NCBI GenBank assembly: GCA_016234595.1
Contig: JACRBG010000016.1
Span: 36,608 to 100,607, forward strand
DNA length: 64,000 nt
Direction: 5' to 3'
Source of the DNA: Chloroflexota bacterium
Lineage (GTDB): Bacteria; Chloroflexota; Anaerolineae; Aggregatilineales; J027
The notes under the pieces are model-generated. The model was not told where the DNA came from, made no database searches, and worked only from the letters and a program-made list of their open reading frames with translations. Below, one piece after another: positions 1 to 64,000 of this stretch; the stretch's first letter is position 1; each line of letters starts with the position of its first letter. The position numbers and the translations under genes are program-made.

Positions 1-387
1 AGAGAGGTTGGGCCGAATTTGATTGACCTGATGCACAAAATCATCCGAATAGAATAAAACGGTTGGGGCAGCATCAGCTAATAATTGTTCTAATTCAGCC
101 GGGGTCAGCCGCCAATTGAGGTTTTGGAGAATCGCACCAATCTTGCCACAGGCCATCCATACATCCATGTATTCGAGGCTATTGGTGGCATAAACAGCCA
201 CTCGGTCGCCTTTGCAAACACCAAGGGAGTCGCGTAAAAAATTGGCCGTGCGATTGGCGGCAATATTCCATTCAAAATAGGTAAGGTCGCGTTGGTTTTG
301 AGTATTAAAGAGGGCGATGTGATCGGGCGTAAATTTTGCGCGTCTGTCTAACCAATCGGCGACATAAAATGAGGCCTGCCTAAACAT
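1..387 (-). CDS. AMP-binding acyl-CoA synthetase / long-chain fatty acid-CoA ligase family, N-terminal part (runs off window)
   Basis: Not in the ORF track. Hand translation of the minus strand from ATG at 387 gives MFRQASFYVADWLDRRAKFTPDHIAL...LTYFEW...GVCKGDRVAVYATNSLEY...KIGAILQNLNWRLTPAEL, the typical N-terminus of ANL adenylating enzymes. Open to the window edge. Confidence 0.85.
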   Translation of the reverse strand, partial: MFRQASFYVADWLDRRAKFTPDHIALFNTQNQRDLTYFEWNIAANRTANFLRDSLGVCKGDRVAVYATNSLEYMDVWMACGKIGAILQNLNWRLTPAELEQLLADAAPTVLFYSDDFVHQVNQIRPNLS

Positions 388-572
388 TAATCGCTCTTTA
401 CTTAATCTAATTTATATTTGATTTATAATAATTATCCCTTGCCTAGCCCAAATTTGCAAAAACATCCGATGAATGAGCCACCTGTGAGAACCTACAAACC
501 CCCTATATTATGCCATCATGTTCTGCTACAATAAATTTGCTCAACTATGAAGAGAGATTAGGGAAACTGTCT

Positions 573-2420
573 GTGATTGATACGCGATCTGATATTCGCA
601 ACATTGCCATTATCGCCCATGTTGATCATGGGAAAACTACGTTGGTAGACGGAATGCTCAAGCAATCCAAAGTATTTCGTGAATCGGCCCATGTAGGGGA
701 ACGTATTTTGGACTCCAATGCGCTAGAGCGTGAGCGCGGTATTACCATTTTGTCAAAAAACACCGCCGTCACCTGGGGCGGTATTAAAATCAATATTGTT
801 GATACACCCGGACACGCCGATTTTGGTGGCGAAGTCGAGCGTGTTTTGAACATGGTCGACGGTGCGCTGCTGTTGATCGACGCCGTTGAAGGCCCAATGC
901 CTCAAACTCGTTTTGTCTTGCGCAAAGCCCTTGCCTTAAATCTTCGGGTCATTGTGGTCATCAACAAAGTTGACCGCGCTGCCTCCCGTTTGGATGAAGT
1001 GCTAAACGAGACGTTTGACTTGTTTATCGAGCTAGGCGCTAACGACACTCAAGCCGAATTTCCTGTTGTGTACGCTATTGGTCTGACAGGCAGTGCTGGT
1101 TATTCCGCCGAGGAACTTACAGGCGATCTATCTCCCTTGTTTGAAACCATCATCAAAGAAATTCCCGGCCCCCGTGTTGACCATGATGCACCAGCCCAAA
1201 TGTTGGTCACCACCTTGGACTACGACAATTACAAGGGGCAAATTGGTGTCGCCCGATTGCTGTCTGGCACCATTCGCAAAGGCATGACCGTTGCCCGTAT
1301 CACCCCCCAAGGGGAACGCAGCATCGGCAAAATTGAATATCTTTTCACCCATCACAATTTGGCTCGTCAAGAAGTCGACGAAGTCACGGCGGGCGATATT
1401 CTGGCCTTTAGCGGGATGGATGAAATCGGGATCAGCGACACCATCGGGGATGTTAGCATGACTGAAGGTTTGCCGCCTATCAGCGTCGAAGAACCCACTG
1501 TCCGCATGACCTTTGGTGTCAATACCTCACCATTTGCTGGACGTGAAGGCAAAACCGGTTGGGGCACATCGCGCCGACTGCGCCAACGTCTCTTTGATGA
1601 AACCCGCGTCAATGTGGCTTTGCGTGTCGCCGATGGGGATTCGCCTGATCGTTTTGTGGTTAGTGGTCGTGGAGAATTGCACCTCGGAATTTTGATCGAA
1701 ACCATGCGCCGTGAAGGCTACGAATTCGATGTCAGCCGACCCGAAGTCATCTTTCATGAAGATCCCGACACGGGCGAGACGATGGAACCTATCGAAGAAG
1801 TACATGTGGATGTGGTCGAAAGCTATGCTGGCACCGTTGTCGAATTGATGGGTGCGCGCCGGGGACAAATGCTTGATATGGTCACGGAAAATGGCACCAC
1901 CTTCCTCAAATATCTAGTGCCCACCCGTGCCTTGCTTGGTTTCCGCTCACAATTCATGCGCTCAACCAGTGGCATGGGCCAAATGCACAGCCTATTTTAT
2001 GGCTATGAACCTGTTTCTGGGCCAGTCCCCAGTCGTCAATTTGGCAGTCTGGTCGCGTGGGAAGATGGCATGGCAACCTCGTATGGTCTGCAAAATGCCC
2101 AAGAGCGGGGGTCGCTGTTTATTGGGCCGGGGATTGATGTGTACGAAGGCATGGTCGTGGGTGAACACATCCGCGCCGAAGACATAGCGGTCAATGTCGC
2201 CAAGACCAAACACCTGACCAATCATCGCGCCAAGCCCACCGAAAAAGATTTCGGTTTGACCCCGCCTCGCAATTTGAGTTTGGATGATTGCATTGAATTT
2301 CTGGCTGAAGATGAACTGCTAGAAGTGACACCCCAAAGCCTGCGTATTCGCAAACGCATCCTCAGCAATGATTTGCGCCAAAAGGATGTCAAACGCCGCG
2401 AAACGATGATTGCGGGCTAA
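573..2420 (+). CDS. typA: Translational GTPase TypA/BipA
   Basis: [40 protein letters not shown] and C-terminal [11 protein letters not shown]. Start moved to GTG 573; the ORF track starts at 510. Confidence 0.97.
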
Positions 2421-2439
2421 AATTGTCGCACTAAAAATC

Positions 2440-2472
2440 AAAAAGCGCGGGATGTTGCTCCCGCGTTTTTTA
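2440..2472. terminator. Bidirectional intrinsic terminator between convergent typA and gatC
   Basis: AAAAAGCGCGGGA-TGTTGC-TCCCGCGTTTTTT: GC stem flanked by A- and T-tracts. Confidence 0.8.
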
Positions 2473-2757
2473 TTCCAGAATAGCCTGCACCCGGAATTGC
2501 CCTAATTCGGAGTCGGGGGCATTGGCAAGAGCCGCTTTTTGCTCAAGTCCGGGTTCTACCACATCGGCGGCCAATACATTTTTCAGCGGCAGCACCGAGG
2601 CAGTTGGCGGAATATCATCCGTGTTGAGGGCATTTAATTCAGCAATATAATCCAAAATTGCCGAAAGCTGCACCGCATATTGGTCAAGTTCAGCTTCGGT
2701 TAGGTTCAATTTGGCAAGTTCGGCAATATGTTCAACTTCGGCACGGCTTAGGGACAT
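2470..2757 (-). CDS. gatC: Asp-tRNA(Asn)/Glu-tRNA(Gln) amidotransferase subunit C
   Basis: 95 aa, MSLSRAEVEHIAELAKL...ILDYI..L...ALANAP...FRVQAILE is the GatC pattern. RBS GGAGAGG upstream. Confidence 0.93.
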   Translation of the reverse strand: MSLSRAEVEHIAELAKLNLTEAELDQYAVQLSAILDYIAELNALNTDDIPPTASVLPLKNVLAADVVEPGLEQKAALANAPDSELGQFRVQAILE

Positions 2758-2937
2758 AAGATTTCCTCTCCTGTTTGAAGGGGCATTATAACTTTAAGCC
2801 TCGCCTACGCAAACCCCACGTTTTGGTGGTTAATCACAGTTGGTAGGCAACCCGCCGCCTACCGAAACTGTACAATATGCTACCATTGAGGCAAGAATCA
2901 AATTGAATGAATATGAGTAACCCACCGATTTAAAAGC

Positions 2938-4380
2938 ATGAACTATCAACCACTGCCCGATCCCCTATTTGAATCTGCCTATGCTCTCGTACAAGCAGGT
3001 CGCCATGCCGAGGCACGACGCACCTTGTTGACGCTATTGCAACAGGTTCCTAATCATGTCGAGGCGTTGGTATTGATGGGCTATCTCTCACGCCCTGCCG
3101 AAGCACGGCGCTATTTTATGCAGGCTTTACAACTCGATCCCTATCATGCTCAAGCCCAGCGCGGGTTGTTAAATATTGAGCAGCGGCAGCAGCGGCGTTT
3201 AACTGGGATATTGGTCGCAGGGGTACCCTTTGTCGCCCTAGCAATTGGGTTGTTCTTTTTTATCGGCCTTAATCTATTCGGCGGAAAAAATGATGCTAAT
3301 GAACCCACAGTGCAGGCTTTGGTTTCGAGCGCGACACCGACCCGTCGCCCTGCTAACAATATTCCACGGACAGCGACCCTAGCCACTGATGGTTTCGCAT
3401 CCCCAACCCCGATTGATTGGCTATTGGCAACCCCTAACCAATTCGTACCCCCTTCCCCGACAGTAATTGCTGAGGGGCCAACATCCACCGAAACCGCTAC
3501 GTTGTCTAGCGAAACACCAACCACCACGGCGACGGAAACAACTACAGCGACACCCACATCAACGCAAGGGGGCATTGTTAGCCCTACCCCAACCAGCACA
3601 CCTTCCGAGACCAAGCCACTGCTGACAGGTATTAATCCAACTTCGACACCGACAGCCACATCTACTTTGACACCAACAACTACTCAAACAGCGACTGATA
3701 CCCCACCAATTGTGGGTCAACCCGCTACCGACACATCTACTCCGACCAGCACACCAACCACTACTGCAACCAGTACCTCAACCGCAACTTTGGATACAAC
3801 TGAGACGGCTACAGCAACTGTAACTGCTAGCGCAGCAGTACCCGATACGGCTACGGCAACTTCGACGCCTACAGCTACATCAACCGAAACAGAAACAGCC
3901 ACCCCAACGCCAACCGATGCAATGGTGACATCTACTCCAACTTCGACTTCAGCGCCTGCCTATACCATTATTGACAACAGCTACGATGTCTTGGCCTTGA
4001 TTAATCAGGCCCGCTGCACTAATGGCTTGAATCCGGTGATCCTAAACCCTCTACTCAATAACGCAGCGACCATCCACAGTATTGACATGGCAGTCAACAA
4101 TTTCGTAGATCATGTTGGCTCGGATGGTAGTAATGTTGGCGACCGGGTGACCGCCCAAAATTATCCTTGGGTATTTTTAGGGGAAAATATCGCAGGTGGC
4201 CCAACCAGTGTCACCGCAGCATTTGGCTCATGGGGCACTGAATATATTCTTGACCCCAACATGCGCGAAATGGGCTTAGGGCATGTCTCCAACCCCGACA
4301 GCGATTTGGATCATTATTGGACATTGGTGATGGCAAGCCGAGGTACCGACCCAATTACTTGCGCAGATATTGGCCTATAG
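2938..4380 (+). CDS. Membrane-anchored protein: N-terminal TPR, single TM, long Thr/Pro-rich linker, C-terminal CAP (SCP) domain
   Basis: TPR-like helices (aa 10-80), hydrophobic [21 protein letters not shown], ~200 aa T/P/S-rich stretch, and CAP motifs INQAR..GL, HSIDMA, HVGSDGS, GENIA, YWT. Confidence 0.8.
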
Positions 4381-4459
4381 CAAGTCTTGGCAGGTTGATT
4401 CAGCAAGGGAGGATTTGCAAACCCTCCCTTACAGGTCAGCAAGATGAATACGACGTAAA

Positions 4460-5197
4460 TCAGAGACTCATCTTCTTAAAAATGGATTCGGGGATGTGGA
4501 TAATCACCGCCATAATGTAGCGCCAGAACCAAGGGGCATAGACTGTATTTTTGCCTTTTTTCATGCCGAGGTAAATGGATTTTCCAACCGTAGCAGGAGC
4601 CGCAAACAGGAAATTCTTTTTGACATCCGCGGTCATCGGGGTATCTACGAGACCGGGTTTAATCGTGACCACTGCCACACCTGATTTCGCCAACCGACTG
4701 CGCAACCCTTGCATAAATGCCGTCGTTCCAGCCTTTGCTGTGCCGTAGACATAATTGCTGCCACGTCCACGATCACCTGCTACCGACGAAATGACCGCAA
4801 TACAGCCGCGACGCTGTTGCTCAAAATAATTAGCCAACAAAGTCAGTAGGGATATATTGCTCAATAAATTGAGATTGATTTCCTTCAAAGCAACCTCAAC
4901 GCTGGCTTCGGCAGCCTTTTGATTGCCAAGCGTACCATGAGCTATCAACACTGCATCAAGGCTACCCATTGTTTGGACAGCAGATTCGATGATTTGAGGA
5001 TGTTTGCCAAAATCAGTCAAATCAGCTTCATAAACTTCGGCTCGTTTGGCTCCCCGAGCAATCAAATCATCTTTGATCACCGTGAGTCTATCCATCGGGA
5101 TGCCAACGAGGAAAAATTCAGCCCCCTCAGTTGCAAAAAAACGGGCAGTTTCCTGCGCGATGACAGAAGTCGCGCCGATTATCATAATTTTCAACAT
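4460..5197 (-). CDS. Short-chain dehydrogenase, DprE2-like (decaprenylphospho-2-keto-pentofuranose reductase family)
   Basis: IIGATS.IA, SSVAGDRGR.SNYVYG.AKAG, KPG.VDTPMT. Directly downstream of the DprE1-like gene. Start moved to ATG 5197. Confidence 0.8.
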   Translation of the reverse strand: MLKIMIIGATSVIAQETARFFATEGAEFFLVGIPMDRLTVIKDDLIARGAKRAEVYEADLTDFGKHPQIIESAVQTMGSLDAVLIAHGTLGNQKAAEASVEVALKEINLNLLSNISLLTLLANYFEQQRRGCIAVISSVAGDRGRGSNYVYGTAKAGTTAFMQGLRSRLAKSGVAVVTIKPGLVDTPMTADVKKNFLFAAPATVGKSIYLGMKKGKNTVYAPWFWRYIMAVIIHIPESIFKKMSL

Positions 5198-5199
5198 GG

Positions 5200-6543
5200 T
5201 TATCTTCCATTCGCTGATGCTGTGACCCGTCGCCAGAAACTGGACGAGAATTTTGGGTCTATATAGTGTGCAAATTGTTCCCACTGGGGGAAATAGGCGC
5301 GGAAATTCTCAGGCGACATACGCGCATCCTTAGCCGGATATACCCGACCTTTGGCCTCACGCACAATCACATCCAATTCATCCAACAATTTTAGGGTCTT
5401 TTCGCCATTAAATGCAAAATCAAGGGCTAGTGTCACCCCCGGCATCGGGAACGACATCATCCCCGGCGAAGCAATGTCACCAAAGGTCTTAAGGACAACC
5501 AAGAATGACCCCTCACCTGATTGGGCGATCCGGCGGTACACTTCGCGGATTGCTTCATTATCGCCCTCAATTGGCACGACCAACTGATACTGTAAAAAGC
5601 CGCGTTTGCCATACAGCCGATACCAATTATTGATCGCATCCAGCGGATAATAAAACGGCTCATAATGCACGATACTGCGCACATGCTTACCGAGGGGGAT
5701 GCGATATAACACTGCATTAAACGCCTTAACAGACAGGGTGTTCAACGCAAAAGAGGGTAAATCAAACGGCACAAATGGCTTCAATTTATTGGCTATCGGC
5801 TCTGAGCCAAGTGGTGGATCGTAAAAATTCCCCGCCATAAAGATGCCACGTCCCATGCTGCTTTCACCTGAAAGACAGTCTGACCATGACATAAGGTATT
5901 CGAATTTTTGATCCATTTCTGCCGAAACCGCAAAAAATTCATCCAGATTAGCAAAGCGGATTTTTTCTTGATCAATCAAAGGGCTGGGAATACGTTTGAG
6001 CTTGAATTCAGCCCACGTAATTATCCCAGTCAACCCTAAACCGCCAATCGTGGCCTGATACAACTCAACGTTTTCCGTCGGGGAGCAGATATAGCGCCCA
6101 TCCGAACGGAGCAGTTCAAACTGGGTGACATGACAGCCAAACGTACCCGCGCGGTGATGATTTTTGCCATGCACATCGTTGGCAATCGCCCCGCCAATAG
6201 ATACAAACTTTGTACCGGGGGTGACGGGCAAAAACCACCCGTGCGGCACAATAACCTCTAAAATTTGCTCTAATGAAATCCCTGCCTCGCAACGAACGAG
6301 GCCTTGTTCGGCATCGAATGCCATAAACTGCTGCATATAGCTGGTATCCAATAAGATACCGCCTTCATTCAGACAGCTATCCCCATAACTGCGCCCATAG
6401 CCATAGGGCAGCACGGTCTCCTCGAATTTATTAATGTCAGGCACATCACTTCGCCAGTGAATCTGGTGAATGGCCTTGTGTTCAACGGTGGGATAGCGCC
6501 CCCACGATTTATACTGCTTCAAGCGATTGAGTGGAGTGGTCAC
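5200..6543 (-). CDS. FAD-binding oxidoreductase, DprE1-like (decaprenylphosphoryl-beta-D-ribose oxidase family)
   Basis: GRSYGD, PVTPGTKFVSIGGAIANDVHGKNHH, GGLGLTG, GFLQYQ, SFLVVLK, TLALDF, YPAKD. Confidence 0.85.
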   Translation of the reverse strand: MTTPLNRLKQYKSWGRYPTVEHKAIHQIHWRSDVPDINKFEETVLPYGYGRSYGDSCLNEGGILLDTSYMQQFMAFDAEQGLVRCEAGISLEQILEVIVPHGWFLPVTPGTKFVSIGGAIANDVHGKNHHRAGTFGCHVTQFELLRSDGRYICSPTENVELYQATIGGLGLTGIITWAEFKLKRIPSPLIDQEKIRFANLDEFFAVSAEMDQKFEYLMSWSDCLSGESSMGRGIFMAGNFYDPPLGSEPIANKLKPFVPFDLPSFALNTLSVKAFNAVLYRIPLGKHVRSIVHYEPFYYPLDAINNWYRLYGKRGFLQYQLVVPIEGDNEAIREVYRRIAQSGEGSFLVVLKTFGDIASPGMMSFPMPGVTLALDFAFNGEKTLKLLDELDVIVREAKGRVYPAKDARMSPENFRAYFPQWEQFAHYIDPKFSSSFWRRVTASANGR

Positions 6544-6647
6544 ACTTTGTCCCCAAGCCTAATAGATGATTGTACAAAGGCGATTTTACCAGACAGGGGG
6601 ATTGTTGTCTTGCTTCTCTTCTACTACATCCCGCCTAGAATTATTCC

Positions 6648-9173
6648 CTATTCCGTCGGAAAGAAATTCTCGCAACCAAGATTCATATTGGCGGGATTGC
6701 TGGCAAGTTCGGCAAAATTCGGCCAGTAGGTCGTCTGTTGGGCTGATTGAAAATCTTGCAATGCCCCAGCCAAATCATTGTTGCGCCGTCGAATATCGGC
6801 CCGCAGCAGATACAACACTGTAAAATCAGGATCGCGCTCAATACCCTCAGTATAGGCGTTTTCCGAAGCTTCTAAGTCACCAATAACGCAATAAGCCACC
6901 CCCTTAAACAAATAAAGCTCAGCAAAGTCTCCAAATTCGAGCGCGGCATCCACATCGCGTATGGTGGCGTCATATTGGTGCAGGGCGAGGTTGGCAAATG
7001 CGGATAACAACAAGCCATAAAAACCGCCGTACTCTGGCTGATTACCTGCTGTCAAAATCACGCGATTACCCAGTGTGGGGTCGGGAAATTTTTGTAGCAC
7101 CTCATCGAGCAAGCTGGTGACATCATCAATCCGGCCTTCCCGAATGGCGATGTTAATTGCCAGCGCATAAGGGAAATTGGCCTTCGGGTTGCGGGCAATT
7201 GAGGCGTCAAAATCGGCAGCAGCTTCTGGATATTGGCGATTGAGGAAATAAAATGACCCACGCATGGCATAGGGCAGCCAGTCATTCGGTTCAAGTTCGA
7301 TGGCATGGCCCATTTCTTCAATCGCAACCGGAAAGTTTTGGCGCGAGCCTTCGACATTGGCAATATTGATATACGGGATGGCCCATTTGTTGTCGCTGAT
7401 AAGAATGGCTGTATTAATGTCTTGGACTGCTTCCGAGTAGCGACCAACCCGATCGAGTGCTGCCCCACGTAAATGAAAAACAATGGGGTTACGTGGGTTA
7501 ATTTGTAGGGCACTATCCAGTGATTCGACCGCTTTGGCCGGGTCATCATATAAGTTTTCATAATGGCGATAGACATGCGCCCCAACCGTAACGCCTGTGA
7601 TTTCGGCGCGGGGCAAATCGCCCAAATCATTAAAGGCCACCATTGTGGTCGCCGCGTCATACGCATCCCCATCATAGGCGTGCCAAATCGTCGCAGCAGT
7701 CAGAATTTGGGGAGCGATGGATTGAGAACGCTCATCTTGCAACCTTAAGCGGACATTCCCCGTATCCCAAAGTAAGTCAATTGGTAAATCGGCTTGCCCA
7801 AAATAATTCACCACAATTTCAATTTCAATAAAATCATCGGTGTAATTACCCCACACCAAAATCGGGGCTTGATTGGCTTGGGCTACTTGCATTGCCTCTG
7901 CTTCGGATTTAACAACTTGTGGGTATTCTCGAATCCGAATTCCGGTGATGGGAGCGCCCTTTTCAATCACCTCTATCAAGTCATCCCGAATAAAACGATC
8001 TACTTGAGGCCGTTCATCGCCAAATTTCTCCAAATGGGCGATCAAGACCATCATCTCCCCCGGTGCAACTGGCTCAATCGTGGCGATGGCTGGCTGTTTA
8101 CTAGGTTTATCCTGATTTCGCATTATCACGATGCCGAACAAGATACCCAAACCAATTAGCAAGGCCACGAAAATAGGTAACACCCCCCGCCCCTGTTTTG
8201 CACGTGCAATCAGCGTCGTCCGATTAGTTGGTGCAATCAGTGTTGTTTTGGCATCACGTGGGGCTGGGGTATGTGTAACTACCACCTCATCGGGTAAGGG
8301 GGTTGCAAAACGCGCGGTTGGCAGATTAGAACGAATTCCGGGCGAGAGCATGGCACTGTCGAGGTCTTTCACCAATTCTTCCAATTCGGCCCCTACCCGA
8401 CGGGCACTCGGAATGCGCTCATTGGGTTCTTTCTCCAACATTTGCAGCACCAAATTGACAAGGCGTGGCGGTAAATCGCCCCGGAATTGGGCAAGATCGG
8501 GGACAGGTTGCAATAAAATATTGGCGAGCGTGGCACTCGAAGAGTCAGCATCAAAGGGGTGCTTACCCGCCAGCATTTCGTAAACCACAACCCCAAACGA
8601 CCAAATATCAGTACGGCTGTCATAAGTCTCGCCCCGTATTGCTTCTGGGCTAAGATAAGCTACACTGCCCACCATAGCCCCTGTCTGGGTAACATTTTGG
8701 TGTTTTTCCATGCGGGCCAACCCAAAATCTGTCAAGCGCGGAGTGCCATCGTTTGCTAGTAAAATATTCGCAGGTTTAATATCACGGTGAATAATTTTGA
8801 GATGATGCGCACGGGCAAGGGCATCAGCCAATTCTAATGCAATTTTTAGGATGGTTTGGAGTGGAAGCTGAGGTTGTTTCCGCAGCAAATCTGCCAGTGA
8901 ACCCCCTTCAACGTATTCTAAGATAATGGAGAAATTATCAGTGTCTTCAACGACATCCAACATCTTCACAATGTTGGGGTGATTTAAAATGCGCAACGCC
9001 TCACTTTCGCGCTTCAGCCGTTCCAATAAGCCGGGGTCATCGTCAATCGCATCGGTTGGCAACACTTTGATGGCAACATTTAAACCCGAGGTGGTGTCTT
9101 TACCTAAAAAAACACGCCCCATGCCGCCTTTACCGATTAACTCTAGTCGTTCATAACGTCCAACAGTGTTCAT
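6648..9173 (-). CDS. Hanks-type Ser/Thr protein kinase with TM helix and C-terminal TPR sensor region
   Basis: GKGGMG, VAIK, HRDIKPAN, DFG, YLSPE, DIWSFG; TM LPIFVALLIGLGILFGIVIM; several TPR repeats after aa ~540. Confidence 0.92.
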   Translation of the reverse strand: MNTVGRYERLELIGKGGMGRVFLGKDTTSGLNVAIKVLPTDAIDDDPGLLERLKRESEALRILNHPNIVKMLDVVEDTDNFSIILEYVEGGSLADLLRKQPQLPLQTILKIALELADALARAHHLKIIHRDIKPANILLANDGTPRLTDFGLARMEKHQNVTQTGAMVGSVAYLSPEAIRGETYDSRTDIWSFGVVVYEMLAGKHPFDADSSSATLANILLQPVPDLAQFRGDLPPRLVNLVLQMLEKEPNERIPSARRVGAELEELVKDLDSAMLSPGIRSNLPTARFATPLPDEVVVTHTPAPRDAKTTLIAPTNRTTLIARAKQGRGVLPIFVALLIGLGILFGIVIMRNQDKPSKQPAIATIEPVAPGEMMVLIAHLEKFGDERPQVDRFIRDDLIEVIEKGAPITGIRIREYPQVVKSEAEAMQVAQANQAPILVWGNYTDDFIEIEIVVNYFGQADLPIDLLWDTGNVRLRLQDERSQSIAPQILTAATIWHAYDGDAYDAATTMVAFNDLGDLPRAEITGVTVGAHVYRHYENLYDDPAKAVESLDSALQINPRNPIVFHLRGAALDRVGRYSEAVQDINTAILISDNKWAIPYINIANVEGSRQNFPVAIEEMGHAIELEPNDWLPYAMRGSFYFLNRQYPEAAADFDASIARNPKANFPYALAINIAIREGRIDDVTSLLDEVLQKFPDPTLGNRVILTAGNQPEYGGFYGLLLSAFANLALHQYDATIRDVDAALEFGDFAELYLFKGVAYCVIGDLEASENAYTEGIERDPDFTVLYLLRADIRRRNNDLAGALQDFQSAQQTTYWPNFAELASNPANMNLGCENFFPTE

Positions 9174-9269
9174 TCAGCAGTGCCCCATTGCTTATTCGTG
9201 TGACTAGGGGAATTGTACAAAAATATCCGTTTATTCTGCCAGTCGCTCGATTTTGGCAAACACATAACG

Positions 9270-9303
9270 AAAAAAATCCCCTCTCCATTGATTGGAGAAG
9301 GGA
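9270..9303 (-). terminator. Intrinsic terminator ending the mannan locus
   Basis: Stem TCCCCTCTCCA/TGGAGAAGGGA, followed on the minus strand by a T7 tract just after the GH5 stop. Confidence 0.7.
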
Positions 9304-9331
9304 CTTAGGAGCCAAAAAGATTTAGAAACTA

Positions 9332-12300
9332 CTACTCGGCAGGGCTGATCAGTGTCACATTGTCAATAAAAACATCACCTTCAAAGGCTGTGCTGCCTGA
9401 CCCAACCTTGACCCCGACTTCGTGTACCTCATTGATGGCACCTAAGGTACTCAAATCAGCGGTTATAGTTGTCCATTCGCCGGGGGTCAATGCTGTATCC
9501 ACAGTGTTGGCCCATGTCCAATCTGGCCCTGTCTTAACAAACACTTGGGCAAGGAAGTTGACAGCTTCAGCAGGTACATACACGTCCACCGTCAATGACG
9601 TTACGGTTGACCAGTCCACCGCATCGGGGAAGTCAAAATAAACGCCACCTTCTTCCCATTGTGTGCCGCTAGTCGAAATGGTCAGTTTCAATGCCCCTGT
9701 GCCTTCGGTAGTCATTGCGTCAGAGGTTTCCAATGCTTTGCCACCAGCCCAGAAATCAGCCATCACCCAACCTTCAACATCGCCTTCAAATCCAAACAAC
9801 AGGGAGGGTGTGCCAGCAGCGACTTCAGCGGGTGCAACCGCTACGGCAGTCACCAACTGGATGTTATCAATGAAAATGTCGCCTTCAAAGGCCGTGCTGC
9901 CTGATCCAACCTTAACACCAATTTCGTGCAGTTCATTGATTGCACCTAATGTGCTGAGGTCAGCCGTGACCGTTGTCCATTCACCGGGGGTCAACGCTGT
10001 ATCCGCGGTGTTGGCCCATGTCCAGTCTGGCCCTGTCTTAACAAACACTTGGGCAAGGAAGTTGACGGCTTCGGCAGGTACGTACACATCCACCGTTACA
10101 GCCGTCGCGCTTGACCAATCTACTGCTTCTGGGAAGTCGAAATAAGCACCGCCTTCTTCCCATTGTGTGCCGCTGGTCGAAACGGTCAGCTTCAGTGCCC
10201 CAGTACCATCCGTCGCCATGGCGTCCGAGGCGCCCAATGATTTACCGCCTGCCCAGAAATCGGCCATCACCCAGCCTTCAACATCGCCCTCAAACCCAAA
10301 CAATTGGGCGCTTTCAGTCACGACAGCGGCTTCTTCGGTTTCAGGCAGTGTCACCAGCGTCAAATTGTCAATGAAGACATCTCCTTCAAAGGCCGTGCTG
10401 CCTGACCCAACCTTGACCCCGACTTCATGCAATTCGTTAATCGCACCTAATGTGCTGAGGTCAACTGTCACCGTCGTCCATTCACCGGGCGTCAGTGCTG
10501 CATCTGCGCTGTTGGCCCATGTCCAATCTGCCCCTGTCTTAACAAACACTTGGGCAAGGAAATTGGCGGCTTCAGCGGGTACATACACATCAACTGACAC
10601 GTTGGTCGCGTTTGACCAATCCACACCATCAGGGAAGTCTACAAAAGCGCCAGCTTCTTCCCACTGCGTCCCACTGGTCGAAATGGTCAGCTTCAAAGCC
10701 CCTGTGCCATCTGTCGCCATCGCATCGGAAGCTTCTAAGGCCTTGCCACCTGCCCAGAAATCGGCCATCACCCAACCCTGTGCATCGCCACCCTCAAAAC
10801 TGAACTGTTGGCTGACATCCGTCACAACGGGTGCGGCGGCTTCATCAGTCGGTGCAGCAAAATCAGGTGGGGTTTGCGCCAGTACGGCGTCTTGGTTCTC
10901 TGATCGTGCGCCATAGACTTCAAACTCCCACAACGAGAAGCCCCACTGCGTACCGCGTTGAATCGCATTCAAGCGGATAAACTGGGCTTGGATAGGGGTC
11001 TCAAAAATGGCTTCATCAATTTGGCCGTCGCTATTTGGCTCGGTGAAAACAGTTTGCCATGTGGAGCCATCCCAAGCCTGAATTTCATAGTTCTTGCCAA
11101 AGGCCGCTTCCCAACGCAGCAGAATTTGGTTGATCGTAAACACGCCATCAAGGTCAACGATAAACCATTGATTATCTTCATAGGTGCTTGACCAGCGGGT
11201 AGTTTCAACGCCGTCAGTCGCATTCGCAGGAACATAACTGCTGCTTTCATCCGAGGATGAAATAGCCGTTTTGCCCAAAGCCACATTACCCAAATCGGGA
11301 TCAGTAATTTGCACCACAAACCGAACGCGCGAGTAATTTCCCGCACTGTCAGTCGCTGTCACTTCTAGAGTGGTTGCGCCTAATGCCCCTTCAGCAAAAG
11401 ATACGGTAAGTTCACCCGTGTCCTGAACAGTAACCTGCACTTTATCGGGTGCTGAGTTTTGGGTAATTTCATAGGTTAGATTCGTGCCGTCCTCTTGATC
11501 CATAAAAACATCGTTGAGGTTGGCAATGACGGCTGAGGTCTCTTTATTGGAAACTACTTGATTTTCAATCGGGGCAACCACTGTCGGCAGATGATCAATA
11601 TCCCCGATATTCACTGCAATGTGGACACCTTCGTCCAAACGGTTGACCCAATTCAGCCCTGCGGCCAAATCAACAATACCCCCAAATTCGTTCCCGCCTG
11701 TATAGGCCCAACCTAAAGCCCCAGCATAGCCATTTTCATAGATATACTGCATGACTTTCGCAATGTTTTGGAAGGATTTACGGGGCTTATAACCATTGCC
11801 TAGATTCTTGATGCCTGCCGCTGGAAATTCACCGATCACCAGTGGCTTGTCCAGTTCCCAATGCGAATAGGGATTATGAAAGGGAGAGGTTGTCTCATCA
11901 AAATATTCAGGATAGTAATGTACGGTGTAGAAATCCAGCGTACCATCAGGATCACCGCCCGCCTCAATCAGACGCTCATCGGTGTAGTAATTCATCATGC
12001 CGTCTACGTCAGTTAACACCTGCATATTCCAAGAGCCGTTAGTAACTTTGACATCCGGGTCGGTACGGTGAATTGCCCCCGCCAGCAAATTGATAAACTG
12101 CTGGATATAGTTCATTTCAGTTCGCAAATCTGTCCAGCCAAAGGAGGAGGTTGTTCCCTCAGGTTCATTGAAAATTTCCCACCCGACAATCGCCGGATGA
12201 CCTTTTAAGGCAGTGACCATCGGAATCAGGGCGTTATCAATGTAGGCTTGTGTATAGGCAGGGTCTTCGATCATCAGCTTATTGGCTTCGGCGGGCACAC

Positions 12301-12724
12301 CTTCAACATCATTCATCATGTCGTGTGACCACAGCGTCGGCAAAACCAGAATGCCACGTTCATAGGCTAAATCTAAACCACGCTTCAGGTTTTCAATGTC
12401 GTGTTCGCCTAACCCTGTGACCTTGCCATCCTCGCCATAAATCGGGCTAGTGTTCCCATTTGTATGCAGCCACCATCGAACGGTGTTCCCATGTGCGGCA
12501 GCAACATCATCAAGGGCTTTAATAAACGCTAGTTCATTAAAATCACTAAGGTCGTGGGCAAAACTAATCCATGCCAGATTAATCCCGCTCAAAAATAAAT
12601 CTTGTCCATTATGATTGACATAATGCGGGGCTGATCCATCTTGGGCCACGACGGGTGTCAGATTCAAGATAGAGGTCAGTACGACAGCTAAAACAATGGC
12701 TAAACTCAAAGCTCGTTTGTACAT
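9332..12724 (-). CDS. Secreted multimodular endo-beta-1,4-mannanase-like GH5 (GH5 + Ig-like + F5/8-type-C/CBM32 + three CBM27-like modules)
   Basis: Signal peptide ending VAQD; SGINLAW, RWWLH, WEIFNEPE (acid/base), VIGEF (nucleophile); discoidin motifs NVALGK..TRWSS..WEAAFG..SLWEFEV; three repeated ~165 aa modules. Context: beta-mannosidase and GH130. Confidence 0.8.
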   Translation of the reverse strand: MYKRALSLAIVLAVVLTSILNLTPVVAQDGSAPHYVNHNGQDLFLSGINLAWISFAHDLSDFNELAFIKALDDVAAAHGNTVRWWLHTNGNTSPIYGEDGKVTGLGEHDIENLKRGLDLAYERGILVLPTLWSHDMMNDVEGVPAEANKLMIEDPAYTQAYIDNALIPMVTALKGHPAIVGWEIFNEPEGTTSSFGWTDLRTEMNYIQQFINLLAGAIHRTDPDVKVTNGSWNMQVLTDVDGMMNYYTDERLIEAGGDPDGTLDFYTVHYYPEYFDETTSPFHNPYSHWELDKPLVIGEFPAAGIKNLGNGYKPRKSFQNIAKVMQYIYENGYAGALGWAYTGGNEFGGIVDLAAGLNWVNRLDEGVHIAVNIGDIDHLPTVVAPIENQVVSNKETSAVIANLNDVFMDQEDGTNLTYEITQNSAPDKVQVTVQDTGELTVSFAEGALGATTLEVTATDSAGNYSRVRFVVQITDPDLGNVALGKTAISSSDESSSYVPANATDGVETTRWSSTYEDNQWFIVDLDGVFTINQILLRWEAAFGKNYEIQAWDGSTWQTVFTEPNSDGQIDEAIFETPIQAQFIRLNAIQRGTQWGFSLWEFEVYGARSENQDAVLAQTPPDFAAPTDEAAAPVVTDVSQQFSFEGGDAQGWVMADFWAGGKALEASDAMATDGTGALKLTISTSGTQWEEAGAFVDFPDGVDWSNATNVSVDVYVPAEAANFLAQVFVKTGADWTWANSADAALTPGEWTTVTVDLSTLGAINELHEVGVKVGSGSTAFEGDVFIDNLTLVTLPETEEAAVVTESAQLFGFEGDVEGWVMADFWAGGKSLGASDAMATDGTGALKLTVSTSGTQWEEGGAYFDFPEAVDWSSATAVTVDVYVPAEAVNFLAQVFVKTGPDWTWANTADTALTPGEWTTVTADLSTLGAINELHEIGVKVGSGSTAFEGDIFIDNIQLVTAVAVAPAEVAAGTPSLLFGFEGDVEGWVMADFWAGGKALETSDAMTTEGTGALKLTISTSGTQWEEGGVYFDFPDAVDWSTVTSLTVDVYVPAEAVNFLAQVFVKTGPDWTWANTVDTALTPGEWTTITADLSTLGAINEVHEVGVKVGSGSTAFEGDVFIDNVTLISPAE
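9345..10805 (-). repeat. Three tandem ~500 bp intragenic repeats encoding near-identical carbohydrate-binding modules
   Basis: Repeated DNA such as CCTTCAAAGGCYGTGCTGCCTGAYCCAACC near 9380, 9880 and 10380, and CCTGTCTTAACAAACACTTGGGCAAGGAA near 9530, 10030 and 10535. Protein repeat GWVMADFWAGGK...AQVFVKTG.DWTWAN...GVKVGSGSTAFEGD.FIDN. Confidence 0.95.
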
Positions 12725-12827
12725 CTTTGCTCCTTATCAAAAATTTCTTACAACAACATCCATTTACTTATTGGTCTTGCGTCCGCCACCTCCTGTCAAA
12801 TGCTGATAACCCACCCGATTAAACGGC

Positions 12828-15329
12828 TTAAAATGCAAATTCCAGTGAGGCCGATTGATAGGTGTCTACCAAAGACATCACTTTCAGTTGGGCTTGAAGC
12901 CCTGTCAGACTCATAGGAGTCGTGGGATAGACATGAATCGTATAAGGGTGTCCGGGGCGTAGATGCACAAAGTTATCCGCAAGCCGCGCGTCGGTCGGCA
13001 GTTCTAGCCATGTCCACAACGCACTCTGGTCTGAAACCAATGTCACTGCGAACCCACCCTCTTCAAGTGGGGCAATATTGAGTTTGATTTCGGGTATTGG
13101 CAGGCTAAGATGTTTAGGTCGGGCAAAGGTCACTAAGTTATCAGATACGGTACGCCCGTCTACTACCAACTCTAACCATAGCAAGAGGTTTTGGGCCGAA
13201 TGAGTCGCTAATTGTGCCGATAAATCCAGCGTGCCGACCTTCAAGCTTTGACGTGGAGCCAGCGTAACATCAAGTTGCCCTTGTTCGATTGTGCTTCCAG
13301 CAACGTCGGTTACTGTCCATTTCACCAACCCTTGTTTGTTTTCCATTAAATCAGTGGTGACATAAATTTCGGCAGTCCCGTTAGCGACATCCTCTACCCC
13401 CGAAACCAGCAGTGGGGCATAGAATTTTCTCGCCATATAATGCAGGGTCTTCCACCGACCCGTCGAATCCATTGATGACCAACTTGGCCCCGGCCAGATG
13501 TCATTCAACTGCCAATAAAGTGCGCCCATCGAACGGGGCATATTGCGCCGCCAGTGTTCAATGGCATACTTCATCGCCATGCCTTGCAAAATCTGGCTTA
13601 ACCACAACGTTCCCTCAAATGAGGTCGGCATCCGAAACCAGTCCAGCATATAGTGAATAATGGTTTGGTTGCCGATACCGCTGCGCTGGTGATATTCCAT
13701 CACATAGCTGGTAATATTGCGGTCTTCAAGGGTGGTGAACTTCAAAACCGTCTGCGGTTCGGGGAAGGATTGAAAACCAAATTCGCTGGCGAAACGATGA
13801 TAGCAGGTGCGATACCATTCAAACGGTTTACGACCGTGCCACACTTCCCACAAATGGGTGTCTCCCCAATCAGGATTGCGCCAATCGTTGCGGTCTCCCA
13901 AGGGGCTGTGGGGGCTACCGGGCCAATAATCACGCTGTGGGTCTAGCTCATGGGTAACGTCACGCAAGAGGACATCAAACAGCTTGCTATAGTCTTCCCA
14001 ACTCATGGATGTTTCCGTCCACTCGTCTTTAACTAGCCCCTGCTCCAGTTCGTTATTGCCACACCACAACGCAATCGAAGGGTGATGGCGCAATCGTCGT
14101 ACATTATCGCGGGCTTCGGCCTCGACATTCCGCATAAACTCGGCGTCATAGGCAGGATATGTGCCACACGCAAACATAAAATCTTGCCACACAACCAACC
14201 CATATTCGTCACACAGGTCGTAAAAATCATTGGCTTCATAAATGCCGCCGCCCCATGCCCGCAGCATGTTCATGTTAGCATCCGCTGCTGACCGAATCAG
14301 TGCGGCATAATCTTGACGGTCAAGTCGCGCTGCAAAAGGATCAGCCGGAATCCAATTCGCCCCTTTTGCAAAAAATGGCACCCCGTTGGCCGAAAAATAG
14401 AATGATTCACCCCACTCATCGGCATGGCGTTCCAATCGAAGCGTCCGTAAACCAATTCGCTTAACTTGTTGATCGAGTTGGGTAGCTGCATGGCATAGTG
14501 TCACGGTAAGGTCATACAGGGCTTGCTCCCCCATGCCATTGGGCCACCACAAATGAGGACTTGGAATCTCTAAATACACCTCAAAAGACTTTTCGGTGAC
14601 GGGTAGTGTCTGAGTGGCAATGGTTTCTCCTGAAAAATTCAGGTTTACCTCAATTTCAAAAGTCTCATGGGTCAAACGCTCGACCACTCCTTTAATCGTC
14701 AGGGTTACATGGTCAGGACGTTCATGATTTTGCAATATCTGGACTTCACTGATACGTGCTACATCAAATGCCACCAGTTCAATATCACGCCAGATGCCGC
14801 TAGTGACAAGTTTTGGCCCCCAATCCCAGCCGAAATTACAGGGTTCTTTGCGTAGCCATGCCCCGCTATTGAGGCGTTCATTGCCAATACTCCACGCATA
14901 TAGTTTGCCTTTTTCTTCTTCCTGTTGACGCAAAAAAGGCATCGGGGCGGCAAAATAAATCTCAATCTCATTCTCGCCATGACGCAGATGGGCCTTGAGA
15001 TCAAGTTCCCATGTTCGATACATATTGTCAGTCTGCGCGATTTCAACCCCATTGACGCGAATGGTCGCCAACGTATCCAACCCATGACAGCGCAACAGTA
15101 CCCGCTCATGATTCAAAAAATCTTTGGTGAGGTTGAAATTTCGCCGATACGTCCAATCCGTCTCACCTACCCAAAACTGTTTACGTTCGTTATCCCGATA
15201 AAATGGGTAATCCAATAAGCCATTGTTTAACAAATCTGTATGCACACAACCCGGCACAATTGCTGGAATAAGGCTTGTCTCAGCCGCTTTAGATAATGAC
15301 CATGTGCCATTTAACGATAAAACATCCAC
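12828..15329 (-). CDS. Beta-mannosidase, glycoside hydrolase family 2
   Basis: VPGCVHTDL, GLDTLA, FGWDWGP, KGANWIP, NMLRAWGGGIYE, WQDFMF, WCGNNE, GDTHLW, SEFGFQS, YWQLND. Confidence 0.93.
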   Translation of the reverse strand: MDVLSLNGTWSLSKAAETSLIPAIVPGCVHTDLLNNGLLDYPFYRDNERKQFWVGETDWTYRRNFNLTKDFLNHERVLLRCHGLDTLATIRVNGVEIAQTDNMYRTWELDLKAHLRHGENEIEIYFAAPMPFLRQQEEEKGKLYAWSIGNERLNSGAWLRKEPCNFGWDWGPKLVTSGIWRDIELVAFDVARISEVQILQNHERPDHVTLTIKGVVERLTHETFEIEVNLNFSGETIATQTLPVTEKSFEVYLEIPSPHLWWPNGMGEQALYDLTVTLCHAATQLDQQVKRIGLRTLRLERHADEWGESFYFSANGVPFFAKGANWIPADPFAARLDRQDYAALIRSAADANMNMLRAWGGGIYEANDFYDLCDEYGLVVWQDFMFACGTYPAYDAEFMRNVEAEARDNVRRLRHHPSIALWCGNNELEQGLVKDEWTETSMSWEDYSKLFDVLLRDVTHELDPQRDYWPGSPHSPLGDRNDWRNPDWGDTHLWEVWHGRKPFEWYRTCYHRFASEFGFQSFPEPQTVLKFTTLEDRNITSYVMEYHQRSGIGNQTIIHYMLDWFRMPTSFEGTLWLSQILQGMAMKYAIEHWRRNMPRSMGALYWQLNDIWPGPSWSSMDSTGRWKTLHYMARKFYAPLLVSGVEDVANGTAEIYVTTDLMENKQGLVKWTVTDVAGSTIEQGQLDVTLAPRQSLKVGTLDLSAQLATHSAQNLLLWLELVVDGRTVSDNLVTFARPKHLSLPIPEIKLNIAPLEEGGFAVTLVSDQSALWTWLELPTDARLADNFVHLRPGHPYTIHVYPTTPMSLTGLQAQLKVMSLVDTYQSASLEFAF

Positions 15330-15349
15330 GCTGTAGCTCCTAAATTGAA

Positions 15350-17389
15350 TTAAGCCTTTATTACCTCAATGGCAGTTCCGTCCAAGCGAGTTAATTCCAA
15401 TTCCACCACAACTTCATGCCCGTCCTGATGCCATTGCACATCTGGTGTCTGAATAGTCCAGTGTCCTATGCCGACCATTAAGCGTACGGTTGTCCTGACT
15501 GTCTCTTGCAAATGATTCGTGACCAAGAGCACATAAGCATCTTTGGGGGACGTATGCCATACTCCAACCTCAACGTCAGGGTGGGAAGATTCGGCGGGCG
15601 GGAAAATACCAGCGGATTTCAATAGGTCTGCCAGAAAACGGCGCAAAATTTCATCCCGTCGCGTGTGGAAAGGGAACATCGCCGCCAAATCGTAATATCC
15701 CGGGTAATTGGTATAGTCCCAACCGAAATAGCTGCCACCGAGGACTAGCGTGCCTTGCCCTTGCTGAATCCGACAAATGGCCGGTGTGCCATCTTCAAAT
15801 GAGGCCAACACTTCAGCATGGAGGGGGGGATTCAGTGGAGCGGCGGCTAATTGCACTGGAATCGGGGTATCGTTTGGCAGGGTATAAACGCGCGGTTTCG
15901 ATTCGGCCTGCCCCCGCCATTGGCCGAATAGGGGTACAAAGTCGGCATTCAAAGTTGGGGCGTAATCCGCAATCACCAAACCACCCGCATCCAAGAATTC
16001 AGTAATGGCGGTTTGGGTAGCCATTGGCACAGCGGCCACACCCATTACCAGCAAAGCCTGATAGCCGCGCTGTTGTAACAAACCAGCCGCCACGTGTTCT
16101 TCCGACAAAACATCTATCGGATAACCGTTTTGCACCAATGCCATATAGGTCAGCAAAGTGTCATAGGTATGGTCATCCGCCAGTTCTTGGCTCATGGTTG
16201 TCCAAGAATACAGCAAGGCGACTTTGGCTTGGGTTAGTTGATAGTCCTGTAACTTGCTGACCAACTCCACATAGCGCTGATTTGCTTTTTCGGTTTGAGA
16301 AATCATTTTATAACGTGGGCTGGTTAGGCGATCTGGTCGAATCTCTGTGTAATCGGTGTGGCTGTCTAAACCCGGTAATTCCGTCCACCACACCAAACCC
16401 AATGCCCCGTGCGATAAAGCCGAGTAAATTTGTTCCATCATGCTGTTTTCGGGCAGTTTATAGCCCAGCCATGAATTGAAGGCTTGCCCATTGCACGTCA
16501 CTAATTTATTAAAGCCCGTTGCGCTCCGCATAATGTCTTTGGTGTAATCATAGACATAGCATTGATAGCGCGTGTCAAATTCCAATGGATACATATCCTC
16601 ATGCCCAAAATCCAGCACGGCCCCCATCCGCCACCAATCATTCCCGGTATGCACCGACTGCCATGAGGCTGGATAGAAGTCGTTGCATTCATGAGTGGCC
16701 CAAACAGGCATCTGCAAATTGGTGACAGCGATTAACCGTCGCAAAAATTCAGGGATAGCCTCAGCATGGCAATCAATCCAATGCTGCCACAAAACAGGGT
16801 CGGCATTGGTTTTGGGAGCAGGTGTCTCAGGATCAAGATTATGCGCCGCCAGATAATCACGGAAAGCCTCAAGACAATGGGGGCAATAGCAATTGGGGTG
16901 CATCGGGCCACTGCCAAATTCTGGCACATTGTTGCGATAGTAGGCCTCATGCACAAAGTTCATCAGCGGCTTACCCTCAATATGATAAAGTGCTGGGTGT
17001 TCCCCAAAATCACGGAAAAATCCAACAGATCGCCCGCTGGCAAGCTCAAATAATTTCGGCTGACGGAAGCACCCCATATTCCAATAGCGCGGATCGTCCG
17101 AGGTTGTACCATCCGCATTCACAATTTTGACTTCAGGATGCTCATGCAGTTGCAAAAATTGACCCAGTGCGGGCACAATACCCAAGCTCACTGATGCCGC
17201 ATGATCTAGCAATGCTTTAAGTCCCGCCATATCCGCCACATCATAAAAGGGGTCAAAAAATAACCAGACTTGTTTCAAGCCAGATGCTGCAAAAGCATCG
17301 AGATCGCTCTTAAGTTGGGGAATTCCCCATTGAGGCTTAGGATAATAGTAAACAGCTAAGATGGGGTCGTGATGATAATTGGTTAACAT
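15350..17389 (-). CDS. Atypical GH42-like glycoside hydrolase with class I GATase-like (trimerisation) domain
   Basis: CYCPHC zinc motif followed by AFRDYL, DMYP, SALSHGA.GLVWW, KVALLYS, GGLVIAD. The layout matches GH42/GH164-like proteins; specificity unknown. Confidence 0.6.
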   Translation of the reverse strand: MLTNYHHDPILAVYYYPKPQWGIPQLKSDLDAFAASGLKQVWLFFDPFYDVADMAGLKALLDHAASVSLGIVPALGQFLQLHEHPEVKIVNADGTTSDDPRYWNMGCFRQPKLFELASGRSVGFFRDFGEHPALYHIEGKPLMNFVHEAYYRNNVPEFGSGPMHPNCYCPHCLEAFRDYLAAHNLDPETPAPKTNADPVLWQHWIDCHAEAIPEFLRRLIAVTNLQMPVWATHECNDFYPASWQSVHTGNDWWRMGAVLDFGHEDMYPLEFDTRYQCYVYDYTKDIMRSATGFNKLVTCNGQAFNSWLGYKLPENSMMEQIYSALSHGALGLVWWTELPGLDSHTDYTEIRPDRLTSPRYKMISQTEKANQRYVELVSKLQDYQLTQAKVALLYSWTTMSQELADDHTYDTLLTYMALVQNGYPIDVLSEEHVAAGLLQQRGYQALLVMGVAAVPMATQTAITEFLDAGGLVIADYAPTLNADFVPLFGQWRGQAESKPRVYTLPNDTPIPVQLAAAPLNPPLHAEVLASFEDGTPAICRIQQGQGTLVLGGSYFGWDYTNYPGYYDLAAMFPFHTRRDEILRRFLADLLKSAGIFPPAESSHPDVEVGVWHTSPKDAYVLLVTNHLQETVRTTVRLMVGIGHWTIQTPDVQWHQDGHEVVVELELTRLDGTAIEVIKA

Positions 17390-17465
17390 AGGTCATCCAC
17401 TGAAATAATTCATCCATATAAGCACCAACCCCTCCTTATTTTTGGGGAGAGGTCGGAAGTAAGTT

Positions 17466-19265
17466 TTATTCAGCCACCGGATTGACTTTAATCGCCACAT
17501 CGGTGTTAAATGTCGGGAGCGGAATTTCGCCCTGTCCATCTGCTACAGTTATGGTCTCGGTGGCAATTGCTTCACCCGCAAGCGTGTCCCAAATTTCAGC
17601 AGTATAGTCCCCGTCATTCAGGCCACTGATGACAACTTTGGCGTCAGTGATGTCAGGAAATTGAATATCGAGGGGGTCTTCAACTCGGTTTCGTAAATTC
17701 TTCTCATAGAGTTTGACCAATTGCGCCTCCGAATATTTTTTGCTGACAACCCACACATGCGCATGTTGTGCGTCTTGAATTCCATAGACCCGTGCCGCCG
17801 CTTTACTTTCATCATCCATCGCAGCTTCGAGCAGTTGCCACTGATGGGCGGCGAGGTCTTCCCCTGCAAAATAGGCCGCAATACCCTTTAGCTGATAATA
17901 AAGGCCGTCATCATACAAATCTTCCCAGTACCATGACATGCCTGTGCCTAAGGAGCCATTCATGGGCGCACTCCACAATCCCAAATGCAGCAGCAATCCA
18001 TGCACGTCGTATTCATTGGGGGAGCCAAATTCGCCCGCGATATAGGGTTTATCCGGATAGGCGTTTAACCATCTTGGAATAGCTTGGTTGAAATCTTGCA
18101 CGAGGCTTTGCATGTTATAGTGGTGGGCATGGATAATATCCACATAATCCCACACTACATCGTCTGCAACGATGGGGCCGGATACCGTGGTTAAATGTTG
18201 ATAGGGGTCAACTGTCGCCAAAAATGCTTCGCTGCGTTCCGTCCAAGGCCCTAAGATAGAGGCACTTGCCAGTGGTGTCCAGTTGACCTCGTTCCACCAT
18301 TCCCAACTCATAATATGAGTGGAGTAGCCCCACCGCGCCGCGATATAGCGTATTTTTTGATGCCACAGACGCTCAGCTTCGGGATTAGTCGCAAATTCAA
18401 CAGGCGCACTCAAAGGGCCACCATTGGCAGCATTATAGGGGTTAGCATCCCACTCAGGATCAACCCCGGTGTTAAATTGACCATGATTCAATAGGGTCAG
18501 CATGATATAAATGCCACGCTCATCCGCCATATTGAATAGGGTATCCAGTTGATAAGCACGATTTTGACGGCGGTCATAGTTTCCTAGGCCTGTGTCTAGC
18601 CATTCAATGCTAAAAGCCCATGATGCCATCCACACCCGCGCAAAATTACCGCCATTCTCGGCCATCGTGTCGAACCATTTTTGATAATCGGCCATACCCC
18701 CTGCGCCATACCACGACACATTGGCCCCAATTGGGAAATAGGGTGTGCCATCATCAAAAGCCAGATAGCGGGGGTTGCGTGTATCAAAACGCACAAATCC
18801 ATGCTCATCCGATTCAGCCACCATAAAATGCTGTTTTTCGCTGGTCACGGTACCGCGAACTGCCGTCGTCGCTAAAATCTGATAAGTCCACTCACCGGCT
18901 TCATTCGGGGTAAACCGCACTCGCCATGACCAATCTTCGGTGGGGGTCAAGGTATCGCCTGTCGCGCTCAGTTCTTCAGCGAAATCCTGATACCAAAAAC
19001 CAGCAACAAGCATCGTTTGGCCCGATGGGCTGATAAACTGCCCATCCAAACGCACATCATTAGGATCATAGGGGTTGTTGATTTCGCCATCGAGTTCGAC
19101 CACGACCTCAAATTTTTCATAACGCCCCACCATGTCCGATAATGGCGTTACACTAGTAATCTTGCGTACCACTGAACCCGGGCTTTGTGCCTGTGAAGGT
19201 TTTTCAAAATGCCCCGCCAATAAAGTAGTCGCCAGCACACCTGCGAGGATTGCTTTCTTAAACAT
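17466..19265 (-). CDS. Secreted DUF5060 + clan GH-A (GH5-like) glycoside hydrolase
   Basis: Signal peptide; NPYDP..V...F.SPSG...GFW..WRVRFTP..GEW (DUF5060-like); YIAARWGYS..IMSWEWWNE and YIAGEFG catalytic glutamates. Confidence 0.75.
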   Translation of the reverse strand: MFKKAILAGVLATTLLAGHFEKPSQAQSPGSVVRKITSVTPLSDMVGRYEKFEVVVELDGEINNPYDPNDVRLDGQFISPSGQTMLVAGFWYQDFAEELSATGDTLTPTEDWSWRVRFTPNEAGEWTYQILATTAVRGTVTSEKQHFMVAESDEHGFVRFDTRNPRYLAFDDGTPYFPIGANVSWYGAGGMADYQKWFDTMAENGGNFARVWMASWAFSIEWLDTGLGNYDRRQNRAYQLDTLFNMADERGIYIMLTLLNHGQFNTGVDPEWDANPYNAANGGPLSAPVEFATNPEAERLWHQKIRYIAARWGYSTHIMSWEWWNEVNWTPLASASILGPWTERSEAFLATVDPYQHLTTVSGPIVADDVVWDYVDIIHAHHYNMQSLVQDFNQAIPRWLNAYPDKPYIAGEFGSPNEYDVHGLLLHLGLWSAPMNGSLGTGMSWYWEDLYDDGLYYQLKGIAAYFAGEDLAAHQWQLLEAAMDDESKAAARVYGIQDAQHAHVWVVSKKYSEAQLVKLYEKNLRNRVEDPLDIQFPDITDAKVVISGLNDGDYTAEIWDTLAGEAIATETITVADGQGEIPLPTFNTDVAIKVNPVAE

Positions 19266-19351
19266 TGGTGCTGTTCCCTCCCAAATATAATTTGCACCCC
19301 ACCCTGTCTCCTCTAGTAGATAGGAGTTCAGAGTGGGGATAATCTAAGCCA

Positions 19352-20338
19352 CTACAGTTCTGAATTCGCTTTCAGGAAATCCAAAATCTCATCCACATAG
19401 CCAAAGGCCAAGCCCGTGACCGTATCAGCCGCGCCATAATAGATGGAGATGCGGCCTGTTGCGGCGTCAGTCAGCGCAGCGCAGGGGAACACCACATTCG
19501 GCACATCCCCGACATTTTCATAAAGTGTTTGGGGGGACATCAGATACGGTGCACTGCGATAGATGACCTTCCATGGCTGGTCGAGGTCGAGCAAGGCCAC
19601 GCCCATGCTGTAAACAAAGCCATTGCATGAAGTCAAAACACCGTGATAGAACAGCAACCATCCTTCAGTGGTTTCAATCGGGGTTGGGCCTGCACCAATC
19701 TTAGTGCTTTGCCATGTCCACGATTTCGGTGACATCACCCAGCGATGCTTGCCCCAATGAATGAGGTCTGGACTTTCGCTGTAAAAAATATCACCAAAGG
19801 GCGTATGGCCGTTGTCACTGGGGCGGCTGTACATCGCATATTTCCCATTAATCCGGCGTGGGAACAGCACCCCATTGCGGTTATGCGGCAAAAACGAATT
19901 TTCCATCTGGGTGAATGATTTGAAGTCGTAGGTATAACCCATGCCAATTGTTGGGCCATGATAACCGTTGCACCACGTCACGTAATAGCGATCTTCCAGC
20001 CAGCACACACGCGGATCATAGCGATGCACAAATGGTGCGATTTCAGGGTCATCCACCTCCCACTCAATCGGTGAGGGGTCAATTTCCCAATGCCAACCAT
20101 CTTGACTGCGTCCACTGTGAACATTCATCAGTCGCCGGGTATCATCCACCCGAAAAACTCCCGCGAAGACGCCCTGATAAGGCACAACGGCGCTGTTAAA
20201 AATACTATTGGAGCGCGGCGTATGGTTCCTTTTGATGACAGGATTTTGACTATAGCGCCACAACACCTCACTGCAATTGGCAGCCCGGTCTTCCCAAGGA
20301 ATATTTGGTAAAGCCTGACCAATAATCGTGTTTCCCAT
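19352..20338 (-). CDS. Beta-1,4-mannooligosaccharide phosphorylase, GH130 (GH130_2-like)
   Basis: [69 protein letters not shown]. Confidence 0.93.
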
Positions 20339-20345
20339 GTAACCT

Positions 20346-21242
20346 TTAACCTTTCATACCGGACATAGTAATGCCACGCACGAATTCTTTTTGGAAAACG
20401 ATGAAAAGAATAAGCGTGGGAATAGAAGTCAAAAACGCCGCAGCCATGACTAACCCTAATGTCGTAGGGCCAAAGAGTGATTGATTGATAAGCGAAATTG
20501 CCAGTGGAATCGTCCGTAAATTCGCATCACGCAAGACAATCAACGGCCAAACGAGGTTATTCCATTGACCGAGGAAAATAATCAAGCCGATAGCTGTCAA
20601 GGCTGGGCGCACCAGCGGCAAAATAATTGACCACCAAATACGCAGTTCCCCAGCACCATCCACCCGCGCCGCATCTAATAGTTCATCAGGCAGTGAAAGC
20701 ATGAATTGACGTAGGAAAAATACGGCAAATACTTGGGCAGAGGCGGGAATGACAATAGCCCGGAAGCTGTTGATCCAATTCAAATCGCGCATAATCAAGA
20801 AATTCGGGATCAGGGTAACTTGCCAAGGCACCATCATCGAGGCCATAAACATGATAAAGATAAAATTTCGGCCCGGAAAACGATGTTTAGCTAGCACAAA
20901 AGCTGTTAACGACGCGATTAGTAACGACGCAAATGTCACCGACACCGAAATAAAAATGCTGTTGGCATAAATCCGGGCAAATCCACCCTTGGTATCTTTG
21001 AATCGTTGGAATAAGCCCTCTTGATGATTCGGTGGAGTGTTGCCTTCTTCATCATAGAAATTATTGAGCGTTGGGTTTTCTACAACAAAGGTAGGTGGAA
21101 CCTTACGCAGTTCTGGCACATTCTTAAATGCCCCAATGACCATCCAGTAGTAGGGCACAATCATTAAAAAGGCCATGAACAGAACGGGAGCCATAGCCGA
21201 CCATGTCAATAGCCGACCGATAGATGTGTTTTTTTCAATCAT
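20346..21242 (-). CDS. Carbohydrate ABC transporter permease (MalG-like)
   Basis: Six hydrophobic segments; EAA loop [11 protein letters not shown]. Confidence 0.92.
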
Positions 21243-21256
21243 GACAAATTCTCCAC

Positions 21257-22459
21257 TTAATAGCTCTCATTGACGCGGCCTAAGCGCAAACTTAGGACTG
21301 TCATGACGAAAATGACCCCAAACAATACCCATGCAATACTTGAGGCATAGCCCAATTGCAATTCATTAAACCCTTGGTCATATAAATAAGTGACCACCGT
21401 CAACGCCGAATCGAGAACCCCGCCAATATTCTGGGTGGTACTAAAGACAACGTAAACCACGTCAAATACTTGGAAAGCATTGATAATTCCAATAATCACA
21501 ACATATAAAAATGTGGGACGCAGCAACGGCAAAGTAATATGACGGAAACGCCGAGGAACGCTTGCTCCATCAATAGCTGCTGCTTCATACAGTTCTAGAG
21601 GTATGTTTTTAAGCCCTGCAAGGAATAGAATCATAGGGAAACCCATACCGCCCCACAATGCCAACCAAATCAGAATCGGCATTGTCCAGCGCACATCGGC
21701 TAGAAAGTCCTGACGTCCCATACCCACCATGTCAAAAATTGTATTGGCAAGGCCATAGGATTCACCTGCAAAAATCCATTTCCAGACTGCGGTGATCGCA
21801 ATACCCGAAGTCACAGCGGGCAGGAAAAATACCACTCGCAACACCATATTGGTGCGGGTTTGTTTTTGGAGCATTAAGGCTAAGAAAAGACCACCTAAGG
21901 TCGTCAAGATGACCGACCCTATCGTATAACGCACCGTGTTATACATGGCTCTCCAAAAGCGGGGATCAGTGGCTCCGACTAAGTACGTCTTACCACGAAA
22001 ATTATAACGGTCATATTCCGAGTAGCCTTTAGGAAGAACATCCCGCGGGGTCATCATCCGCGCCTCACATTCTTCTCCTTCCGCCATCAGAACGCGCGCT
22101 TCAGACTCGGGCATCTTCTTGCGGCCACATTTATAAACTTGCTCACCTGTGGCCTCGTCAATTTCAGGGGGAAGTACGCGGATAGTTATTTGCAAAATAT
22201 CTTCAAAATTTTGAGTCCCTACCCATTTGGGCGGCACCGTTTTGATGCCACGATACTCGGTTAGTGCAAGTCGAGCCGACCATGCAATTGGCAATAGACC
22301 AAACACGATAAATATCACCAAAAAAGGACTCAACAATAGATATGAAATACGTTTTTTCCAAAGGGTTTGAAAAAAAATTTGAATAGCAATAATGCTACCT
22401 TTAACCGAAAAATGACTGACAGACAGGGATACCTTATTGAGTTTGGTTGTGAGTTTCAT
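21257..22459 (-). CDS. Carbohydrate ABC transporter permease (MalF-like) with large extracytoplasmic insert
   Basis: ELYEAAAIDGA and GYASSIAW. Start moved to ATG 22459, after GGAG. Confidence 0.9.
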   Translation of the reverse strand: MKLTTKLNKVSLSVSHFSVKGSIIAIQIFFQTLWKKRISYLLLSPFLVIFIVFGLLPIAWSARLALTEYRGIKTVPPKWVGTQNFEDILQITIRVLPPEIDEATGEQVYKCGRKKMPESEARVLMAEGEECEARMMTPRDVLPKGYSEYDRYNFRGKTYLVGATDPRFWRAMYNTVRYTIGSVILTTLGGLFLALMLQKQTRTNMVLRVVFFLPAVTSGIAITAVWKWIFAGESYGLANTIFDMVGMGRQDFLADVRWTMPILIWLALWGGMGFPMILFLAGLKNIPLELYEAAAIDGASVPRRFRHITLPLLRPTFLYVVIIGIINAFQVFDVVYVVFSTTQNIGGVLDSALTVVTYLYDQGFNELQLGYASSIAWVLFGVIFVMTVLSLRLGRVNESY

Positions 22460-22556
22460 GAGATACTCCATCTACTAATCCGTACACGATTGCCAAAAAA
22501 TACGGATTGAATGAGCGAATCAAGTGCGGACTAGTCAACATCCGTTTTGGTAAAAA

Positions 22557-22584
22557 GCTGTGGAGGGGAGATACCTCCACAGCC
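22557..22584 (-). other. Intergenic hairpin after the solute-binding gene (mRNA stabiliser/attenuator)
   Basis: GCTGTGGAGG-GGAGATA-CCTCCACAGC perfect 10 bp stem, followed by TTTT on the minus strand. Confidence 0.6.
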
Positions 22585-22600
22585 AAGCAGAGGAGAGGTG

Positions 22601-23851
22601 TTATTCCATGTTGTCTTCCATTATGGCAGCCATCTCAGCAACGGCATCTTCAGAATCCGCTCCTTCAAAAATCACGGCTTGGATTTGCAGTGTGACGTCG
22701 GAGGTAGCAGCTTCCCAACCGGGGCAGTTCGGTGGGCCTTTGGCTTCTTCCAAAACAGCGGTCAAGGCTTCACGGATGTTGTCGCCATACGCGGTGTATT
22801 GAATGAAATCAGTGGCTGGGGGGATAAACAAAGTGTTTTGGGCGGTGCTCGAAGCGATTAGAGCTTTAGCAGCATCTTCGGTATTGTAATACTTGATCAG
22901 GTCAAAGGCTTCATCAACGTGTTCGCTGAAGGACATAATGCCCATAATACGACCACCGATGAACGCGGAACGACTGCCAGTTGGGCCAGCGGGTAGTGGG
23001 GAGGCCTGCCATTTGCCAACCATATCTGGATAGCTAGCATCCAAACCACCCACGATCCAATTGCCCTGCAAGCTGACTGGGTAAAGGCCGGAGTCCAAAC
23101 CAGCTTCAATCGCGGTCGCGGAGTCGGTTGGCACCCCAGCATCATAGAGGCTGGCATAGAAATCGAGTGCTTCGGCGGCTTCTTCACTATCAATGGTGAC
23201 ATTGCATTCGTCATCGTACCAGTCACCACCAGCCTGCCACAGGAAATTGGAGTAACCGAGCCAGTCGGTGTTACCCCAACCAATAGCAACGCCACCTTCA
23301 TTATTTTCATTCGCGGCCTTGATCGCTTCTTGCGCGGCCAATAGCTCATCCCATGTTTGTGGAACAGTTAAACCCAAACCTTCGAGCAGATCGGGACGGC
23401 TGAACATCAAGTAGGTCGTCAAGTCATAGGGCACGCCATAAACTGCACCGTCGGTGCTGACGATGGATTTCCAGATGCCGGGGTTATCCGCTGCACCCAA
23501 AGCGGCAACGTCCTCGGGATAACGTTCATTGAGGTCAATCATCCCGCCGAGTTCACCAAATTCGATCCCCCAAGAGAGACCACCGGTGATGATGTCGGGG
23601 CCTTCGCCGCTGGTTGCAGCAGTCAAAATACGGGCATGGGCTGAACCCCAGTCAATGGCCTCAACCGTTACAGTATTGCCTGTTGCGGCTTCCCATGCTG
23701 CGGCAGCTTCCTTGGCTACTTGGGCATCAACATCGCCACCCGTCATCCAAATTGTAATTTCTACACCTTGCGCGTGAGTGGGGCGTGGTGATATCCCTAC
23801 CACTGACAAAGCAATTGCCAGTACAAGAATCAAACCAATCTTACGTTTCAT
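22601..23851 (-). CDS. Sugar ABC transporter substrate-binding protein
   Basis: Signal peptide ending HAQG; PDI, DGAVYGVP, PQTWDEL, PLPAGP, EAFDLIKY. Confidence 0.9.
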   Translation of the reverse strand: MKRKIGLILVLAIALSVVGISPRPTHAQGVEITIWMTGGDVDAQVAKEAAAAWEAATGNTVTVEAIDWGSAHARILTAATSGEGPDIITGGLSWGIEFGELGGMIDLNERYPEDVAALGAADNPGIWKSIVSTDGAVYGVPYDLTTYLMFSRPDLLEGLGLTVPQTWDELLAAQEAIKAANENNEGGVAIGWGNTDWLGYSNFLWQAGGDWYDDECNVTIDSEEAAEALDFYASLYDAGVPTDSATAIEAGLDSGLYPVSLQGNWIVGGLDASYPDMVGKWQASPLPAGPTGSRSAFIGGRIMGIMSFSEHVDEAFDLIKYYNTEDAAKALIASSTAQNTLFIPPATDFIQYTAYGDNIREALTAVLEEAKGPPNCPGWEAATSDVTLQIQAVIFEGADSEDAVAEMAAIMEDNME

Positions 23852-23963
23852 TTGGTTCTCCTAAACTAAAATCCGACGAATGAAAATATGGTCAAAACAG
23901 ATATAGTGCCCGATACAGCCTCCTTTTATAATCTCTAGTGATCTAGTATCTAGATCAATCAAG

Positions 23964-25001
23964 TTATCTTTTGTGAAGTGAGCGAACCGATTCACGAATA
24001 ATCAACTGTGTGCTAACCACAGTGGTGATGCTGGTTCGCTCCGGATTTTCAGATCGATCTCGTAAATGCCGCACAGCTAAAACTCCCATCAAAGTTTTAT
24101 CCACATGTACTGTTGTAAGGGGGGGAGTGATTTCTTGGGCGAGGTCAATATCATCAAAACCAACAATTGAAAGATCATCAGGAATACTTAACCCCAATTC
24201 ATTAGCAGCGTTCATGGCGGCAATGGCTACTTCATCATTACACGCGAATAAGGCTGTAATTTGGGGAGAGTTTTTTAATAAACGTAAAGTTGCTTCATAA
24301 ACGCCATCACGGGTGAGGGGGCTATCTTCGATGTAAGTGTCAGGGATGCCAAATTCTTTTAAAGCACGGGTATAACCCTTGCGACGTTCCCGAATGCTAG
24401 GATAGGCGTCTGGATTGCTCCCCACCAACCCAATATGGGTGTGCCCCTGTTCAATCAGATATTTAGTGGCTTGATACCCCCCGTTTAAATTGTCGGCCAC
24501 CACACTGTCAAATTTTTGCAGCGGGGCATAGGCATCCACTAACACAATCGTTTTGTTAGATTCTTCGCCAATGCGGGTAATGGTGTCTTTTAAAAAAGCG
24601 CCCACCACCAAAATTCCATCTACGCGGTCGTTTAACAGCATACTCGGCCAATTGAGGGCCTGATTGTGTTCATCTACCTCTAAATTGGCATACATCAAAC
24701 TCAAATTATGCCGTTGGCATTCTCGCTCGGTTCCAGCCAATACATAGGAATAGAATGGATTGATTCGGAGGGAGCTATCCGTCATTTGTTTCATAAGCAA
24801 ACCAACGGTGGAAAGTTGTTGGTTAATGGGGGAAGAAATCCGAATTTGGCGTTGATAGCCAAGGGCCGAGGCGACCTCATGGACACGGGTACGTGTTTCC
24901 ACTGACACTCCCGGCATATTCCGAAGTGCCTGCGAAACCGTCCCTAATGAAAACCCCGACTCTCTAGCAATATCCTGAATAGTAGGATTAGATTTATTCA
25001 T
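23964..25001 (-). CDS. LacI-family transcriptional regulator
   Basis: TIQDIARESGFSLGTVSQAL HTH; DN..GG, NDEVAI, IPDDLSIVGFDD, PPLTTV. Confidence 0.95.
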   Translation of the reverse strand: MNKSNPTIQDIARESGFSLGTVSQALRNMPGVSVETRTRVHEVASALGYQRQIRISSPINQQLSTVGLLMKQMTDSSLRINPFYSYVLAGTERECQRHNLSLMYANLEVDEHNQALNWPSMLLNDRVDGILVVGAFLKDTITRIGEESNKTIVLVDAYAPLQKFDSVVADNLNGGYQATKYLIEQGHTHIGLVGSNPDAYPSIRERRKGYTRALKEFGIPDTYIEDSPLTRDGVYEATLRLLKNSPQITALFACNDEVAIAAMNAANELGLSIPDDLSIVGFDDIDLAQEITPPLTTVHVDKTLMGVLAVRHLRDRSENPERTSITTVVSTQLIIRESVRSLHKR

Positions 25002-25025
25002 GTTTGGGCTTTTTAGAATAAAAAC

Positions 25026-25188
25026 TGAAATTTTTCAATTTGATTTCATGTTATCACCCACGATTTGGTTTGTCAATATTTACTAAAAGTGAGTTTTTCA
25101 AGCGAAAAACTATCCGAAAAGGCCTCTAATTGGGATATCTACGCCAAAATTCCATAAATAATATAAGACATATTCGTGAAAATTTTCA
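25026..25188. promoter_or_regulatory. Two putative LacI operator palindromes upstream of the mannan locus
   Basis: TGAAATTTTTCA at 25026-25037 and the perfect palindrome TGAAAATTTTCA at 25177-25188, resembling LacI-type TGWAAN.NTTWCA sites. Confidence 0.55.
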
Positions 25189-25424
25189 TTTTCATTTCAG
25201 TGTCAATTTGCTGAAATCTTTGAAAATGACCTGAAAGAATTTTGAAACGCTATAAATTTTTTAGGGCTGATTCAGGAGTTTCATCTTTTGTCACTTTCGA
25301 ATGGAATGTCAAAAAGCTGTGTGAAATTCATACATATGGTATTTGAAATTTGGGGGTGATTGCGCCATACTGCAAATACTTATATAAAAATGGATTTCTT
25401 TATTCATCGTTTGGAATAATTCTG

Positions 25425-26633
25425 ATGATGGCATTCGTCCACCGCTTTTTTGATACCTCAAAACTAATCAATCTTGTCCTCAATATCTCTCTATTGTTGT
25501 TAGCGGTCGGTGCGGCCTTATTAGTCGGTGCAGTCATGATCTGGCTGATGGATGCCGACCCGGTTAAAGCCTATCAAGCTCTATATGAAGGGGCTTTTGG
25601 CACAACCAATTCCCGCGCCGAAACACTCGTCAAAGCCACCCCGCTGCTGTTCGTAGGGATTGGAATTTGTGTGGCTTTTCGTGGTGGCGTGGTCAATGTA
25701 GGTGGCGAAGGTCAAATGATTATTGGGGCACTTGCTGCCGTGTGGGTCGCCCTCTCTTTCGATACCGTCCCGCGCTTTTTGGAAAACATCCCAATCCACG
25801 ACTTCCCTCACATATTTATAGTGACGGCATCACTGTTAGCTGGATTTTTGGCTGGGGCGGCTTGGGGTGGGATTGCTGGGGTGCTTAAAGCCTATTTTGG
25901 GGTCAATGAAATCCTCAGCACCATCATGCTCAACCAAATCGCTCTCCAGTTAATGAATTATCTGCTGAACGGCGTATTGCTTGATCCCGACCAGAAAGAT
26001 CGGGTCAATCGGATTCCCAAAACGGCACGTATCCAAGACTATGCCAAACTCCCACGTCTCGAATGGTTCAGCGACACCCCCACCCGCCTTCACGCGGGCC
26101 TAATTATTGGCTTGGCCTTGGCAGTGGTGGTCTACATTTTGCTGTGGCGCACGACCCTCGGCTATCGCATTCGAGCCGTCGGTCAAAGCAATCGCGCCTC
26201 ACGTTATGCGGGCATCAACGTCAAACGGCAGGTGCTTAATGCCATTCTGATTTCTGGCGGCTGTGCAGGTCTCGCTGGAGCCGTTCAAGTGCTTGGCCTC
26301 CAATATCGAATGCAAACTGACGGTTCAGCCGCAGGATTTACCGGCAACGCGGGTTTCAATGGTATTGTGGCGGCGCTGTTTGGGGGTCTCCATCCGATTG
26401 GTACGATTCCGGCCTCGGTTTTCTTTGGGGCGCTACTCATCGGGGCGCAAAGTATCCAGCGCGAAGTTCAAGTGCCTGCCTCGCTGATTACTACCTTAAA
26501 CGGGTTGGTGGTTATTTTTGTGGTCAGCAGTCAGATCTTCATTAAACGCCTAACTAAACGTCGGGCCAGTGTTCCACCCCAACCCACTACACCTAAGTCT
26601 GTTCCCGCCCTGCAAGAGGAGCCTACCCAATGA
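25425..26633 (+). CDS. Nucleoside/purine ABC transporter permease 1 (NupB-like)
   Basis: NVGGEGQ, GVNEILSTIMLN, GYRIRAVG...ASRYAGI, GFNGIVAALFG. Start moved to ATG 25425. Confidence 0.9.
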   Translation: MMAFVHRFFDTSKLINLVLNISLLLLAVGAALLVGAVMIWLMDADPVKAYQALYEGAFGTTNSRAETLVKATPLLFVGIGICVAFRGGVVNVGGEGQMIIGALAAVWVALSFDTVPRFLENIPIHDFPHIFIVTASLLAGFLAGAAWGGIAGVLKAYFGVNEILSTIMLNQIALQLMNYLLNGVLLDPDQKDRVNRIPKTARIQDYAKLPRLEWFSDTPTRLHAGLIIGLALAVVVYILLWRTTLGYRIRAVGQSNRASRYAGINVKRQVLNAILISGGCAGLAGAVQVLGLQYRMQTDGSAAGFTGNAGFNGIVAALFGGLHPIGTIPASVFFGALLIGAQSIQREVQVPASLITTLNGLVVIFVVSSQIFIKRLTKRRASVPPQPTTPKSVPALQEEPTQ

Positions 26634-27565
26634 TTACTGATATTATCAAAGCGAGTGTGGCAGCCTCAGCCATTCGGTTGGCAACGCCTTATATCTTCGC
26701 CAGCTTAGGCGAGACGTTTGGGCAGCGCAGCGGGGTTCTCAACCTCGGGGTTGATGGCATTATGCTTTTGGGAGCATTCGCAGCCTATTATGCGGTTTTC
26801 GAAACAGGTAATTTACTTTTGGGGGTACTGGCGGCTCTCATCGTCGGAATGCTGTTAGGACTGGCAATGGCCTTTATCAGTGTCACCTTGCAAGCCGAAC
26901 AAGGCATTAGTGGCATTGGGGTCTATCTTTTTGGCTTGGGCCTCAGCGAATTGCTCTTTCAGAAAACCGTCTCAACGCCGACCCCCATTGAGGGTTTCCC
27001 ACGCATCAATTTTCCGGTCTTAACCGACCTTCCGGTTTTAGGTGAAATCTTTTTCCACCATAATCTATTGGTCTATGTTGCCTTTGCCCTTGTGCCCATT
27101 TCATCATTCATTCTCAACCGCACCACCTTTGGCCTGCAAATTCGGGCAGTCGGTCAAAACCCCGAAGCCGCTGACGCGATGGGTATTAGCGTGGCCCGTG
27201 TGCGTTACATGACGGTAATGATTGGCGGGGCATTGGCGGGGTTAGCTGGGGCGTCCCTATCCATTGCGCTATTAAACATTTTCCAAAGCAATCTCACCGC
27301 AGGTCAAGGATTTATCGCGGTCGCGCTGGTCTATTTCGGGGCATGGCGACCCTATTGGGTTATGGGTGGTGCATTACTATTCAGTACGGTTAATGCGCTC
27401 CAACTTCAAGTCAAAACGATTGAAAATGCCTTGGGGATCAATGTGCCATCTGAATTTGCGGTGATGGCTCCCTATGTAGTCACCATTATCACATTGATTT
27501 TTGCCTCTAAGCGGGTGGAACAACCAACTGCCTTGACTAAACCATTCGAGCGAGGCGAATCATGA
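26630..27565 (+). CDS. Nucleoside/purine ABC transporter permease 2 (NupC-like)
   Basis: RSGVLNLGVDG, GLQIRAVGQNPEAADAMG, GQGFIAVALV, APY, PTAL.KPF. Confidence 0.9.
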   Translation: MITDIIKASVAASAIRLATPYIFASLGETFGQRSGVLNLGVDGIMLLGAFAAYYAVFETGNLLLGVLAALIVGMLLGLAMAFISVTLQAEQGISGIGVYLFGLGLSELLFQKTVSTPTPIEGFPRINFPVLTDLPVLGEIFFHHNLLVYVAFALVPISSFILNRTTFGLQIRAVGQNPEAADAMGISVARVRYMTVMIGGALAGLAGASLSIALLNIFQSNLTAGQGFIAVALVYFGAWRPYWVMGGALLFSTVNALQLQVKTIENALGINVPSEFAVMAPYVVTIITLIFASKRVEQPTALTKPFERGES

Positions 27566-27683
27566 ACGTATTTGGCAATTTATACTATCTTTCACCACTT
27601 ATCCGTGAAAGCACCTAAACTATTGTTTTATCGCCTTGCCTTATTAGGCTTTCGCTAAAATATTCATAAGGAGTTCCAAGAGT

Positions 27684-28685
27684 ATGCGTAAGAAATGGTT
27701 ATTGCTCCCCTTAATCCTCCTCGTTGTTGTTGCGCTCGTCGCGCCGTCACACCATCACACTCGCTCGGCTAAAGCCCAAGACACTTTCAAAGTTGCGGTG
27801 GTCATGCCCAGCGCCAGCAACGACCTTGCTTTCAGCCAAAGTATGTTTGACGCTTTAACTGCGATTGATGCCGAAATGGGCGACAGCTTTGAATTTGTGT
27901 TCCAAGAAGGCACTTTCGTGGTGGACGATGCAGCCGTTGCCCTGCGTGAATGGGCCTCGTCAGGCGAATATAATCTGATAATCGCGCATGGGTCACAATA
28001 TGGCGCAATTATCGAAGAACTTGCCCCCGAATTCCCCGATGTTTCGTTTGCTTGGGGTACGGATGTGGATACCTTTGGGTACGATAATGTGTTCGCCTAT
28101 GAAGCCGCCTCGGATCAGGGCGGGTTCGTCAATGGTGTGTTGGCTGCGCTACTCACCAAGAGTGATGTTATTGGTGTTGTTGGCCCCATCGAAGTGGGTG
28201 ATGCCAAACTCTACGTAGATGGTTTCAAAGCAGGCGTGGCATGGGTCAACCCCGAAATCGCCGTGAATGTCAACTACATCCAATCCTTCAGTGATGTGGC
28301 CCTCGCCTCCGAGGCCGCCCAAGCGCATATCGCCAATGGAGCCGACGTGCTAACTGGTTCAGCCCAAATGGTCGTCGGTGCGGTTGGCGTAGCGAAGGAA
28401 ACGGGTAATGTGTTGTGGTTCGGTCAACAGTCCAATCAAACCGAACTCGCCCCTGAAATCGTCGTGGCTAATCAGGTCTATCACTGGGAAATCGTCCTCA
28501 AAGACATCATTTCGCAAATCCAATCAGGCACGCTCGGTGGTACTTCTTACACCCTGACGCTGGCAAACGGCGGCTTGGTCATTGAATATAACGACGCCTA
28601 TGCCCTCAGCGGGTTCGATAAATTTGTTGCCGATGCTGCTATTCAAGGCATCATTGACGGCACTGTCACCTACACGCTGGAATAA
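27684..28685 (+). CDS. BMP-family ABC transporter substrate-binding protein (purine/nucleoside)
   Basis: Signal peptide; NDLAFSQS, IIAHGSQY, GVVGPI, GFKAG, GADV. Confidence 0.88.
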   Translation: MRKKWLLLPLILLVVVALVAPSHHHTRSAKAQDTFKVAVVMPSASNDLAFSQSMFDALTAIDAEMGDSFEFVFQEGTFVVDDAAVALREWASSGEYNLIIAHGSQYGAIIEELAPEFPDVSFAWGTDVDTFGYDNVFAYEAASDQGGFVNGVLAALLTKSDVIGVVGPIEVGDAKLYVDGFKAGVAWVNPEIAVNVNYIQSFSDVALASEAAQAHIANGADVLTGSAQMVVGAVGVAKETGNVLWFGQQSNQTELAPEIVVANQVYHWEIVLKDIISQIQSGTLGGTSYTLTLANGGLVIEYNDAYALSGFDKFVADAAIQGIIDGTVTYTLE

Positions 28686-28688
28686 ATT

Positions 28689-28727
28689 AAAAAATCTGGG
28701 GTGGGCAATCTGTTCACCCCTTTTTTG
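28689..28727 (+). terminator. Terminator/attenuator-like hairpin between the binding protein and ATPase genes
   Basis: GGGGTGGGCA-ATC-TGTTCACCCC followed by T7. Confidence 0.55.
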
Positions 28728-28741
28728 AGAGTGACTGAAAA

Positions 28742-30292
28742 ATGCCAGAACACTTATTGCCCACTGGACACCGCCGCATTGACCAAATGCGGATGCAGGG
28801 GATTGTCAAAAAATTCCCCGGTGTATTGGCGGTTGACCACGTGGATTTTGATGTCAAAGCAGGTGAAATTCATGCGCTGTTGGGTGAAAACGGCGCAGGT
28901 AAAAGCACCCTGATGAAAATTTTGTATGGTCTCTATCATCAAGAAGAGGGCCAAGTATTTTTGAATGACCTGCCTGTGGTCATTCGTTCTCCTAATCAAG
29001 CCATTCAACACGGCATCGGCATGATCCACCAGCATTTTATGCTCGTGCCGTCGCTGACAGTTGCCCAAAATGTGGCCCTCGGCATGAAGTCTTCACGTGG
29101 CTTCCTGCTCGACATAGATATGGTCTCCAAACGTATCCGCGAACTTTCAGAGATTTATGGCCTGCAAGTCAATCCCAGTACCCCCATCTGGCAGCTTGCT
29201 GTAGGCGAACAGCAACGAGTCGAGATTTTGCGGGCACTCTATCGTGGGGCTGCCTTGCTCATTTTGGATGAGCCGACCGCCGTATTGACACCTCAAGAAG
29301 TAGATGACCTGTTCCGCATTTTGAAGCAAATGACCGCCGATGGTCATGCCCTCATTTTTATCTCGCACAAATTACATGAAGTTCTCGCCATCAGCCAGCG
29401 TATTACCGTCCTGCGCGATGGCAAGCAGGTGTACAGCATCCCTACCGAAACCGCTACCAAAGAAACCCTCGCCCATATGATGGTGGGGCGCCCCGTTGTG
29501 CTGCATTACGATTTGCGGCCTATCGAACCCGGCCCAGCCCGTTTGCGTTTAGAAGAAGTCAGCGCCACCAGTGATCGTGGGGACGAAGGCTTGAAAAAAG
29601 TGTCGCTGCAACTCCACGCGGGTGAAATTGTTGGGGTAGCTGGGGTGTCGGGTAACGGTCAGCGCGAATTGGCCCAAGTCATTGCCGGAATGCGCTCTAC
29701 CAGCTCCGGCAAAATCTGGCTCGACAACCATGATGTCACCAATCATTCGCCTGCTGCCATGAATCAACACGGCCTGTCGCATATCCCTGAGGCGCGGATG
29801 ACCGATGGGGTCATTAAAAATTTCACCGTCGCTGAAAATTTTGTTCTACAAAATCATGGTCGCAAACCTTATGCGTGGGGCGGGGTTTTCATGAATTTCC
29901 GCAACATTACCCGCCAATGCAAAACCGCCATCAAAGATTATGAAATTAAGACACCAAGCCATGAAACCCCCATCAAGAGTTTATCGGGGGGTAATATCCA
30001 AAAACTGGTCTTGGCGCGTGAGCTATCGCGTCAGCCACGTGTACTGATTGCCGCCCAACCAACTCGGGGGGTGGATATTGGGGCTAGTGAGTATATTCAC
30101 CATCGCCTGTTAGAAGAACGCACCAAAGGCACAGCTATTTTGCTCATTTCAGAGGATTTAGATGAGATCTTAGCCCTATCTGACCGCATTGTCGTCATGT
30201 ACGAAGGGGCGATTGTTGGCGAGGTTAAACGCGACCAAGCTGATATTCGCACTTTAGGATTGATGATGGCGGGATCAAAAGTACCTGTATAA
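28742..30292 (+). CDS. ABC transporter ATP-binding protein (two-domain, NupA-like)
   Basis: GENGAGKS, HQHFML, LILDEPT, LSGGNIQK, QPTRGVD. Confidence 0.93.
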   Translation: MPEHLLPTGHRRIDQMRMQGIVKKFPGVLAVDHVDFDVKAGEIHALLGENGAGKSTLMKILYGLYHQEEGQVFLNDLPVVIRSPNQAIQHGIGMIHQHFMLVPSLTVAQNVALGMKSSRGFLLDIDMVSKRIRELSEIYGLQVNPSTPIWQLAVGEQQRVEILRALYRGAALLILDEPTAVLTPQEVDDLFRILKQMTADGHALIFISHKLHEVLAISQRITVLRDGKQVYSIPTETATKETLAHMMVGRPVVLHYDLRPIEPGPARLRLEEVSATSDRGDEGLKKVSLQLHAGEIVGVAGVSGNGQRELAQVIAGMRSTSSGKIWLDNHDVTNHSPAAMNQHGLSHIPEARMTDGVIKNFTVAENFVLQNHGRKPYAWGGVFMNFRNITRQCKTAIKDYEIKTPSHETPIKSLSGGNIQKLVLARELSRQPRVLIAAQPTRGVDIGASEYIHHRLLEERTKGTAILLISEDLDEILALSDRIVVMYEGAIVGEVKRDQADIRTLGLMMAGSKVPV

Positions 30293-30413
30293 TAAATAAT
30301 ACGTTCGCCAATCAAACAATCATCACAATAGACGACTGCGGGTCGCCCTATCCGGCGGCGTTGGGATGTTTTCCCTCCGAAAAGTACCAGCAGTTTTAGG
30401 AGGAGTAACCCTC

Positions 30414-31328
30414 ATGAAACTGTGGAACAATTACCATACCCCCCATTCAATTGATGAAGCCCTCACCCTGCTCAACCAATATCAGGGTAAAGCGCGGGTG
30501 GTCGCAGGCGGCACGGACTTAATGGTCGAGTTGCGTGAAGGCCATCGCCCTGTGCAAGATGCCCTCATTGATATCACCATGATCCCTGAATTGACAACCC
30601 TTGCCCCCACTGATGATGAAATCTACATTGGAGCCGGTGTCACCCATACTCAACTTGTTAAATCGCCTCTCTTGGCAGCCCTCGCTACCTGTCTAGTCGA
30701 AAGCTGCGGCGTGGTGGGTGGGCCACAGGTGCGGAATGTTGGCACACTTGGTGGCAATGTCGCTCATGCCCTCCCAGCAGGGGATGGCACTACTTCCCTT
30801 GTCGCTCTTGATGCGCAAGCTGACATCGTGATGGATGGTCAGCGCCGCGTTGTCCCTATCCTAGAAATGTATCGTGGGCCGGGTCAATCGCTGATTGATT
30901 CAACCCATGACCTGATTATCGGCTTTCGTTTTGCTCTATGTGCTGAACGCGAGGCCACCGCTTTTAAACGGATTATGCGCCCCCAAGGGGTTGCCCTGCC
31001 TATTTTGGGTTGTGCCACTTGGGTACGTTTGAATCCTGCCAAAACCCATTTTGAGGCCACTCGCCTCTCCATCGCACCGATTGGGCCTACCCCAGCTCGT
31101 GCCACCGAAGTCGAAGCCGTCCTTACTGGTCAACCTGCCAATGATGCCACCATCGAGAGCGCGATTGACACCGCCGTAAAAATCCTAAAACCACGCACTA
31201 GTAAATATCGTGCAACGGGTGAATATCGCCGGGAAATGATTGCGGTTCTGCTGCGTCGCACGCTGCAACTGGCCGTCCAGCGAGCGCAAACAGGTCAGGC
31301 CGTACCAGAAGGTATTGGAATAGAGTGA
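30414..31328 (+). CDS. Xanthine dehydrogenase-family FAD-binding subunit
   Basis: VAGGTDL, IGAGVT, GGPQVRNVGTLGGN, P..D, EYRREM. Start ATG 30414, after AGGAGG. Confidence 0.9.
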   Translation: MKLWNNYHTPHSIDEALTLLNQYQGKARVVAGGTDLMVELREGHRPVQDALIDITMIPELTTLAPTDDEIYIGAGVTHTQLVKSPLLAALATCLVESCGVVGGPQVRNVGTLGGNVAHALPAGDGTTSLVALDAQADIVMDGQRRVVPILEMYRGPGQSLIDSTHDLIIGFRFALCAEREATAFKRIMRPQGVALPILGCATWVRLNPAKTHFEATRLSIAPIGPTPARATEVEAVLTGQPANDATIESAIDTAVKILKPRTSKYRATGEYRREMIAVLLRRTLQLAVQRAQTGQAVPEGIGIE

Positions 31329-31344
31329 TAGGGGGATACATAAA

Positions 31345-34149
31345 ATGAGCGAGTTAAAAATCACCGTCAACGGACAAGCACATCTTTTAAACGTTCCAGA
31401 GTCGCGCACGCTGGCCCAAGTACTGCGTTATGACTTGGGATTGACAGGCACAAAAATTGGCTGTGAAGAAGCCGAATGTGGTATCTGCACTGTCTTGATT
31501 AATGGCCTTCCGGTCAATTCGTGTATCTTCCCGGCGTTTAAAGCACAGGGTCATGACATTCAAACTGTCGAAGGCCTTGCCCATGAGGATGAGCTGCATC
31601 CCGTGCAACATAATTTCATAGATCACGGGGCTGTCCAATGCGGTTTTTGCACCCCCGGCCTGATGATGACTGCCACCGCTCTATTAAATGAAAACCCCGA
31701 TCCCGATGACCACGCCATCAAAGTGGCTCTCAAGGATACCTATTGTCGCTGTACAGGCTATAGCAGTGTGATTGCTGCCATTAAATCCGCCGCCAGTGAA
31801 ATGCGTGGTGAAGGGCCATTATCTGTCAATGAACCTGAAGTCAGCGAGCCAATGCACGCCATTAGTCGTTCCATGCCCCCTCAATATATTCGTGAAAAGG
31901 TGACAGGCGCGGCTAAATATACCGATGACTATACCTTTGACAACATGTTATTTGCCCGCACCTTGCGTTCTGTCTATCCGCACGCACGTCTTTTGAGGAT
32001 CAGCACTGAGCGGGCCAAAGCCTTGCCGGGGGTCGTCGCCGTTTTGACCCATGCCGATGTGCCCGGTGAAAACCTGCATGGCTTGGTCTATCGCGATTGG
32101 CCTGTCTTATGCCATGATGTCGTGCGCTATACCGGAGATGCCATCGCTATTGTTGCCGCTGAAACCGAAGACATCGCCGCCGAAGCCCTCAATCTTATTG
32201 AGGTCGAATATGAACCCCTGCCTGTCGTGCCTAATCCCAAATTTGCCCACTCACCGGAAGCCCCTGTGCTGCACCCCAATCACCCAACAGGTAACTTGCT
32301 GAAACATATCAAAGTCCGACACGGCGATATTGAGCAGGGTTTCGCACAGGCCGATTATATTGTCGAGCGTGAATATCACACGCCCACCACCGAACATGCC
32401 TTCCTTGAACCCGAATGCGCGATTGGCATTCCGGCGGGTGTGGCGGGTCATCAAAAATTGACCATCTTGGTCGGTTCTCAAATCCCCTATCAAGACCGCA
32501 ACCAAATCGCATTAGCGATGGGCCTGCCCGAAGAAAAAGTTCGGGTCATTGGCACGCTCATTGGTGGTGGTTTTGGCGGCAAGGAAGACATCGCAGGTCA
32601 GATTCATGTCGCCATGTTGGCCCAAGCTACCGGTCGTCCGGTCAAAATGCTCTATACTCGCCAAGAGTCACTCATCGTCCACCCCAAACGTCACGCCACC
32701 ATCATTCGTATGAAAACAGGCGCGACTAAAGACGGCAAACTGGTCGCTGTCGAAGCTGAACTGTACGGTGATGGGGGGGCGTATGCTTCTCTATCAGATA
32801 AGGTCATGACCCGTGCCACCACCCATGCCACTGGCCCGTATGTCGTACCCAACGCCAAAATTGATTGTTATGCCATGTATACCAACAATCCCCCCTCTGG
32901 GGCATTTCGCGGGTTTGGGGTAACACAATCAGCCTTCGCAGTCGAATCGAGCATGGATATATTGGCGGAAATGATCGGCATTGACCCCATCGAATTTCGC
33001 CGCATCAATGCCCAACGGGTCGGCACGACTACAGCTACCGGACAACTTTTGCGTGAATCCGTTGGCTTGCTCGAAACGCTTGACCGCGTGCAAAACGACA
33101 TGGTATCCCCCCGTTCAGATTTTCAATGGGCATGGCGTGACGGTCATAAGGCCTATGCGTGGGGTCTAGCCTGTGCCTATAAAAATACTGGATTAGGCGG
33201 GGGTGCGCCTGACAAAGCCGAAGCCGAGGTTGAGGCCTTTGAAGATGGCACAGTCGAAGTTCGGGTCGCCGCCGCTGATATGGGACAAGGCTTGGCCCAT
33301 GTGGTGGCCCAATGCACCGCCGAGGAACTCAAATTGCCCTACGATCGAGTGCGGGTCTTGCTCTGTGACACCGACTTAACGCCGAATGGTGGCCCAACCA
33401 CAGCATCACGTCAAACTTTTGTCAGTGGCAATGCCGCGAGGGTAACATCCTCCCTCTTGCGTGAAGCCTTGACCCGTTCCGCCGCCGAATTTTTGGATGT
33501 ACCCCCTGAATCGTTGTATTACGAAGAGGGCCTGCTCCGTCACAACGGTAAAAGTGTCGAATTAGGCTCACTGGTTGGTTGGATGAAGGCCAACGGGCTA
33601 TCCTCCAAAGTCCGCCACGAATATCACGCCCCTGCTACGCAACCATTGGGCACAGGCGGCGATATGCACTTCGCCTTCAGTTACGCTACCCAAGCCGCCT
33701 TAGTTGAAGTGGATATGGAAACTGGGGCAGTCAAAGTCCTCAAGATTGTCGCAGGTACAGACATCGGACGGGCAATTAACCCTTTGATGCTGCAAGGCCA
33801 AGTCGAAGGTGGCATTATAATGGCGCTGGGCAACTGCCTAACCGAATCCTACATTGTCGAAAACGGTGTACCGTGGACAAATCTGCTCTCGCGTTACAAG
33901 ATGCCAAGCATCAAACATACCCCCGAAATCATATCCCACCTGATTGAAGACCGTGCTTCCACGGGGCCGTATGGCGCTAAGGGGGTCGGCGAGATTTGTT
34001 CCATTAATACCTCACCCGCCATTTGTAATGCGATTTACCATGCAACGGGCGTGCGTATTTTCAGTCTGCCAGTTGATCAAGATGCCCTTCTGCGGGCTAT
34101 CCGCGCTGGTCAAACCGAAGTCTATACTGCATGGCATGACGTTCGATAA
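31345..34149 (+). CDS. Xanthine dehydrogenase-family molybdoenzyme, fused 2x[2Fe-2S] + molybdopterin-binding subunit
   Basis: GCEEAECGIC, QCGFCTPG, CRCTGY; HAFLEPE, GGGFGGK, AFRGFG, GPTTASR, GQVEGG, KGVGE. Confidence 0.92.
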   Translation: MSELKITVNGQAHLLNVPESRTLAQVLRYDLGLTGTKIGCEEAECGICTVLINGLPVNSCIFPAFKAQGHDIQTVEGLAHEDELHPVQHNFIDHGAVQCGFCTPGLMMTATALLNENPDPDDHAIKVALKDTYCRCTGYSSVIAAIKSAASEMRGEGPLSVNEPEVSEPMHAISRSMPPQYIREKVTGAAKYTDDYTFDNMLFARTLRSVYPHARLLRISTERAKALPGVVAVLTHADVPGENLHGLVYRDWPVLCHDVVRYTGDAIAIVAAETEDIAAEALNLIEVEYEPLPVVPNPKFAHSPEAPVLHPNHPTGNLLKHIKVRHGDIEQGFAQADYIVEREYHTPTTEHAFLEPECAIGIPAGVAGHQKLTILVGSQIPYQDRNQIALAMGLPEEKVRVIGTLIGGGFGGKEDIAGQIHVAMLAQATGRPVKMLYTRQESLIVHPKRHATIIRMKTGATKDGKLVAVEAELYGDGGAYASLSDKVMTRATTHATGPYVVPNAKIDCYAMYTNNPPSGAFRGFGVTQSAFAVESSMDILAEMIGIDPIEFRRINAQRVGTTTATGQLLRESVGLLETLDRVQNDMVSPRSDFQWAWRDGHKAYAWGLACAYKNTGLGGGAPDKAEAEVEAFEDGTVEVRVAAADMGQGLAHVVAQCTAEELKLPYDRVRVLLCDTDLTPNGGPTTASRQTFVSGNAARVTSSLLREALTRSAAEFLDVPPESLYYEEGLLRHNGKSVELGSLVGWMKANGLSSKVRHEYHAPATQPLGTGGDMHFAFSYATQAALVEVDMETGAVKVLKIVAGTDIGRAINPLMLQGQVEGGIIMALGNCLTESYIVENGVPWTNLLSRYKMPSIKHTPEIISHLIEDRASTGPYGAKGVGEICSINTSPAICNAIYHATGVRIFSLPVDQDALLRAIRAGQTEVYTAWHDVR

Positions 34150-34156
34150 AAAATAT

Positions 34157-34191
34157 AAAAGGGAAGGCCGCCACAACTAACCTTCCCCTTT
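34157..34191. terminator. Bidirectional terminator between convergent operons
   Basis: AAAAGGGAAGG...CCTTCCCCTTT inverted repeat. Confidence 0.6.
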
Positions 34192-34201
34192 AAATACTTA
34201 C

Positions 34202-35245
34202 CTAATCGTCATAGCCCAATTCACGTCGCACCATTTTGGCTCCCGCAACCATCGCCTTGAGTTTTTCACGCCCAACCCAGCGTGCCGTCATACTAAATCC
34301 GCAATCTGAGCTAATCCATACTCGCTTAGGGTCGTTATATTTCAAGATGTCATGAATACGTTCTGCCACAATCGCGGGAGTTTCAACCGCCCTCGCCTTT
34401 ACATCAATTACTCCTGCCGCCAGATATTGATCCTCACGGGCATATTTCATAAACAAATCCGATTGCCACATACCACGATTGGCAAATTCGAGATGAATAA
34501 TATCGGCCTTTAATCGGGGGAAAATCGGCCCCACATGCTCATAAGTGCGATGGGCCACCGCTGGGCGCCCCATAAAATTCCCAAAGCAGATGTGCAAACC
34601 AATCGTCGCCTCAACTCCCTCGACCATTGCGTTAAACATCTCGACAAATTCATCTACCGAGACAAAATCATCAATCGCCGAGGGTTCATCCACCTGAATA
34701 TGGGTTGCGCCCGCCGCTACCACGTCTTTCAATTCCTGATTCAGCAGCGGAACTAGCGCCCATGCCACCTCACGTTTATCTTTATAGACATCAGCGGGGT
34801 CAACCCGAAACGCAAAGGTAACAGGCCCACCCAATGGAGTCACTAATGGTTTTTGGGTGCGTGTGCGAGCATATTCTAACTCCTCGACCAACCCCAACCC
34901 TTTCGGTGTAGCGAATTGATCTGTCGCCCGAAAAGCATTAATCATATCCGGGCCGGGATACCCTAACTGCCGCTCCCACGGGATTTTCTGCACGCCATGA
35001 ATGTAATCATAAAAGCCAACCAGAAAATTAAAGCGCCGCATCTCGCCGTCCGAAATTACATCTACCCCGGCCTCTTCCATTTCCATAATGGCAAGGTTGG
35101 TCGCATCATCAAAGGCCTCGCGGATATCTACCGACCCCATCTCGCCGCGTTTCATAGCATCCCGCACCACAAACAACCAACCGGGTGTGCCATAGCTCCC
35201 AATTACCTGTGTCGGCAAAATAGGCATATTTTGATAGTGATACAT
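34202..35245 (-). CDS. Single-barrel (core) cobalamin-independent methionine synthase-like Zn thiol methyl/alkyl-transferase
   Basis: 347 aa; GSY, DVISDGEMRR, GPVT, IQVDEP; Zn ligands HIC (GLHICFGN), E (HLEFANR) and C (SDCGF). Confidence 0.85.
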   Translation of the reverse strand: MYHYQNMPILPTQVIGSYGTPGWLFVVRDAMKRGEMGSVDIREAFDDATNLAIMEMEEAGVDVISDGEMRRFNFLVGFYDYIHGVQKIPWERQLGYPGPDMINAFRATDQFATPKGLGLVEELEYARTRTQKPLVTPLGGPVTFAFRVDPADVYKDKREVAWALVPLLNQELKDVVAAGATHIQVDEPSAIDDFVSVDEFVEMFNAMVEGVEATIGLHICFGNFMGRPAVAHRTYEHVGPIFPRLKADIIHLEFANRGMWQSDLFMKYAREDQYLAAGVIDVKARAVETPAIVAERIHDILKYNDPKRVWISSDCGFSMTARWVGREKLKAMVAGAKMVRRELGYDD

Positions 35246-35263
35246 AAAATTCCTTCCTAAATT

Positions 35264-36247
35264 TTATTCAATAGGTTTAGTCAAGCCCGTTCGTGGATAG
35301 TGGTAACCCCGAATCAGGCGGTCTTCTTTATAGATGTACCACGGGCACGGTGCGTTATGGTCAAGGGTATGATCCAGTGGCCGCAGCAGATAGCCTCGTT
35401 TGCGCCCCGGCAGCCATTCCATTGCGATTGCACAATGGGCGCAGTACCAATGCACACCTTCTTTTTGCCAAGTCCACAAATGGCTTTCTTGATTAGTGCC
35501 ATGCAGCGTAATTTCATAGCTGTGCCGCCCGGTTTCAGGATCGCCACGCCGCACCACCCCGCCGCTGCCACAAGGGTCAAACGCGACCATGAAGCGATCT
35601 CCCTGATCTTCCACAATCACATCGCCCCGCCGCTGCCCCCCACTAAAATGGCCTCCACGCATTCCCTCCACTGTCAGGGCAACTTTTTCCCACGGCGTCA
35701 TGTTGTCCCATGCCGCATACCGATCTCCCCAAATACTCTGATGGGTATGCAAAACCGTGTCCAGTACCGCTTCTTCTTGCCATGTCTCGGCGATATACGA
35801 CAGTTGATCTTGCACCCATGCCACCAACACATCATGCACATTCAAAAAAGCTAATCGCATCCGTTCCAACCATTTCAACACCTCGGCATCATTGTTTACA
35901 GCCAATGCTTTGAGGCTGTTCTCGCACTCAGTCACACCAAAGGGGTATGTCCAGTAAGTCCGCATCATACCCTTCGAGGCCGATTCAGCTTGCGCCTCCA
36001 TCGCTCCCGATTTGAGAACAATGTACCGCTGAATATCTTGCAGCCATGTCGTCATGATGTGGTGCATAATCCGCATTTCTTCATGGAAATAACGCACCAA
36101 ATCCGCTGCCAAATCCCACCGCCCCTCGGCAATCGCTTCTTCGGCCAGCGTCTGCGACGACACTCCCATCGTTTCGATATCATCTAGGCGCAGCACCCGC
36201 CCTAGCGTTTTGGAATGTTCTAGTTTGATATGGTCAAGTCGGTTCAT
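35264..36247 (-). CDS. Conserved hypothetical protein with Cys/His motifs
   Basis: 327 aa ORF co-oriented with and 18 nt upstream of the MetE-like gene; motifs MRGGH, DPCGSGG, WYCAHC, CPWYIYK. Confidence 0.7.
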   Translation of the reverse strand: MNRLDHIKLEHSKTLGRVLRLDDIETMGVSSQTLAEEAIAEGRWDLAADLVRYFHEEMRIMHHIMTTWLQDIQRYIVLKSGAMEAQAESASKGMMRTYWTYPFGVTECENSLKALAVNNDAEVLKWLERMRLAFLNVHDVLVAWVQDQLSYIAETWQEEAVLDTVLHTHQSIWGDRYAAWDNMTPWEKVALTVEGMRGGHFSGGQRRGDVIVEDQGDRFMVAFDPCGSGGVVRRGDPETGRHSYEITLHGTNQESHLWTWQKEGVHWYCAHCAIAMEWLPGRKRGYLLRPLDHTLDHNAPCPWYIYKEDRLIRGYHYPRTGLTKPIE

Positions 36248-36311
36248 AATAATTTTGTCTCTCGCAAAACATGATTTTTAGGTAGTTTTTTATCCCGTAG
36301 GCAACCTAGGT

Positions 36312-36342
36312 AAAAGAGAGCGAGGGGAGGGAACTCGCTCTC
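36312..36342 (-). terminator. Intrinsic terminator-like hairpin after the SDR gene
   Basis: GAGAGCGAG-9nt-CTCGCTCTC stem with TTTT on the minus strand. Confidence 0.55.
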
Positions 36343-36353
36343 CTGAGAAACAA

Positions 36354-37184
36354 CTAATTCATTTCCATCCCGCCATCCACATTCAACGCTTGTCCGGTGA
36401 TGTAATCCGCATCTTCCGAGCAAAGAAATGCCACGGCGGCGGCGATATCTTCTGGTTTGGCGGCACGTTTTAACGGCACTTTATCCACCGTGTTTTGAAT
36501 CCACTCGCCTTTTTGCATCCCAAATCGAGCCGCTTGGGTCTTGTCAATATCTTCCCACATCGGCGTGGGAACAACACCGGGGCAGATGGCATTCACATTG
36601 ATGTTATATTGCGCCAGATAGAGCGCGGCACTTTGGGTCATGCTAATGACGGCCCACTTTGCAGCAGAATAATGCGCGGCATAGGGGCGACCTTTGCGAC
36701 CCGCCACCGACGAAAAATTGACAATCTTGCCATAGCTATGTTCCGCTTTTCCGGCAGATTTGACCTCTTCGGGAATTTGGGCCACCATCTGCATAGCCAC
36801 GGCTTGCAAGCAGAAAAACAGGCCACGTTGATTGACCCGTTGCAGCCAATCCCATTTTTCGGGGGTCAGGTCAAACAACGGCAGGGTTTCTAAGACCCCG
36901 GCATTATTGACCAGAATATCAATCTGCCCAAATTCCTGAACGACATCTTTGACCATTTGATTAATCTTATCGGTATCACCAATATCCACTGGATAGGCCA
37001 ATGCGCGTGGGCCAGTCGCGCTGATTTCATCGGCGACCGCATGGGCATTCTCGGCCTTATATTCAGCGATAACAACATGTGCCCCCTCTTGAGCAAGACG
37101 TATGGCGATGCCTTTGCCAATCCCTTGCCCTGCGCCTGTGACAATAGCAACTTTTCCTTTTAGACGATTTGCGACAGGTGCCAT
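36354..37184 (-). CDS. SDR family oxidoreductase (polyol/sugar dehydrogenase-like)
   Basis: TGAGQGIG, NNAG, YSAAK, CPGVVPTPMW, YITGQALNVDGG. Start moved to ATG 37184. Confidence 0.9.
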   Translation of the reverse strand: MAPVANRLKGKVAIVTGAGQGIGKGIAIRLAQEGAHVVIAEYKAENAHAVADEISATGPRALAYPVDIGDTDKINQMVKDVVQEFGQIDILVNNAGVLETLPLFDLTPEKWDWLQRVNQRGLFFCLQAVAMQMVAQIPEEVKSAGKAEHSYGKIVNFSSVAGRKGRPYAAHYSAAKWAVISMTQSAALYLAQYNINVNAICPGVVPTPMWEDIDKTQAARFGMQKGEWIQNTVDKVPLKRAAKPEDIAAAVAFLCSEDADYITGQALNVDGGMEMN

Positions 37185-37188
37185 GGGG

Positions 37189-38262
37189 TTATCCTTGAAT
37201 CTCAGAGGGGCGGACCGAACGATTTTCTTGGGCAGAGAGATACGCCGCATTGACCACCCGCAGTGTATTCAGATTATCTTCGGTGCTAGTCGCTGGGACA
37301 CTATCGGTTTCAATGGCCCGCATCAAACCAGCCATTGGCCCAACAAACGCATCGGGAATCCACATCTCATCCAACGCCAACGTCACCACCCCACGCCCTT
37401 TTTGCCGATATTCCAGCGTGTCGGGGCGTCCGGCTGGATAGTTATACATCAGGCCAATCGTGCCCTCAATTGCACCTTCTGTCCCGATAAATTTAAAAAG
37501 CGCTAAGGTCTCGCCATGAATGTTGTAGTGATTGACCGCCACCAACACTTGCAGACCATTGGCATAATCCATGACCGTGACTGTTTTAGTTTCGGCCTTC
37601 ACGTTGCCCTGATTGGCATATTTAGCATGGCGGCTCGTCACCCATTCCGGCTCACCAAACAGAAAACGCAGCGAATCAATATAGTGGATGCTATGGAACA
37701 TTACTTCTAAGCGGGGCGAGGACGCCAACCACGGCCACATATGCCAAGGTGTCTCGCAACTCACTTGGATTTGAGCATCAGTGGGTTGACCAATCCAACC
37801 CTTTGTAATCATTTCTTTGGCAGCGGCAATGCCTGCATCCCACCGCATTTGATGATTAATGGCTTGTTTGACCCCGGCTTTTTTGGCGAGTTCCACCGTC
37901 TTGACTGCGTTGGAGAACTCATCCGAGAGGGGTTTTTGGCACAGCATATGCTTTTTCGCGGCGGCAACCTTCTCTACAATGCCAAGTTGATGCCAAGGTT
38001 GCACCGCAATATCCACGATTTCCACTTTAGGATCAGCCAATAATTCATCAAGTGAGGTGTAGACTGTAGGGATGTCCCATTGTTTCGCCAAGGCCTGTGC
38101 TGCTTCGGGGTTAATGTCATAACAAGCCACGACATTAAATCCAGCTTTTTTATAGGCGGGCATGTGGGCATATTGGACGATACCTCCACAACCTACAATC
38201 CCGATACCAAAATCTTTTTTCTCAGGCAGCTTAGGCCGCCAATCAATATTTAAGACTCCCAT
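37189..38262 (-). CDS. Gfo/Idh/MocA-family NAD(P) oxidoreductase
   Basis: GIVGCGGI, HMLCQKPL, HSIHYID. Start moved to ATG 38262. Confidence 0.9.
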   Translation of the reverse strand: MGVLNIDWRPKLPEKKDFGIGIVGCGGIVQYAHMPAYKKAGFNVVACYDINPEAAQALAKQWDIPTVYTSLDELLADPKVEIVDIAVQPWHQLGIVEKVAAAKKHMLCQKPLSDEFSNAVKTVELAKKAGVKQAINHQMRWDAGIAAAKEMITKGWIGQPTDAQIQVSCETPWHMWPWLASSPRLEVMFHSIHYIDSLRFLFGEPEWVTSRHAKYANQGNVKAETKTVTVMDYANGLQVLVAVNHYNIHGETLALFKFIGTEGAIEGTIGLMYNYPAGRPDTLEYRQKGRGVVTLALDEMWIPDAFVGPMAGLMRAIETDSVPATSTEDNLNTLRVVNAAYLSAQENRSVRPSEIQG

Positions 38263-38281
38263 TTTTTCATTCCATCGCTTA

Positions 38282-39121
38282 CTACAGGTTGTAAAATTTA
38301 GTTGCCGTACCACCTAGCACCGCATCAATTTCAGACTGCGAGCGCCCCGCAAGGCACTTGTTGGTTTCGGCCCACACTTTGGCATAATCGCCCGCCAAAA
38401 TTGCCACCGGCCAATCGCTGCCAAACATCAACCGATCCGCTCCAAAAATTTCAAAGGCATAGTCCACATATTTTTGCAGGTCTTTGGCTGACCAATTCAC
38501 GGGGTCAGCCGTGGCCGTATTGAGCCCCGAAACCTTAGCATAAACTTGCGGATAGCCAGCCGCCGCCTTCATTTGGGAGGCCCAAGGCTCCCATTCCCCA
38601 CTAGCAATAGGAGGTTTGGCAAGATGATCAATTACAATTTTTAAGTTTGGCACTTTTTCGGCCAATATGGGAACATGCTTGAGATGGTTGGGGAAAACCG
38701 CCACCACATCAAACGTCATATTGAACGAGGCCAATACTTTTAGTCCCTCAATAACCACATCCTGTACCACCCAATCGGGGTCAGCCTCGGTATGGATGAG
38801 ATGCCGTATCCCTTTAAAAATTCGATTTTGGGTGTATTTCTCCAACGACTTGGCAGTTTCATCTGGTCGGAGCAGTGGAACCCAACCAACCACTCCACCA
38901 ATCCACTTGAAAGTAGCCGCTGTCGCCAACATATAGTCAGTGTCTTCGTAGGAATCCATTGACTGCACCAAAACAGTTTTATCAATGCCAGCCGCCTTGA
39001 CCTGTGGCTCTAATTCGGGGGCTTCAAACGTGCGGTAAATAGGGCCATATTCGGGCACTAGCCACGGATAGGCCACTTTTTCGAGATTCCAAAAATGTTG
39101 ATGGGTATCAACCTTGGTCAT
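38282..39121 (-). CDS. Amidohydrolase_2 family, sugar-lactone lactonase-like (L-fucono-1,5-lactonase type)
   Basis: DTHQHFW, GIRH, IDHLAKP, KVSG, RLMFGSDWPV. Confidence 0.85.
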   Translation of the reverse strand: MTKVDTHQHFWNLEKVAYPWLVPEYGPIYRTFEAPELEPQVKAAGIDKTVLVQSMDSYEDTDYMLATAATFKWIGGVVGWVPLLRPDETAKSLEKYTQNRIFKGIRHLIHTEADPDWVVQDVVIEGLKVLASFNMTFDVVAVFPNHLKHVPILAEKVPNLKIVIDHLAKPPIASGEWEPWASQMKAAAGYPQVYAKVSGLNTATADPVNWSAKDLQKYVDYAFEIFGADRLMFGSDWPVAILAGDYAKVWAETNKCLAGRSQSEIDAVLGGTATKFYNL

Positions 39122-39157
39122 GGGATTATCCTCCTAAACTAAAAAATGCTCTATACG

Positions 39158-40525
39158 CTATAAATTCAATACACGATCCACAAACACCGCTGCCAGCCCG
39201 GTATATTGTTCGGGATTGAGCAGGGTCGCTAACTTAGCCGCGTCAATATGAGCTGTCACTCGTTCATCAGATGCAAGGCAGTCTAAAAAAGGTCGCCGTT
39301 CTTCAACCGCTTGCATCGCATTGGCATACACCACATCATGCGCCTCTTGTCGCCCGATATGCTGGCCCAATTCAAACATCACTCGTTCGGCCAACAGCAA
39401 TCCATGTGTAATATCCATATTGCGGCGCATTCGCTCAGGATAGACTTGCAAACCGCGTAACACGCGCAAGGTCAATTCCATCGCCCCGTGTGCCATGATG
39501 CACAACTCTGGTAGATAGGCCCATTCCATATGCACCGACGACCAGTCGCGCTCATGTTCGTTATAGAGCAGGGTATCAATCGCAGTCGTAGCGTGCTGAC
39601 GGCATAATCGGGCCATCGCCAAAATCGCTTCACATATCATCGGGTTGCGTTTTTGAGGCATGGTGCTGCTGCCAACCTTGCCCATTTCAAAGGGTTCTTC
39701 CACCTCGCCAAATTCTTGTTTCTGCAAATGAATCACTTCGTTGGCGATGCGCCCCATTAATGCAGCAAGCATAGCAATATGAGTAGCAAATTCTGCTAAG
39801 CCATCCCGCGAGGTATGCCATGCAATCGGCGGGGTATAGAGGCCCAATTCATCCAGCACGGCCTTTTGGATAGCGATGCCATCTACCGCTAATCCCACCG
39901 GAGAGCCCTGTGTGACCCCCGCCAATGTACCAACTGCCCCGCCAAACTCACCCATCAACACCCGATGTTCACTAGTCTGCCAGCGTTCGCGGTGACGGTG
40001 CATCTCAGCTAGCCATACCGCCACTTTAAACCCAAAGGTCGTCGGAAGGGCTTGCTGACCATGTGTTCGCCCCGCAATAGGAGTATCTCGATGAGTCTGG
40101 GCCAATTGGCTCATCGCATCCATCAGGTCATCCATCGTTTGCCCAAAGAGTGCCGAGGCATCACGAATTTGCAGCACCAATGCTGTATCCATCACATCTT
40201 GCGTGGTCGCGCCCCAGTGCACATAGCCGCCCGCCTCACCCTGACAGCGCTTAGAAAGCTGCCAGATGACCGAGACCAATGGATGAACCGTATCGTCAAT
40301 GCCTTTTTTGATGGCGCTCGTGTCCATATTCTCGGCGCGGGCTTGGCGGGTAATTTCGGCGGCAGCTTCAGTCGGAACCAAGCCTAATTTGGACTCGGCA
40401 CGGGCAAGGGCGGCTTCAAAGTCCAACCACTTTTGCAGCAGATTGAGATCGTCAAAAACCGCCCGCATAGCAGGTGAGCCAAATAGGTCTTTAAAGAAGA
40501 GGGAGTCAATCACATTCGAGGGCAT
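39158..40525 (-). CDS. Fumarase/adenylosuccinate-lyase superfamily lyase (PcaB/Scl-like, probably not housekeeping PurB)
   Basis: HWGATTQD, GRTHGQQA, signature GSSTMPQKRNP, EHERD, and ASL C-terminal GRQEAH. Confidence 0.85.
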   Translation of the reverse strand: MPSNVIDSLFFKDLFGSPAMRAVFDDLNLLQKWLDFEAALARAESKLGLVPTEAAAEITRQARAENMDTSAIKKGIDDTVHPLVSVIWQLSKRCQGEAGGYVHWGATTQDVMDTALVLQIRDASALFGQTMDDLMDAMSQLAQTHRDTPIAGRTHGQQALPTTFGFKVAVWLAEMHRHRERWQTSEHRVLMGEFGGAVGTLAGVTQGSPVGLAVDGIAIQKAVLDELGLYTPPIAWHTSRDGLAEFATHIAMLAALMGRIANEVIHLQKQEFGEVEEPFEMGKVGSSTMPQKRNPMICEAILAMARLCRQHATTAIDTLLYNEHERDWSSVHMEWAYLPELCIMAHGAMELTLRVLRGLQVYPERMRRNMDITHGLLLAERVMFELGQHIGRQEAHDVVYANAMQAVEERRPFLDCLASDERVTAHIDAAKLATLLNPEQYTGLAAVFVDRVLNL

Positions 40526-41211
40526 TACGCATCCGCCTGTAATTCCTCAGCAATCTTCGCCTTCAACCCCTGTTGGGTGTGTTGGATGTGTCGCACCGCC
40601 AATTCTTTGGCGTGGGCTGCATCCCTTGCTTCACAGGCCGCTAAAATCTCGCGGTGTTCTTCATGCACCACATCAGCATTCCGCAATACAAACATATACC
40701 GATAGCGGTACAACTCGCTGCGATCCCATAACGTGACAATGGCTTGCAGCAGATGTTCGTTGTTAAGTACCCGATAAATCGTTAGGTGAAATTCGCGGTT
40801 AAGTTCCATAAATTCTTTGATGTGCTGCCGGCTCGTGGCCTCTTGCATCAAATGGATCAGTTCATGCAAGCGAGCAAAATCAAATTCTCCCATCCGATCA
40901 ACGGCATGGGCAATTGTTTCACCTTCGACCAGCGCCCGCGCAAAGTAAAGATCGTCAAGGTCACTAAGCGAGATTTCAGTCACAAAAGCCCCTCGTCGGG
41001 GGATGATGGTAACAAGGCCTTCCGCTTCTAATCCCTTGAGGGCTTCGCGAACAGGCACAAGGCTAACCTGTAAATCTTCGGCCAATTTATTTTGGTCAAT
41101 ACGCTGACCGGGTTTTAGGAGGCGCTGCATAATGGCTTCACGGATCCGTTCTTGCACTTGCAGCGACAAGGTAGCTCTAGGTAGGGAAAGGGATGGTTGT
41201 GGTTGGGTCAT
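40525..41211 (-). CDS. GntR (FCD subfamily) transcriptional regulator
   Basis: LKPGQRI...VSLVPVREAL..LEAEGLV...PRRGAFV; FCD motifs NREFH, EHREI, HI. Confidence 0.93.
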   Translation of the reverse strand: MTQPQPSLSLPRATLSLQVQERIREAIMQRLLKPGQRIDQNKLAEDLQVSLVPVREALKGLEAEGLVTIIPRRGAFVTEISLSDLDDLYFARALVEGETIAHAVDRMGEFDFARLHELIHLMQEATSRQHIKEFMELNREFHLTIYRVLNNEHLLQAIVTLWDRSELYRYRYMFVLRNADVVHEEHREILAACEARDAAHAKELAVRHIQHTQQGLKAKIAEELQADA

Positions 41212-41243
41212 AAACGAATTTTCATTTTTCGGATGAGAAACTG

Positions 41244-41284
41244 TTGACGAATTTGTTGTTAGATTATAAATTATAATTTATAAT
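41244..41284. promoter_or_regulatory. Divergent promoter with a perfect 22-bp palindrome (putative GntR operator)
   Basis: ATTATAAATTATAATTTATAAT (41263-41284) is its own reverse complement. TTGACG at 41244, with TAAATT 17 nt later, overlaps it. Confidence 0.6.
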
Positions 41285-41385
41285 TTGTCGAGTGAGAGGC
41301 AAAGGAGGCCACCCATCCCAATAAATTTTTTTTCAATCCCCATCAAAGAAATGGTTTTATTCAAGAGTAGAGTGGAGGCTTTAAC

Positions 41386-42771
41386 ATGCGTAAAAAAATA
41401 GGATTGCTGCTAGCAGTATTATTGATTTGCAGTGTCATTGTGGGCGTACCGGGCAAACAGAGCACCGTCCGCGCTCAAGATGACGGCCCACAATATGCAG
41501 GGTTAGACAAAGATTTGTCAGGGATTACCATCCGTTTTGCGGGTATTGGTGGTCAACCTTATGAAGCAATGTATGATTCTTTCAAAGTATTTGAAGAAGC
41601 TACCGGCGCTAAGGTCGAAATTGTCTTCTTAGGCGACGGTTTTGAAATTGACCGTTATTTAAAACAAAACTATGCCGCTGGCACAGTGGATTTCGATGTA
41701 GCATGGAACCACACCAGCTTTACCGCCCAATATGTGGATTTTGTTGAAGATATGCGCCAATATTTCACCGAAGAAGAATTGGCTCCCTTCAGCCCTGCCA
41801 TTTTGGACGCTGCCACCATTGATGGCAAATTGACCCTCATCCCCCGCCATGCCGACATCAGCGCCATGCACTATCGCACCGATCTGTTTGGCAATGCCGA
41901 CTATCAAGCCCAGTTCGAGTCTGAATACGGCTATCCATTGGCTCCCCCCACGACCATCGCCGAAATGTATGATATGGCCGAATTTTTCACCAATGTCACC
42001 AAAGACACCGACAGCCCCGTCTATGGAACCCAGTTTGCAGGCAAGGAAGAAGCCCTCGCTGGTCGGTTCTATGAATTGCTGGTCGCCAATGGCGGCAATT
42101 ATTTCAATGAAGATTGGGAACCGATTTTCGATAATGAAGCGGGTGTCGCAACCGCCCAATGGATGCGCGACCTGTACGAAAACGGCTACATCCCACCCGA
42201 TACCCCCAATAACATTTGGCCCGAAGTTGCCCAAAACTTCTGCGATGGCAAAGTAGCCTTCTATCTAGAATGGTACGGTTGGTACAGCTACTTCCAAGAC
42301 CCCAATAGCTGTGCGGTCGCTGGCAAATTTGGCCTAACTCGTGGGCCAGTGGGTACAGCGGGTGATGTTCACACTGGTTGGGCAGGCGCTCATGCCTTCT
42401 CGATTCCAAAAGATGCCGAAAACAAAGAGGCTGCTGCACAATTGATTAAATTCCTGACCTCCGAGCGCGTGGCCTATGAAGAATCACAACTCGGTTTGTT
42501 GGCCGTCCGCGGCGATGTGTGGGGGCGTCTGATTGCCGAAGCTGGCGCATCCGAAGACCCATTGGCTGTACCGCGTTTGGAACTAGCCCAACAACAAATC
42601 GCCGAAGATTTCTTCACCCCACCCTTGTTCGCAGACTGGATTAGTTTTACCGATCTGTGGTTCCCCACTTTGCAATCCATCATGTTAGGGGATGTGAGTG
42701 TCGAAGAAGGTCTGGCACAGGCGGTTGAAGAGACCACTGGCTTGATGGAAGACCTCGGTTATTACGACTAA
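41386..42771 (+). CDS. Sugar ABC transporter substrate-binding protein
   Basis: Signal peptide ending RAQD; DGKL..IP, YRTDLF, PPTT..E..D.AEFFT, GWAGAH, AAQLIKFLTS. Confidence 0.9.
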   Translation: MRKKIGLLLAVLLICSVIVGVPGKQSTVRAQDDGPQYAGLDKDLSGITIRFAGIGGQPYEAMYDSFKVFEEATGAKVEIVFLGDGFEIDRYLKQNYAAGTVDFDVAWNHTSFTAQYVDFVEDMRQYFTEEELAPFSPAILDAATIDGKLTLIPRHADISAMHYRTDLFGNADYQAQFESEYGYPLAPPTTIAEMYDMAEFFTNVTKDTDSPVYGTQFAGKEEALAGRFYELLVANGGNYFNEDWEPIFDNEAGVATAQWMRDLYENGYIPPDTPNNIWPEVAQNFCDGKVAFYLEWYGWYSYFQDPNSCAVAGKFGLTRGPVGTAGDVHTGWAGAHAFSIPKDAENKEAAAQLIKFLTSERVAYEESQLGLLAVRGDVWGRLIAEAGASEDPLAVPRLELAQQQIAEDFFTPPLFADWISFTDLWFPTLQSIMLGDVSVEEGLAQAVEETTGLMEDLGYYD

Positions 42772-42855
42772 AACTTCAGATTGATTTACCATGCAGGGGC
42801 GATACTCCTAGATCGCCTCTGTCTGTCCTGATTATTTGAGAGAAGGAATCTAAAA

Positions 42856-43878
42856 TTGCTTTCCTTATTGACAGAGAGATTTTCCAGTGGCGTTTTTGTC
42901 ATCATGAACGCCTTCACACAAGTCATGGGGATAATTTGGCGACTTTTACCATTTGGATACCTGTGGAATCTTGTGCCCTATGATCGCCGCCGGACGATTT
43001 TCCCCCTGTTGTTAATTGTGCCAACCGTCATCATTATCTTAATGGTTGTCCTGTACCCATTGGGCTATTCGGTCTATGTCAGCTTTACCCCGCTCAACAT
43101 GCTGCGTTATGAAAAGACGTTTCACTTTGAGCAGTCTACCATGTGGCGAAATTACGAGCGCCTAAAGGATGATGAAATTTTCATCCGGTCGCTCAAAAAC
43201 ACCATTTTGTTCCTTGCTGTCACGGTCAATACCGAGTTCGTGTTGGGGTTATTGCTCTCACAATTGATGGCACGGGTAACATGGGGGCAAGGTCTATTGC
43301 GGACCATCCTCATGATACCGATGATGTTTGCCCCTGTATTGGTAGGTTTTCAGTTTGCATGGTTTTTTAATGCCAGCGTTGGCCTAGTCAACAATGCCAT
43401 GACCTCCCTCGGCCTGATGCAACTCAATGATCCCAAACCGTGGTTGGTAGATAAACCAACTGGTATGATTGCGCTGATGATTGCCAGCATTTGGATGAAC
43501 GTCCCGATTATGACCATTATTTTATTGGCTGGCACACTTTCATTGCCCAACGAATTGTACGAAGCCGCTGAAGTGGATGGCGCAGGGTTTCTCAATCAAT
43601 TTCGCCACATTACACTGCCCCTGCTACGACCATTTATCCTCATCGCCTTGACGATTCGTTCACTTGATGTCAGTCGGGCCTATGATATTGTACGGATTAT
43701 GACCAATGGCGGGCCTGCTCATCGTACCGAGATGATCTGGACATATGCCGGTCGTATGGCGATTCGTAGTAACCGCTATGGCATGGCAAGTGCGATCTCG
43801 ATGGCAGGGGTCATTTTGGGGATTTTGTTTACTCTCTATCTATTCCGCCAACTGGTCAAGTCGCGGGTGGTGTATTAA
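42856..43878 (+). CDS. Carbohydrate ABC transporter permease
   Basis: ELYEAAEVDGA, MTNGGP; TM helices. Confidence 0.9.
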   Translation: MLSLLTERFSSGVFVIMNAFTQVMGIIWRLLPFGYLWNLVPYDRRRTIFPLLLIVPTVIIILMVVLYPLGYSVYVSFTPLNMLRYEKTFHFEQSTMWRNYERLKDDEIFIRSLKNTILFLAVTVNTEFVLGLLLSQLMARVTWGQGLLRTILMIPMMFAPVLVGFQFAWFFNASVGLVNNAMTSLGLMQLNDPKPWLVDKPTGMIALMIASIWMNVPIMTIILLAGTLSLPNELYEAAEVDGAGFLNQFRHITLPLLRPFILIALTIRSLDVSRAYDIVRIMTNGGPAHRTEMIWTYAGRMAIRSNRYGMASAISMAGVILGILFTLYLFRQLVKSRVVY

Positions 43879-44747
43879 TGTTAACCAATGCCGTCCGCCC
43901 CTATCGCCGTTTGCGCCAGACCATTTACAACATTGTGGCGTTCACCATTTTGATTATTGGTGCATTACCAGCGGTCTGGATCATTTTTACAGCCTTCCGA
44001 CCCGGTAATGAAGTCAATATCCGTCCGGCGATTTGGATTCCTCATCGGCTTACATTGGATGCGTTTGAAAAACTTTTTGGGGGAAACACCGATGTCGCCG
44101 CCGCTGTGCCAGTACGGAGTTATATGTGGAATTCCATTCGGGTTGCAACCCTCAGTACCTTGATCGTCCTAATTCTAGGCACGATGGCGGGCTATGCCTT
44201 TTCGCGTTTTAAATTTCGTGGGCACACCCTCATCTTTTTATTCATCATGTTGTCGCGCAGTATCCCCGGTGTAGCCCTAAGCTTTCCGCTATTTTTGCTT
44301 ATGCGGAAATACGATTTAGTGGATACCGTGCATGGTTTGGCTTTTGTGTATGTCGCGGTGAATTTGCCTATTTCAGTCTGGCTGATGGATGGCTTCTTTC
44401 GCCAAATTCCACCCGAACTCGACGAAGCCGCTTATATAGATGGCTGTGGCTATTGGACAGCTTTTTGGCGCATTGATTTACCGTTAGCGCTCCCCGGCAT
44501 CTCAGCCGCCGCGATTTTTGCATTTCTGGCATCATGGAATGAATATCAACTTGCCAGTTTAATCACAGGCACACCCGATGCCAAAACCTTTCCAGTTGGC
44601 CTTTATGACTTTACTAGTCAATTTACAGTGGATTGGCGTGGCATGTGTGCCATGTCGGTGTTGATGATTATCCCCGCCGTTGTGTTTGTACTATTGACCC
44701 AGCGCAGCATGATTCGGGGTCTAACATTTGGCGCAATCAAAGGTTAA
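43878..44747 (+). CDS. Carbohydrate ABC transporter permease
   Basis: ELDEAAYIDG, SWNEY, GLTFGAIKG. Confidence 0.9.
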   Translation: MLTNAVRPYRRLRQTIYNIVAFTILIIGALPAVWIIFTAFRPGNEVNIRPAIWIPHRLTLDAFEKLFGGNTDVAAAVPVRSYMWNSIRVATLSTLIVLILGTMAGYAFSRFKFRGHTLIFLFIMLSRSIPGVALSFPLFLLMRKYDLVDTVHGLAFVYVAVNLPISVWLMDGFFRQIPPELDEAAYIDGCGYWTAFWRIDLPLALPGISAAAIFAFLASWNEYQLASLITGTPDAKTFPVGLYDFTSQFTVDWRGMCAMSVLMIIPAVVFVLLTQRSMIRGLTFGAIKG

Positions 44748-44754
44748 AAAATCT

Positions 44755-45216
44755 ATGTTAATCAGTTATTGGCATTTTAGTTTTACCGTGGCCGACTTGG
44801 AGCGTTCGATTGATTTTTATACGAACATCATCGGCATGACATTGGTGCATCGGCAGGAGCAATCCAACGAATATACCCGCAAGTTAGTCGCCTACCCCGA
44901 TGCTTCGTTGAAAGTAGCCCAATTGGGGATTGAGAGGATGCCGGGAGTCCGATCAGGTCATTTATTGGAACTAGTCGAATATGTCTCTCCACGTTGCGAC
45001 CCCACCGACACAGCCACCTGTCGCCCCGGCAGTGCCCACCTTGCCTTTCAGGTCGTAGATGCGTGGGCCAAATATCACGAAATGACTGCCAAAGGGGTGC
45101 GTTTTAAATCCGAACCCGTCGCCATCACCGCTGGCATCAATAAAGGCGGCTTTACGTGCTATTTTCTTGACCCAGATGATATTACGTTGGAAATTATTCA
45201 AGCCCCCCCCAGCTAA
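44755..45216 (+). CDS. VOC (glyoxalase/epimerase) family protein
   Basis: HFSFTVADLERSIDFY, LELVEY, HLAF, YFLDPD...LEI with H/E/H/E metal ligands. Start ATG 44755. Confidence 0.88.
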   Translation: MLISYWHFSFTVADLERSIDFYTNIIGMTLVHRQEQSNEYTRKLVAYPDASLKVAQLGIERMPGVRSGHLLELVEYVSPRCDPTDTATCRPGSAHLAFQVVDAWAKYHEMTAKGVRFKSEPVAITAGINKGGFTCYFLDPDDITLEIIQAPPS

Positions 45217-45228
45217 AGGAGCTTATGT

Positions 45229-45468
45229 ATGCCCACCGTCATTATCTACTGGTCACCCGGTAGGAACCCCCAACAAAAAAAAACGGTGATTGAGCAGATT
45301 ACTGACGTGCTGGTGAACGAAGCCAGTGCAAAACAGGAGGATGTACTGGTGATTTTTCAGGAAATTTTGCCCGGTGATTTTGGGCGTGGCGGGCAGGTTA
45401 TCCTCCCATTTGAATCAACTTCCTCTTCAGAAGAAAATAAAAATTTTGAGGACGACAATCATGGTTAA
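45229..45468 (+). CDS. 4-oxalocrotonate tautomerase family protein
   Basis: Catalytic Pro-1 (MPTVII), GR..QQK, V.VIF.E..P.DFG.GG; strong RBS AAGGAG. Confidence 0.85.
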   Translation: MPTVIIYWSPGRNPQQKKTVIEQITDVLVNEASAKQEDVLVIFQEILPGDFGRGGQVILPFESTSSSEENKNFEDDNHG

Positions 45469-45793
45469 AAGATTTGGTCAGGTCAATCGGGTAAGACCCG
45501 AGGTTTTAGAAGAGTACAAACAGATTCATGTCAAAATCTGGCAAGAAATCGAAGACGCCATCCGCGAATCTGGCATCATCAATTACAGCATTTACTATAA
45601 GGATGGCTTTTTGTTTGCCTATTTTGAATATGATGGCCCCGAAGAAGAATTTGCCGCCCGTATGGAAAAACTGGCAAATGCCCCTCGTATGCAAGAATGG
45701 TGGGGAATTACCAAGGCCATGCAAATGCCCTTAGAAACGCGCGCCCCCGGTGAATGGTGGGCGGATATGGAAGAAGTATTCCATCAGGACTAA
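45461..45793 (+). CDS. L-rhamnose/L-fucose mutarotase (RhaM family)
   Basis: EEYKQIH..IW.E, GIINYSIY, LFAYFEY, QEWW, MEEVFHQD. Start ATG 45461. Confidence 0.88.
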   Translation: MVKRFGQVNRVRPEVLEEYKQIHVKIWQEIEDAIRESGIINYSIYYKDGFLFAYFEYDGPEEEFAARMEKLANAPRMQEWWGITKAMQMPLETRAPGEWWADMEEVFHQD

Positions 45794-45799
45794 AACCAC

Positions 45800-47035
45800 A
45801 TGGATATTGTAATGCCCAATATGGGATTTGACGCCCAAGAGGCCCGGATTGTTGAATGGCTAAAAAATCCGGGGGATTTAGTGCGGCGTGGGGATGTCAT
45901 TGCTGTCATCGAATCAGACAAGGCCAATGTTGAATTGGAATCGCTGGGGGATGGGGTTTTATTGGAACAGCTTTTTCCTCCCGATACTTTAGTAAAGGTC
46001 GGCGCAATTATTGCACGGGTTGGGTCACCCAATGAACAGGCCATCGCCCCATCGTCACCAACCCCAACCTTGCCTATGATGGTCGAAGTGTCGCCAGTGG
46101 CCCGCCGTATCGCCGAAGAACACGGCCTAGATTTAGCTGCCGTCACAGGAAGTGGCCCCAGCGGCAAAATTATGCGGCAGGACGTCGAAAAACTCATTCA
46201 ATCGGCCAGTGTCCCTCAGCCATCAAATGGCAAAAAAGGGATCATGGCCCTACCCAAAGTCCGCCAAACTGCCCGTCAATTAGGGGTCTCTTTGGCTGAT
46301 GTCACACCGACAGGACGGCACGGCGAAATTACACTGGCGGATATACAGCAGCGCATTTCAACACCCGCCAGAGAAAAATCTGGTGTGCGTGAGATAGCTC
46401 TGAGCCGGATGCGCCAAACCATTGGGGAACGCTTGCATCGTAGTATGCAAGAAGCCCCCCATTTTTATGTCAGTGGTGAATTTGATTTGGAAGCGGCTCT
46501 GACCCGATTAAAAACGATCTCAGGTGTGCGAGTCAACGATTTGCTGCAATATTTGGTAGTGCAGACCCTCTTGCGTGTACCTGAATTGAATGCCACTTTT
46601 GAAAACGGCCATCTTTATTATCACGAGACAGTGAATCTTGCTATTGCCGTGTCCCTTGAGGATGGCCTCATTACCCCTGTCCTCGCCGACGCTCAACAGC
46701 TTTCCTTACAGGGTATTGCTCAAGCCAGTCGCGCCTTGGTTGAAAGGGCACGTAGCAATCATCTTCACCCATCGGATTTACAATCCGGTACGTTTACCAT
46801 CAGCAATCTGGGGGTAGTCAAACAAGTCGATCAATTTACCGCTGTGATTAACCCGCCACAGGTAGGCATTTTAGCGGTGGGCACGGTTAAACCCCGCCCT
46901 GTCGTCATCAATGGAGGTCTGCATGTGCGTAATACCGTGTATCTGACCCTCAGCGGCGACCATCGCGTGGTGGACGGCATGACACTTGGCAAATTTATGG
47001 CGACCTTCCAAGAAGAATTGGAACGGTTCAGTTAG
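45800..47035 (+). CDS. 2-oxoacid dehydrogenase E2 (dihydrolipoamide acyltransferase)
   Basis: Lipoyl ESDKA, two peripheral-subunit-binding-like segments, TFTISNLG, DHRVVDG. Confidence 0.92.
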   Translation: MDIVMPNMGFDAQEARIVEWLKNPGDLVRRGDVIAVIESDKANVELESLGDGVLLEQLFPPDTLVKVGAIIARVGSPNEQAIAPSSPTPTLPMMVEVSPVARRIAEEHGLDLAAVTGSGPSGKIMRQDVEKLIQSASVPQPSNGKKGIMALPKVRQTARQLGVSLADVTPTGRHGEITLADIQQRISTPAREKSGVREIALSRMRQTIGERLHRSMQEAPHFYVSGEFDLEAALTRLKTISGVRVNDLLQYLVVQTLLRVPELNATFENGHLYYHETVNLAIAVSLEDGLITPVLADAQQLSLQGIAQASRALVERARSNHLHPSDLQSGTFTISNLGVVKQVDQFTAVINPPQVGILAVGTVKPRPVVINGGLHVRNTVYLTLSGDHRVVDGMTLGKFMATFQEELERFS

Positions 47036-47046
47036 GAACAGAAAAT

Positions 47047-48018
47047 ATGACCACAGTACCCGCACTTAATCTGGATTCGCGGCAGTGGATGTTACGGCGG
47101 ATGCTTGAAATCCGCATCGCCGAAGAACAGATTCAAGGCCTGTTTATGCAAAATCTTATTCGCGGCACAACCCATCTCTGTATTGGGCAAGAGGCCTGCT
47201 CAGTTGGGATTGCCCACGCGCTGCAACCCGGTGATACCGTAACCTGTACCTATCGTGGGCACGGTCACGCACTGGCCCTCGGCATGACTATGCAAAAGCT
47301 GATAGCCGAGATGATGGGTAAGGCCAGTGGGGCGTGCAAGGGCAAGGGCGGCAGTATGCACCTGACTGATGCTTCGATTGGCCTATTGGGCGAAAACGCG
47401 ATTGTTGGCGCAGGCCTACCCATCGCAGTTGGCGCAGCGCTATCGGCCCAAGTCAAGGGTGAATCGCGTATTGCCGTAGCCATTTTTGGCGAAGGTGCGA
47501 CCAACATCGGTACGTTTCATGAGGCGCTGAATATGGCAGCTATTTGGAAATTGCCCGTGCTTTTCATCTGTGAAAACAATCTCTATGGTGAATATAGTCC
47601 GATGGAAAACACCACCCCTGTCGCCCATATTGCGGAACGGGCCACGGCCTATAACATCCCCGGCGTGGTCGAAGATGGGCAAGATGCCGAGGCGGTTTAT
47701 GATGCCGTCAAAGAAGCCGCCGACCGCGCTCGATACGGCGAAGGCCCAACCCTCTTGGAACTGAAAACTTATCGCTATCGGGGACATTCGCGCACCGACA
47801 CCGCTCCCTATCGTCGCCCCGGCGAACTAGATGAATGGCTAAAACGTGACCCCATTGATGTGTTGGCCCGCAAGATGATTGCTGATGGACAATTGGATGA
47901 AACCGAATTAGAAGAATTGAAACAAGGCACTGAGCGCTTGGTGTTTGACGCCATTGAGTGGGCCAAAGCCGAGCCATTCCCGCCCATTGAAAGCCTTTTT
48001 GAAGATATTTACGCCTAA
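47047..48018 (+). CDS. TPP-dependent dehydrogenase E1 alpha (acetoin/pyruvate dehydrogenase family)
   Basis: HLCIGQEA, YRGHGH, GKGGSMH, GEGA...CENN, YRYRGHS. Confidence 0.92.
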   Translation: MTTVPALNLDSRQWMLRRMLEIRIAEEQIQGLFMQNLIRGTTHLCIGQEACSVGIAHALQPGDTVTCTYRGHGHALALGMTMQKLIAEMMGKASGACKGKGGSMHLTDASIGLLGENAIVGAGLPIAVGAALSAQVKGESRIAVAIFGEGATNIGTFHEALNMAAIWKLPVLFICENNLYGEYSPMENTTPVAHIAERATAYNIPGVVEDGQDAEAVYDAVKEAADRARYGEGPTLLELKTYRYRGHSRTDTAPYRRPGELDEWLKRDPIDVLARKMIADGQLDETELEELKQGTERLVFDAIEWAKAEPFPPIESLFEDIYA

Positions 48019-48032
48019 AATCGAGGTATGGT

Positions 48033-49010
48033 ATGCCCCAGATGACTTATCGTGAAGCCGTGTGTAAAGCACTGGCTGACGAAATGCGTACAGATGAACA
48101 AGTGATTTTTTTCGGCGAAGATGTGGCTGTAGCGGGCGGTGTTTTTAAAGTCACCCCCGGCCTCTATGAAGAATTTGGCTCCAACCGGGTGCGCGATACC
48201 CCCATCTCCGAACAAGCTATTGTAGGGGCGGCTCTTGGGGCGGCGATTACCGGTCTGCGTCCAGTGGCTGAACTCATGTTTGCCGACTTTGTCTTTGTCT
48301 GCATGGATCAAATCGTCAACCAAGTCGCCAAATATCGTTATATGAGTGGGGGACAATTTACAGTACCATTGACCATTCGGGCGGCCCAAGGCGCTGGGGC
48401 GGGTTTTGGCACGCAGCACTCGCAGTGCGTCGAATCCTTTTTGATGGGTTGCCCCGGCCTAAAATTAGTCGTACCCAGCACCCCTGCCGATATGTATGGG
48501 TTGTTGCGTGGCGCCATCCGTGAAGATAATCCGGTTTTTGTGTTGGAACACAAGCTCCTCTATAACATGACAGGCGATGTACCAGACGATACTGGCCCGA
48601 TGAAATTGGGTGAGGCGCATGTGGTACGTGAGGGCAACGATGTCACTATTGTCTCTACCCAATTAATGGTCCATCGTTCGCTCGAAGCCGCCACGGAACT
48701 AGAAAAAGAGGGGATCTCAGTCGAAGTAATTGACCTACGCTCCTTAGCTCCCCTCGATAAAGACACAATTTTAGATTCGGTGGCAAAAACCAATCGCCTT
48801 GTGATTGTTGAAGAAGCACCTCATTCGGCTGGTTGGGGTGGTGATATTGTGTCACTGGTCGCCGATGAAGGCATCTACTGGCTGGACGCTCCCATTAAAC
48901 GGGTCAATATGGGACAGGCCTTGGTCGCCTATAGCCCGCCGCTAGAAGATACGGTTGTACCCAATGTGGGTCGCATTGCCGAGGCGGTTCGCAATGTAGC
49001 GCAACGATAG
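48033..49010 (+). CDS. TPP-dependent dehydrogenase E1 beta
   Basis: GEDV, DTPISEQ, ELMFADF, QHSQ, EHK, IDLRSL.PLD. Confidence 0.92.
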   Translation: MPQMTYREAVCKALADEMRTDEQVIFFGEDVAVAGGVFKVTPGLYEEFGSNRVRDTPISEQAIVGAALGAAITGLRPVAELMFADFVFVCMDQIVNQVAKYRYMSGGQFTVPLTIRAAQGAGAGFGTQHSQCVESFLMGCPGLKLVVPSTPADMYGLLRGAIREDNPVFVLEHKLLYNMTGDVPDDTGPMKLGEAHVVREGNDVTIVSTQLMVHRSLEAATELEKEGISVEVIDLRSLAPLDKDTILDSVAKTNRLVIVEEAPHSAGWGGDIVSLVADEGIYWLDAPIKRVNMGQALVAYSPPLEDTVVPNVGRIAEAVRNVAQR

Positions 49011-49078
49011 CGGTGTAACTTTTTTGCTGGTTTTGCATCCAAAAGGCATCTCATCCTATTGATTCAGGAGTGTGCCTG

Positions 49079-49519
49079 ATGATTTCATTTCTGCAAAACC
49101 ACCCCCTACTCACGATATTTTTAGGGCTGGGTATGATCCTAATGGCAGCAATCCACGTCATGTGGTATATCCGGCCTAGCGAAGTTAAAACCCAGAGTGA
49201 GTTGAATATCCTTGTTACCAATGGTCAACACCCGACCATTGTCGAATATTACAATAATTTGTGTACCGTCTGTACCATGATGAAGCCAGTTGTAGATGGT
49301 CTAGAAAAAGACCTACAAGGCGAAGCAACCGTCTTGCGGATTGATTTTTTGAGTGAGGTCGGGAGAAGCACAGCACGACAATTTGGCGTCAAAATCATCC
49401 CTACTATCTTGGTTTTTGACCCAAATGGGCAGATTATTTTCCGTCAAACCGGGCCTTTTGACACCGAAATGATTAAATCAAAAGTATATGGGCTACGTCC
49501 AGAATTAACGCCAGATTAG
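49079..49519 (+). CDS. Membrane-anchored thioredoxin-fold protein
   Basis: N-terminal TM helix, CTVC (CxxC) and cis-Pro IPT. Start ATG 49079, after CAGGAG. Confidence 0.8.
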   Translation: MISFLQNHPLLTIFLGLGMILMAAIHVMWYIRPSEVKTQSELNILVTNGQHPTIVEYYNNLCTVCTMMKPVVDGLEKDLQGEATVLRIDFLSEVGRSTARQFGVKIIPTILVFDPNGQIIFRQTGPFDTEMIKSKVYGLRPELTPD

Positions 49520-49529
49520 AGCAGGTGAT

Positions 49530-50084
49530 TTATGCGTCCTTGGGGGTTGCCTTTAGGGTTTTGCGATCTTCCCACCACAGGATTGCTACTAAAACCACTA
49601 CCCCGACCACAATCATGCTGTCAGCGATATTGAAGATGGGATAGCCGTGTACATAGAAAAAGTCTACCACATAACCCCGTGTGATACGGTCTAGGGCATT
49701 CCCCAACGCCCCGCCCATTTGCAACCCCAATGTGATACGCACTAACCATGACCCCGACGGCAATTTGCGATAATAAAACACAATCGCGCCGACTACAATA
49801 ACCGCAATCAGCAAAAAAATATTGCTAAAAGCCTGTGCCATGCCAAAGGCGGCTCCAGTGTTGCGGGTATAGGTGATGTCAAAGATGTTTTTGAGCGCAG
49901 GAATCGGAACCCATGTTTCCCCATAGTCCAGCGATTGTACGACGATCCATTTGGTCAACTGGTCAACCAAAATCGTTAATGTAGCGATCCCAAACAGCAA
50001 TATCCATTGGGCTGGGGTAGTCGTTGGTGTGCTAATTTTTTCTGGATTGGGTGAGGGTGATTCATTTTGCAAAGAGGTTTCCAA
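49530..50084 (-). CDS. lspA: Lipoprotein signal peptidase II
   Basis: DQLTK, NTGAAFG, GGALGNALDR, VVDF, FNIAD; directly downstream of ileS. Start uncertain (TTG 50084 used; the ORF extends to 50132). Confidence 0.93.
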   Translation of the reverse strand: METSLQNESPSPNPEKISTPTTTPAQWILLFGIATLTILVDQLTKWIVVQSLDYGETWVPIPALKNIFDITYTRNTGAAFGMAQAFSNIFLLIAVIVVGAIVFYYRKLPSGSWLVRITLGLQMGGALGNALDRITRGYVVDFFYVHGYPIFNIADSMIVVGVVVLVAILWWEDRKTLKATPKDA

Positions 50085-50148
50085 TTTCACTGCTCCATAA
50101 ATAGCAAACAAGTAGGGGTGATTATACACCACCCCTACCCGGAAAAAT

Positions 50149-53100
50149 CTATAGGCGACGTAGATTGACAGTTACTTTTGCCCCGTCTACATCTAAGCTT
50201 TGGGTGTGCCCTCCATTGCTAGGAGCACCTGAATGCCATTCCTCCGCCAATGTCTCGGTACGGATGTAGTCCTCAAATTGGCGCATGACCTCACCGAGGC
50301 CTCCTTCGGCCTGATACGTCACCGCGATACGGTCGCTGAGATCGAAATCAGCATCTTTCCGCAACGTCTGGATAAATCGCACGATTTCGCGGGCCTGCCC
50401 TTCGCGGATGAGTTCATCAGTTAACTCAGTGCGTAACGCCGCCAAGTGACCATGCTCTTCCGCCACCGCAAACCCTTCGGCGCTGGTTTGTTTAACAATC
50501 ACCTGTTGTGGCGTCAGGGCAAAAATCTTGCCATTGGCCTCAACTGAAATTGTTTCACCTGCCAACAGGGTGCGACTCCAGTTGACCAATTGCTCACCGC
50601 TGGCATTCACCAGTAGATTACGCACGGCTTGGAAGTCGCCACGCAGTTCCTTCCCCAGTGTGTCAATCGGTTTCAAAGCATAGTTGACCATGCCCACGCT
50701 TTCAGCCGGATTCAAAATATGCACCGCTTTGACATTCAACTCATCAGCGATGAGGTCAGCCATATCCAACAGGGTATCCGCCTCTTCATGCGACGGTACG
50801 GCGAAATTGACTTCTGCCAGTGGCTGGCGCACCCGCAGTTCCGCATTATTACGGGCGGCGTGGCCCAAGCTAACCATGCGCTTGACCAATGCCATCTTAT
50901 AGTTCAGATCACCATTGATGGCGCTCTTGTTCGCTTCCGGCCATGTCGTCAAATGCACACTTTCCGGCGCAGCGGCATCGTGCCCAACAACCAAATTACG
51001 ATACATCGCCTCTGCCAAAAAGGGCATCGAAGGGGCCAGCAGTTTGGCAATCGTCACCAAACATTCATAGAGTGTCTGATAGGCCGCCAATTTATCTTGC
51101 GGGTTATCATCCTGCCAGAAGCGGCGACGTGAACGGCGCAGATACCAATTACTCAGGTCTTCGACAAATTCTTCAATGGGTCGGGTTGCCCCGGTCACAT
51201 CGAACGTCTCAAACGCCTGTGTGGTATGTTCGACCAGCGAATTCAGTTCGCTTAAGGCCCACTGATCCAACATTTCACGCTTTTGCAGCGGCACTTGTGG
51301 TGCGGATGGGTCAAAGTTATCCAAATTGGCATAGGTCACGAAGAAGCTATACACATTCCATAGCTTCAGATAGAAATTCCGCAAGATTTCCGCGATAGGT
51401 GGGATCTCATCTTGAGTATCGGGGTTACGCCATCCCATATACTTCGTGTCCCCCGGCTGGCTGGCAGTAAACATAAACCAGCGCATCGCGTCTGCCCCAT
51501 ACTTATTGATGACATCCCACGGCGCAACGATATTGCCCTTACTCTTGGACATCTTGCTGCCGTCATCGGCCATGATGAGACCGAGGCAGATCACGTTTTT
51601 ATAGGCCACCGAGTCAAAAACCATCGTAGCGATGGCGTGTAGGCTGTAGAACCACCCACGGGTTTGGTCAACCGCCTCGCAGATGTAGTCCGCTGGAAAT
51701 TGATCTTCAAACATCTCATGGTTATGCTGCGGATAACCCCATTGTGCGACGGGCATCGAACCGCTGTCGAACCACACGTCAATCACTTCAGGCACACGGC
51801 GCATGGTCACGGTTTTGCCGTTGACCGTCTCTTGCCATGTGATGTCATCCACATAAGGCCGATGTGGGTCAACGCCTGTCACATCGCGCCCTACCTTTTG
51901 GCTGAGTTCGGCCAGACTGCCCACACACACTGCATAATCCACCTCGGGGTCGTCCGCCATCCACACGGGCAAGGGTGTTCCCCAATAGCGTTCACGCCCC
52001 AACGCCCAATCTTTGACATCTTCGAGCCAGTTGCCAAAACGTCCTTCTTTGACGTGCTCTGGCACCCAATTGATGGTTTTGTTCAACCCCACCAACTGGT
52101 CACGATAGGCTGTCGTGCGGATGTACCACGTGGAGCGGGCGTAATACATCAATGGTCCCTTGTCGCGCCAGCAGTGCGGATAATTGTGGCGGAAGGTGGT
52201 CAGGTGGAAACGCAAGCCTCGATCTTTCAGATCACGTGCCACAACCTTATCAGCGTCTTTAAACCACATCCCTGCCACTAGCGTCACTTCCTCTTTGAAG
52301 CGACCATCAGCATTCACAGTAACCAGCACAGGCAAGTTATATTTGTTGGCCGTGACAAGGTCATCGGCCCCAAATGCTGGCGCAGTATGAACAATACCTG
52401 ACCCGTCTTCCACCGTCACATAATCACCTGCCGTGATGTAATAGGCGTCACGGTCAACGGACAGATAGGTATACAGCGGCTCATAATGTTTGCCAAGCAG
52501 ATCACGGCCTTTCATTTCTGCCAATACCTCATAACCACCACCATCTTTGACCTGTGGCAGCACAATCGCTTCAAAGCGGGCACGCGCCACATACAGCCGT
52601 TCGACGGGCGATTCAGCGTCCACCCGACCCTCGATGAGCAGATAGTCAATCTTTTCGCCAACAGTCAGCGCTACATTACCCGGCAGTGTCCAAGGCGTGG
52701 TCGTCCATGCGAGGAAATAGGTATTTTCTTCGCCAACTACCTTAAACCGAACATAGATACTGGGATCGTCTACTTCAGCGTACCCCAATGAAACTTCATG
52801 GCTAGATAGGGGCGTGCCGCAGCGTGGGCAATAGGGCACAACCTTATAGCCCTGATAGATCAGATTTTTGTCCCAAAGCTGTTTGAGGAGCCACCAAACA
52901 CTTTGGACGTATTCAGGTTTATAAGTTTCATAGGCTGTGTCCAAATCCACCCAAAAGGCGATACGCTCCGTCAGCCTATTCCAATCGGCGATATAACGCT
53001 GAACACTTTCGCGGCATTTTTGATTAAACGCGGCGATGCCATATTCTTCGATCTCACTCTTGTGCTTGATGCCGAGTTCTTTTTCGACCTCAATTTCGAC

Positions 53101-53382
53101 TGGCAGACCGTGCGTGTCCCACCCGGCTTTGCGGATGATATGATGACCTGTCATGGTTTTGTAGCGTGGAAAGATATCTTTAAATGAGCGAGACAGCACA
53201 TGGTGGCTACCGGGCCGACCATTAGCCGTAGGCGGGCCTTCATAAAACACAAACTTTGGGCCACCTTCGCGCTCACTCATAGCGCGATGAAAGACATCTT
53301 TCTCACGCCAAAATTCAAGGACATCCAATTCCAATTCATTGATGTCCAGTTTTGGCGAAACAGGGGTAAACCGTTTAGTCAT
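50149..53382 (-). CDS. ileS: Isoleucyl-tRNA synthetase, type 2 (IleRS2) with GxHH signature
   Basis: 1077 aa; GPPTANG.PGSHH, GWDTHGLP, WTTTPWT, R.RYWGTP, DQTRGWF, KMSKSKGN; no C-terminal Zn finger; EG.AREIVR.IQ..RK tail of type 2. Confidence 0.96.
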   Translation of the reverse strand: MTKRFTPVSPKLDINELELDVLEFWREKDVFHRAMSEREGGPKFVFYEGPPTANGRPGSHHVLSRSFKDIFPRYKTMTGHHIIRKAGWDTHGLPVEIEVEKELGIKHKSEIEEYGIAAFNQKCRESVQRYIADWNRLTERIAFWVDLDTAYETYKPEYVQSVWWLLKQLWDKNLIYQGYKVVPYCPRCGTPLSSHEVSLGYAEVDDPSIYVRFKVVGEENTYFLAWTTTPWTLPGNVALTVGEKIDYLLIEGRVDAESPVERLYVARARFEAIVLPQVKDGGGYEVLAEMKGRDLLGKHYEPLYTYLSVDRDAYYITAGDYVTVEDGSGIVHTAPAFGADDLVTANKYNLPVLVTVNADGRFKEEVTLVAGMWFKDADKVVARDLKDRGLRFHLTTFRHNYPHCWRDKGPLMYYARSTWYIRTTAYRDQLVGLNKTINWVPEHVKEGRFGNWLEDVKDWALGRERYWGTPLPVWMADDPEVDYAVCVGSLAELSQKVGRDVTGVDPHRPYVDDITWQETVNGKTVTMRRVPEVIDVWFDSGSMPVAQWGYPQHNHEMFEDQFPADYICEAVDQTRGWFYSLHAIATMVFDSVAYKNVICLGLIMADDGSKMSKSKGNIVAPWDVINKYGADAMRWFMFTASQPGDTKYMGWRNPDTQDEIPPIAEILRNFYLKLWNVYSFFVTYANLDNFDPSAPQVPLQKREMLDQWALSELNSLVEHTTQAFETFDVTGATRPIEEFVEDLSNWYLRRSRRRFWQDDNPQDKLAAYQTLYECLVTIAKLLAPSMPFLAEAMYRNLVVGHDAAAPESVHLTTWPEANKSAINGDLNYKMALVKRMVSLGHAARNNAELRVRQPLAEVNFAVPSHEEADTLLDMADLIADELNVKAVHILNPAESVGMVNYALKPIDTLGKELRGDFQAVRNLLVNASGEQLVNWSRTLLAGETISVEANGKIFALTPQQVIVKQTSAEGFAVAEEHGHLAALRTELTDELIREGQAREIVRFIQTLRKDADFDLSDRIAVTYQAEGGLGEVMRQFEDYIRTETLAEEWHSGAPSNGGHTQSLDVDGAKVTVNLRRL

Positions 53383-53568
53383 GGTACTACTCTACTCTCT
53401 CCTAGAAGGTGTCTAATACAAGTCGTTGATTGATAAGCTGCTGTGCCATATCGGGTCTATCCACATCCCAATCCCAATACCCCGCAACGCAGCCGTCTTT
53501 CCAACGGCGGCATCACGGTGACACCTTCCTCTCTCATTTCTATCGGGAGTCATATTGCTCATATAAGG

Positions 53569-54126
53569 CTAACGCTCACTAAATAGGTAAATACGAAACT
53601 TCGTTTGATACTCGCCGCTATAACCATCAAAAATCTCAACGCGCCATGTATAACTGGACGCCACTTGTTTGACCCGCTTAGTACAAGTCGCCACCCGTGA
53701 AAAGCTTGCCCCTATCGTGCCCTCTGCTGTCGGCGTCGGTTCAATTCCAGGGGTTGCCGTTGTAGTAGCATCGGCAGCACAGGCGTAGGGCGAGTAAGTA
53801 CACTCTACGTCATCTTCTTTATCAAAAAACAAGGCCACTTCACAGCCCGTCTGTTTCGAGCTATAAAGCCATTGGGTATCCGCATAATTCGGATCCTCAT
53901 CTTTCTCGTCCAAATGTGCCCCCGATGGAACCGGAATATCGGGTTTTTCAGGCGAGACCAAGTTCAAAAGCGGTTTGGCGATTAACGAAATAATGATTCC
54001 CGCCAAAACAACAGCTAAGGCCATTGCCGCTAAGGCCACCCACATAGGGATAACAATACGCGGCTTATGCGTTTTGACTTCAGTTGGCGCGGTGGAGTCA
54101 TCTTGAACCAAATCCGGTTCTTGCAT
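53569..54126 (-). CDS. Hypothetical single-TM protein with a small Cys-containing external domain
   Basis: Acidic N-tail, TM MWVALAAMALAVVLAGIIISLIA, four Cys in the C-domain. Start ATG 54126. Confidence 0.7.
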   Translation of the reverse strand: MQEPDLVQDDSTAPTEVKTHKPRIVIPMWVALAAMALAVVLAGIIISLIAKPLLNLVSPEKPDIPVPSGAHLDEKDEDPNYADTQWLYSSKQTGCEVALFFDKEDDVECTYSPYACAADATTTATPGIEPTPTAEGTIGASFSRVATCTKRVKQVASSYTWRVEIFDGYSGEYQTKFRIYLFSER

Positions 54127-54131
54127 GGTGA

Positions 54132-54731
54132 TTACTCTTTCCACACTCGTTCAAGCGTGACGTTCACAACACCTGTGCGCTCTCCCACTTCATCAAATGC
54201 TGGCTCAACGGTAAGGCGCACATACTGGGTAATACCAAAGAGCTCATGCGAATGGTCAAGTAAACAAGTGGTGCGGACATAGTTTTTCGACTCTATCGTC
54301 TGATCCGACTGTTCTTGGCCTTCTTCAGGTTTACTAAATAGACGATTACAGTCATCCATCTGTTTCTTATAATGATTTTCAAGTTCCGCCAGATCAACTG
54401 TGCCCGACCAAATTTGCAAATCGTGTCCCTTGTCTATTTTTTCGTAGGAAGCCTGCAATAAACCCGGAAAGGCCTTGATTTCCAACGGCTCATCCCGGCT
54501 GGAACTCGCTTGAAAATACGCCCCACCAATCAAAATAGCGACAACCCCTGCGATTAAAATCACGGCTAAAAGCAACCGTATGAACCAACTGTCCAATAAT
54601 CCCGGCCCATCCGGTTGAGGGCGGCGGGCTAAAGCTGGTGGCTCGTTTTCATAATCTTGTTCTGGATAATCTTGCTGTTGCGCGGACTCGTCATCATAAT
54701 AGTCCTGCTCATATTCTGGTTGTTCACTCAT
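54132..54731 (-). CDS. Hypothetical single-TM protein with an acidic Tyr-rich N-tail
   Basis: EQDYYDDE..QDYPEQDYE tail, TM LLLAVILIAGVVAILIGGAYF, Cys pair; ATGA overlap with the upstream gene. Confidence 0.72.
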   Translation of the reverse strand: MSEQPEYEQDYYDDESAQQQDYPEQDYENEPPALARRPQPDGPGLLDSWFIRLLLAVILIAGVVAILIGGAYFQASSSRDEPLEIKAFPGLLQASYEKIDKGHDLQIWSGTVDLAELENHYKKQMDDCNRLFSKPEEGQEQSDQTIESKNYVRTTCLLDHSHELFGITQYVRLTVEPAFDEVGERTGVVNVTLERVWKE

Positions 54732-55555
54732 TGCCCGCTGTTCTCCTCTTTTAATATGGCCTCAATGCGTGCAACATCGGCTGTTAATCGCTGCCCAAAA
54801 TCAGTGGCCGCATGGCGTTTGGCTTCCCCTTGCCAATAGACTAATCCTCCGACCATATTGTGCATAACTCGTTTGGCAAGCTGCACCTCGGCCTCGTGAT
54901 TTGATTGATCGGCCAAGCGATAGAGTAAGTAGTTCACCATCAGCGCCCGATAACTTTCCACATTGAGAACTCGTCCGGTTTGATATGCCACCTCTATAAT
55001 ACGACTTTGGTCAGCGCCTGCATAATAGAGGGCCAGTGCCAAATCAGCCCGAATAACTTTGCGTGCACCAAGGCTCAGGGCTTGTTCAATCAATTGAGCG
55101 GCTTCGTGATAATACCCTTGTGCCAAGCGTGTTCGCCCCAAACCATAGACCGGAAAATCTTTCCCCGGAAATTGTTCCACTGCCTGCTGCAACAGGGCCG
55201 CACTCTCATCCAATCGTCCCAATTGCCGATAAGTGTTGCCTAAAACCGTTAGGGCTTTTATATCTAGCGAACTTCCACTAGCCCGACTTTGCTCAAGCTG
55301 ACTTTCCAATAATTGGACGGCTTCGATATATCGCCCATCCACAAACGCCTGTTGCGCCTTGAGCAATGAGGTTTGGCGACCTCCGCCCTTGAGTAGAATT
55401 CCCACTTGAAGCAGTGCCAGCACCCCGGCAAAACCCACTACCAGCGGGACTCGATCACCTGATTTGGCTTGACCTAACACCACCAATAAAACAATCGCCA
55501 TAACGATAGATAATCCAAAGGCCAAACGCAGGCGAGGATCACGCCAAAGAATCAT
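54728..55555 (-). CDS. Membrane protein with TPR repeats
   Basis: Two N-terminal TM helices, then TPRs (LGNTYRQLGRLDESA, YGLGRTRLAQGYYHEAA); ATGA coupling on both sides. Confidence 0.8.
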   Translation of the reverse strand: MILWRDPRLRLAFGLSIVMAIVLLVVLGQAKSGDRVPLVVGFAGVLALLQVGILLKGGGRQTSLLKAQQAFVDGRYIEAVQLLESQLEQSRASGSSLDIKALTVLGNTYRQLGRLDESAALLQQAVEQFPGKDFPVYGLGRTRLAQGYYHEAAQLIEQALSLGARKVIRADLALALYYAGADQSRIIEVAYQTGRVLNVESYRALMVNYLLYRLADQSNHEAEVQLAKRVMHNMVGGLVYWQGEAKRHAATDFGQRLTADVARIEAILKEENSGQ

Positions 55556-56559
55556 TCAGCCTCATCTCCAAAGAGTTCGGCAGCACTCGCTTCCGAAGTT
55601 TCATAAGACTGCTTTGCCAATTGGACATCGGTTTCCAACACTTTGCGAAGCACCCCGGATTGCTCGTTGGCAAAAATAGTCTCCCATTCTTTAAGGCCTT
55701 TGACTTCTCGTTTAATCTTCGCCAATGCCCGGTCAGCCTCATCCGCTTGACCCAGCCGATGATAGGCCCGTGCCAGCCAAACATAGGTCAACAAACGATG
55801 ACGGCTGTCGGGCAGGCCGCGTTGCAAAACAACACTCAGGTGTTCAATCACCTTTTCGCTTTCACCCAGCCGATCCTCAATCATGCCCAAGTTATAGGGG
55901 GCAACCCAATAGGTCGGTTCGCGTTGAAAGGCCTGTTCACCATAGGGTTTGGCTTTTTCATATTGGCCTTGTTGCAAATACACTTCAGCCAAGCCGTTAT
56001 AGCCAACGGGTGATTCAGGGGCAAGGTTCACAACTTCCTCATAATCGCGGATGGCTGGCCCCATGCGTCCTGCCAAGCGATTAAGTTCGGCGCGAAACCG
56101 ATAATGCTCGGAGTTTTTCTGGTCGGTTTTGATAAGGTCGGTAATAACATTGATGGCCTCAGGATAATCTTGCTTACGCATCGCTTTAATGGCTGTCCGA
56201 TATTCCAACCGCACCCGATCTCGAAACAGTAATTGCGCAGCCAATAGCCATCCAAATGCTAAACCCAATATCACCGTAAAGGCCGACTTGGGTAGCAGCA
56301 GGCTAAGCGCTACCAAACCAATCGCGGGGCCTAGCGTCAACAACAAACGTATCTGGGCTGGGCGTGGTAGCTTAGTCCCAACAATTGCGCCTGTGCCACC
56401 CAAAAAAGTGAGCATCATCAATGTTTGGACGGGCACTGACCAATCTTGGTCACTTGCCAACGCCAAACTAATTAGGCTACCCAAACCCGTCAGGATGAGC
56501 AGACCCATGAAAGTTCGTGCCCGCACCGGGCCCAACCATGTAAAAAACTGCCGAACCAT
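55552..56559 (-). CDS. Membrane protein (4 TM) with TPR repeats
   Basis: Four hydrophobic segments, then TPRs (YNGLAEVYLQQGQYEKA, YNLGMIE). Start moved to ATG 56559 to remove the overlap with the GNAT gene. Confidence 0.8.
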   Translation of the reverse strand: MVRQFFTWLGPVRARTFMGLLILTGLGSLISLALASDQDWSVPVQTLMMLTFLGGTGAIVGTKLPRPAQIRLLLTLGPAIGLVALSLLLPKSAFTVILGLAFGWLLAAQLLFRDRVRLEYRTAIKAMRKQDYPEAINVITDLIKTDQKNSEHYRFRAELNRLAGRMGPAIRDYEEVVNLAPESPVGYNGLAEVYLQQGQYEKAKPYGEQAFQREPTYWVAPYNLGMIEDRLGESEKVIEHLSVVLQRGLPDSRHRLLTYVWLARAYHRLGQADEADRALAKIKREVKGLKEWETIFANEQSGVLRKVLETDVQLAKQSYETSEASAAELFGDEAE

Positions 56560-56573
56560 TGTTTGCTCGATTC

Positions 56574-57047
56574 CTAAAGCCGATAGCGCACGACGTGCAG
56601 ATAATCGGTTGCGCCTAATGCTCGCCAAAAAGCCTGTGCAATAGGGTGGCTTTGTGGCACCATCGCTTCAATTACTTCAATTTGATGATCTTTAAACCAC
56701 CCCCGTAACCCGTCCAGCAGTGCCGAACCCACACCACCCTGTCGAGCATGACCATCCACACACAAATCACTAATCAGTCCCATGTTTTCAGGCGTTTGAA
56801 CTGGTGGGCGTCTAACATGCCACCCCACCACAAAACCAATCAATCGTCCCTCGCGCTCCGCTACTAAAACACGGGCATCCTCGCGCCCCAACCATGTTTG
56901 CAAATCTTTTTGATAATGCGCAGGTGCATCTTCACTAATCCGAAAACGCCGATCTAACTTGGCAAGATCATTCATGTGCTCTTGCCAAATGGCCGATAAT
57001 TTCTCAACATCTGCCAAAACTGCCGGACGGACTTCCAAAAATGTCAT
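56574..57047 (-). CDS. GNAT family N-acetyltransferase
   Basis: VRPA, LVAEREGRLIGF, acetyl-CoA motif LCV...ARQGGVGSALL, AQAFWRALG. Confidence 0.88.
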   Translation of the reverse strand: MTFLEVRPAVLADVEKLSAIWQEHMNDLAKLDRRFRISEDAPAHYQKDLQTWLGREDARVLVAEREGRLIGFVVGWHVRRPPVQTPENMGLISDLCVDGHARQGGVGSALLDGLRGWFKDHQIEVIEAMVPQSHPIAQAFWRALGATDYLHVVRYRL

Positions 57048-57071
57048 AATACCCTCTACCCAGCGCCGAAA

Positions 57072-57370
57072 ATAAAAAACTCTCGCCCCAACAAAATTAG
57101 GGACGAGAGCATGTCATGTCTCGCGGTACCACCCCGATTCCCCAATCAGCAAGATTGAGGCTCTTGGTGCTGCATTCTAGTGCAGCGGCTGCGTTAACGG
57201 GCAGCATCCGGTATCCCCTACTATTGCAATGCCTTATTTTTTTGACAAATTGCAAATTCAGTTCACGGCTCCGGAAGGATCTCTAGCTGAGATTTCGCGT
57301 CGGGCTTGCACCCATTAATTTCCCGACTCGCTGGGCGATTTGCTCAATTAAAGGTGTTTCCATCAACGCC
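57072..57370 (-). ncRNA. T-box riboswitch, Ile (AUC) specifier, transcriptional attenuator type
   Basis: Minus strand, in order: 5' GCGUUGA; AG box CAGCGAG (57327-57333); GNUG box GGUGCAAG (57305-57312); specifier loop GAGAUCC with AUC at 57278-57280; T-box GGGGUGGUACCGCG (57122-57135); terminator CUCUCGUCCC/GGGGCGAGAG + U6 (57074-57109). Confidence 0.9.
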
Positions 57371-57381
57371 TCTTAGTGTAT

Positions 57382-57410
57382 ATTTTACCGGAAGGGCCTA
57401 GTGCAATCAA
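57382..57410 (-). promoter_or_regulatory. Sigma70-type promoter for the T-box leader
   Basis: TTGATT (-35, 57410-57405), 17 nt spacer, TAAAAT (-10, 57387-57382), just upstream of the T-box 5' end. Confidence 0.6.
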
Positions 57411-57621
57411 TAGGTCATCATCGAAAATAACAAGTCTCTACCTAGATATAGTTAGTCTCTATTGGTTCCTTATTGGTTCTTTCTCTACACTTTCTTGAGG
57501 TTGTATCAAACCTCAAGTATACTTTGGGGTACAATCGGTTTGTAACTCTATCTCTAACTGTATCTTTATCTCTATATGCTGTTGTGGGACAGCCCGTATA
57601 GAAAAAAGGCAACAAGTTAAA

Positions 57622-60600
57622 TTGACATCACCAGCCCCTTCTAACGGTTTGTCAGCTTCTAATGGTCAATCTGTCCGGAAATTTTCCGTAGTCAGCCTCG
57701 TATCACCGTTGCTACGTGAACAACTTTCTGTCACATCCTCACGTCCTACTAATGGACAGATTCAACGCTTCCAAGCGATTGTCGTGCGTATTCGGATTGA
57801 TGGCCTGACTGATGAAGCTGTTCAAAACAGTATCGTGTCCAGCAAGGCCTCGGTTATCACGACCCTGTTTAATACTCTTTACGCGCCACTCCTTCAACCC
57901 CTACAAGACGCCAAAATTACCTTAGCCGAATTAAGCATGAACCGCCTGACCGCGATCGTACCGCTCGAAAGTGTGGCCCAAGCTGGTCGTGTACTGCAAA
58001 CCTTGACGGCTGTCGAAAAATCAATTGAAGCCACCCTAGATAAAACTCCCCCCGGTTATCCCCATATTCATTGGAAAATCGCGGCGGGTGCGGGCATTGG
58101 GCAGGTTGCGACCTTCGTCTTTAATAGCGAGGGCCTTCAGCGTAACGTTTTTATATTCGGCGGCCCTGCCATTGATCAAGCCGATCAAGCATTGGCACTG
58201 GCAAAAGATGGGAAAGTGATCACCCATCGCGATGTGCTCAAGCGCCTCGGTAGTGCGCCGATGGGTCAATGGGTTGCCAGCAACTTCTTCCTTCCCGAAG
58301 GCAGTTTTGCCGAAAGTCAGGTCGGCGAAGCACTGGCAAAAGGACAAAATAAACGTTCAAGTTCACCGCTACCTGTTACAGGCAATTCAAGCACCATCGC
58401 TACTGCTGAGATGTTTATTGACCCACTCTTGCGGGCCGGCTCACCTTTCCATTCTGTTCAAGAAGGCGTTCTAACGGAACATCTAGCCTGTATTGTGTTG
58501 CGGATCAAAGGCATAACCCTCAGCACCGACGAAGTCATCCCGCGTTGGACAAGCATTTTAGAAAATGTGCTAGACATCGCGTCCCGCTACGGTGCTTTGC
58601 TTGACCGTATTGCGGTTGAGGCCGATCAGTCCGAAATTCGCCTTGTTTTTGGTGTGCCCCATATCCAAGAACAATCCAGTCGTAATGCAGCGGGTTGCGC
58701 CTTGGCCTTGCAACGTGCCCTCAATAATTCTGAACCCAGTTTGCATATGGCAATCGCCAGTGGCACTGGTTTTGCGGCTCTACTTGGGCACGAATATTTC
58801 AGCCCCTATACCGTCATTTCCCCGGCTCTAATCACGGCCTCCCAACTTGCTGATACCGCCGATGCCCGTGAAGTTGTTGGTGACGAAACTACCCAACACG
58901 CCACCGAAAAAATCTTTGGCTGGCGCGCTATGACGGGCAGTCGGGTTGGGCGACTAGATGCTGGCTTCACCATGACAGGCGAAATCAGTCTGGGGGGCGG
59001 ATTATCCACCCGCTATCAAATCGCTCGTCAAATTCCATTAGTGGGACGTGACGCCGAACGTGATCAAATTCGCAAAGAAGCCCAACGTGGCTTAAGTGGA
59101 GCCAATCATTTACTGTTGATGACGGGGGATAGTGGCAATGGGCGCTCGGCTCTCATTGATGAATTAATTGGACAATGGTTGACCGCTGGTGGCAGCGGCT
59201 TTATCTCTATTGGCCCTGCCCATGTTCCAGCAGCACCCTATACTCTTTGGATTCCGATTTGGCAATTTTTGTTCGGCCTTTTTCCCGAATCCGAACCAGC
59301 CGCAAGTTTGGAAAAACTCCAACTATCGCTTATTCGCATGTTGCCCGATGCCGAATCCGCCATTCCAATGTTTGCCGAGGTGCTTGGTCTGACTCCTAAC
59401 ACATCGCCAATGGTGGATGGCCTAAAACCCGAAGTCCGACAAGAACGGTTATTTTCCACAACGCTCTATTTGCTACGACAAGTAGCCGAACTATCACCCT
59501 TGATGTTGATTTTTGAATATCTGGACAATAGTGATGCCCTATCACTTGACCTACTAAAGAAATTAGCCGATAGCCTTGAAAGTTATCCTGTGCTGTTTTG
59601 TGTGGAAGATCGCTCCAACTCAACCCATTCATTAGCTCATTATTTTGCGAACCCAACCCACATCGCCGCCAAGCCCCTTTCTGGTCAAGATGCGTGGCGA
59701 TTACTCAATCACTTTCTGCCAGATATTCCTTGGCCTGTGCATTATCGCGCCGCCCTTGCCGAATTTTTGAACATTTATGATCCTGCCCATGGCGAAAGCA
59801 ACAACGATTCCAAAGCCAACCATACGCCTGCCAATATCGTTGGACTGGCAACTGTGTTGGAACATGGCCTCCTAAAACGACGTGGTGGTCAGTGGGACTT
59901 TGACAACACCCCACCTCCGCAAGATTGGCCGCGTGATTGGCCGGAAATCACAGATTACTTGGTCAACAAAATCCTAGGGGCACGCGAACGTCAAGTGATG
60001 TTCTATACTGCTGCCGATAGCATGACGTTTTATAACAATGTGCCATGGATTAAGAAGCACGCCCATCCTGCCTTGGTCGAACTAAACCGAATGCGCGAAC
60101 TGCATCTGTGTGAGCGTTATGTTGATGAAGGGCCAACGCGACGTTGGGATAGATTCCGCCATCAAAATGTTCGCGAAACCCTCTATGCCCATTTGGATGT
60201 TAATGAACGAGCGGAAACCCACCAACAAATTGCCGTGTGGCAAATGCTCCGCGCACCGGGCCATGCGGGCAAAGCCCTTGTTGCCTATCATTTGGAACAT
60301 GCCGGTGAAATACGTGGCGCGGTTGATGCCTATTTAGATGCCAGTCGTTTTGCCGCAGCTTGGGGGGCAAACTCTGAAGCTATGCAAAGTGTTTTGGCTG
60401 CCGAGCGTTTAATTGCCCGCCAAGAAAATGAAGTTGCTCCCAGCGTATCACTCAAAATTCGCTTGGCATGGGCCGATTTGTATTTGCGCCAAAATAATTT
60501 GGAAAAAGCCATTGCCGAAACCAGCCGTGCCATAGATTACGCCGAGCAAATCGGGGAACCTATCCCATTGGCAAGTTCATTGATTATCCGCGCCCGTAGT

Positions 60601-61812
60601 GAAATGCAGCGCCGTAACTATTCAGCTGTCGGGATTGATGCCAATCGCGCAATTGGTCTATTGCAAAATAGCGAAGCTGGCGAGTTAGCCGTGGAAGCTA
60701 AATGGCTGCAAGCCCGTGCCCTCTTTGCGAATCAGCAACGTCAACATGCCGTGCGGGTCTTAGCCCGTGCCGTCGAAGCCGACCCCATCGCCAATCCCCG
60801 CCTTGAGATTGAAATGCGCTTGGATGTGGCCCATTACCTGATGTTGGATTACCAGCGCGACCGAGCTTTCCCGCATATTCAACAAGCCCATCAAAAGGCC
60901 GAAAAACTAGGCGACCCGACTTTGTTGCAACAAGCAACAGCCCAGTTAGGTCGCTTAAAAATCTTGTATGGTGAGGCCGAAGAAGGCATTGAAATTTTGG
61001 AGCGCGCCCTGCGGATGCCATCAGTATCCGATGGCAATCGTACCCCCGGCCATCTGCATCAAGATCATGCGTTGGCCCTGTGTTTCTTAGGACGCTATGA
61101 TGCCGCCGCTACAGCCTTTGATGAAGCCGAGAAATATTTCATCTCGCAAAAAGATACCGCCAGTCTCGCCCATCTACAGTTGCTGCGCGCCTATGAACTT
61201 TTTCTTGATCGTGAGCACTATGACCACATCGAAGCTACCTTGCAAAAATTTGAATCTGATAGCCAACCCTCGTCAGAAGACTTAGATCTATTGGCAAGCC
61301 TTTTACGCTTGGCTTTACACATCCACCGCAAACAATTTGACGATGCCAATCAGTTATTGCAAAAATTGAATACCCGCAGTGTCACCTCGGCCATGTTGTG
61401 GTATCGCCCTGTGATAGCCCTCTATAATGCTGAATTGGTCATTTTGCAAGGGAATGTGGACGACGCCGATCAATTTCTGCATCAGGCACTGGGGGCAGTC
61501 GGTGTACAGGGCGATTTACGCTATCTCACGGCCATCTATGCAGGTCTGGCCGAAGTCAAAATTATGCGCGATGAAAAAGTCGAGGCGATTCAAGATGCTC
61601 TAGATCGGGCCGAAACCGCAGGCCGAAGACAGGGACGCCGTATTCATTTAGCTAAAGCCTTGCTGCTCTATGGGCAATATCTAAAGCATACCTCCCATCG
61701 CTATAGCACCCGTGCCCGTGCCAGCACCTTCCTGTTCGAGGCCAGTTTGCTCTATAAAGAAATGGGCCTGCCCATGCCAGAGCAAGTCGCGAGTTTTGGA
61801 GCGCAAGGTTAG
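57622..61812 (+). CDS. sAC-like multidomain protein: two degenerate nucleotide-cyclase-like domains + STAND/AAA ATPase-like + TPR
   Basis: Cyclase-like FGVP...NAAGCAL.LQ, MAIASG.GF, YTVI; PLVGRDAE..; P-loop GDSGNGRS; F.HQNVRETLY...ER...H; long TPR tail. Start codon (TTG) uncertain. Confidence 0.75.
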   Translation: MTSPAPSNGLSASNGQSVRKFSVVSLVSPLLREQLSVTSSRPTNGQIQRFQAIVVRIRIDGLTDEAVQNSIVSSKASVITTLFNTLYAPLLQPLQDAKITLAELSMNRLTAIVPLESVAQAGRVLQTLTAVEKSIEATLDKTPPGYPHIHWKIAAGAGIGQVATFVFNSEGLQRNVFIFGGPAIDQADQALALAKDGKVITHRDVLKRLGSAPMGQWVASNFFLPEGSFAESQVGEALAKGQNKRSSSPLPVTGNSSTIATAEMFIDPLLRAGSPFHSVQEGVLTEHLACIVLRIKGITLSTDEVIPRWTSILENVLDIASRYGALLDRIAVEADQSEIRLVFGVPHIQEQSSRNAAGCALALQRALNNSEPSLHMAIASGTGFAALLGHEYFSPYTVISPALITASQLADTADAREVVGDETTQHATEKIFGWRAMTGSRVGRLDAGFTMTGEISLGGGLSTRYQIARQIPLVGRDAERDQIRKEAQRGLSGANHLLLMTGDSGNGRSALIDELIGQWLTAGGSGFISIGPAHVPAAPYTLWIPIWQFLFGLFPESEPAASLEKLQLSLIRMLPDAESAIPMFAEVLGLTPNTSPMVDGLKPEVRQERLFSTTLYLLRQVAELSPLMLIFEYLDNSDALSLDLLKKLADSLESYPVLFCVEDRSNSTHSLAHYFANPTHIAAKPLSGQDAWRLLNHFLPDIPWPVHYRAALAEFLNIYDPAHGESNNDSKANHTPANIVGLATVLEHGLLKRRGGQWDFDNTPPPQDWPRDWPEITDYLVNKILGARERQVMFYTAADSMTFYNNVPWIKKHAHPALVELNRMRELHLCERYVDEGPTRRWDRFRHQNVRETLYAHLDVNERAETHQQIAVWQMLRAPGHAGKALVAYHLEHAGEIRGAVDAYLDASRFAAAWGANSEAMQSVLAAERLIARQENEVAPSVSLKIRLAWADLYLRQNNLEKAIAETSRAIDYAEQIGEPIPLASSLIIRARSEMQRRNYSAVGIDANRAIGLLQNSEAGELAVEAKWLQARALFANQQRQHAVRVLARAVEADPIANPRLEIEMRLDVAHYLMLDYQRDRAFPHIQQAHQKAEKLGDPTLLQQATAQLGRLKILYGEAEEGIEILERALRMPSVSDGNRTPGHLHQDHALALCFLGRYDAAATAFDEAEKYFISQKDTASLAHLQLLRAYELFLDREHYDHIEATLQKFESDSQPSSEDLDLLASLLRLALHIHRKQFDDANQLLQKLNTRSVTSAMLWYRPVIALYNAELVILQGNVDDADQFLHQALGAVGVQGDLRYLTAIYAGLAEVKIMRDEKVEAIQDALDRAETAGRRQGRRIHLAKALLLYGQYLKHTSHRYSTRARASTFLFEASLLYKEMGLPMPEQVASFGAQG

Positions 61813-61929
61813 GCCATTCACTTCTTGATAAACCGACGCCTACCCGTTATAATTCCGTCCGTTTGGTTTAGTTTGTGAAATGATTCTCAGTCTTTTTTCA
61901 ACGGTATTCCCAACCGTGCGGAGGTTGTT

Positions 61930-62361
61930 GTGCAAAATTCAGCCCGCCTTTTAATTGGTTTTGTGTTTGCGGCGCTCGTCATTGGTGGCTTTTTTACGAT
62001 TAGTGGTGGGGAAATCCCTGCCGTTGAGCAAGTAACCAACCCCGATGCCTCAACTTTATCGGGCACTGGTGATAAATTGGCTCAATTAGCACTGGTCGTG
62101 GTTGTCGCCGGCGGTGCTGTCATGAGCATAGCGATTGCCCTTGCGGTAAGTGCTTGGTTCCTCAATAAGCAAATTGTGCGGGCCGCCCTCGAAGAACCCA
62201 AGCCTGTCAATATCCCGCAACTTTCATCACCACAGGTTGCCTTACAACAAAGTGGCTCGGCCATTTCGGTTGTCCAGAAAAATATCTTCCCCATCGTCGT
62301 TACCATCGGCGTTTTGGCCGTGATGACCTTTCTGATCTTGGTGTTCTCCGGCAACCTGTAA
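61930..62361 (+). CDS. Hypothetical membrane protein (3 TM)
   Basis: GTG start after GGAGG; three hydrophobic segments. Confidence 0.65.
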   Translation: MQNSARLLIGFVFAALVIGGFFTISGGEIPAVEQVTNPDASTLSGTGDKLAQLALVVVVAGGAVMSIAIALAVSAWFLNKQIVRAALEEPKPVNIPQLSSPQVALQQSGSAISVVQKNIFPIVVTIGVLAVMTFLILVFSGNL

Positions 62362-62366
62362 TCCGA

Positions 62367-63638
62367 TTACAGCGGCAGCGCCAACAAAATAGTCTCCATC
62401 TCTTCCGGGGTCATGCCACCGTGCATCCCTCGGAAGGATTTCAAAACCGTATCTTCATGCCACCAAACTTGCTCATTTCCCGTGGGCAGCACCAATAAAT
62501 TACTGACCCGGCTCAGAAATTCGGCTGAGGGTTTCCCACTGCCAAAAAATCCTTGTTCGATCAAATCCGCCGTACGATGGATTTCGGCCAACCCCTCTAA
62601 TTTTTCCGCCAGCAACCCATAAGCGTCTTCGATACATTCATCCCACACATACAGGAACAAATCGCGGGGTGATCCAGCCGGGGTCAAAAGTTGCCCGCGT
62701 TGATTGGTCTTAATCAGGGCTTGAATTTGAGGTACATGCCGATTCAGATAGACCGTGGTTTCGGGTTTGACCTCAAGCTGTCCATGATCGGCGGTGACGA
62801 GCAATAACGTATTTTCGGCCTTGCCTGCCAGCGATTGATACAGGGTCTGTTCCAAAGTCGTCATCATCGTGCGGACTTCCGCCTCAAGATGGCGCGACCC
62901 CGGCCCATAACGGTGGGCGATGGTATCAATCGGCTCAAAATAGCAGAAAAAATAGGCTGGCCCTTCGCTGTTTATGACCGCATCCGTCAAATTCAGCAAG
63001 GCCTCGGTATTTGTTTTATACGGTATCACTTTGGCCCCCGCCAACAATTTATCCGAATAGGGTGAGGGCAGATAGGCACTGTTCTGAAATACATACGACT
63101 TCACGCCCTGCCGCCCCAACCGCTGATAAATGGTCTGGTCTGGGAAAAATCCATCCCCGTTAAACCCCCGTTTTTGCAAGGTGTTACGCTCATAGTCCCC
63201 GGATACCGAAAACAGCAGCGGTGCGATGACCTCATCGGCCAGCGGCTCATAATAGACCCATTCAAACACACCCGATTGTCCAACGGGCAAGCCGCTGTGA
63301 ATCGTCGTGACATGCGCCGCCGTCGCCGAGGGGAATTGGGAATTGATCTTCGACACCACCCCTTGTTCCACAAACCGCCGCAAAAAATCATGTTGCCCCT
63401 GATATTGCTGAAAAAATTGCCAGCCGAACGCATCCACAAACAGCAAAATCACCTTGTCATAGCGTTGGGGAAAATCACCGAGGACACTGGTCGGCAACCC
63501 GCTGTGTCCCTCACCCGTCAGCAGATGAAAAACGGTCTGGGGGATTTGCGAAAAACAATAGGTGTCATACAGCGGCTTGGCGAAATCAGGGCTTATCCGT
63601 GCCGCAGCCACCGCCTGAATTGAGTCGTGGTTATACAT
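62367..63638 (-). CDS. Alkaline phosphatase superfamily protein (type I phosphodiesterase/nucleotide pyrophosphatase)
   Basis: LFVDAFG, FPSATAA (Thr nucleophile), DTIAH.YGP, TADHG, HGG...EM. Start ATG 63638, after GGAGG. Confidence 0.88.
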   Translation of the reverse strand: MYNHDSIQAVAAARISPDFAKPLYDTYCFSQIPQTVFHLLTGEGHSGLPTSVLGDFPQRYDKVILLFVDAFGWQFFQQYQGQHDFLRRFVEQGVVSKINSQFPSATAAHVTTIHSGLPVGQSGVFEWVYYEPLADEVIAPLLFSVSGDYERNTLQKRGFNGDGFFPDQTIYQRLGRQGVKSYVFQNSAYLPSPYSDKLLAGAKVIPYKTNTEALLNLTDAVINSEGPAYFFCYFEPIDTIAHRYGPGSRHLEAEVRTMMTTLEQTLYQSLAGKAENTLLLVTADHGQLEVKPETTVYLNRHVPQIQALIKTNQRGQLLTPAGSPRDLFLYVWDECIEDAYGLLAEKLEGLAEIHRTADLIEQGFFGSGKPSAEFLSRVSNLLVLPTGNEQVWWHEDTVLKSFRGMHGGMTPEEMETILLALPL

Positions 63639-63751
63639 ACCCCTCCCTATAAAATGTGATAAGTGCTGCACGCCTGCCTTAACTGTACTAAAATTTAAGG
63701 GGGATACAATGCCATTCGCTTGACCAATACATACAAAAAGGAGGGTCAGTT

Positions 63752-64000
63752 TTGACTTTCAACTTATTCAAGAAGACGATTCTGCCTATTGTGATTAGCA
63801 TCTTTATTTCATCTGCCTATGTGACCAATGCTGGAAATTTAGGGGCATTTCATGAGAGCACCATTTTCGGGCGGGGTGTGGTGACAAACCTAGCATGGCG
63901 ACCCGATGGTCTTGCGCTGGCAGTGGCAAGTGAGCGTGGCATTTGGCTGTATTCCGAAAATCTGGAAGATATATCTTTCTGGGCAACGCCAACAAGGATT
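63752..64000 (+). CDS. Secreted WD40-repeat protein, N-terminal fragment (runs off window)
   Basis: Not in the ORF track. TTG after AAGGAGG gives MTFNLFKKTILPIVISIFISSAY...FGRGVVTNLAWRPDGLALAVASERGIWLY, a signal peptide plus the first beta-propeller blade. Confidence 0.7.
   Translation, partial: MTFNLFKKTILPIVISIFISSAYVTNAGNLGAFHESTIFGRGVVTNLAWRPDGLALAVASERGIWLYSENLEDISFWATPTRI

Follow-up and report, generated by a model that had tools for sequence, protein, structure and literature searches.

The 16 genes at positions 34202 to 49010 of the window, a 64-kb stretch of DNA from a Chloroflexi bacterium, form two divergent operons that very probably constitute a single conserved functional unit, whose enzyme set, including an uncharacterized protein family, appears to match no described pathway. 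The locus would be a variant of oxidative sugar catabolism with a lower pathway unlike any described route. The explanation we favor as a whole, at a probability of about 0.4, is of one GntR-repressed unit having the upper and lower pathways proposed below.

An earlier note on this DNA had described 16 genes around a palindrome, and an ORF check located all of them at the same coordinates, including the tautomerase ORF at 45229-45468. The family assignments held as well. The left arm (minus strand) encodes a GntR/FCD regulator, a Lyase_1 plus ADSL_C protein, an Amidohydro_2 protein, a Gfo/Idh/MocA oxidoreductase, a short-chain dehydrogenase (SDR), an ORF lacking any Pfam match, and a Meth_synt_2 (core MetE) protein. 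The right arm (plus strand) encodes an SBP_bac_1/8 protein, two BPD_transp_1 permeases, and glyoxalase/VOC, 4-oxalocrotonate tautomerase (4-OT), RhaM, E2, E1α, and E1β proteins. Searches with Pfam and NCBIfam found no kinase, no enolase, IlvD, or UxaA-type dehydratase, no aldolase, and no FAH family in the cluster, bearing out what the note had said of kinase, dehydratase, and aldolase.

Between the arms lies a perfect 22-nt inverted repeat, ATTATAAATTATAATTTATAAT, at 41263..41284. The best-matching promoter-like sites of the region, with 11/12 and 10/12 matches, form a divergent pair (41291..41263 on the minus strand and 41256..41284 on the plus strand), and the repeat overlaps the -10 box of each. 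A 20-nt degenerate form of the palindrome, allowed up to two mismatches, matched the 64-kb window at this site alone; with up to three mismatches there were five matches, four of them overlapping the site, versus 0.07 expected. The regulator gene (40525..41211, -; PF00392 and PF07729) is divergent from the transporter operon and is kept beside the lyase gene in 32 of 49 related loci. Upstream of gntR, the motif (up to four mismatches) was found in 27 of 30 related loci versus 16 of 600 control windows. The palindrome is thus the probable GntR operator common to both arms, through which GntR would repress one catabolic unit made up of two divergent operons.

The neighborhood was then compared across 49 Anaerolineae-type loci whose lyase is at least 59% identical to that of the window, many of them cut by contig ends. 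The counts were RhaM 28, E1α 23, E1β 23, E2 22, lactonase 21, SDR 21, Gfo 20, tautomerase 20, Unk (the Pfam-less protein) 18, MetE 18, and SBP 17. The gene set is clustered rather than scattered, far beyond chance, and occurs in several shuffled and interleaved orders, such as E1a-Lac-E1b-Gfo-SDR-MetE-Unk in L088 and L093; its recurrence in shuffled orders indicates that the genes are functionally linked. Among 301 sampled genomes of the class, Unk was present in 10, a lyase orthologue in 15, and both in nine, sometimes on different contigs, although this co-occurrence in 9 of 10 overstates the significance since the relatives are not independent. These results support reading the locus as one catabolic unit, conserved and under common regulation, for which no characterized pathway accounts in full.

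The genes for uptake and the initial oxidations point to the kind of sugar involved. The locus encodes a CUT1-type substrate-binding lipoprotein (41386..42771, +; SBP_bac_8 and SBP_bac_1), whose best PDB match was MalE3 (85 bits), with trehalose/maltose, sulfoquinovosyl-glycerol, and sorbitol binding proteins matching more weakly. It is followed by a MalF/UgpA-like permease (42856..43878, +; BPD_transp_1, NCBIfam matches below cut-offs) and a MalG-like permease (43878..44747, +; BPD_transp_1, MalG model 130, cut-off 261). No ABC ATPase gene lies in the cluster; MalK-like genes are found elsewhere in the genome. The RhaM-family mutarotase (45461..45793, +; PF05336, 102 bits) is L-fucose-mutarotase-like, its best PDB matches being L-fucose mutarotase 7byw/7byu (88.5 bits), with no L-rhamnose mutarotase above 35 bits. 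The Amidohydro_2 protein (38282..39121, -; PF04909, 151.5 bits) resembles L-fucono-1,5-lactonase, its sole NCBIfam match (187.5, below the cut-off of 400); its best PDB match was 4dlf with 120 bits, versus 38 bits for a PDC-hydrolase-like chain. The Gfo/Idh/MocA NAD(P) oxidoreductase (37189..38313, -; PF01408, PF22725, and PF02894) passed no NCBIfam cut-off and matched 5uhw (88 bits) and then 1,5-anhydro-D-fructose reductase (76 bits) in the PDB; it is a candidate aldose 1-dehydrogenase. One relative (L092, genome G265) has the order SBP-permeases-GH29 α-L-fucosidase-GHL6-Lac-RhaM-Lyase, and in another (L019) FGGY kinase, class II aldolase, and fucose-isomerase-like genes lie between two modules. 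RhaM, the lactonase, and these GH29 fucosidase and FucI/K/A-like genes of relatives suggest that an L-fucose-like sugar is oxidized to the aldonate. We lean slightly toward a fucose-like sugar as the substrate, the best matches all being below curated equivalog cut-offs.

From these similarities we infer an upper pathway in which the CUT1 ABC system would import an L-fucose-like sugar, 6-deoxy or otherwise C6-modified and of L-galacto configuration, the mutarotase would equilibrate its anomers, the Gfo/Idh/MocA enzyme would oxidize C1, and the lactonase would open the lactone to the aldonate. That an imported sugar is converted to an aldonate, as the note had proposed, is most likely, given the mutarotase, the lactonase, and two dehydrogenases; the sugar may also be a modified one, as the note had suggested.

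Unk (35264..36247, -; 327 aa), listed in the note as a Cys/His unknown, is no minor member but part of the deepest conserved core of the cluster. Profile searches assigned it to no Pfam or NCBIfam family; its 322 homologues are without exception annotated as hypothetical, and at E ≤ 1e-3 the family comprises 661 clusters of 50% identity. In the AF2 model (pLDDT 91), Unk is predicted to be an N-terminal helical bundle followed by a C-terminal α/β domain. Foldseek found no PDB match at E ≤ 0.001, and the best VIA Z values were 6.7 (whole protein) and 5.5 (C-terminal domain). Of its candidate metal ligands, only His200, Cys226, His271, and Glu277 are invariant, a pattern resembling a mononuclear metal site rather than a Cys cluster. 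Its depth is seen in a distant clade whose Unk shares about 30% identity with that of the window: among 27 metagenome loci, 17 have the lyase, 20 the SDR, 16 E1, and none MetE. There a CMLE/Tad1-type lyase gene points away from LacI, Unk, SDR, and fused E1ab genes, with Unk, SDR, and E1 contiguous; genes for an SMP-30 lactonase, additional SDRs, and an ADC-like protein are found close by. The lactonase, regulator, and transporter families accompanying the set differ from those of the window. The Unk, lyase, SDR, and E1αβ families thus travel together well outside this lineage, and it is on these four that we prefer to rest the lower pathway; in the window, E1αβ has an E2 of its own.

The lyase (39158..40525, -; 455 aa, Lyase_1 and ADSL_C) carries the GSSTMPQKRNP signature of a fumarase/ASL-superfamily protein and falls in the CMLE/Tad1 clade. 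Its best PDB matches were 3c8t, named fumarate lyase (362 bits), trans-aconitate decarboxylase Tad1 (327 bits), and CMLE (307 bits), whereas purB-type ASL scored at most 234 bits; true purB and argH genes are located elsewhere in the genome. To our knowledge, all characterized members of this clade act on di- or tricarboxylates. The homologues in Proteobacteria have TctC/TctABC, MmgE/PrpD, and FAD-oxidase genes as neighbors, which, together with the clade, suggests that the lyase prefers carboxylate-rich substrates.

The SDR (36354..37250, -; adh_short, 198 bits) probably starts downstream of the ORF start, the domain beginning at residue 33. It is of the acetoin-reductase/2,3-butanediol/sorbitol-dehydrogenase type, matching acetoin reductase 1geg (202 bits), diacetyl reductase/L-2,3-butanediol dehydrogenase (192 bits), and sorbitol dehydrogenase (177 bits); the best NCBIfam model was L-iditol 2-dehydrogenase (271, below the cut-off of 338). 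The thiamine enzyme comprises E2 (45800..47035, +; lipoyl, E3-binding, and catalytic domains PF00364, PF02817, and PF00198, all NCBIfam E2 models below cut-off), E1α (47047..48018, +; PF00676, 283 bits), and E1β (48033..49010, +; Transket_pyr and Transketolase_C), whose score is above cut-off for the loose subfamily model NF006667 alone (372, cut-off 321). The best PDB match of E1α was mitochondrial-type PDH E1α (232 bits), versus 128 bits for the branched-chain type, and this PDH/acetoin character suggests a small substrate. A housekeeping PDH role was rejected, as E1α scores 355 against the TIGR03182 equivalog cut-off of 394 and the housekeeping paralogue, scoring 427, is on contig C24. In eight of the class genomes sampled, E1 genes are located no more than 10 kb from those for lyase, Unk, or MetE. 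The earlier note's assignment of a dedicated 2-oxoacid dehydrogenase to the unit therefore stands, while action of E1/E2 on a 2-keto-3-deoxy acid is a conjectural role.

The SDR relatives, the PDH/acetoin type of E1α, and the Unk-SDR-E1 contiguity of the distant clade suggest an acetoin-type logic, and we tentatively prefer, as a possible lower route, thiamine-dependent cleavage of an oxidized 6-deoxy tail followed by the lyase and tautomerase. The SDR would oxidize the penultimate carbinol of the deoxy-aldonate (CH3-CHOH-) to a methyl ketone, and the thiamine enzyme would cleave the acetoin-like end, releasing a C4 aldehydo-acid together with an acetyl unit, in the form of acetyl-CoA in clusters that have E2. 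Further conversion, for which Unk is a possible enzyme, would precede the lyase step, in which a hydroxy-dicarboxylate or hydroxy-oxo acid would be dehydrated in fumarase-like fashion. The 4-OT-family protein (45229..45468, +; PF01361, 45.9 bits, cut-off 22), which has Pro directly after the initiator Met and a 58% identical paralogue on contig C12, next to a different sugar ABC system, would ketonize or decarboxylate the enol or β-keto product, a part that the ADC-like protein may take in the distant clade. Counting against this route, oxidation of the C4 aldehyde is required, for which an enzyme is at hand only if it is Unk or Gfo. So do the L092 arrangement discussed below, a locus with GntR-Lyase-RhaM-Taut-E2-E1ab in a genome devoid of Unk (L036, G304), loci with lyase but no other cluster genes (5 of 29 loci of at least 19 kb, the majority from a sub-clade in which M81/MlrC and cupin genes are neighbors), and E2-E1a-E1b standing alone in a genome of the same order (G229; 52/70/77% identity), which suggests that this operon can work outside the cluster.

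On the route developed from the earlier note, the lyase itself would dehydrate the aldonate or lactone by β-elimination in place of an enolase, IlvD, or UxaA enzyme, the 4-OT and VOC proteins would ketonize the enol, and oxidative decarboxylation of the 2-keto-3-deoxy acid by E1/E2 would yield an acyl-CoA. Fumarase-superfamily chemistry involves a proton α to a carboxylate and a leaving group on the β carbon, and is compatible with aldonate dehydration. The cluster lacks the known dehydratase families, the GntR-Lyase-Lac adjacency of the window recurs in many loci, and the Pro-1 tautomerase adjoins the lyase in L021, L026, L036, L040, and L048. Furthermore, Lac-RhaM-Lyase are contiguous behind the GH29 gene of L092, a 19-kb locus that lacks E1, SDR, and Unk in a genome (G265) with no Unk match, in keeping with a lyase step that immediately follows the lactonase. 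Against this stand the di-/tricarboxylate associations of the clade and of the proteobacterial neighborhoods, an E1 that is not of the branched-chain type, and the absence of E2 from many variants. The scheme also leaves Unk and the acetoin-reductase-like SDR, the most constant partners, without a role, and we regard it as doubtful.

An unlikely alternative keeps the logic of the diketo-hydrolase pathway with non-homologous replacements: the lyase would be fuconate dehydratase, the SDR 2-keto-3-deoxyfuconate 4-dehydrogenase, and Unk a metal-dependent 2,4-diketo-acid hydrolase replacing FAH and yielding pyruvate and lactate, with the pyruvate consumed by E1/E2. The Unk-SDR-E1 adjacency would mirror consecutive steps, the conserved His/Cys/His/Glu and several invariant Arg of Unk are as expected of a carboxylate-binding metal enzyme, and an SDR serves this step in the canonical pathway, according to PMC11199699. 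However, the best solved relatives of the SDR are acetoin, butanediol, and sorbitol dehydrogenases, and no chain named L-2-keto-3-deoxyfuconate 4-dehydrogenase was among the best 60 of its 172 PDB matches. Conventional dehydratase and FAH-hydrolase genes are already present on contig C1, and a second, pathway-specific PDH would be unusual beside that on C24.

Least probable is a mosaic of independent modules for sugar uptake and oxidation, an acetoin/butanediol-type E1/E2 with SDR, and a methionine-synthase-like pair, which would accord with the modules found apart in G229, G304, and L092 and with the variable presence of MetE-like, VOC, and aminotransferase genes, but is countered by the one operator serving both arms, by the E1 genes that flank the lactonase gene in L088 and L093, by the re-formation of the Unk/lyase/SDR/E1 set in the distant clade, and by the presence of the lyase in 9 of 10 Unk genomes, including some that have it on another contig.

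The remaining genes are accessory. The single-domain VOC/glyoxalase-I-like protein (44728..45216, +; PF00903, 57.8 bits; glyoxalase I model 49, cut-off 120) is encoded in just 6 of the 49 loci. The core MetE-like Zn alkyl/methyltransferase (34202..35245, -; 347 aa, PF01717, 96.5 bits) falls below the cut-offs of all NCBIfam methionine-synthase models (best 213, cut-off 406) and best matches 3rpd (128 bits). Its H-x-C, E, and C Zn-ligand positions and IGS, DGE, and DEP motifs align with MetE and are invariant in 19 orthologues. It is the sole PF01717 gene of the genome, which also has a full MetH, and among the 301 class genomes the strict MetE-like gene is confined to those with Unk. Listed by the note as part of the set, it is a member here and an optional insert that certain variants carry; in other relatives a class-III aminotransferase replaces or joins it. 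Both probably handle a substituent or side product.

Sixteen open reading frames were called at 34202-49010, exactly as an earlier note made from the DNA alone had listed them, and Pfam and NCBIfam searches confirmed each of the families that it had assigned. Pfam identified on the minus strand a GntR/FCD regulator with wHTH and FCD domains (40525-41211), a lyase with Lyase_1 and ADSL_C domains (39158-40525), an Amidohydro_2 lactonase (38282-39121), a Gfo/Idh/MocA oxidoreductase (37189-38313), an SDR (36354-37250), and a core MetE (34202-35245). Between the last two lies a gene for a 327-residue protein of no family (35264-36247), here called Unk. The plus-strand arm encodes, again by Pfam, a binding protein and two permeases of the CUT1 sugar type (41386-44747), a single-domain VOC protein (44728-45216), a 79-residue 4-OT tautomerase with proline after the start methionine (45229-45468), RhaM (45461-45793), and the E2 (45800-47035), E1alpha (47047-48018), and E1beta (48033-49010) of a 2-oxoacid dehydrogenase. 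In agreement with the earlier note, no kinase, dehydratase, or aldolase was found among the 16 proteins with Pfam and NCBIfam, and these databases gave no enolase-, IlvD/Edd-, or UxaA-family dehydratase at E ≤ 0.001. Family membership, the lyase signature, the zinc site of the MetE-like protein, the thiamine motif of E1alpha, co-location and co-occurrence, and the shared operator were computed directly.

The flanks are unrelated to the cluster: upstream is a xanthine-dehydrogenase-like pair, and thioredoxin-like, lspA, and ileS genes follow downstream. The pair directly upstream (30366-34149, plus strand) consists of an FAD-binding subunit and a fused 2Fe-2S/molybdopterin subunit of the xanthine dehydrogenase family; its top NCBIfam match is the selenium-dependent xanthine dehydrogenase (798, below the cut-off of 830), and its adjacency to the cluster is not kept in relatives. 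The thioredoxin-fold protein (49070-49519, plus strand) has an N-terminal extension of ~40 residues, and its gene, which shares the strand of E1beta, starts 60 nt past it. Co-transcription is possible; the gene was found in none of the related loci.

The palindromic operator proposed earlier proved to be a perfect 22-nt inverted repeat in the intergenic region (41263-41284). It covers the -10 hexamers of both top promoter-like sites in the 15.8-kb region, one on each strand, and a palindrome over both -10 boxes is the classic arrangement of a repressor operator common to divergent operons. The sole match in the window to a degenerate 20-mer of the motif at up to 2 mismatches was the palindrome site; at up to 3 mismatches there were five matches, four of them overlapping the palindrome, versus 0.07 expected. 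The same motif lies 5' of the GntR gene in relatives whose GntR is no more than 46-90% identical. At up to 4 mismatches it was present in 27 of 30 upstream regions versus 16 of 600 windows drawn at random from these loci, some of which will overlap a real motif site, and since the motif was derived from these same sequences, the counts describe conservation rather than provide an independent test. The regulator has the features of a GntR/FCD repressor, namely wHTH and FCD domains and an inverted repeat that is conserved in the promoter region of its gene, and the palindrome is predicted to be an operator common to both arms.

Independent hints of several kinds suggest that the substrate is L-fucose or a close analogue. 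RhaM scored 102 bits on PF05336, above the cut-off, and its top solved relative is L-fucose mutarotase (88.5 bits), with rhamnose mutarotases at 35 or less. The lactonase (PF04909, 151.5 bits) had as both its sole NCBIfam match and its top structure L-fucono-1,5-lactonase, with 187.5 bits against a cut-off of 400 for the equivalog NF052480 and 120 bits for 4dlf. In one relative (L092), genes for a GH29 alpha-L-fucosidase and a GHL6 protein lie behind an ABC system and directly upstream of the lactonase, RhaM, and lyase genes. In another (L019), FGGY kinase, class II aldolase, and fucose-isomerase-like genes sit between the two modules. No GH29 gene was found in the window's genome. The upper steps would then be uptake, mutarotation, oxidation at C1 by the Gfo/Idh/MocA protein, and hydrolysis of the lactone to an aldonate. 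Homology is the basis for the predicted functions of all cluster genes, and most top matches lie below equivalog cut-offs.

The 4-OT (PF01361, 45.9 bits against 22) begins M-P-T-V. By a manual count on the translation, made without a reference alignment, Arg-11 and Phe-50 are retained and position 39 is Leu; we take these three positions to be members of the canonical residue set. A 4-OT paralogue of 58% identity is encoded on another contig of the same genome (C12:5904-13133, locus L105), where it adjoins a 547-residue fucose-isomerase-like protein and a second set of binding protein and permeases, a further hint of a fucose-like substrate. The same pairing of 4-OT and isomerase-like protein was observed in L034, along with two URO-D-like proteins.

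The non-phosphorylative L-fucose pathway proceeds through a mutarotase, L-fucose dehydrogenase, a cog3618 lactonase, and fuconate dehydratase, followed by either an aldolase or KDF dehydrogenase and an FAH hydrolase. The cluster resembles such oxidative 6-deoxyhexose pathways in its L-fucose-mutarotase-like RhaM, its L-fucono-1,5-lactonase-like lactonase, its NAD(P) dehydrogenases, and its lack of a kinase. It differs in that their dehydratase, aldolase, and FAH hydrolase are missing, and in their place are a lyase of the CMLE/Tad1 clade, Unk, 4-OT, the VOC protein, and E1/E2. A conventional oxidative sugar-acid cluster is present elsewhere in the window's genome (C1:8488-19272, locus L103), with an enolase-type galactonate-dehydratase-like gene, a YjhG/YagF dehydratase (1088 bits), two FAH-family proteins, two SDRs, three Gfo/Idh/MocA proteins, and an aldehyde dehydrogenase. 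Contig C1 is the only one in the genome with enolase-type and YjhG/YagF-type dehydratases. Because these conventional genes are present on C1, the cluster at 34202-49010 probably serves a different or decorated sugar.

The lyase scored 169.7 bits on PF00206, matched PF10397, and carries the superfamily signature GSSxMPxKxN as GSSTMPQKRNP. Its top structures were an uncharacterized "fumarate lyase" (3c8t, 362 bits), the trans-aconitate decarboxylase Tad1 (327), and the 3-carboxy-cis,cis-muconate cycloisomerase CMLE or PcaB (307), with true ASLs at 234 or less. PurB was rejected as its identity, since purB lies on contig C36 of the genome and argH on C39. The lyase passes the old TIGR00928 cut-off (367 against 326) but scores higher on three other models, all of which it fails; the purB product of C36, 27-28% identical to the lyase, scored 392 on TIGR00928 and 185 or less on the other models. 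The lyase shares its fold and signature with PcaB and Tad1, its top named solved relatives, but is found in a carbohydrate context without protocatechuate or itaconate pathway genes nearby. The PcaB equivalogs were missed (NF006554, 427 against 595; TIGR02426, 303 against 356), and the annotated region of the window holds no pca genes. Every curated equivalog cut-off for CMLE, XcbD, and nitrosuccinate lyase was missed, which places the lyase in the fumarase/ASL superfamily but outside these families and PurB.

Unk had no family match in Pfam or NCBIfam, and hmmscan at E ≤ 10, where the HMMER filters discard very weak matches, returned only DUF5648 (E = 0.06). The AF2 model (pLDDT 91) shows a helical bundle at the N-terminus followed by an alpha/beta domain at the C-terminus. 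Foldseek against the PDB gave nothing at E ≤ 0.001, a wide VIA search gave a best Z of 6.7 to helical-bundle parts only, and the C-terminal domain alone (model pLDDT 80.6) reached 5.5. No convincing structural neighbor thus came from these searches of predicted models, by which a new fold is not proven. Across 39 sequences of down to 33% identity, His200, Cys226, His271, and Glu277 are invariant, a pattern that fits a mononuclear metal site. The idea of a four-cysteine cluster protein was rejected, as Cys269, Cys272, and Cys301 vary across the family. The nearest clusters in the ESM Atlas were all "hypothetical", one entry at 0.84, at most a lead, having B12-binding_2 in 12% of its members; Pfam detected no B12-binding domain in Unk. 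The family numbers 661 clusters at 50% identity in public data, and those members looked up were all "hypothetical".

E1alpha is of the mitochondrial-PDH/acetoin type and has the thiamine motif. On the PDH equivalog TIGR03182 it scored 355, below the cut-off of 394, while a paralogue on contig C24, with E1beta and E2 alongside, scored 427. The cluster E1/E2 as the housekeeping PDH was accordingly rejected. Since the genome has this PDH on C24, a third set on C10, and a single lipoamide dehydrogenase (E3) on C33, the cluster set is an extra one, and the earlier suggestion of a dedicated 2-oxoacid dehydrogenase stands; by these scores it is a paralogue of PDH type and not the PDH. The top structures for the SDR were acetoin reductase, diacetyl reductase/L-2,3-butanediol dehydrogenase, and sorbitol dehydrogenases. 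The acetoin dehydrogenase system comprises AcoABCL and a BudC-type butanediol dehydrogenase/acetoin reductase, and the cluster is similar in having a heterodimeric PDH-type E1alpha/beta and an SDR like acetoin reductase/2,3-butanediol dehydrogenase, with E3 shared. Its genes are, however, embedded in sugar-oxidation genes, and interleaved with them in relatives; many variants lack E2 or have a fused E1alpha-beta; and the acetoin-type E2 model covers only the lipoyl part of the cluster E2, whose 2-oxoacid_dh catalytic domain is normal.

A scan of species-representative genomes for the lyase gave 79 loci, 49 with a lyase of at least 59% identity and 29 with one of 39-47%, the latter nearly all labelled proteobacterial. 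All but one of the 49 are named as Chloroflexota/Anaerolineae metagenome-assembled genomes (Aggregatilineales, Phototrophicaceae, Ca. Flexifilum), the exception (L033) being labelled "uncultured Pleurocapsa sp." Gene presence in the 49 loci, many of which end at contig ends, was scored by tblastn at no less than 40% identity and 50% coverage: GntR was found in 32, RhaM in 28, E1alpha and E1beta in 23 each, E2 in 22, the lactonase and SDR in 21 each, Gfo/Idh/MocA and 4-OT in 20 each, Unk and MetE in 18 each, the binding protein in 17, and VOC in 6. In the 29 of these loci that span at least 19 kb, each main gene was present in 16-20, and five had none of E1, Unk, MetE, the lactonase, and RhaM. 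Absences weigh little, as many loci are fragments. Since gene order varies widely among the Anaerolineae loci, co-location is more likely to reflect selection than an inherited order.

None of the cluster genes was found in any of the loci with a 39-47% lyase. These homologues (L053-L082; for example L054:3839-14075, L056:6262-14266, and L070:5600-15142) lie in conserved clusters of their own that are likewise uncharacterized, with MmgE/PrpD, TctC/TctABC, FAD-linked oxidase, and IclR genes as neighbors; in two alphaproteobacterial loci the neighbors are genes for GntR, hydantoinase A/B, a class-III aminotransferase, and alanine dehydrogenase. A sister sub-clade at 60-62% identity (L046, L047, and L049-L052; lyase at 10001-11347 in each), to which most lyase-only loci belong, is also without the cluster; an M81/MlrC-like gene of the peptidase family and a bicupin flank its lyase. 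One of its members, L052, additionally has SDR-E1beta-E1alpha-E2 and a DeoR/sugar-binding regulator.

Among 301 evenly sampled genomes of the class, Unk was present in 10 and a lyase orthologue (E ≤ 1e-120) in 15. Both were present in nine, in several of which the two genes are on different contigs; the single genome with Unk and without the lyase is 85% complete. The strict MetE-like orthologue was in 8 genomes and in one more split at contig ends, all of them Unk genomes, and a weaker paralogue occurred without Unk in seven others. E1beta lay less than 10 kb from the lyase, Unk, or MetE in eight of the sampled genomes; as a phyletic marker by itself it was useless, as 100 of the 301 have paralogues at ~50% identity. 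The distribution is patchy, since Unk and the lyase were in none of ten sampled genomes of the window's own order, and no statistical weight is given to the pattern because relatives are not independent.

A metagenome scan seeded with distant Unk homologues returned 80 loci, 27 of which form a clade with Unk only ~30% identical to that of the window. These 27 loci, many of them short, included the lyase (31-38% identical) in 17, an SDR in 20, E1 in 16, and MetE in none. Their layout is lyase, divergent from LacI, Unk, SDR, and E1, the latter a single fused alpha-beta protein of ~668 residues, and the neighbors are an SMP-30 lactonase, more SDRs, a DUF5107 or weak aldose-epimerase-like gene, an ADC-family gene, and amino-acid-type transporters. 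The lactonase, mutarotase-like protein, regulator, and transporter have thus been swapped for unrelated families, with Unk, lyase, SDR, and E1 retained, which suggests that these four share one pathway downstream of a sugar lactone. We take this retention as the strongest evidence for placing them in one pathway.

The lower route that we prefer, with a rough probability of 0.3, builds by analogy on the known preferences of each family. The acetoin-reductase-like SDR would oxidize the CH3-CHOH end of the deoxy-aldonate, and the acetoin/PDH-type E1 would then cleave the alpha-hydroxy-methyl-ketone as acetoin dehydrogenase does, releasing a four-carbon aldehydo-acid and an acetyl unit, which in this genome would become acetyl-CoA through E2 and the shared E3. 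After a conversion perhaps carried out by Unk, the lyase would dehydrate a malate/tartrate-like acid to an enol, which 4-OT would ketonize or decarboxylate; in the distant clade an ADC-like protein may do so. This route accounts for the occurrence of E1 without E2 and for the contiguity of Unk, SDR, and E1. Loci L088 and L093 are arranged E1alpha-lactonase-E1beta-Gfo-SDR-MetE-...-Unk, and L091 lactonase-cupin-E1alpha-E1beta-lyase-SDR-TIM barrel, all three without E2. No aldehyde-oxidizing step is assigned in the route, and the minimal arrangement of L092 contradicts it in spirit.

The earlier note had instead proposed that the lyase replaces the dehydratase on the aldonate and that E1/E2 acts on the 2-keto-3-deoxy acid. 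Galactarolactone cycloisomerase, which functions with an Amidohydro_2 lactone isomerase, and 3,6-anhydrogalactonate cycloisomerase are ring-openers of the enolase superfamily. The cluster resembles these systems in chemical logic, with an Amidohydro_2 enzyme followed by a candidate beta-eliminating "cycloisomerase" leading to a 2-keto-3-deoxy acid, but the candidate belongs to the fumarase/ASL superfamily; we hold this proposal to be possible, if doubtful. A diketo-hydrolase route with Unk as the hydrolase we consider unlikely. Pfam found no aldolase or PF01557 FAH hydrolase among the 16 proteins, and the four FAH genes of the genome are on contigs C1, C47, and C7. The cluster might also be a mosaic of independent modules. 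Partial sets do occur: G304 has GntR-lyase-RhaM-4-OT-E2-E1alpha/beta with no Unk in the genome, G265 has lactonase-RhaM-lyase with no Unk and the rest of the set not nearby, and G229, of the window's own order, has E2-E1alpha-E1beta alone (52/70/77% identity) beside a DeoR-type regulator. Set beside the four genes retained in the distant clade, a mosaic seems quite improbable. An aromatic pathway of the protocatechuate/gallate type, with the Gfo/Idh/MocA protein read as LigC-like and the Amidohydro_2 protein as LigI-like beside a tautomerase and a hydratase, is very improbable, as the transporter, the mutarotase and lactonase top matches, the LacI-type regulators, and the fucosidase neighbors indicate a sugar and no ring-cleavage dioxygenase family is conserved.

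The MetE-like protein has zinc ligands (His-x-Cys, Glu, and Cys) that align with those of MetE structures and are invariant in 19 orthologues, and it keeps the IGS, DGE, and DEP motifs, whose residues we presume to serve the homocysteine site. It is below the cut-offs of all nine curated methionine-synthase equivalogs (best NF003317, 213 against 406). Although it is the only PF01717 gene in the genome, a full MetH is also present, and the role of housekeeping methionine synthase was rejected on that ground. MesD and MesX form a folate-independent "core" methionine synthase pair, as described by Price et al. (2021; PMC7857596), and the two systems share a core MetE with intact zinc ligands and no folate-binding domain beside a ~325-residue protein of no known function. 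Unk differs from MesX in having no match to DUF1852/PF08908 even at E ≤ 10 and in often occurring without a MetE-like gene, and the genome here has MetH. As many loci have Unk without that gene, Unk was rejected as an obligate MetE partner; a complex prediction for the two scored 0.00, which gives no verdict and is uninformative either way.

What lies between SDR and Unk differs among the metagenome loci of the Anaerolineae type: MetE, a class-III aminotransferase with MetE, the aminotransferase alone (L151, L166-L169, and L171), or nothing (L170 and L178). With such variable content the MetE-like and aminotransferase genes appear accessory. No orthologue of the aminotransferase was found in the window's genome. 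Together with the amino-acid-type transporters of the distant clade, these genes leave room for methylated or aminated deoxy sugars, which may be substrates of some variants.

A wider reading combines these points, and we regard it as rather unlikely to hold as a whole. Unk would found a new mononuclear-metal enzyme family with a His/Cys/His/Glu site and no known fold, and with the CMLE-type lyase, SDR, and stand-alone E1alpha-beta would constitute an unknown C-C-cleaving pathway for deoxy-sugar acids, found in at least two distant bacterial groups. The MetE-like protein and/or class-III aminotransferase of Anaerolineae would adapt it to substituted deoxy sugars, either by taking off an amino group or by an oxygen- and corrinoid-independent transfer of an N- or O-methyl group to homocysteine. 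Such a reading, if true, would provide a new means of sugar demethylation.

Oxidative, non-phosphorylative sugar pathways are thought to share one template of dehydrogenase, lactonase, dehydratase, and aldolase or hydrolase. The cluster retains the upper half of this template, and its whole lower half is replaced by families with no known link to sugar acids; one of them, Unk, is wholly without annotation. As far as can be judged from sequence, the gene combination, which includes a sizeable uncharacterized enzyme family, is new, and oxidative sugar catabolism as a type of system is known; a literature search, which did not extend to subscription-only papers and preprint supplements, found no description of the combination. 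With 661 clusters and the same three partners across ~70% sequence divergence, Unk is a well-defined target for enzyme discovery. The hosts belong to Anaerolineae that are abundant in sludge, mats, and soils; most are uncultured, and little is known of their carbon sources. Should the MetE-like and aminotransferase inserts act on methylated or aminated deoxy sugars, they would bear on the anaerobic recycling of decorated sugars, to our knowledge an open question.

Other genes accompany the set in individual relatives. In L090, an OpuAC-type (glycine-betaine family) binding protein and a fused permease (10999-14139) lie between Unk and E1beta-lactonase-E1alpha, hinting that a quaternary amine may be a substrate for that variant. 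PIN, DUF433, and DUF5615 toxin-antitoxin-like genes are inserted between the MetE-like gene and Unk in L088 (9803-10189 and 13401-16319), and the same insert encodes a 753-residue protein with a Meth_synt_2 part at its C-terminus. One cluster variant has, in five loci, a further conserved open reading frame of ~364 residues without a Pfam match that lies just 5' of the lyase (L089:7114-8208 and L093:14241-15332, with matches in L090, L148, and L185). A protein with TIR and FGE-sulfatase-like domains adjoins the cluster in one relative (L027:18426-19784).
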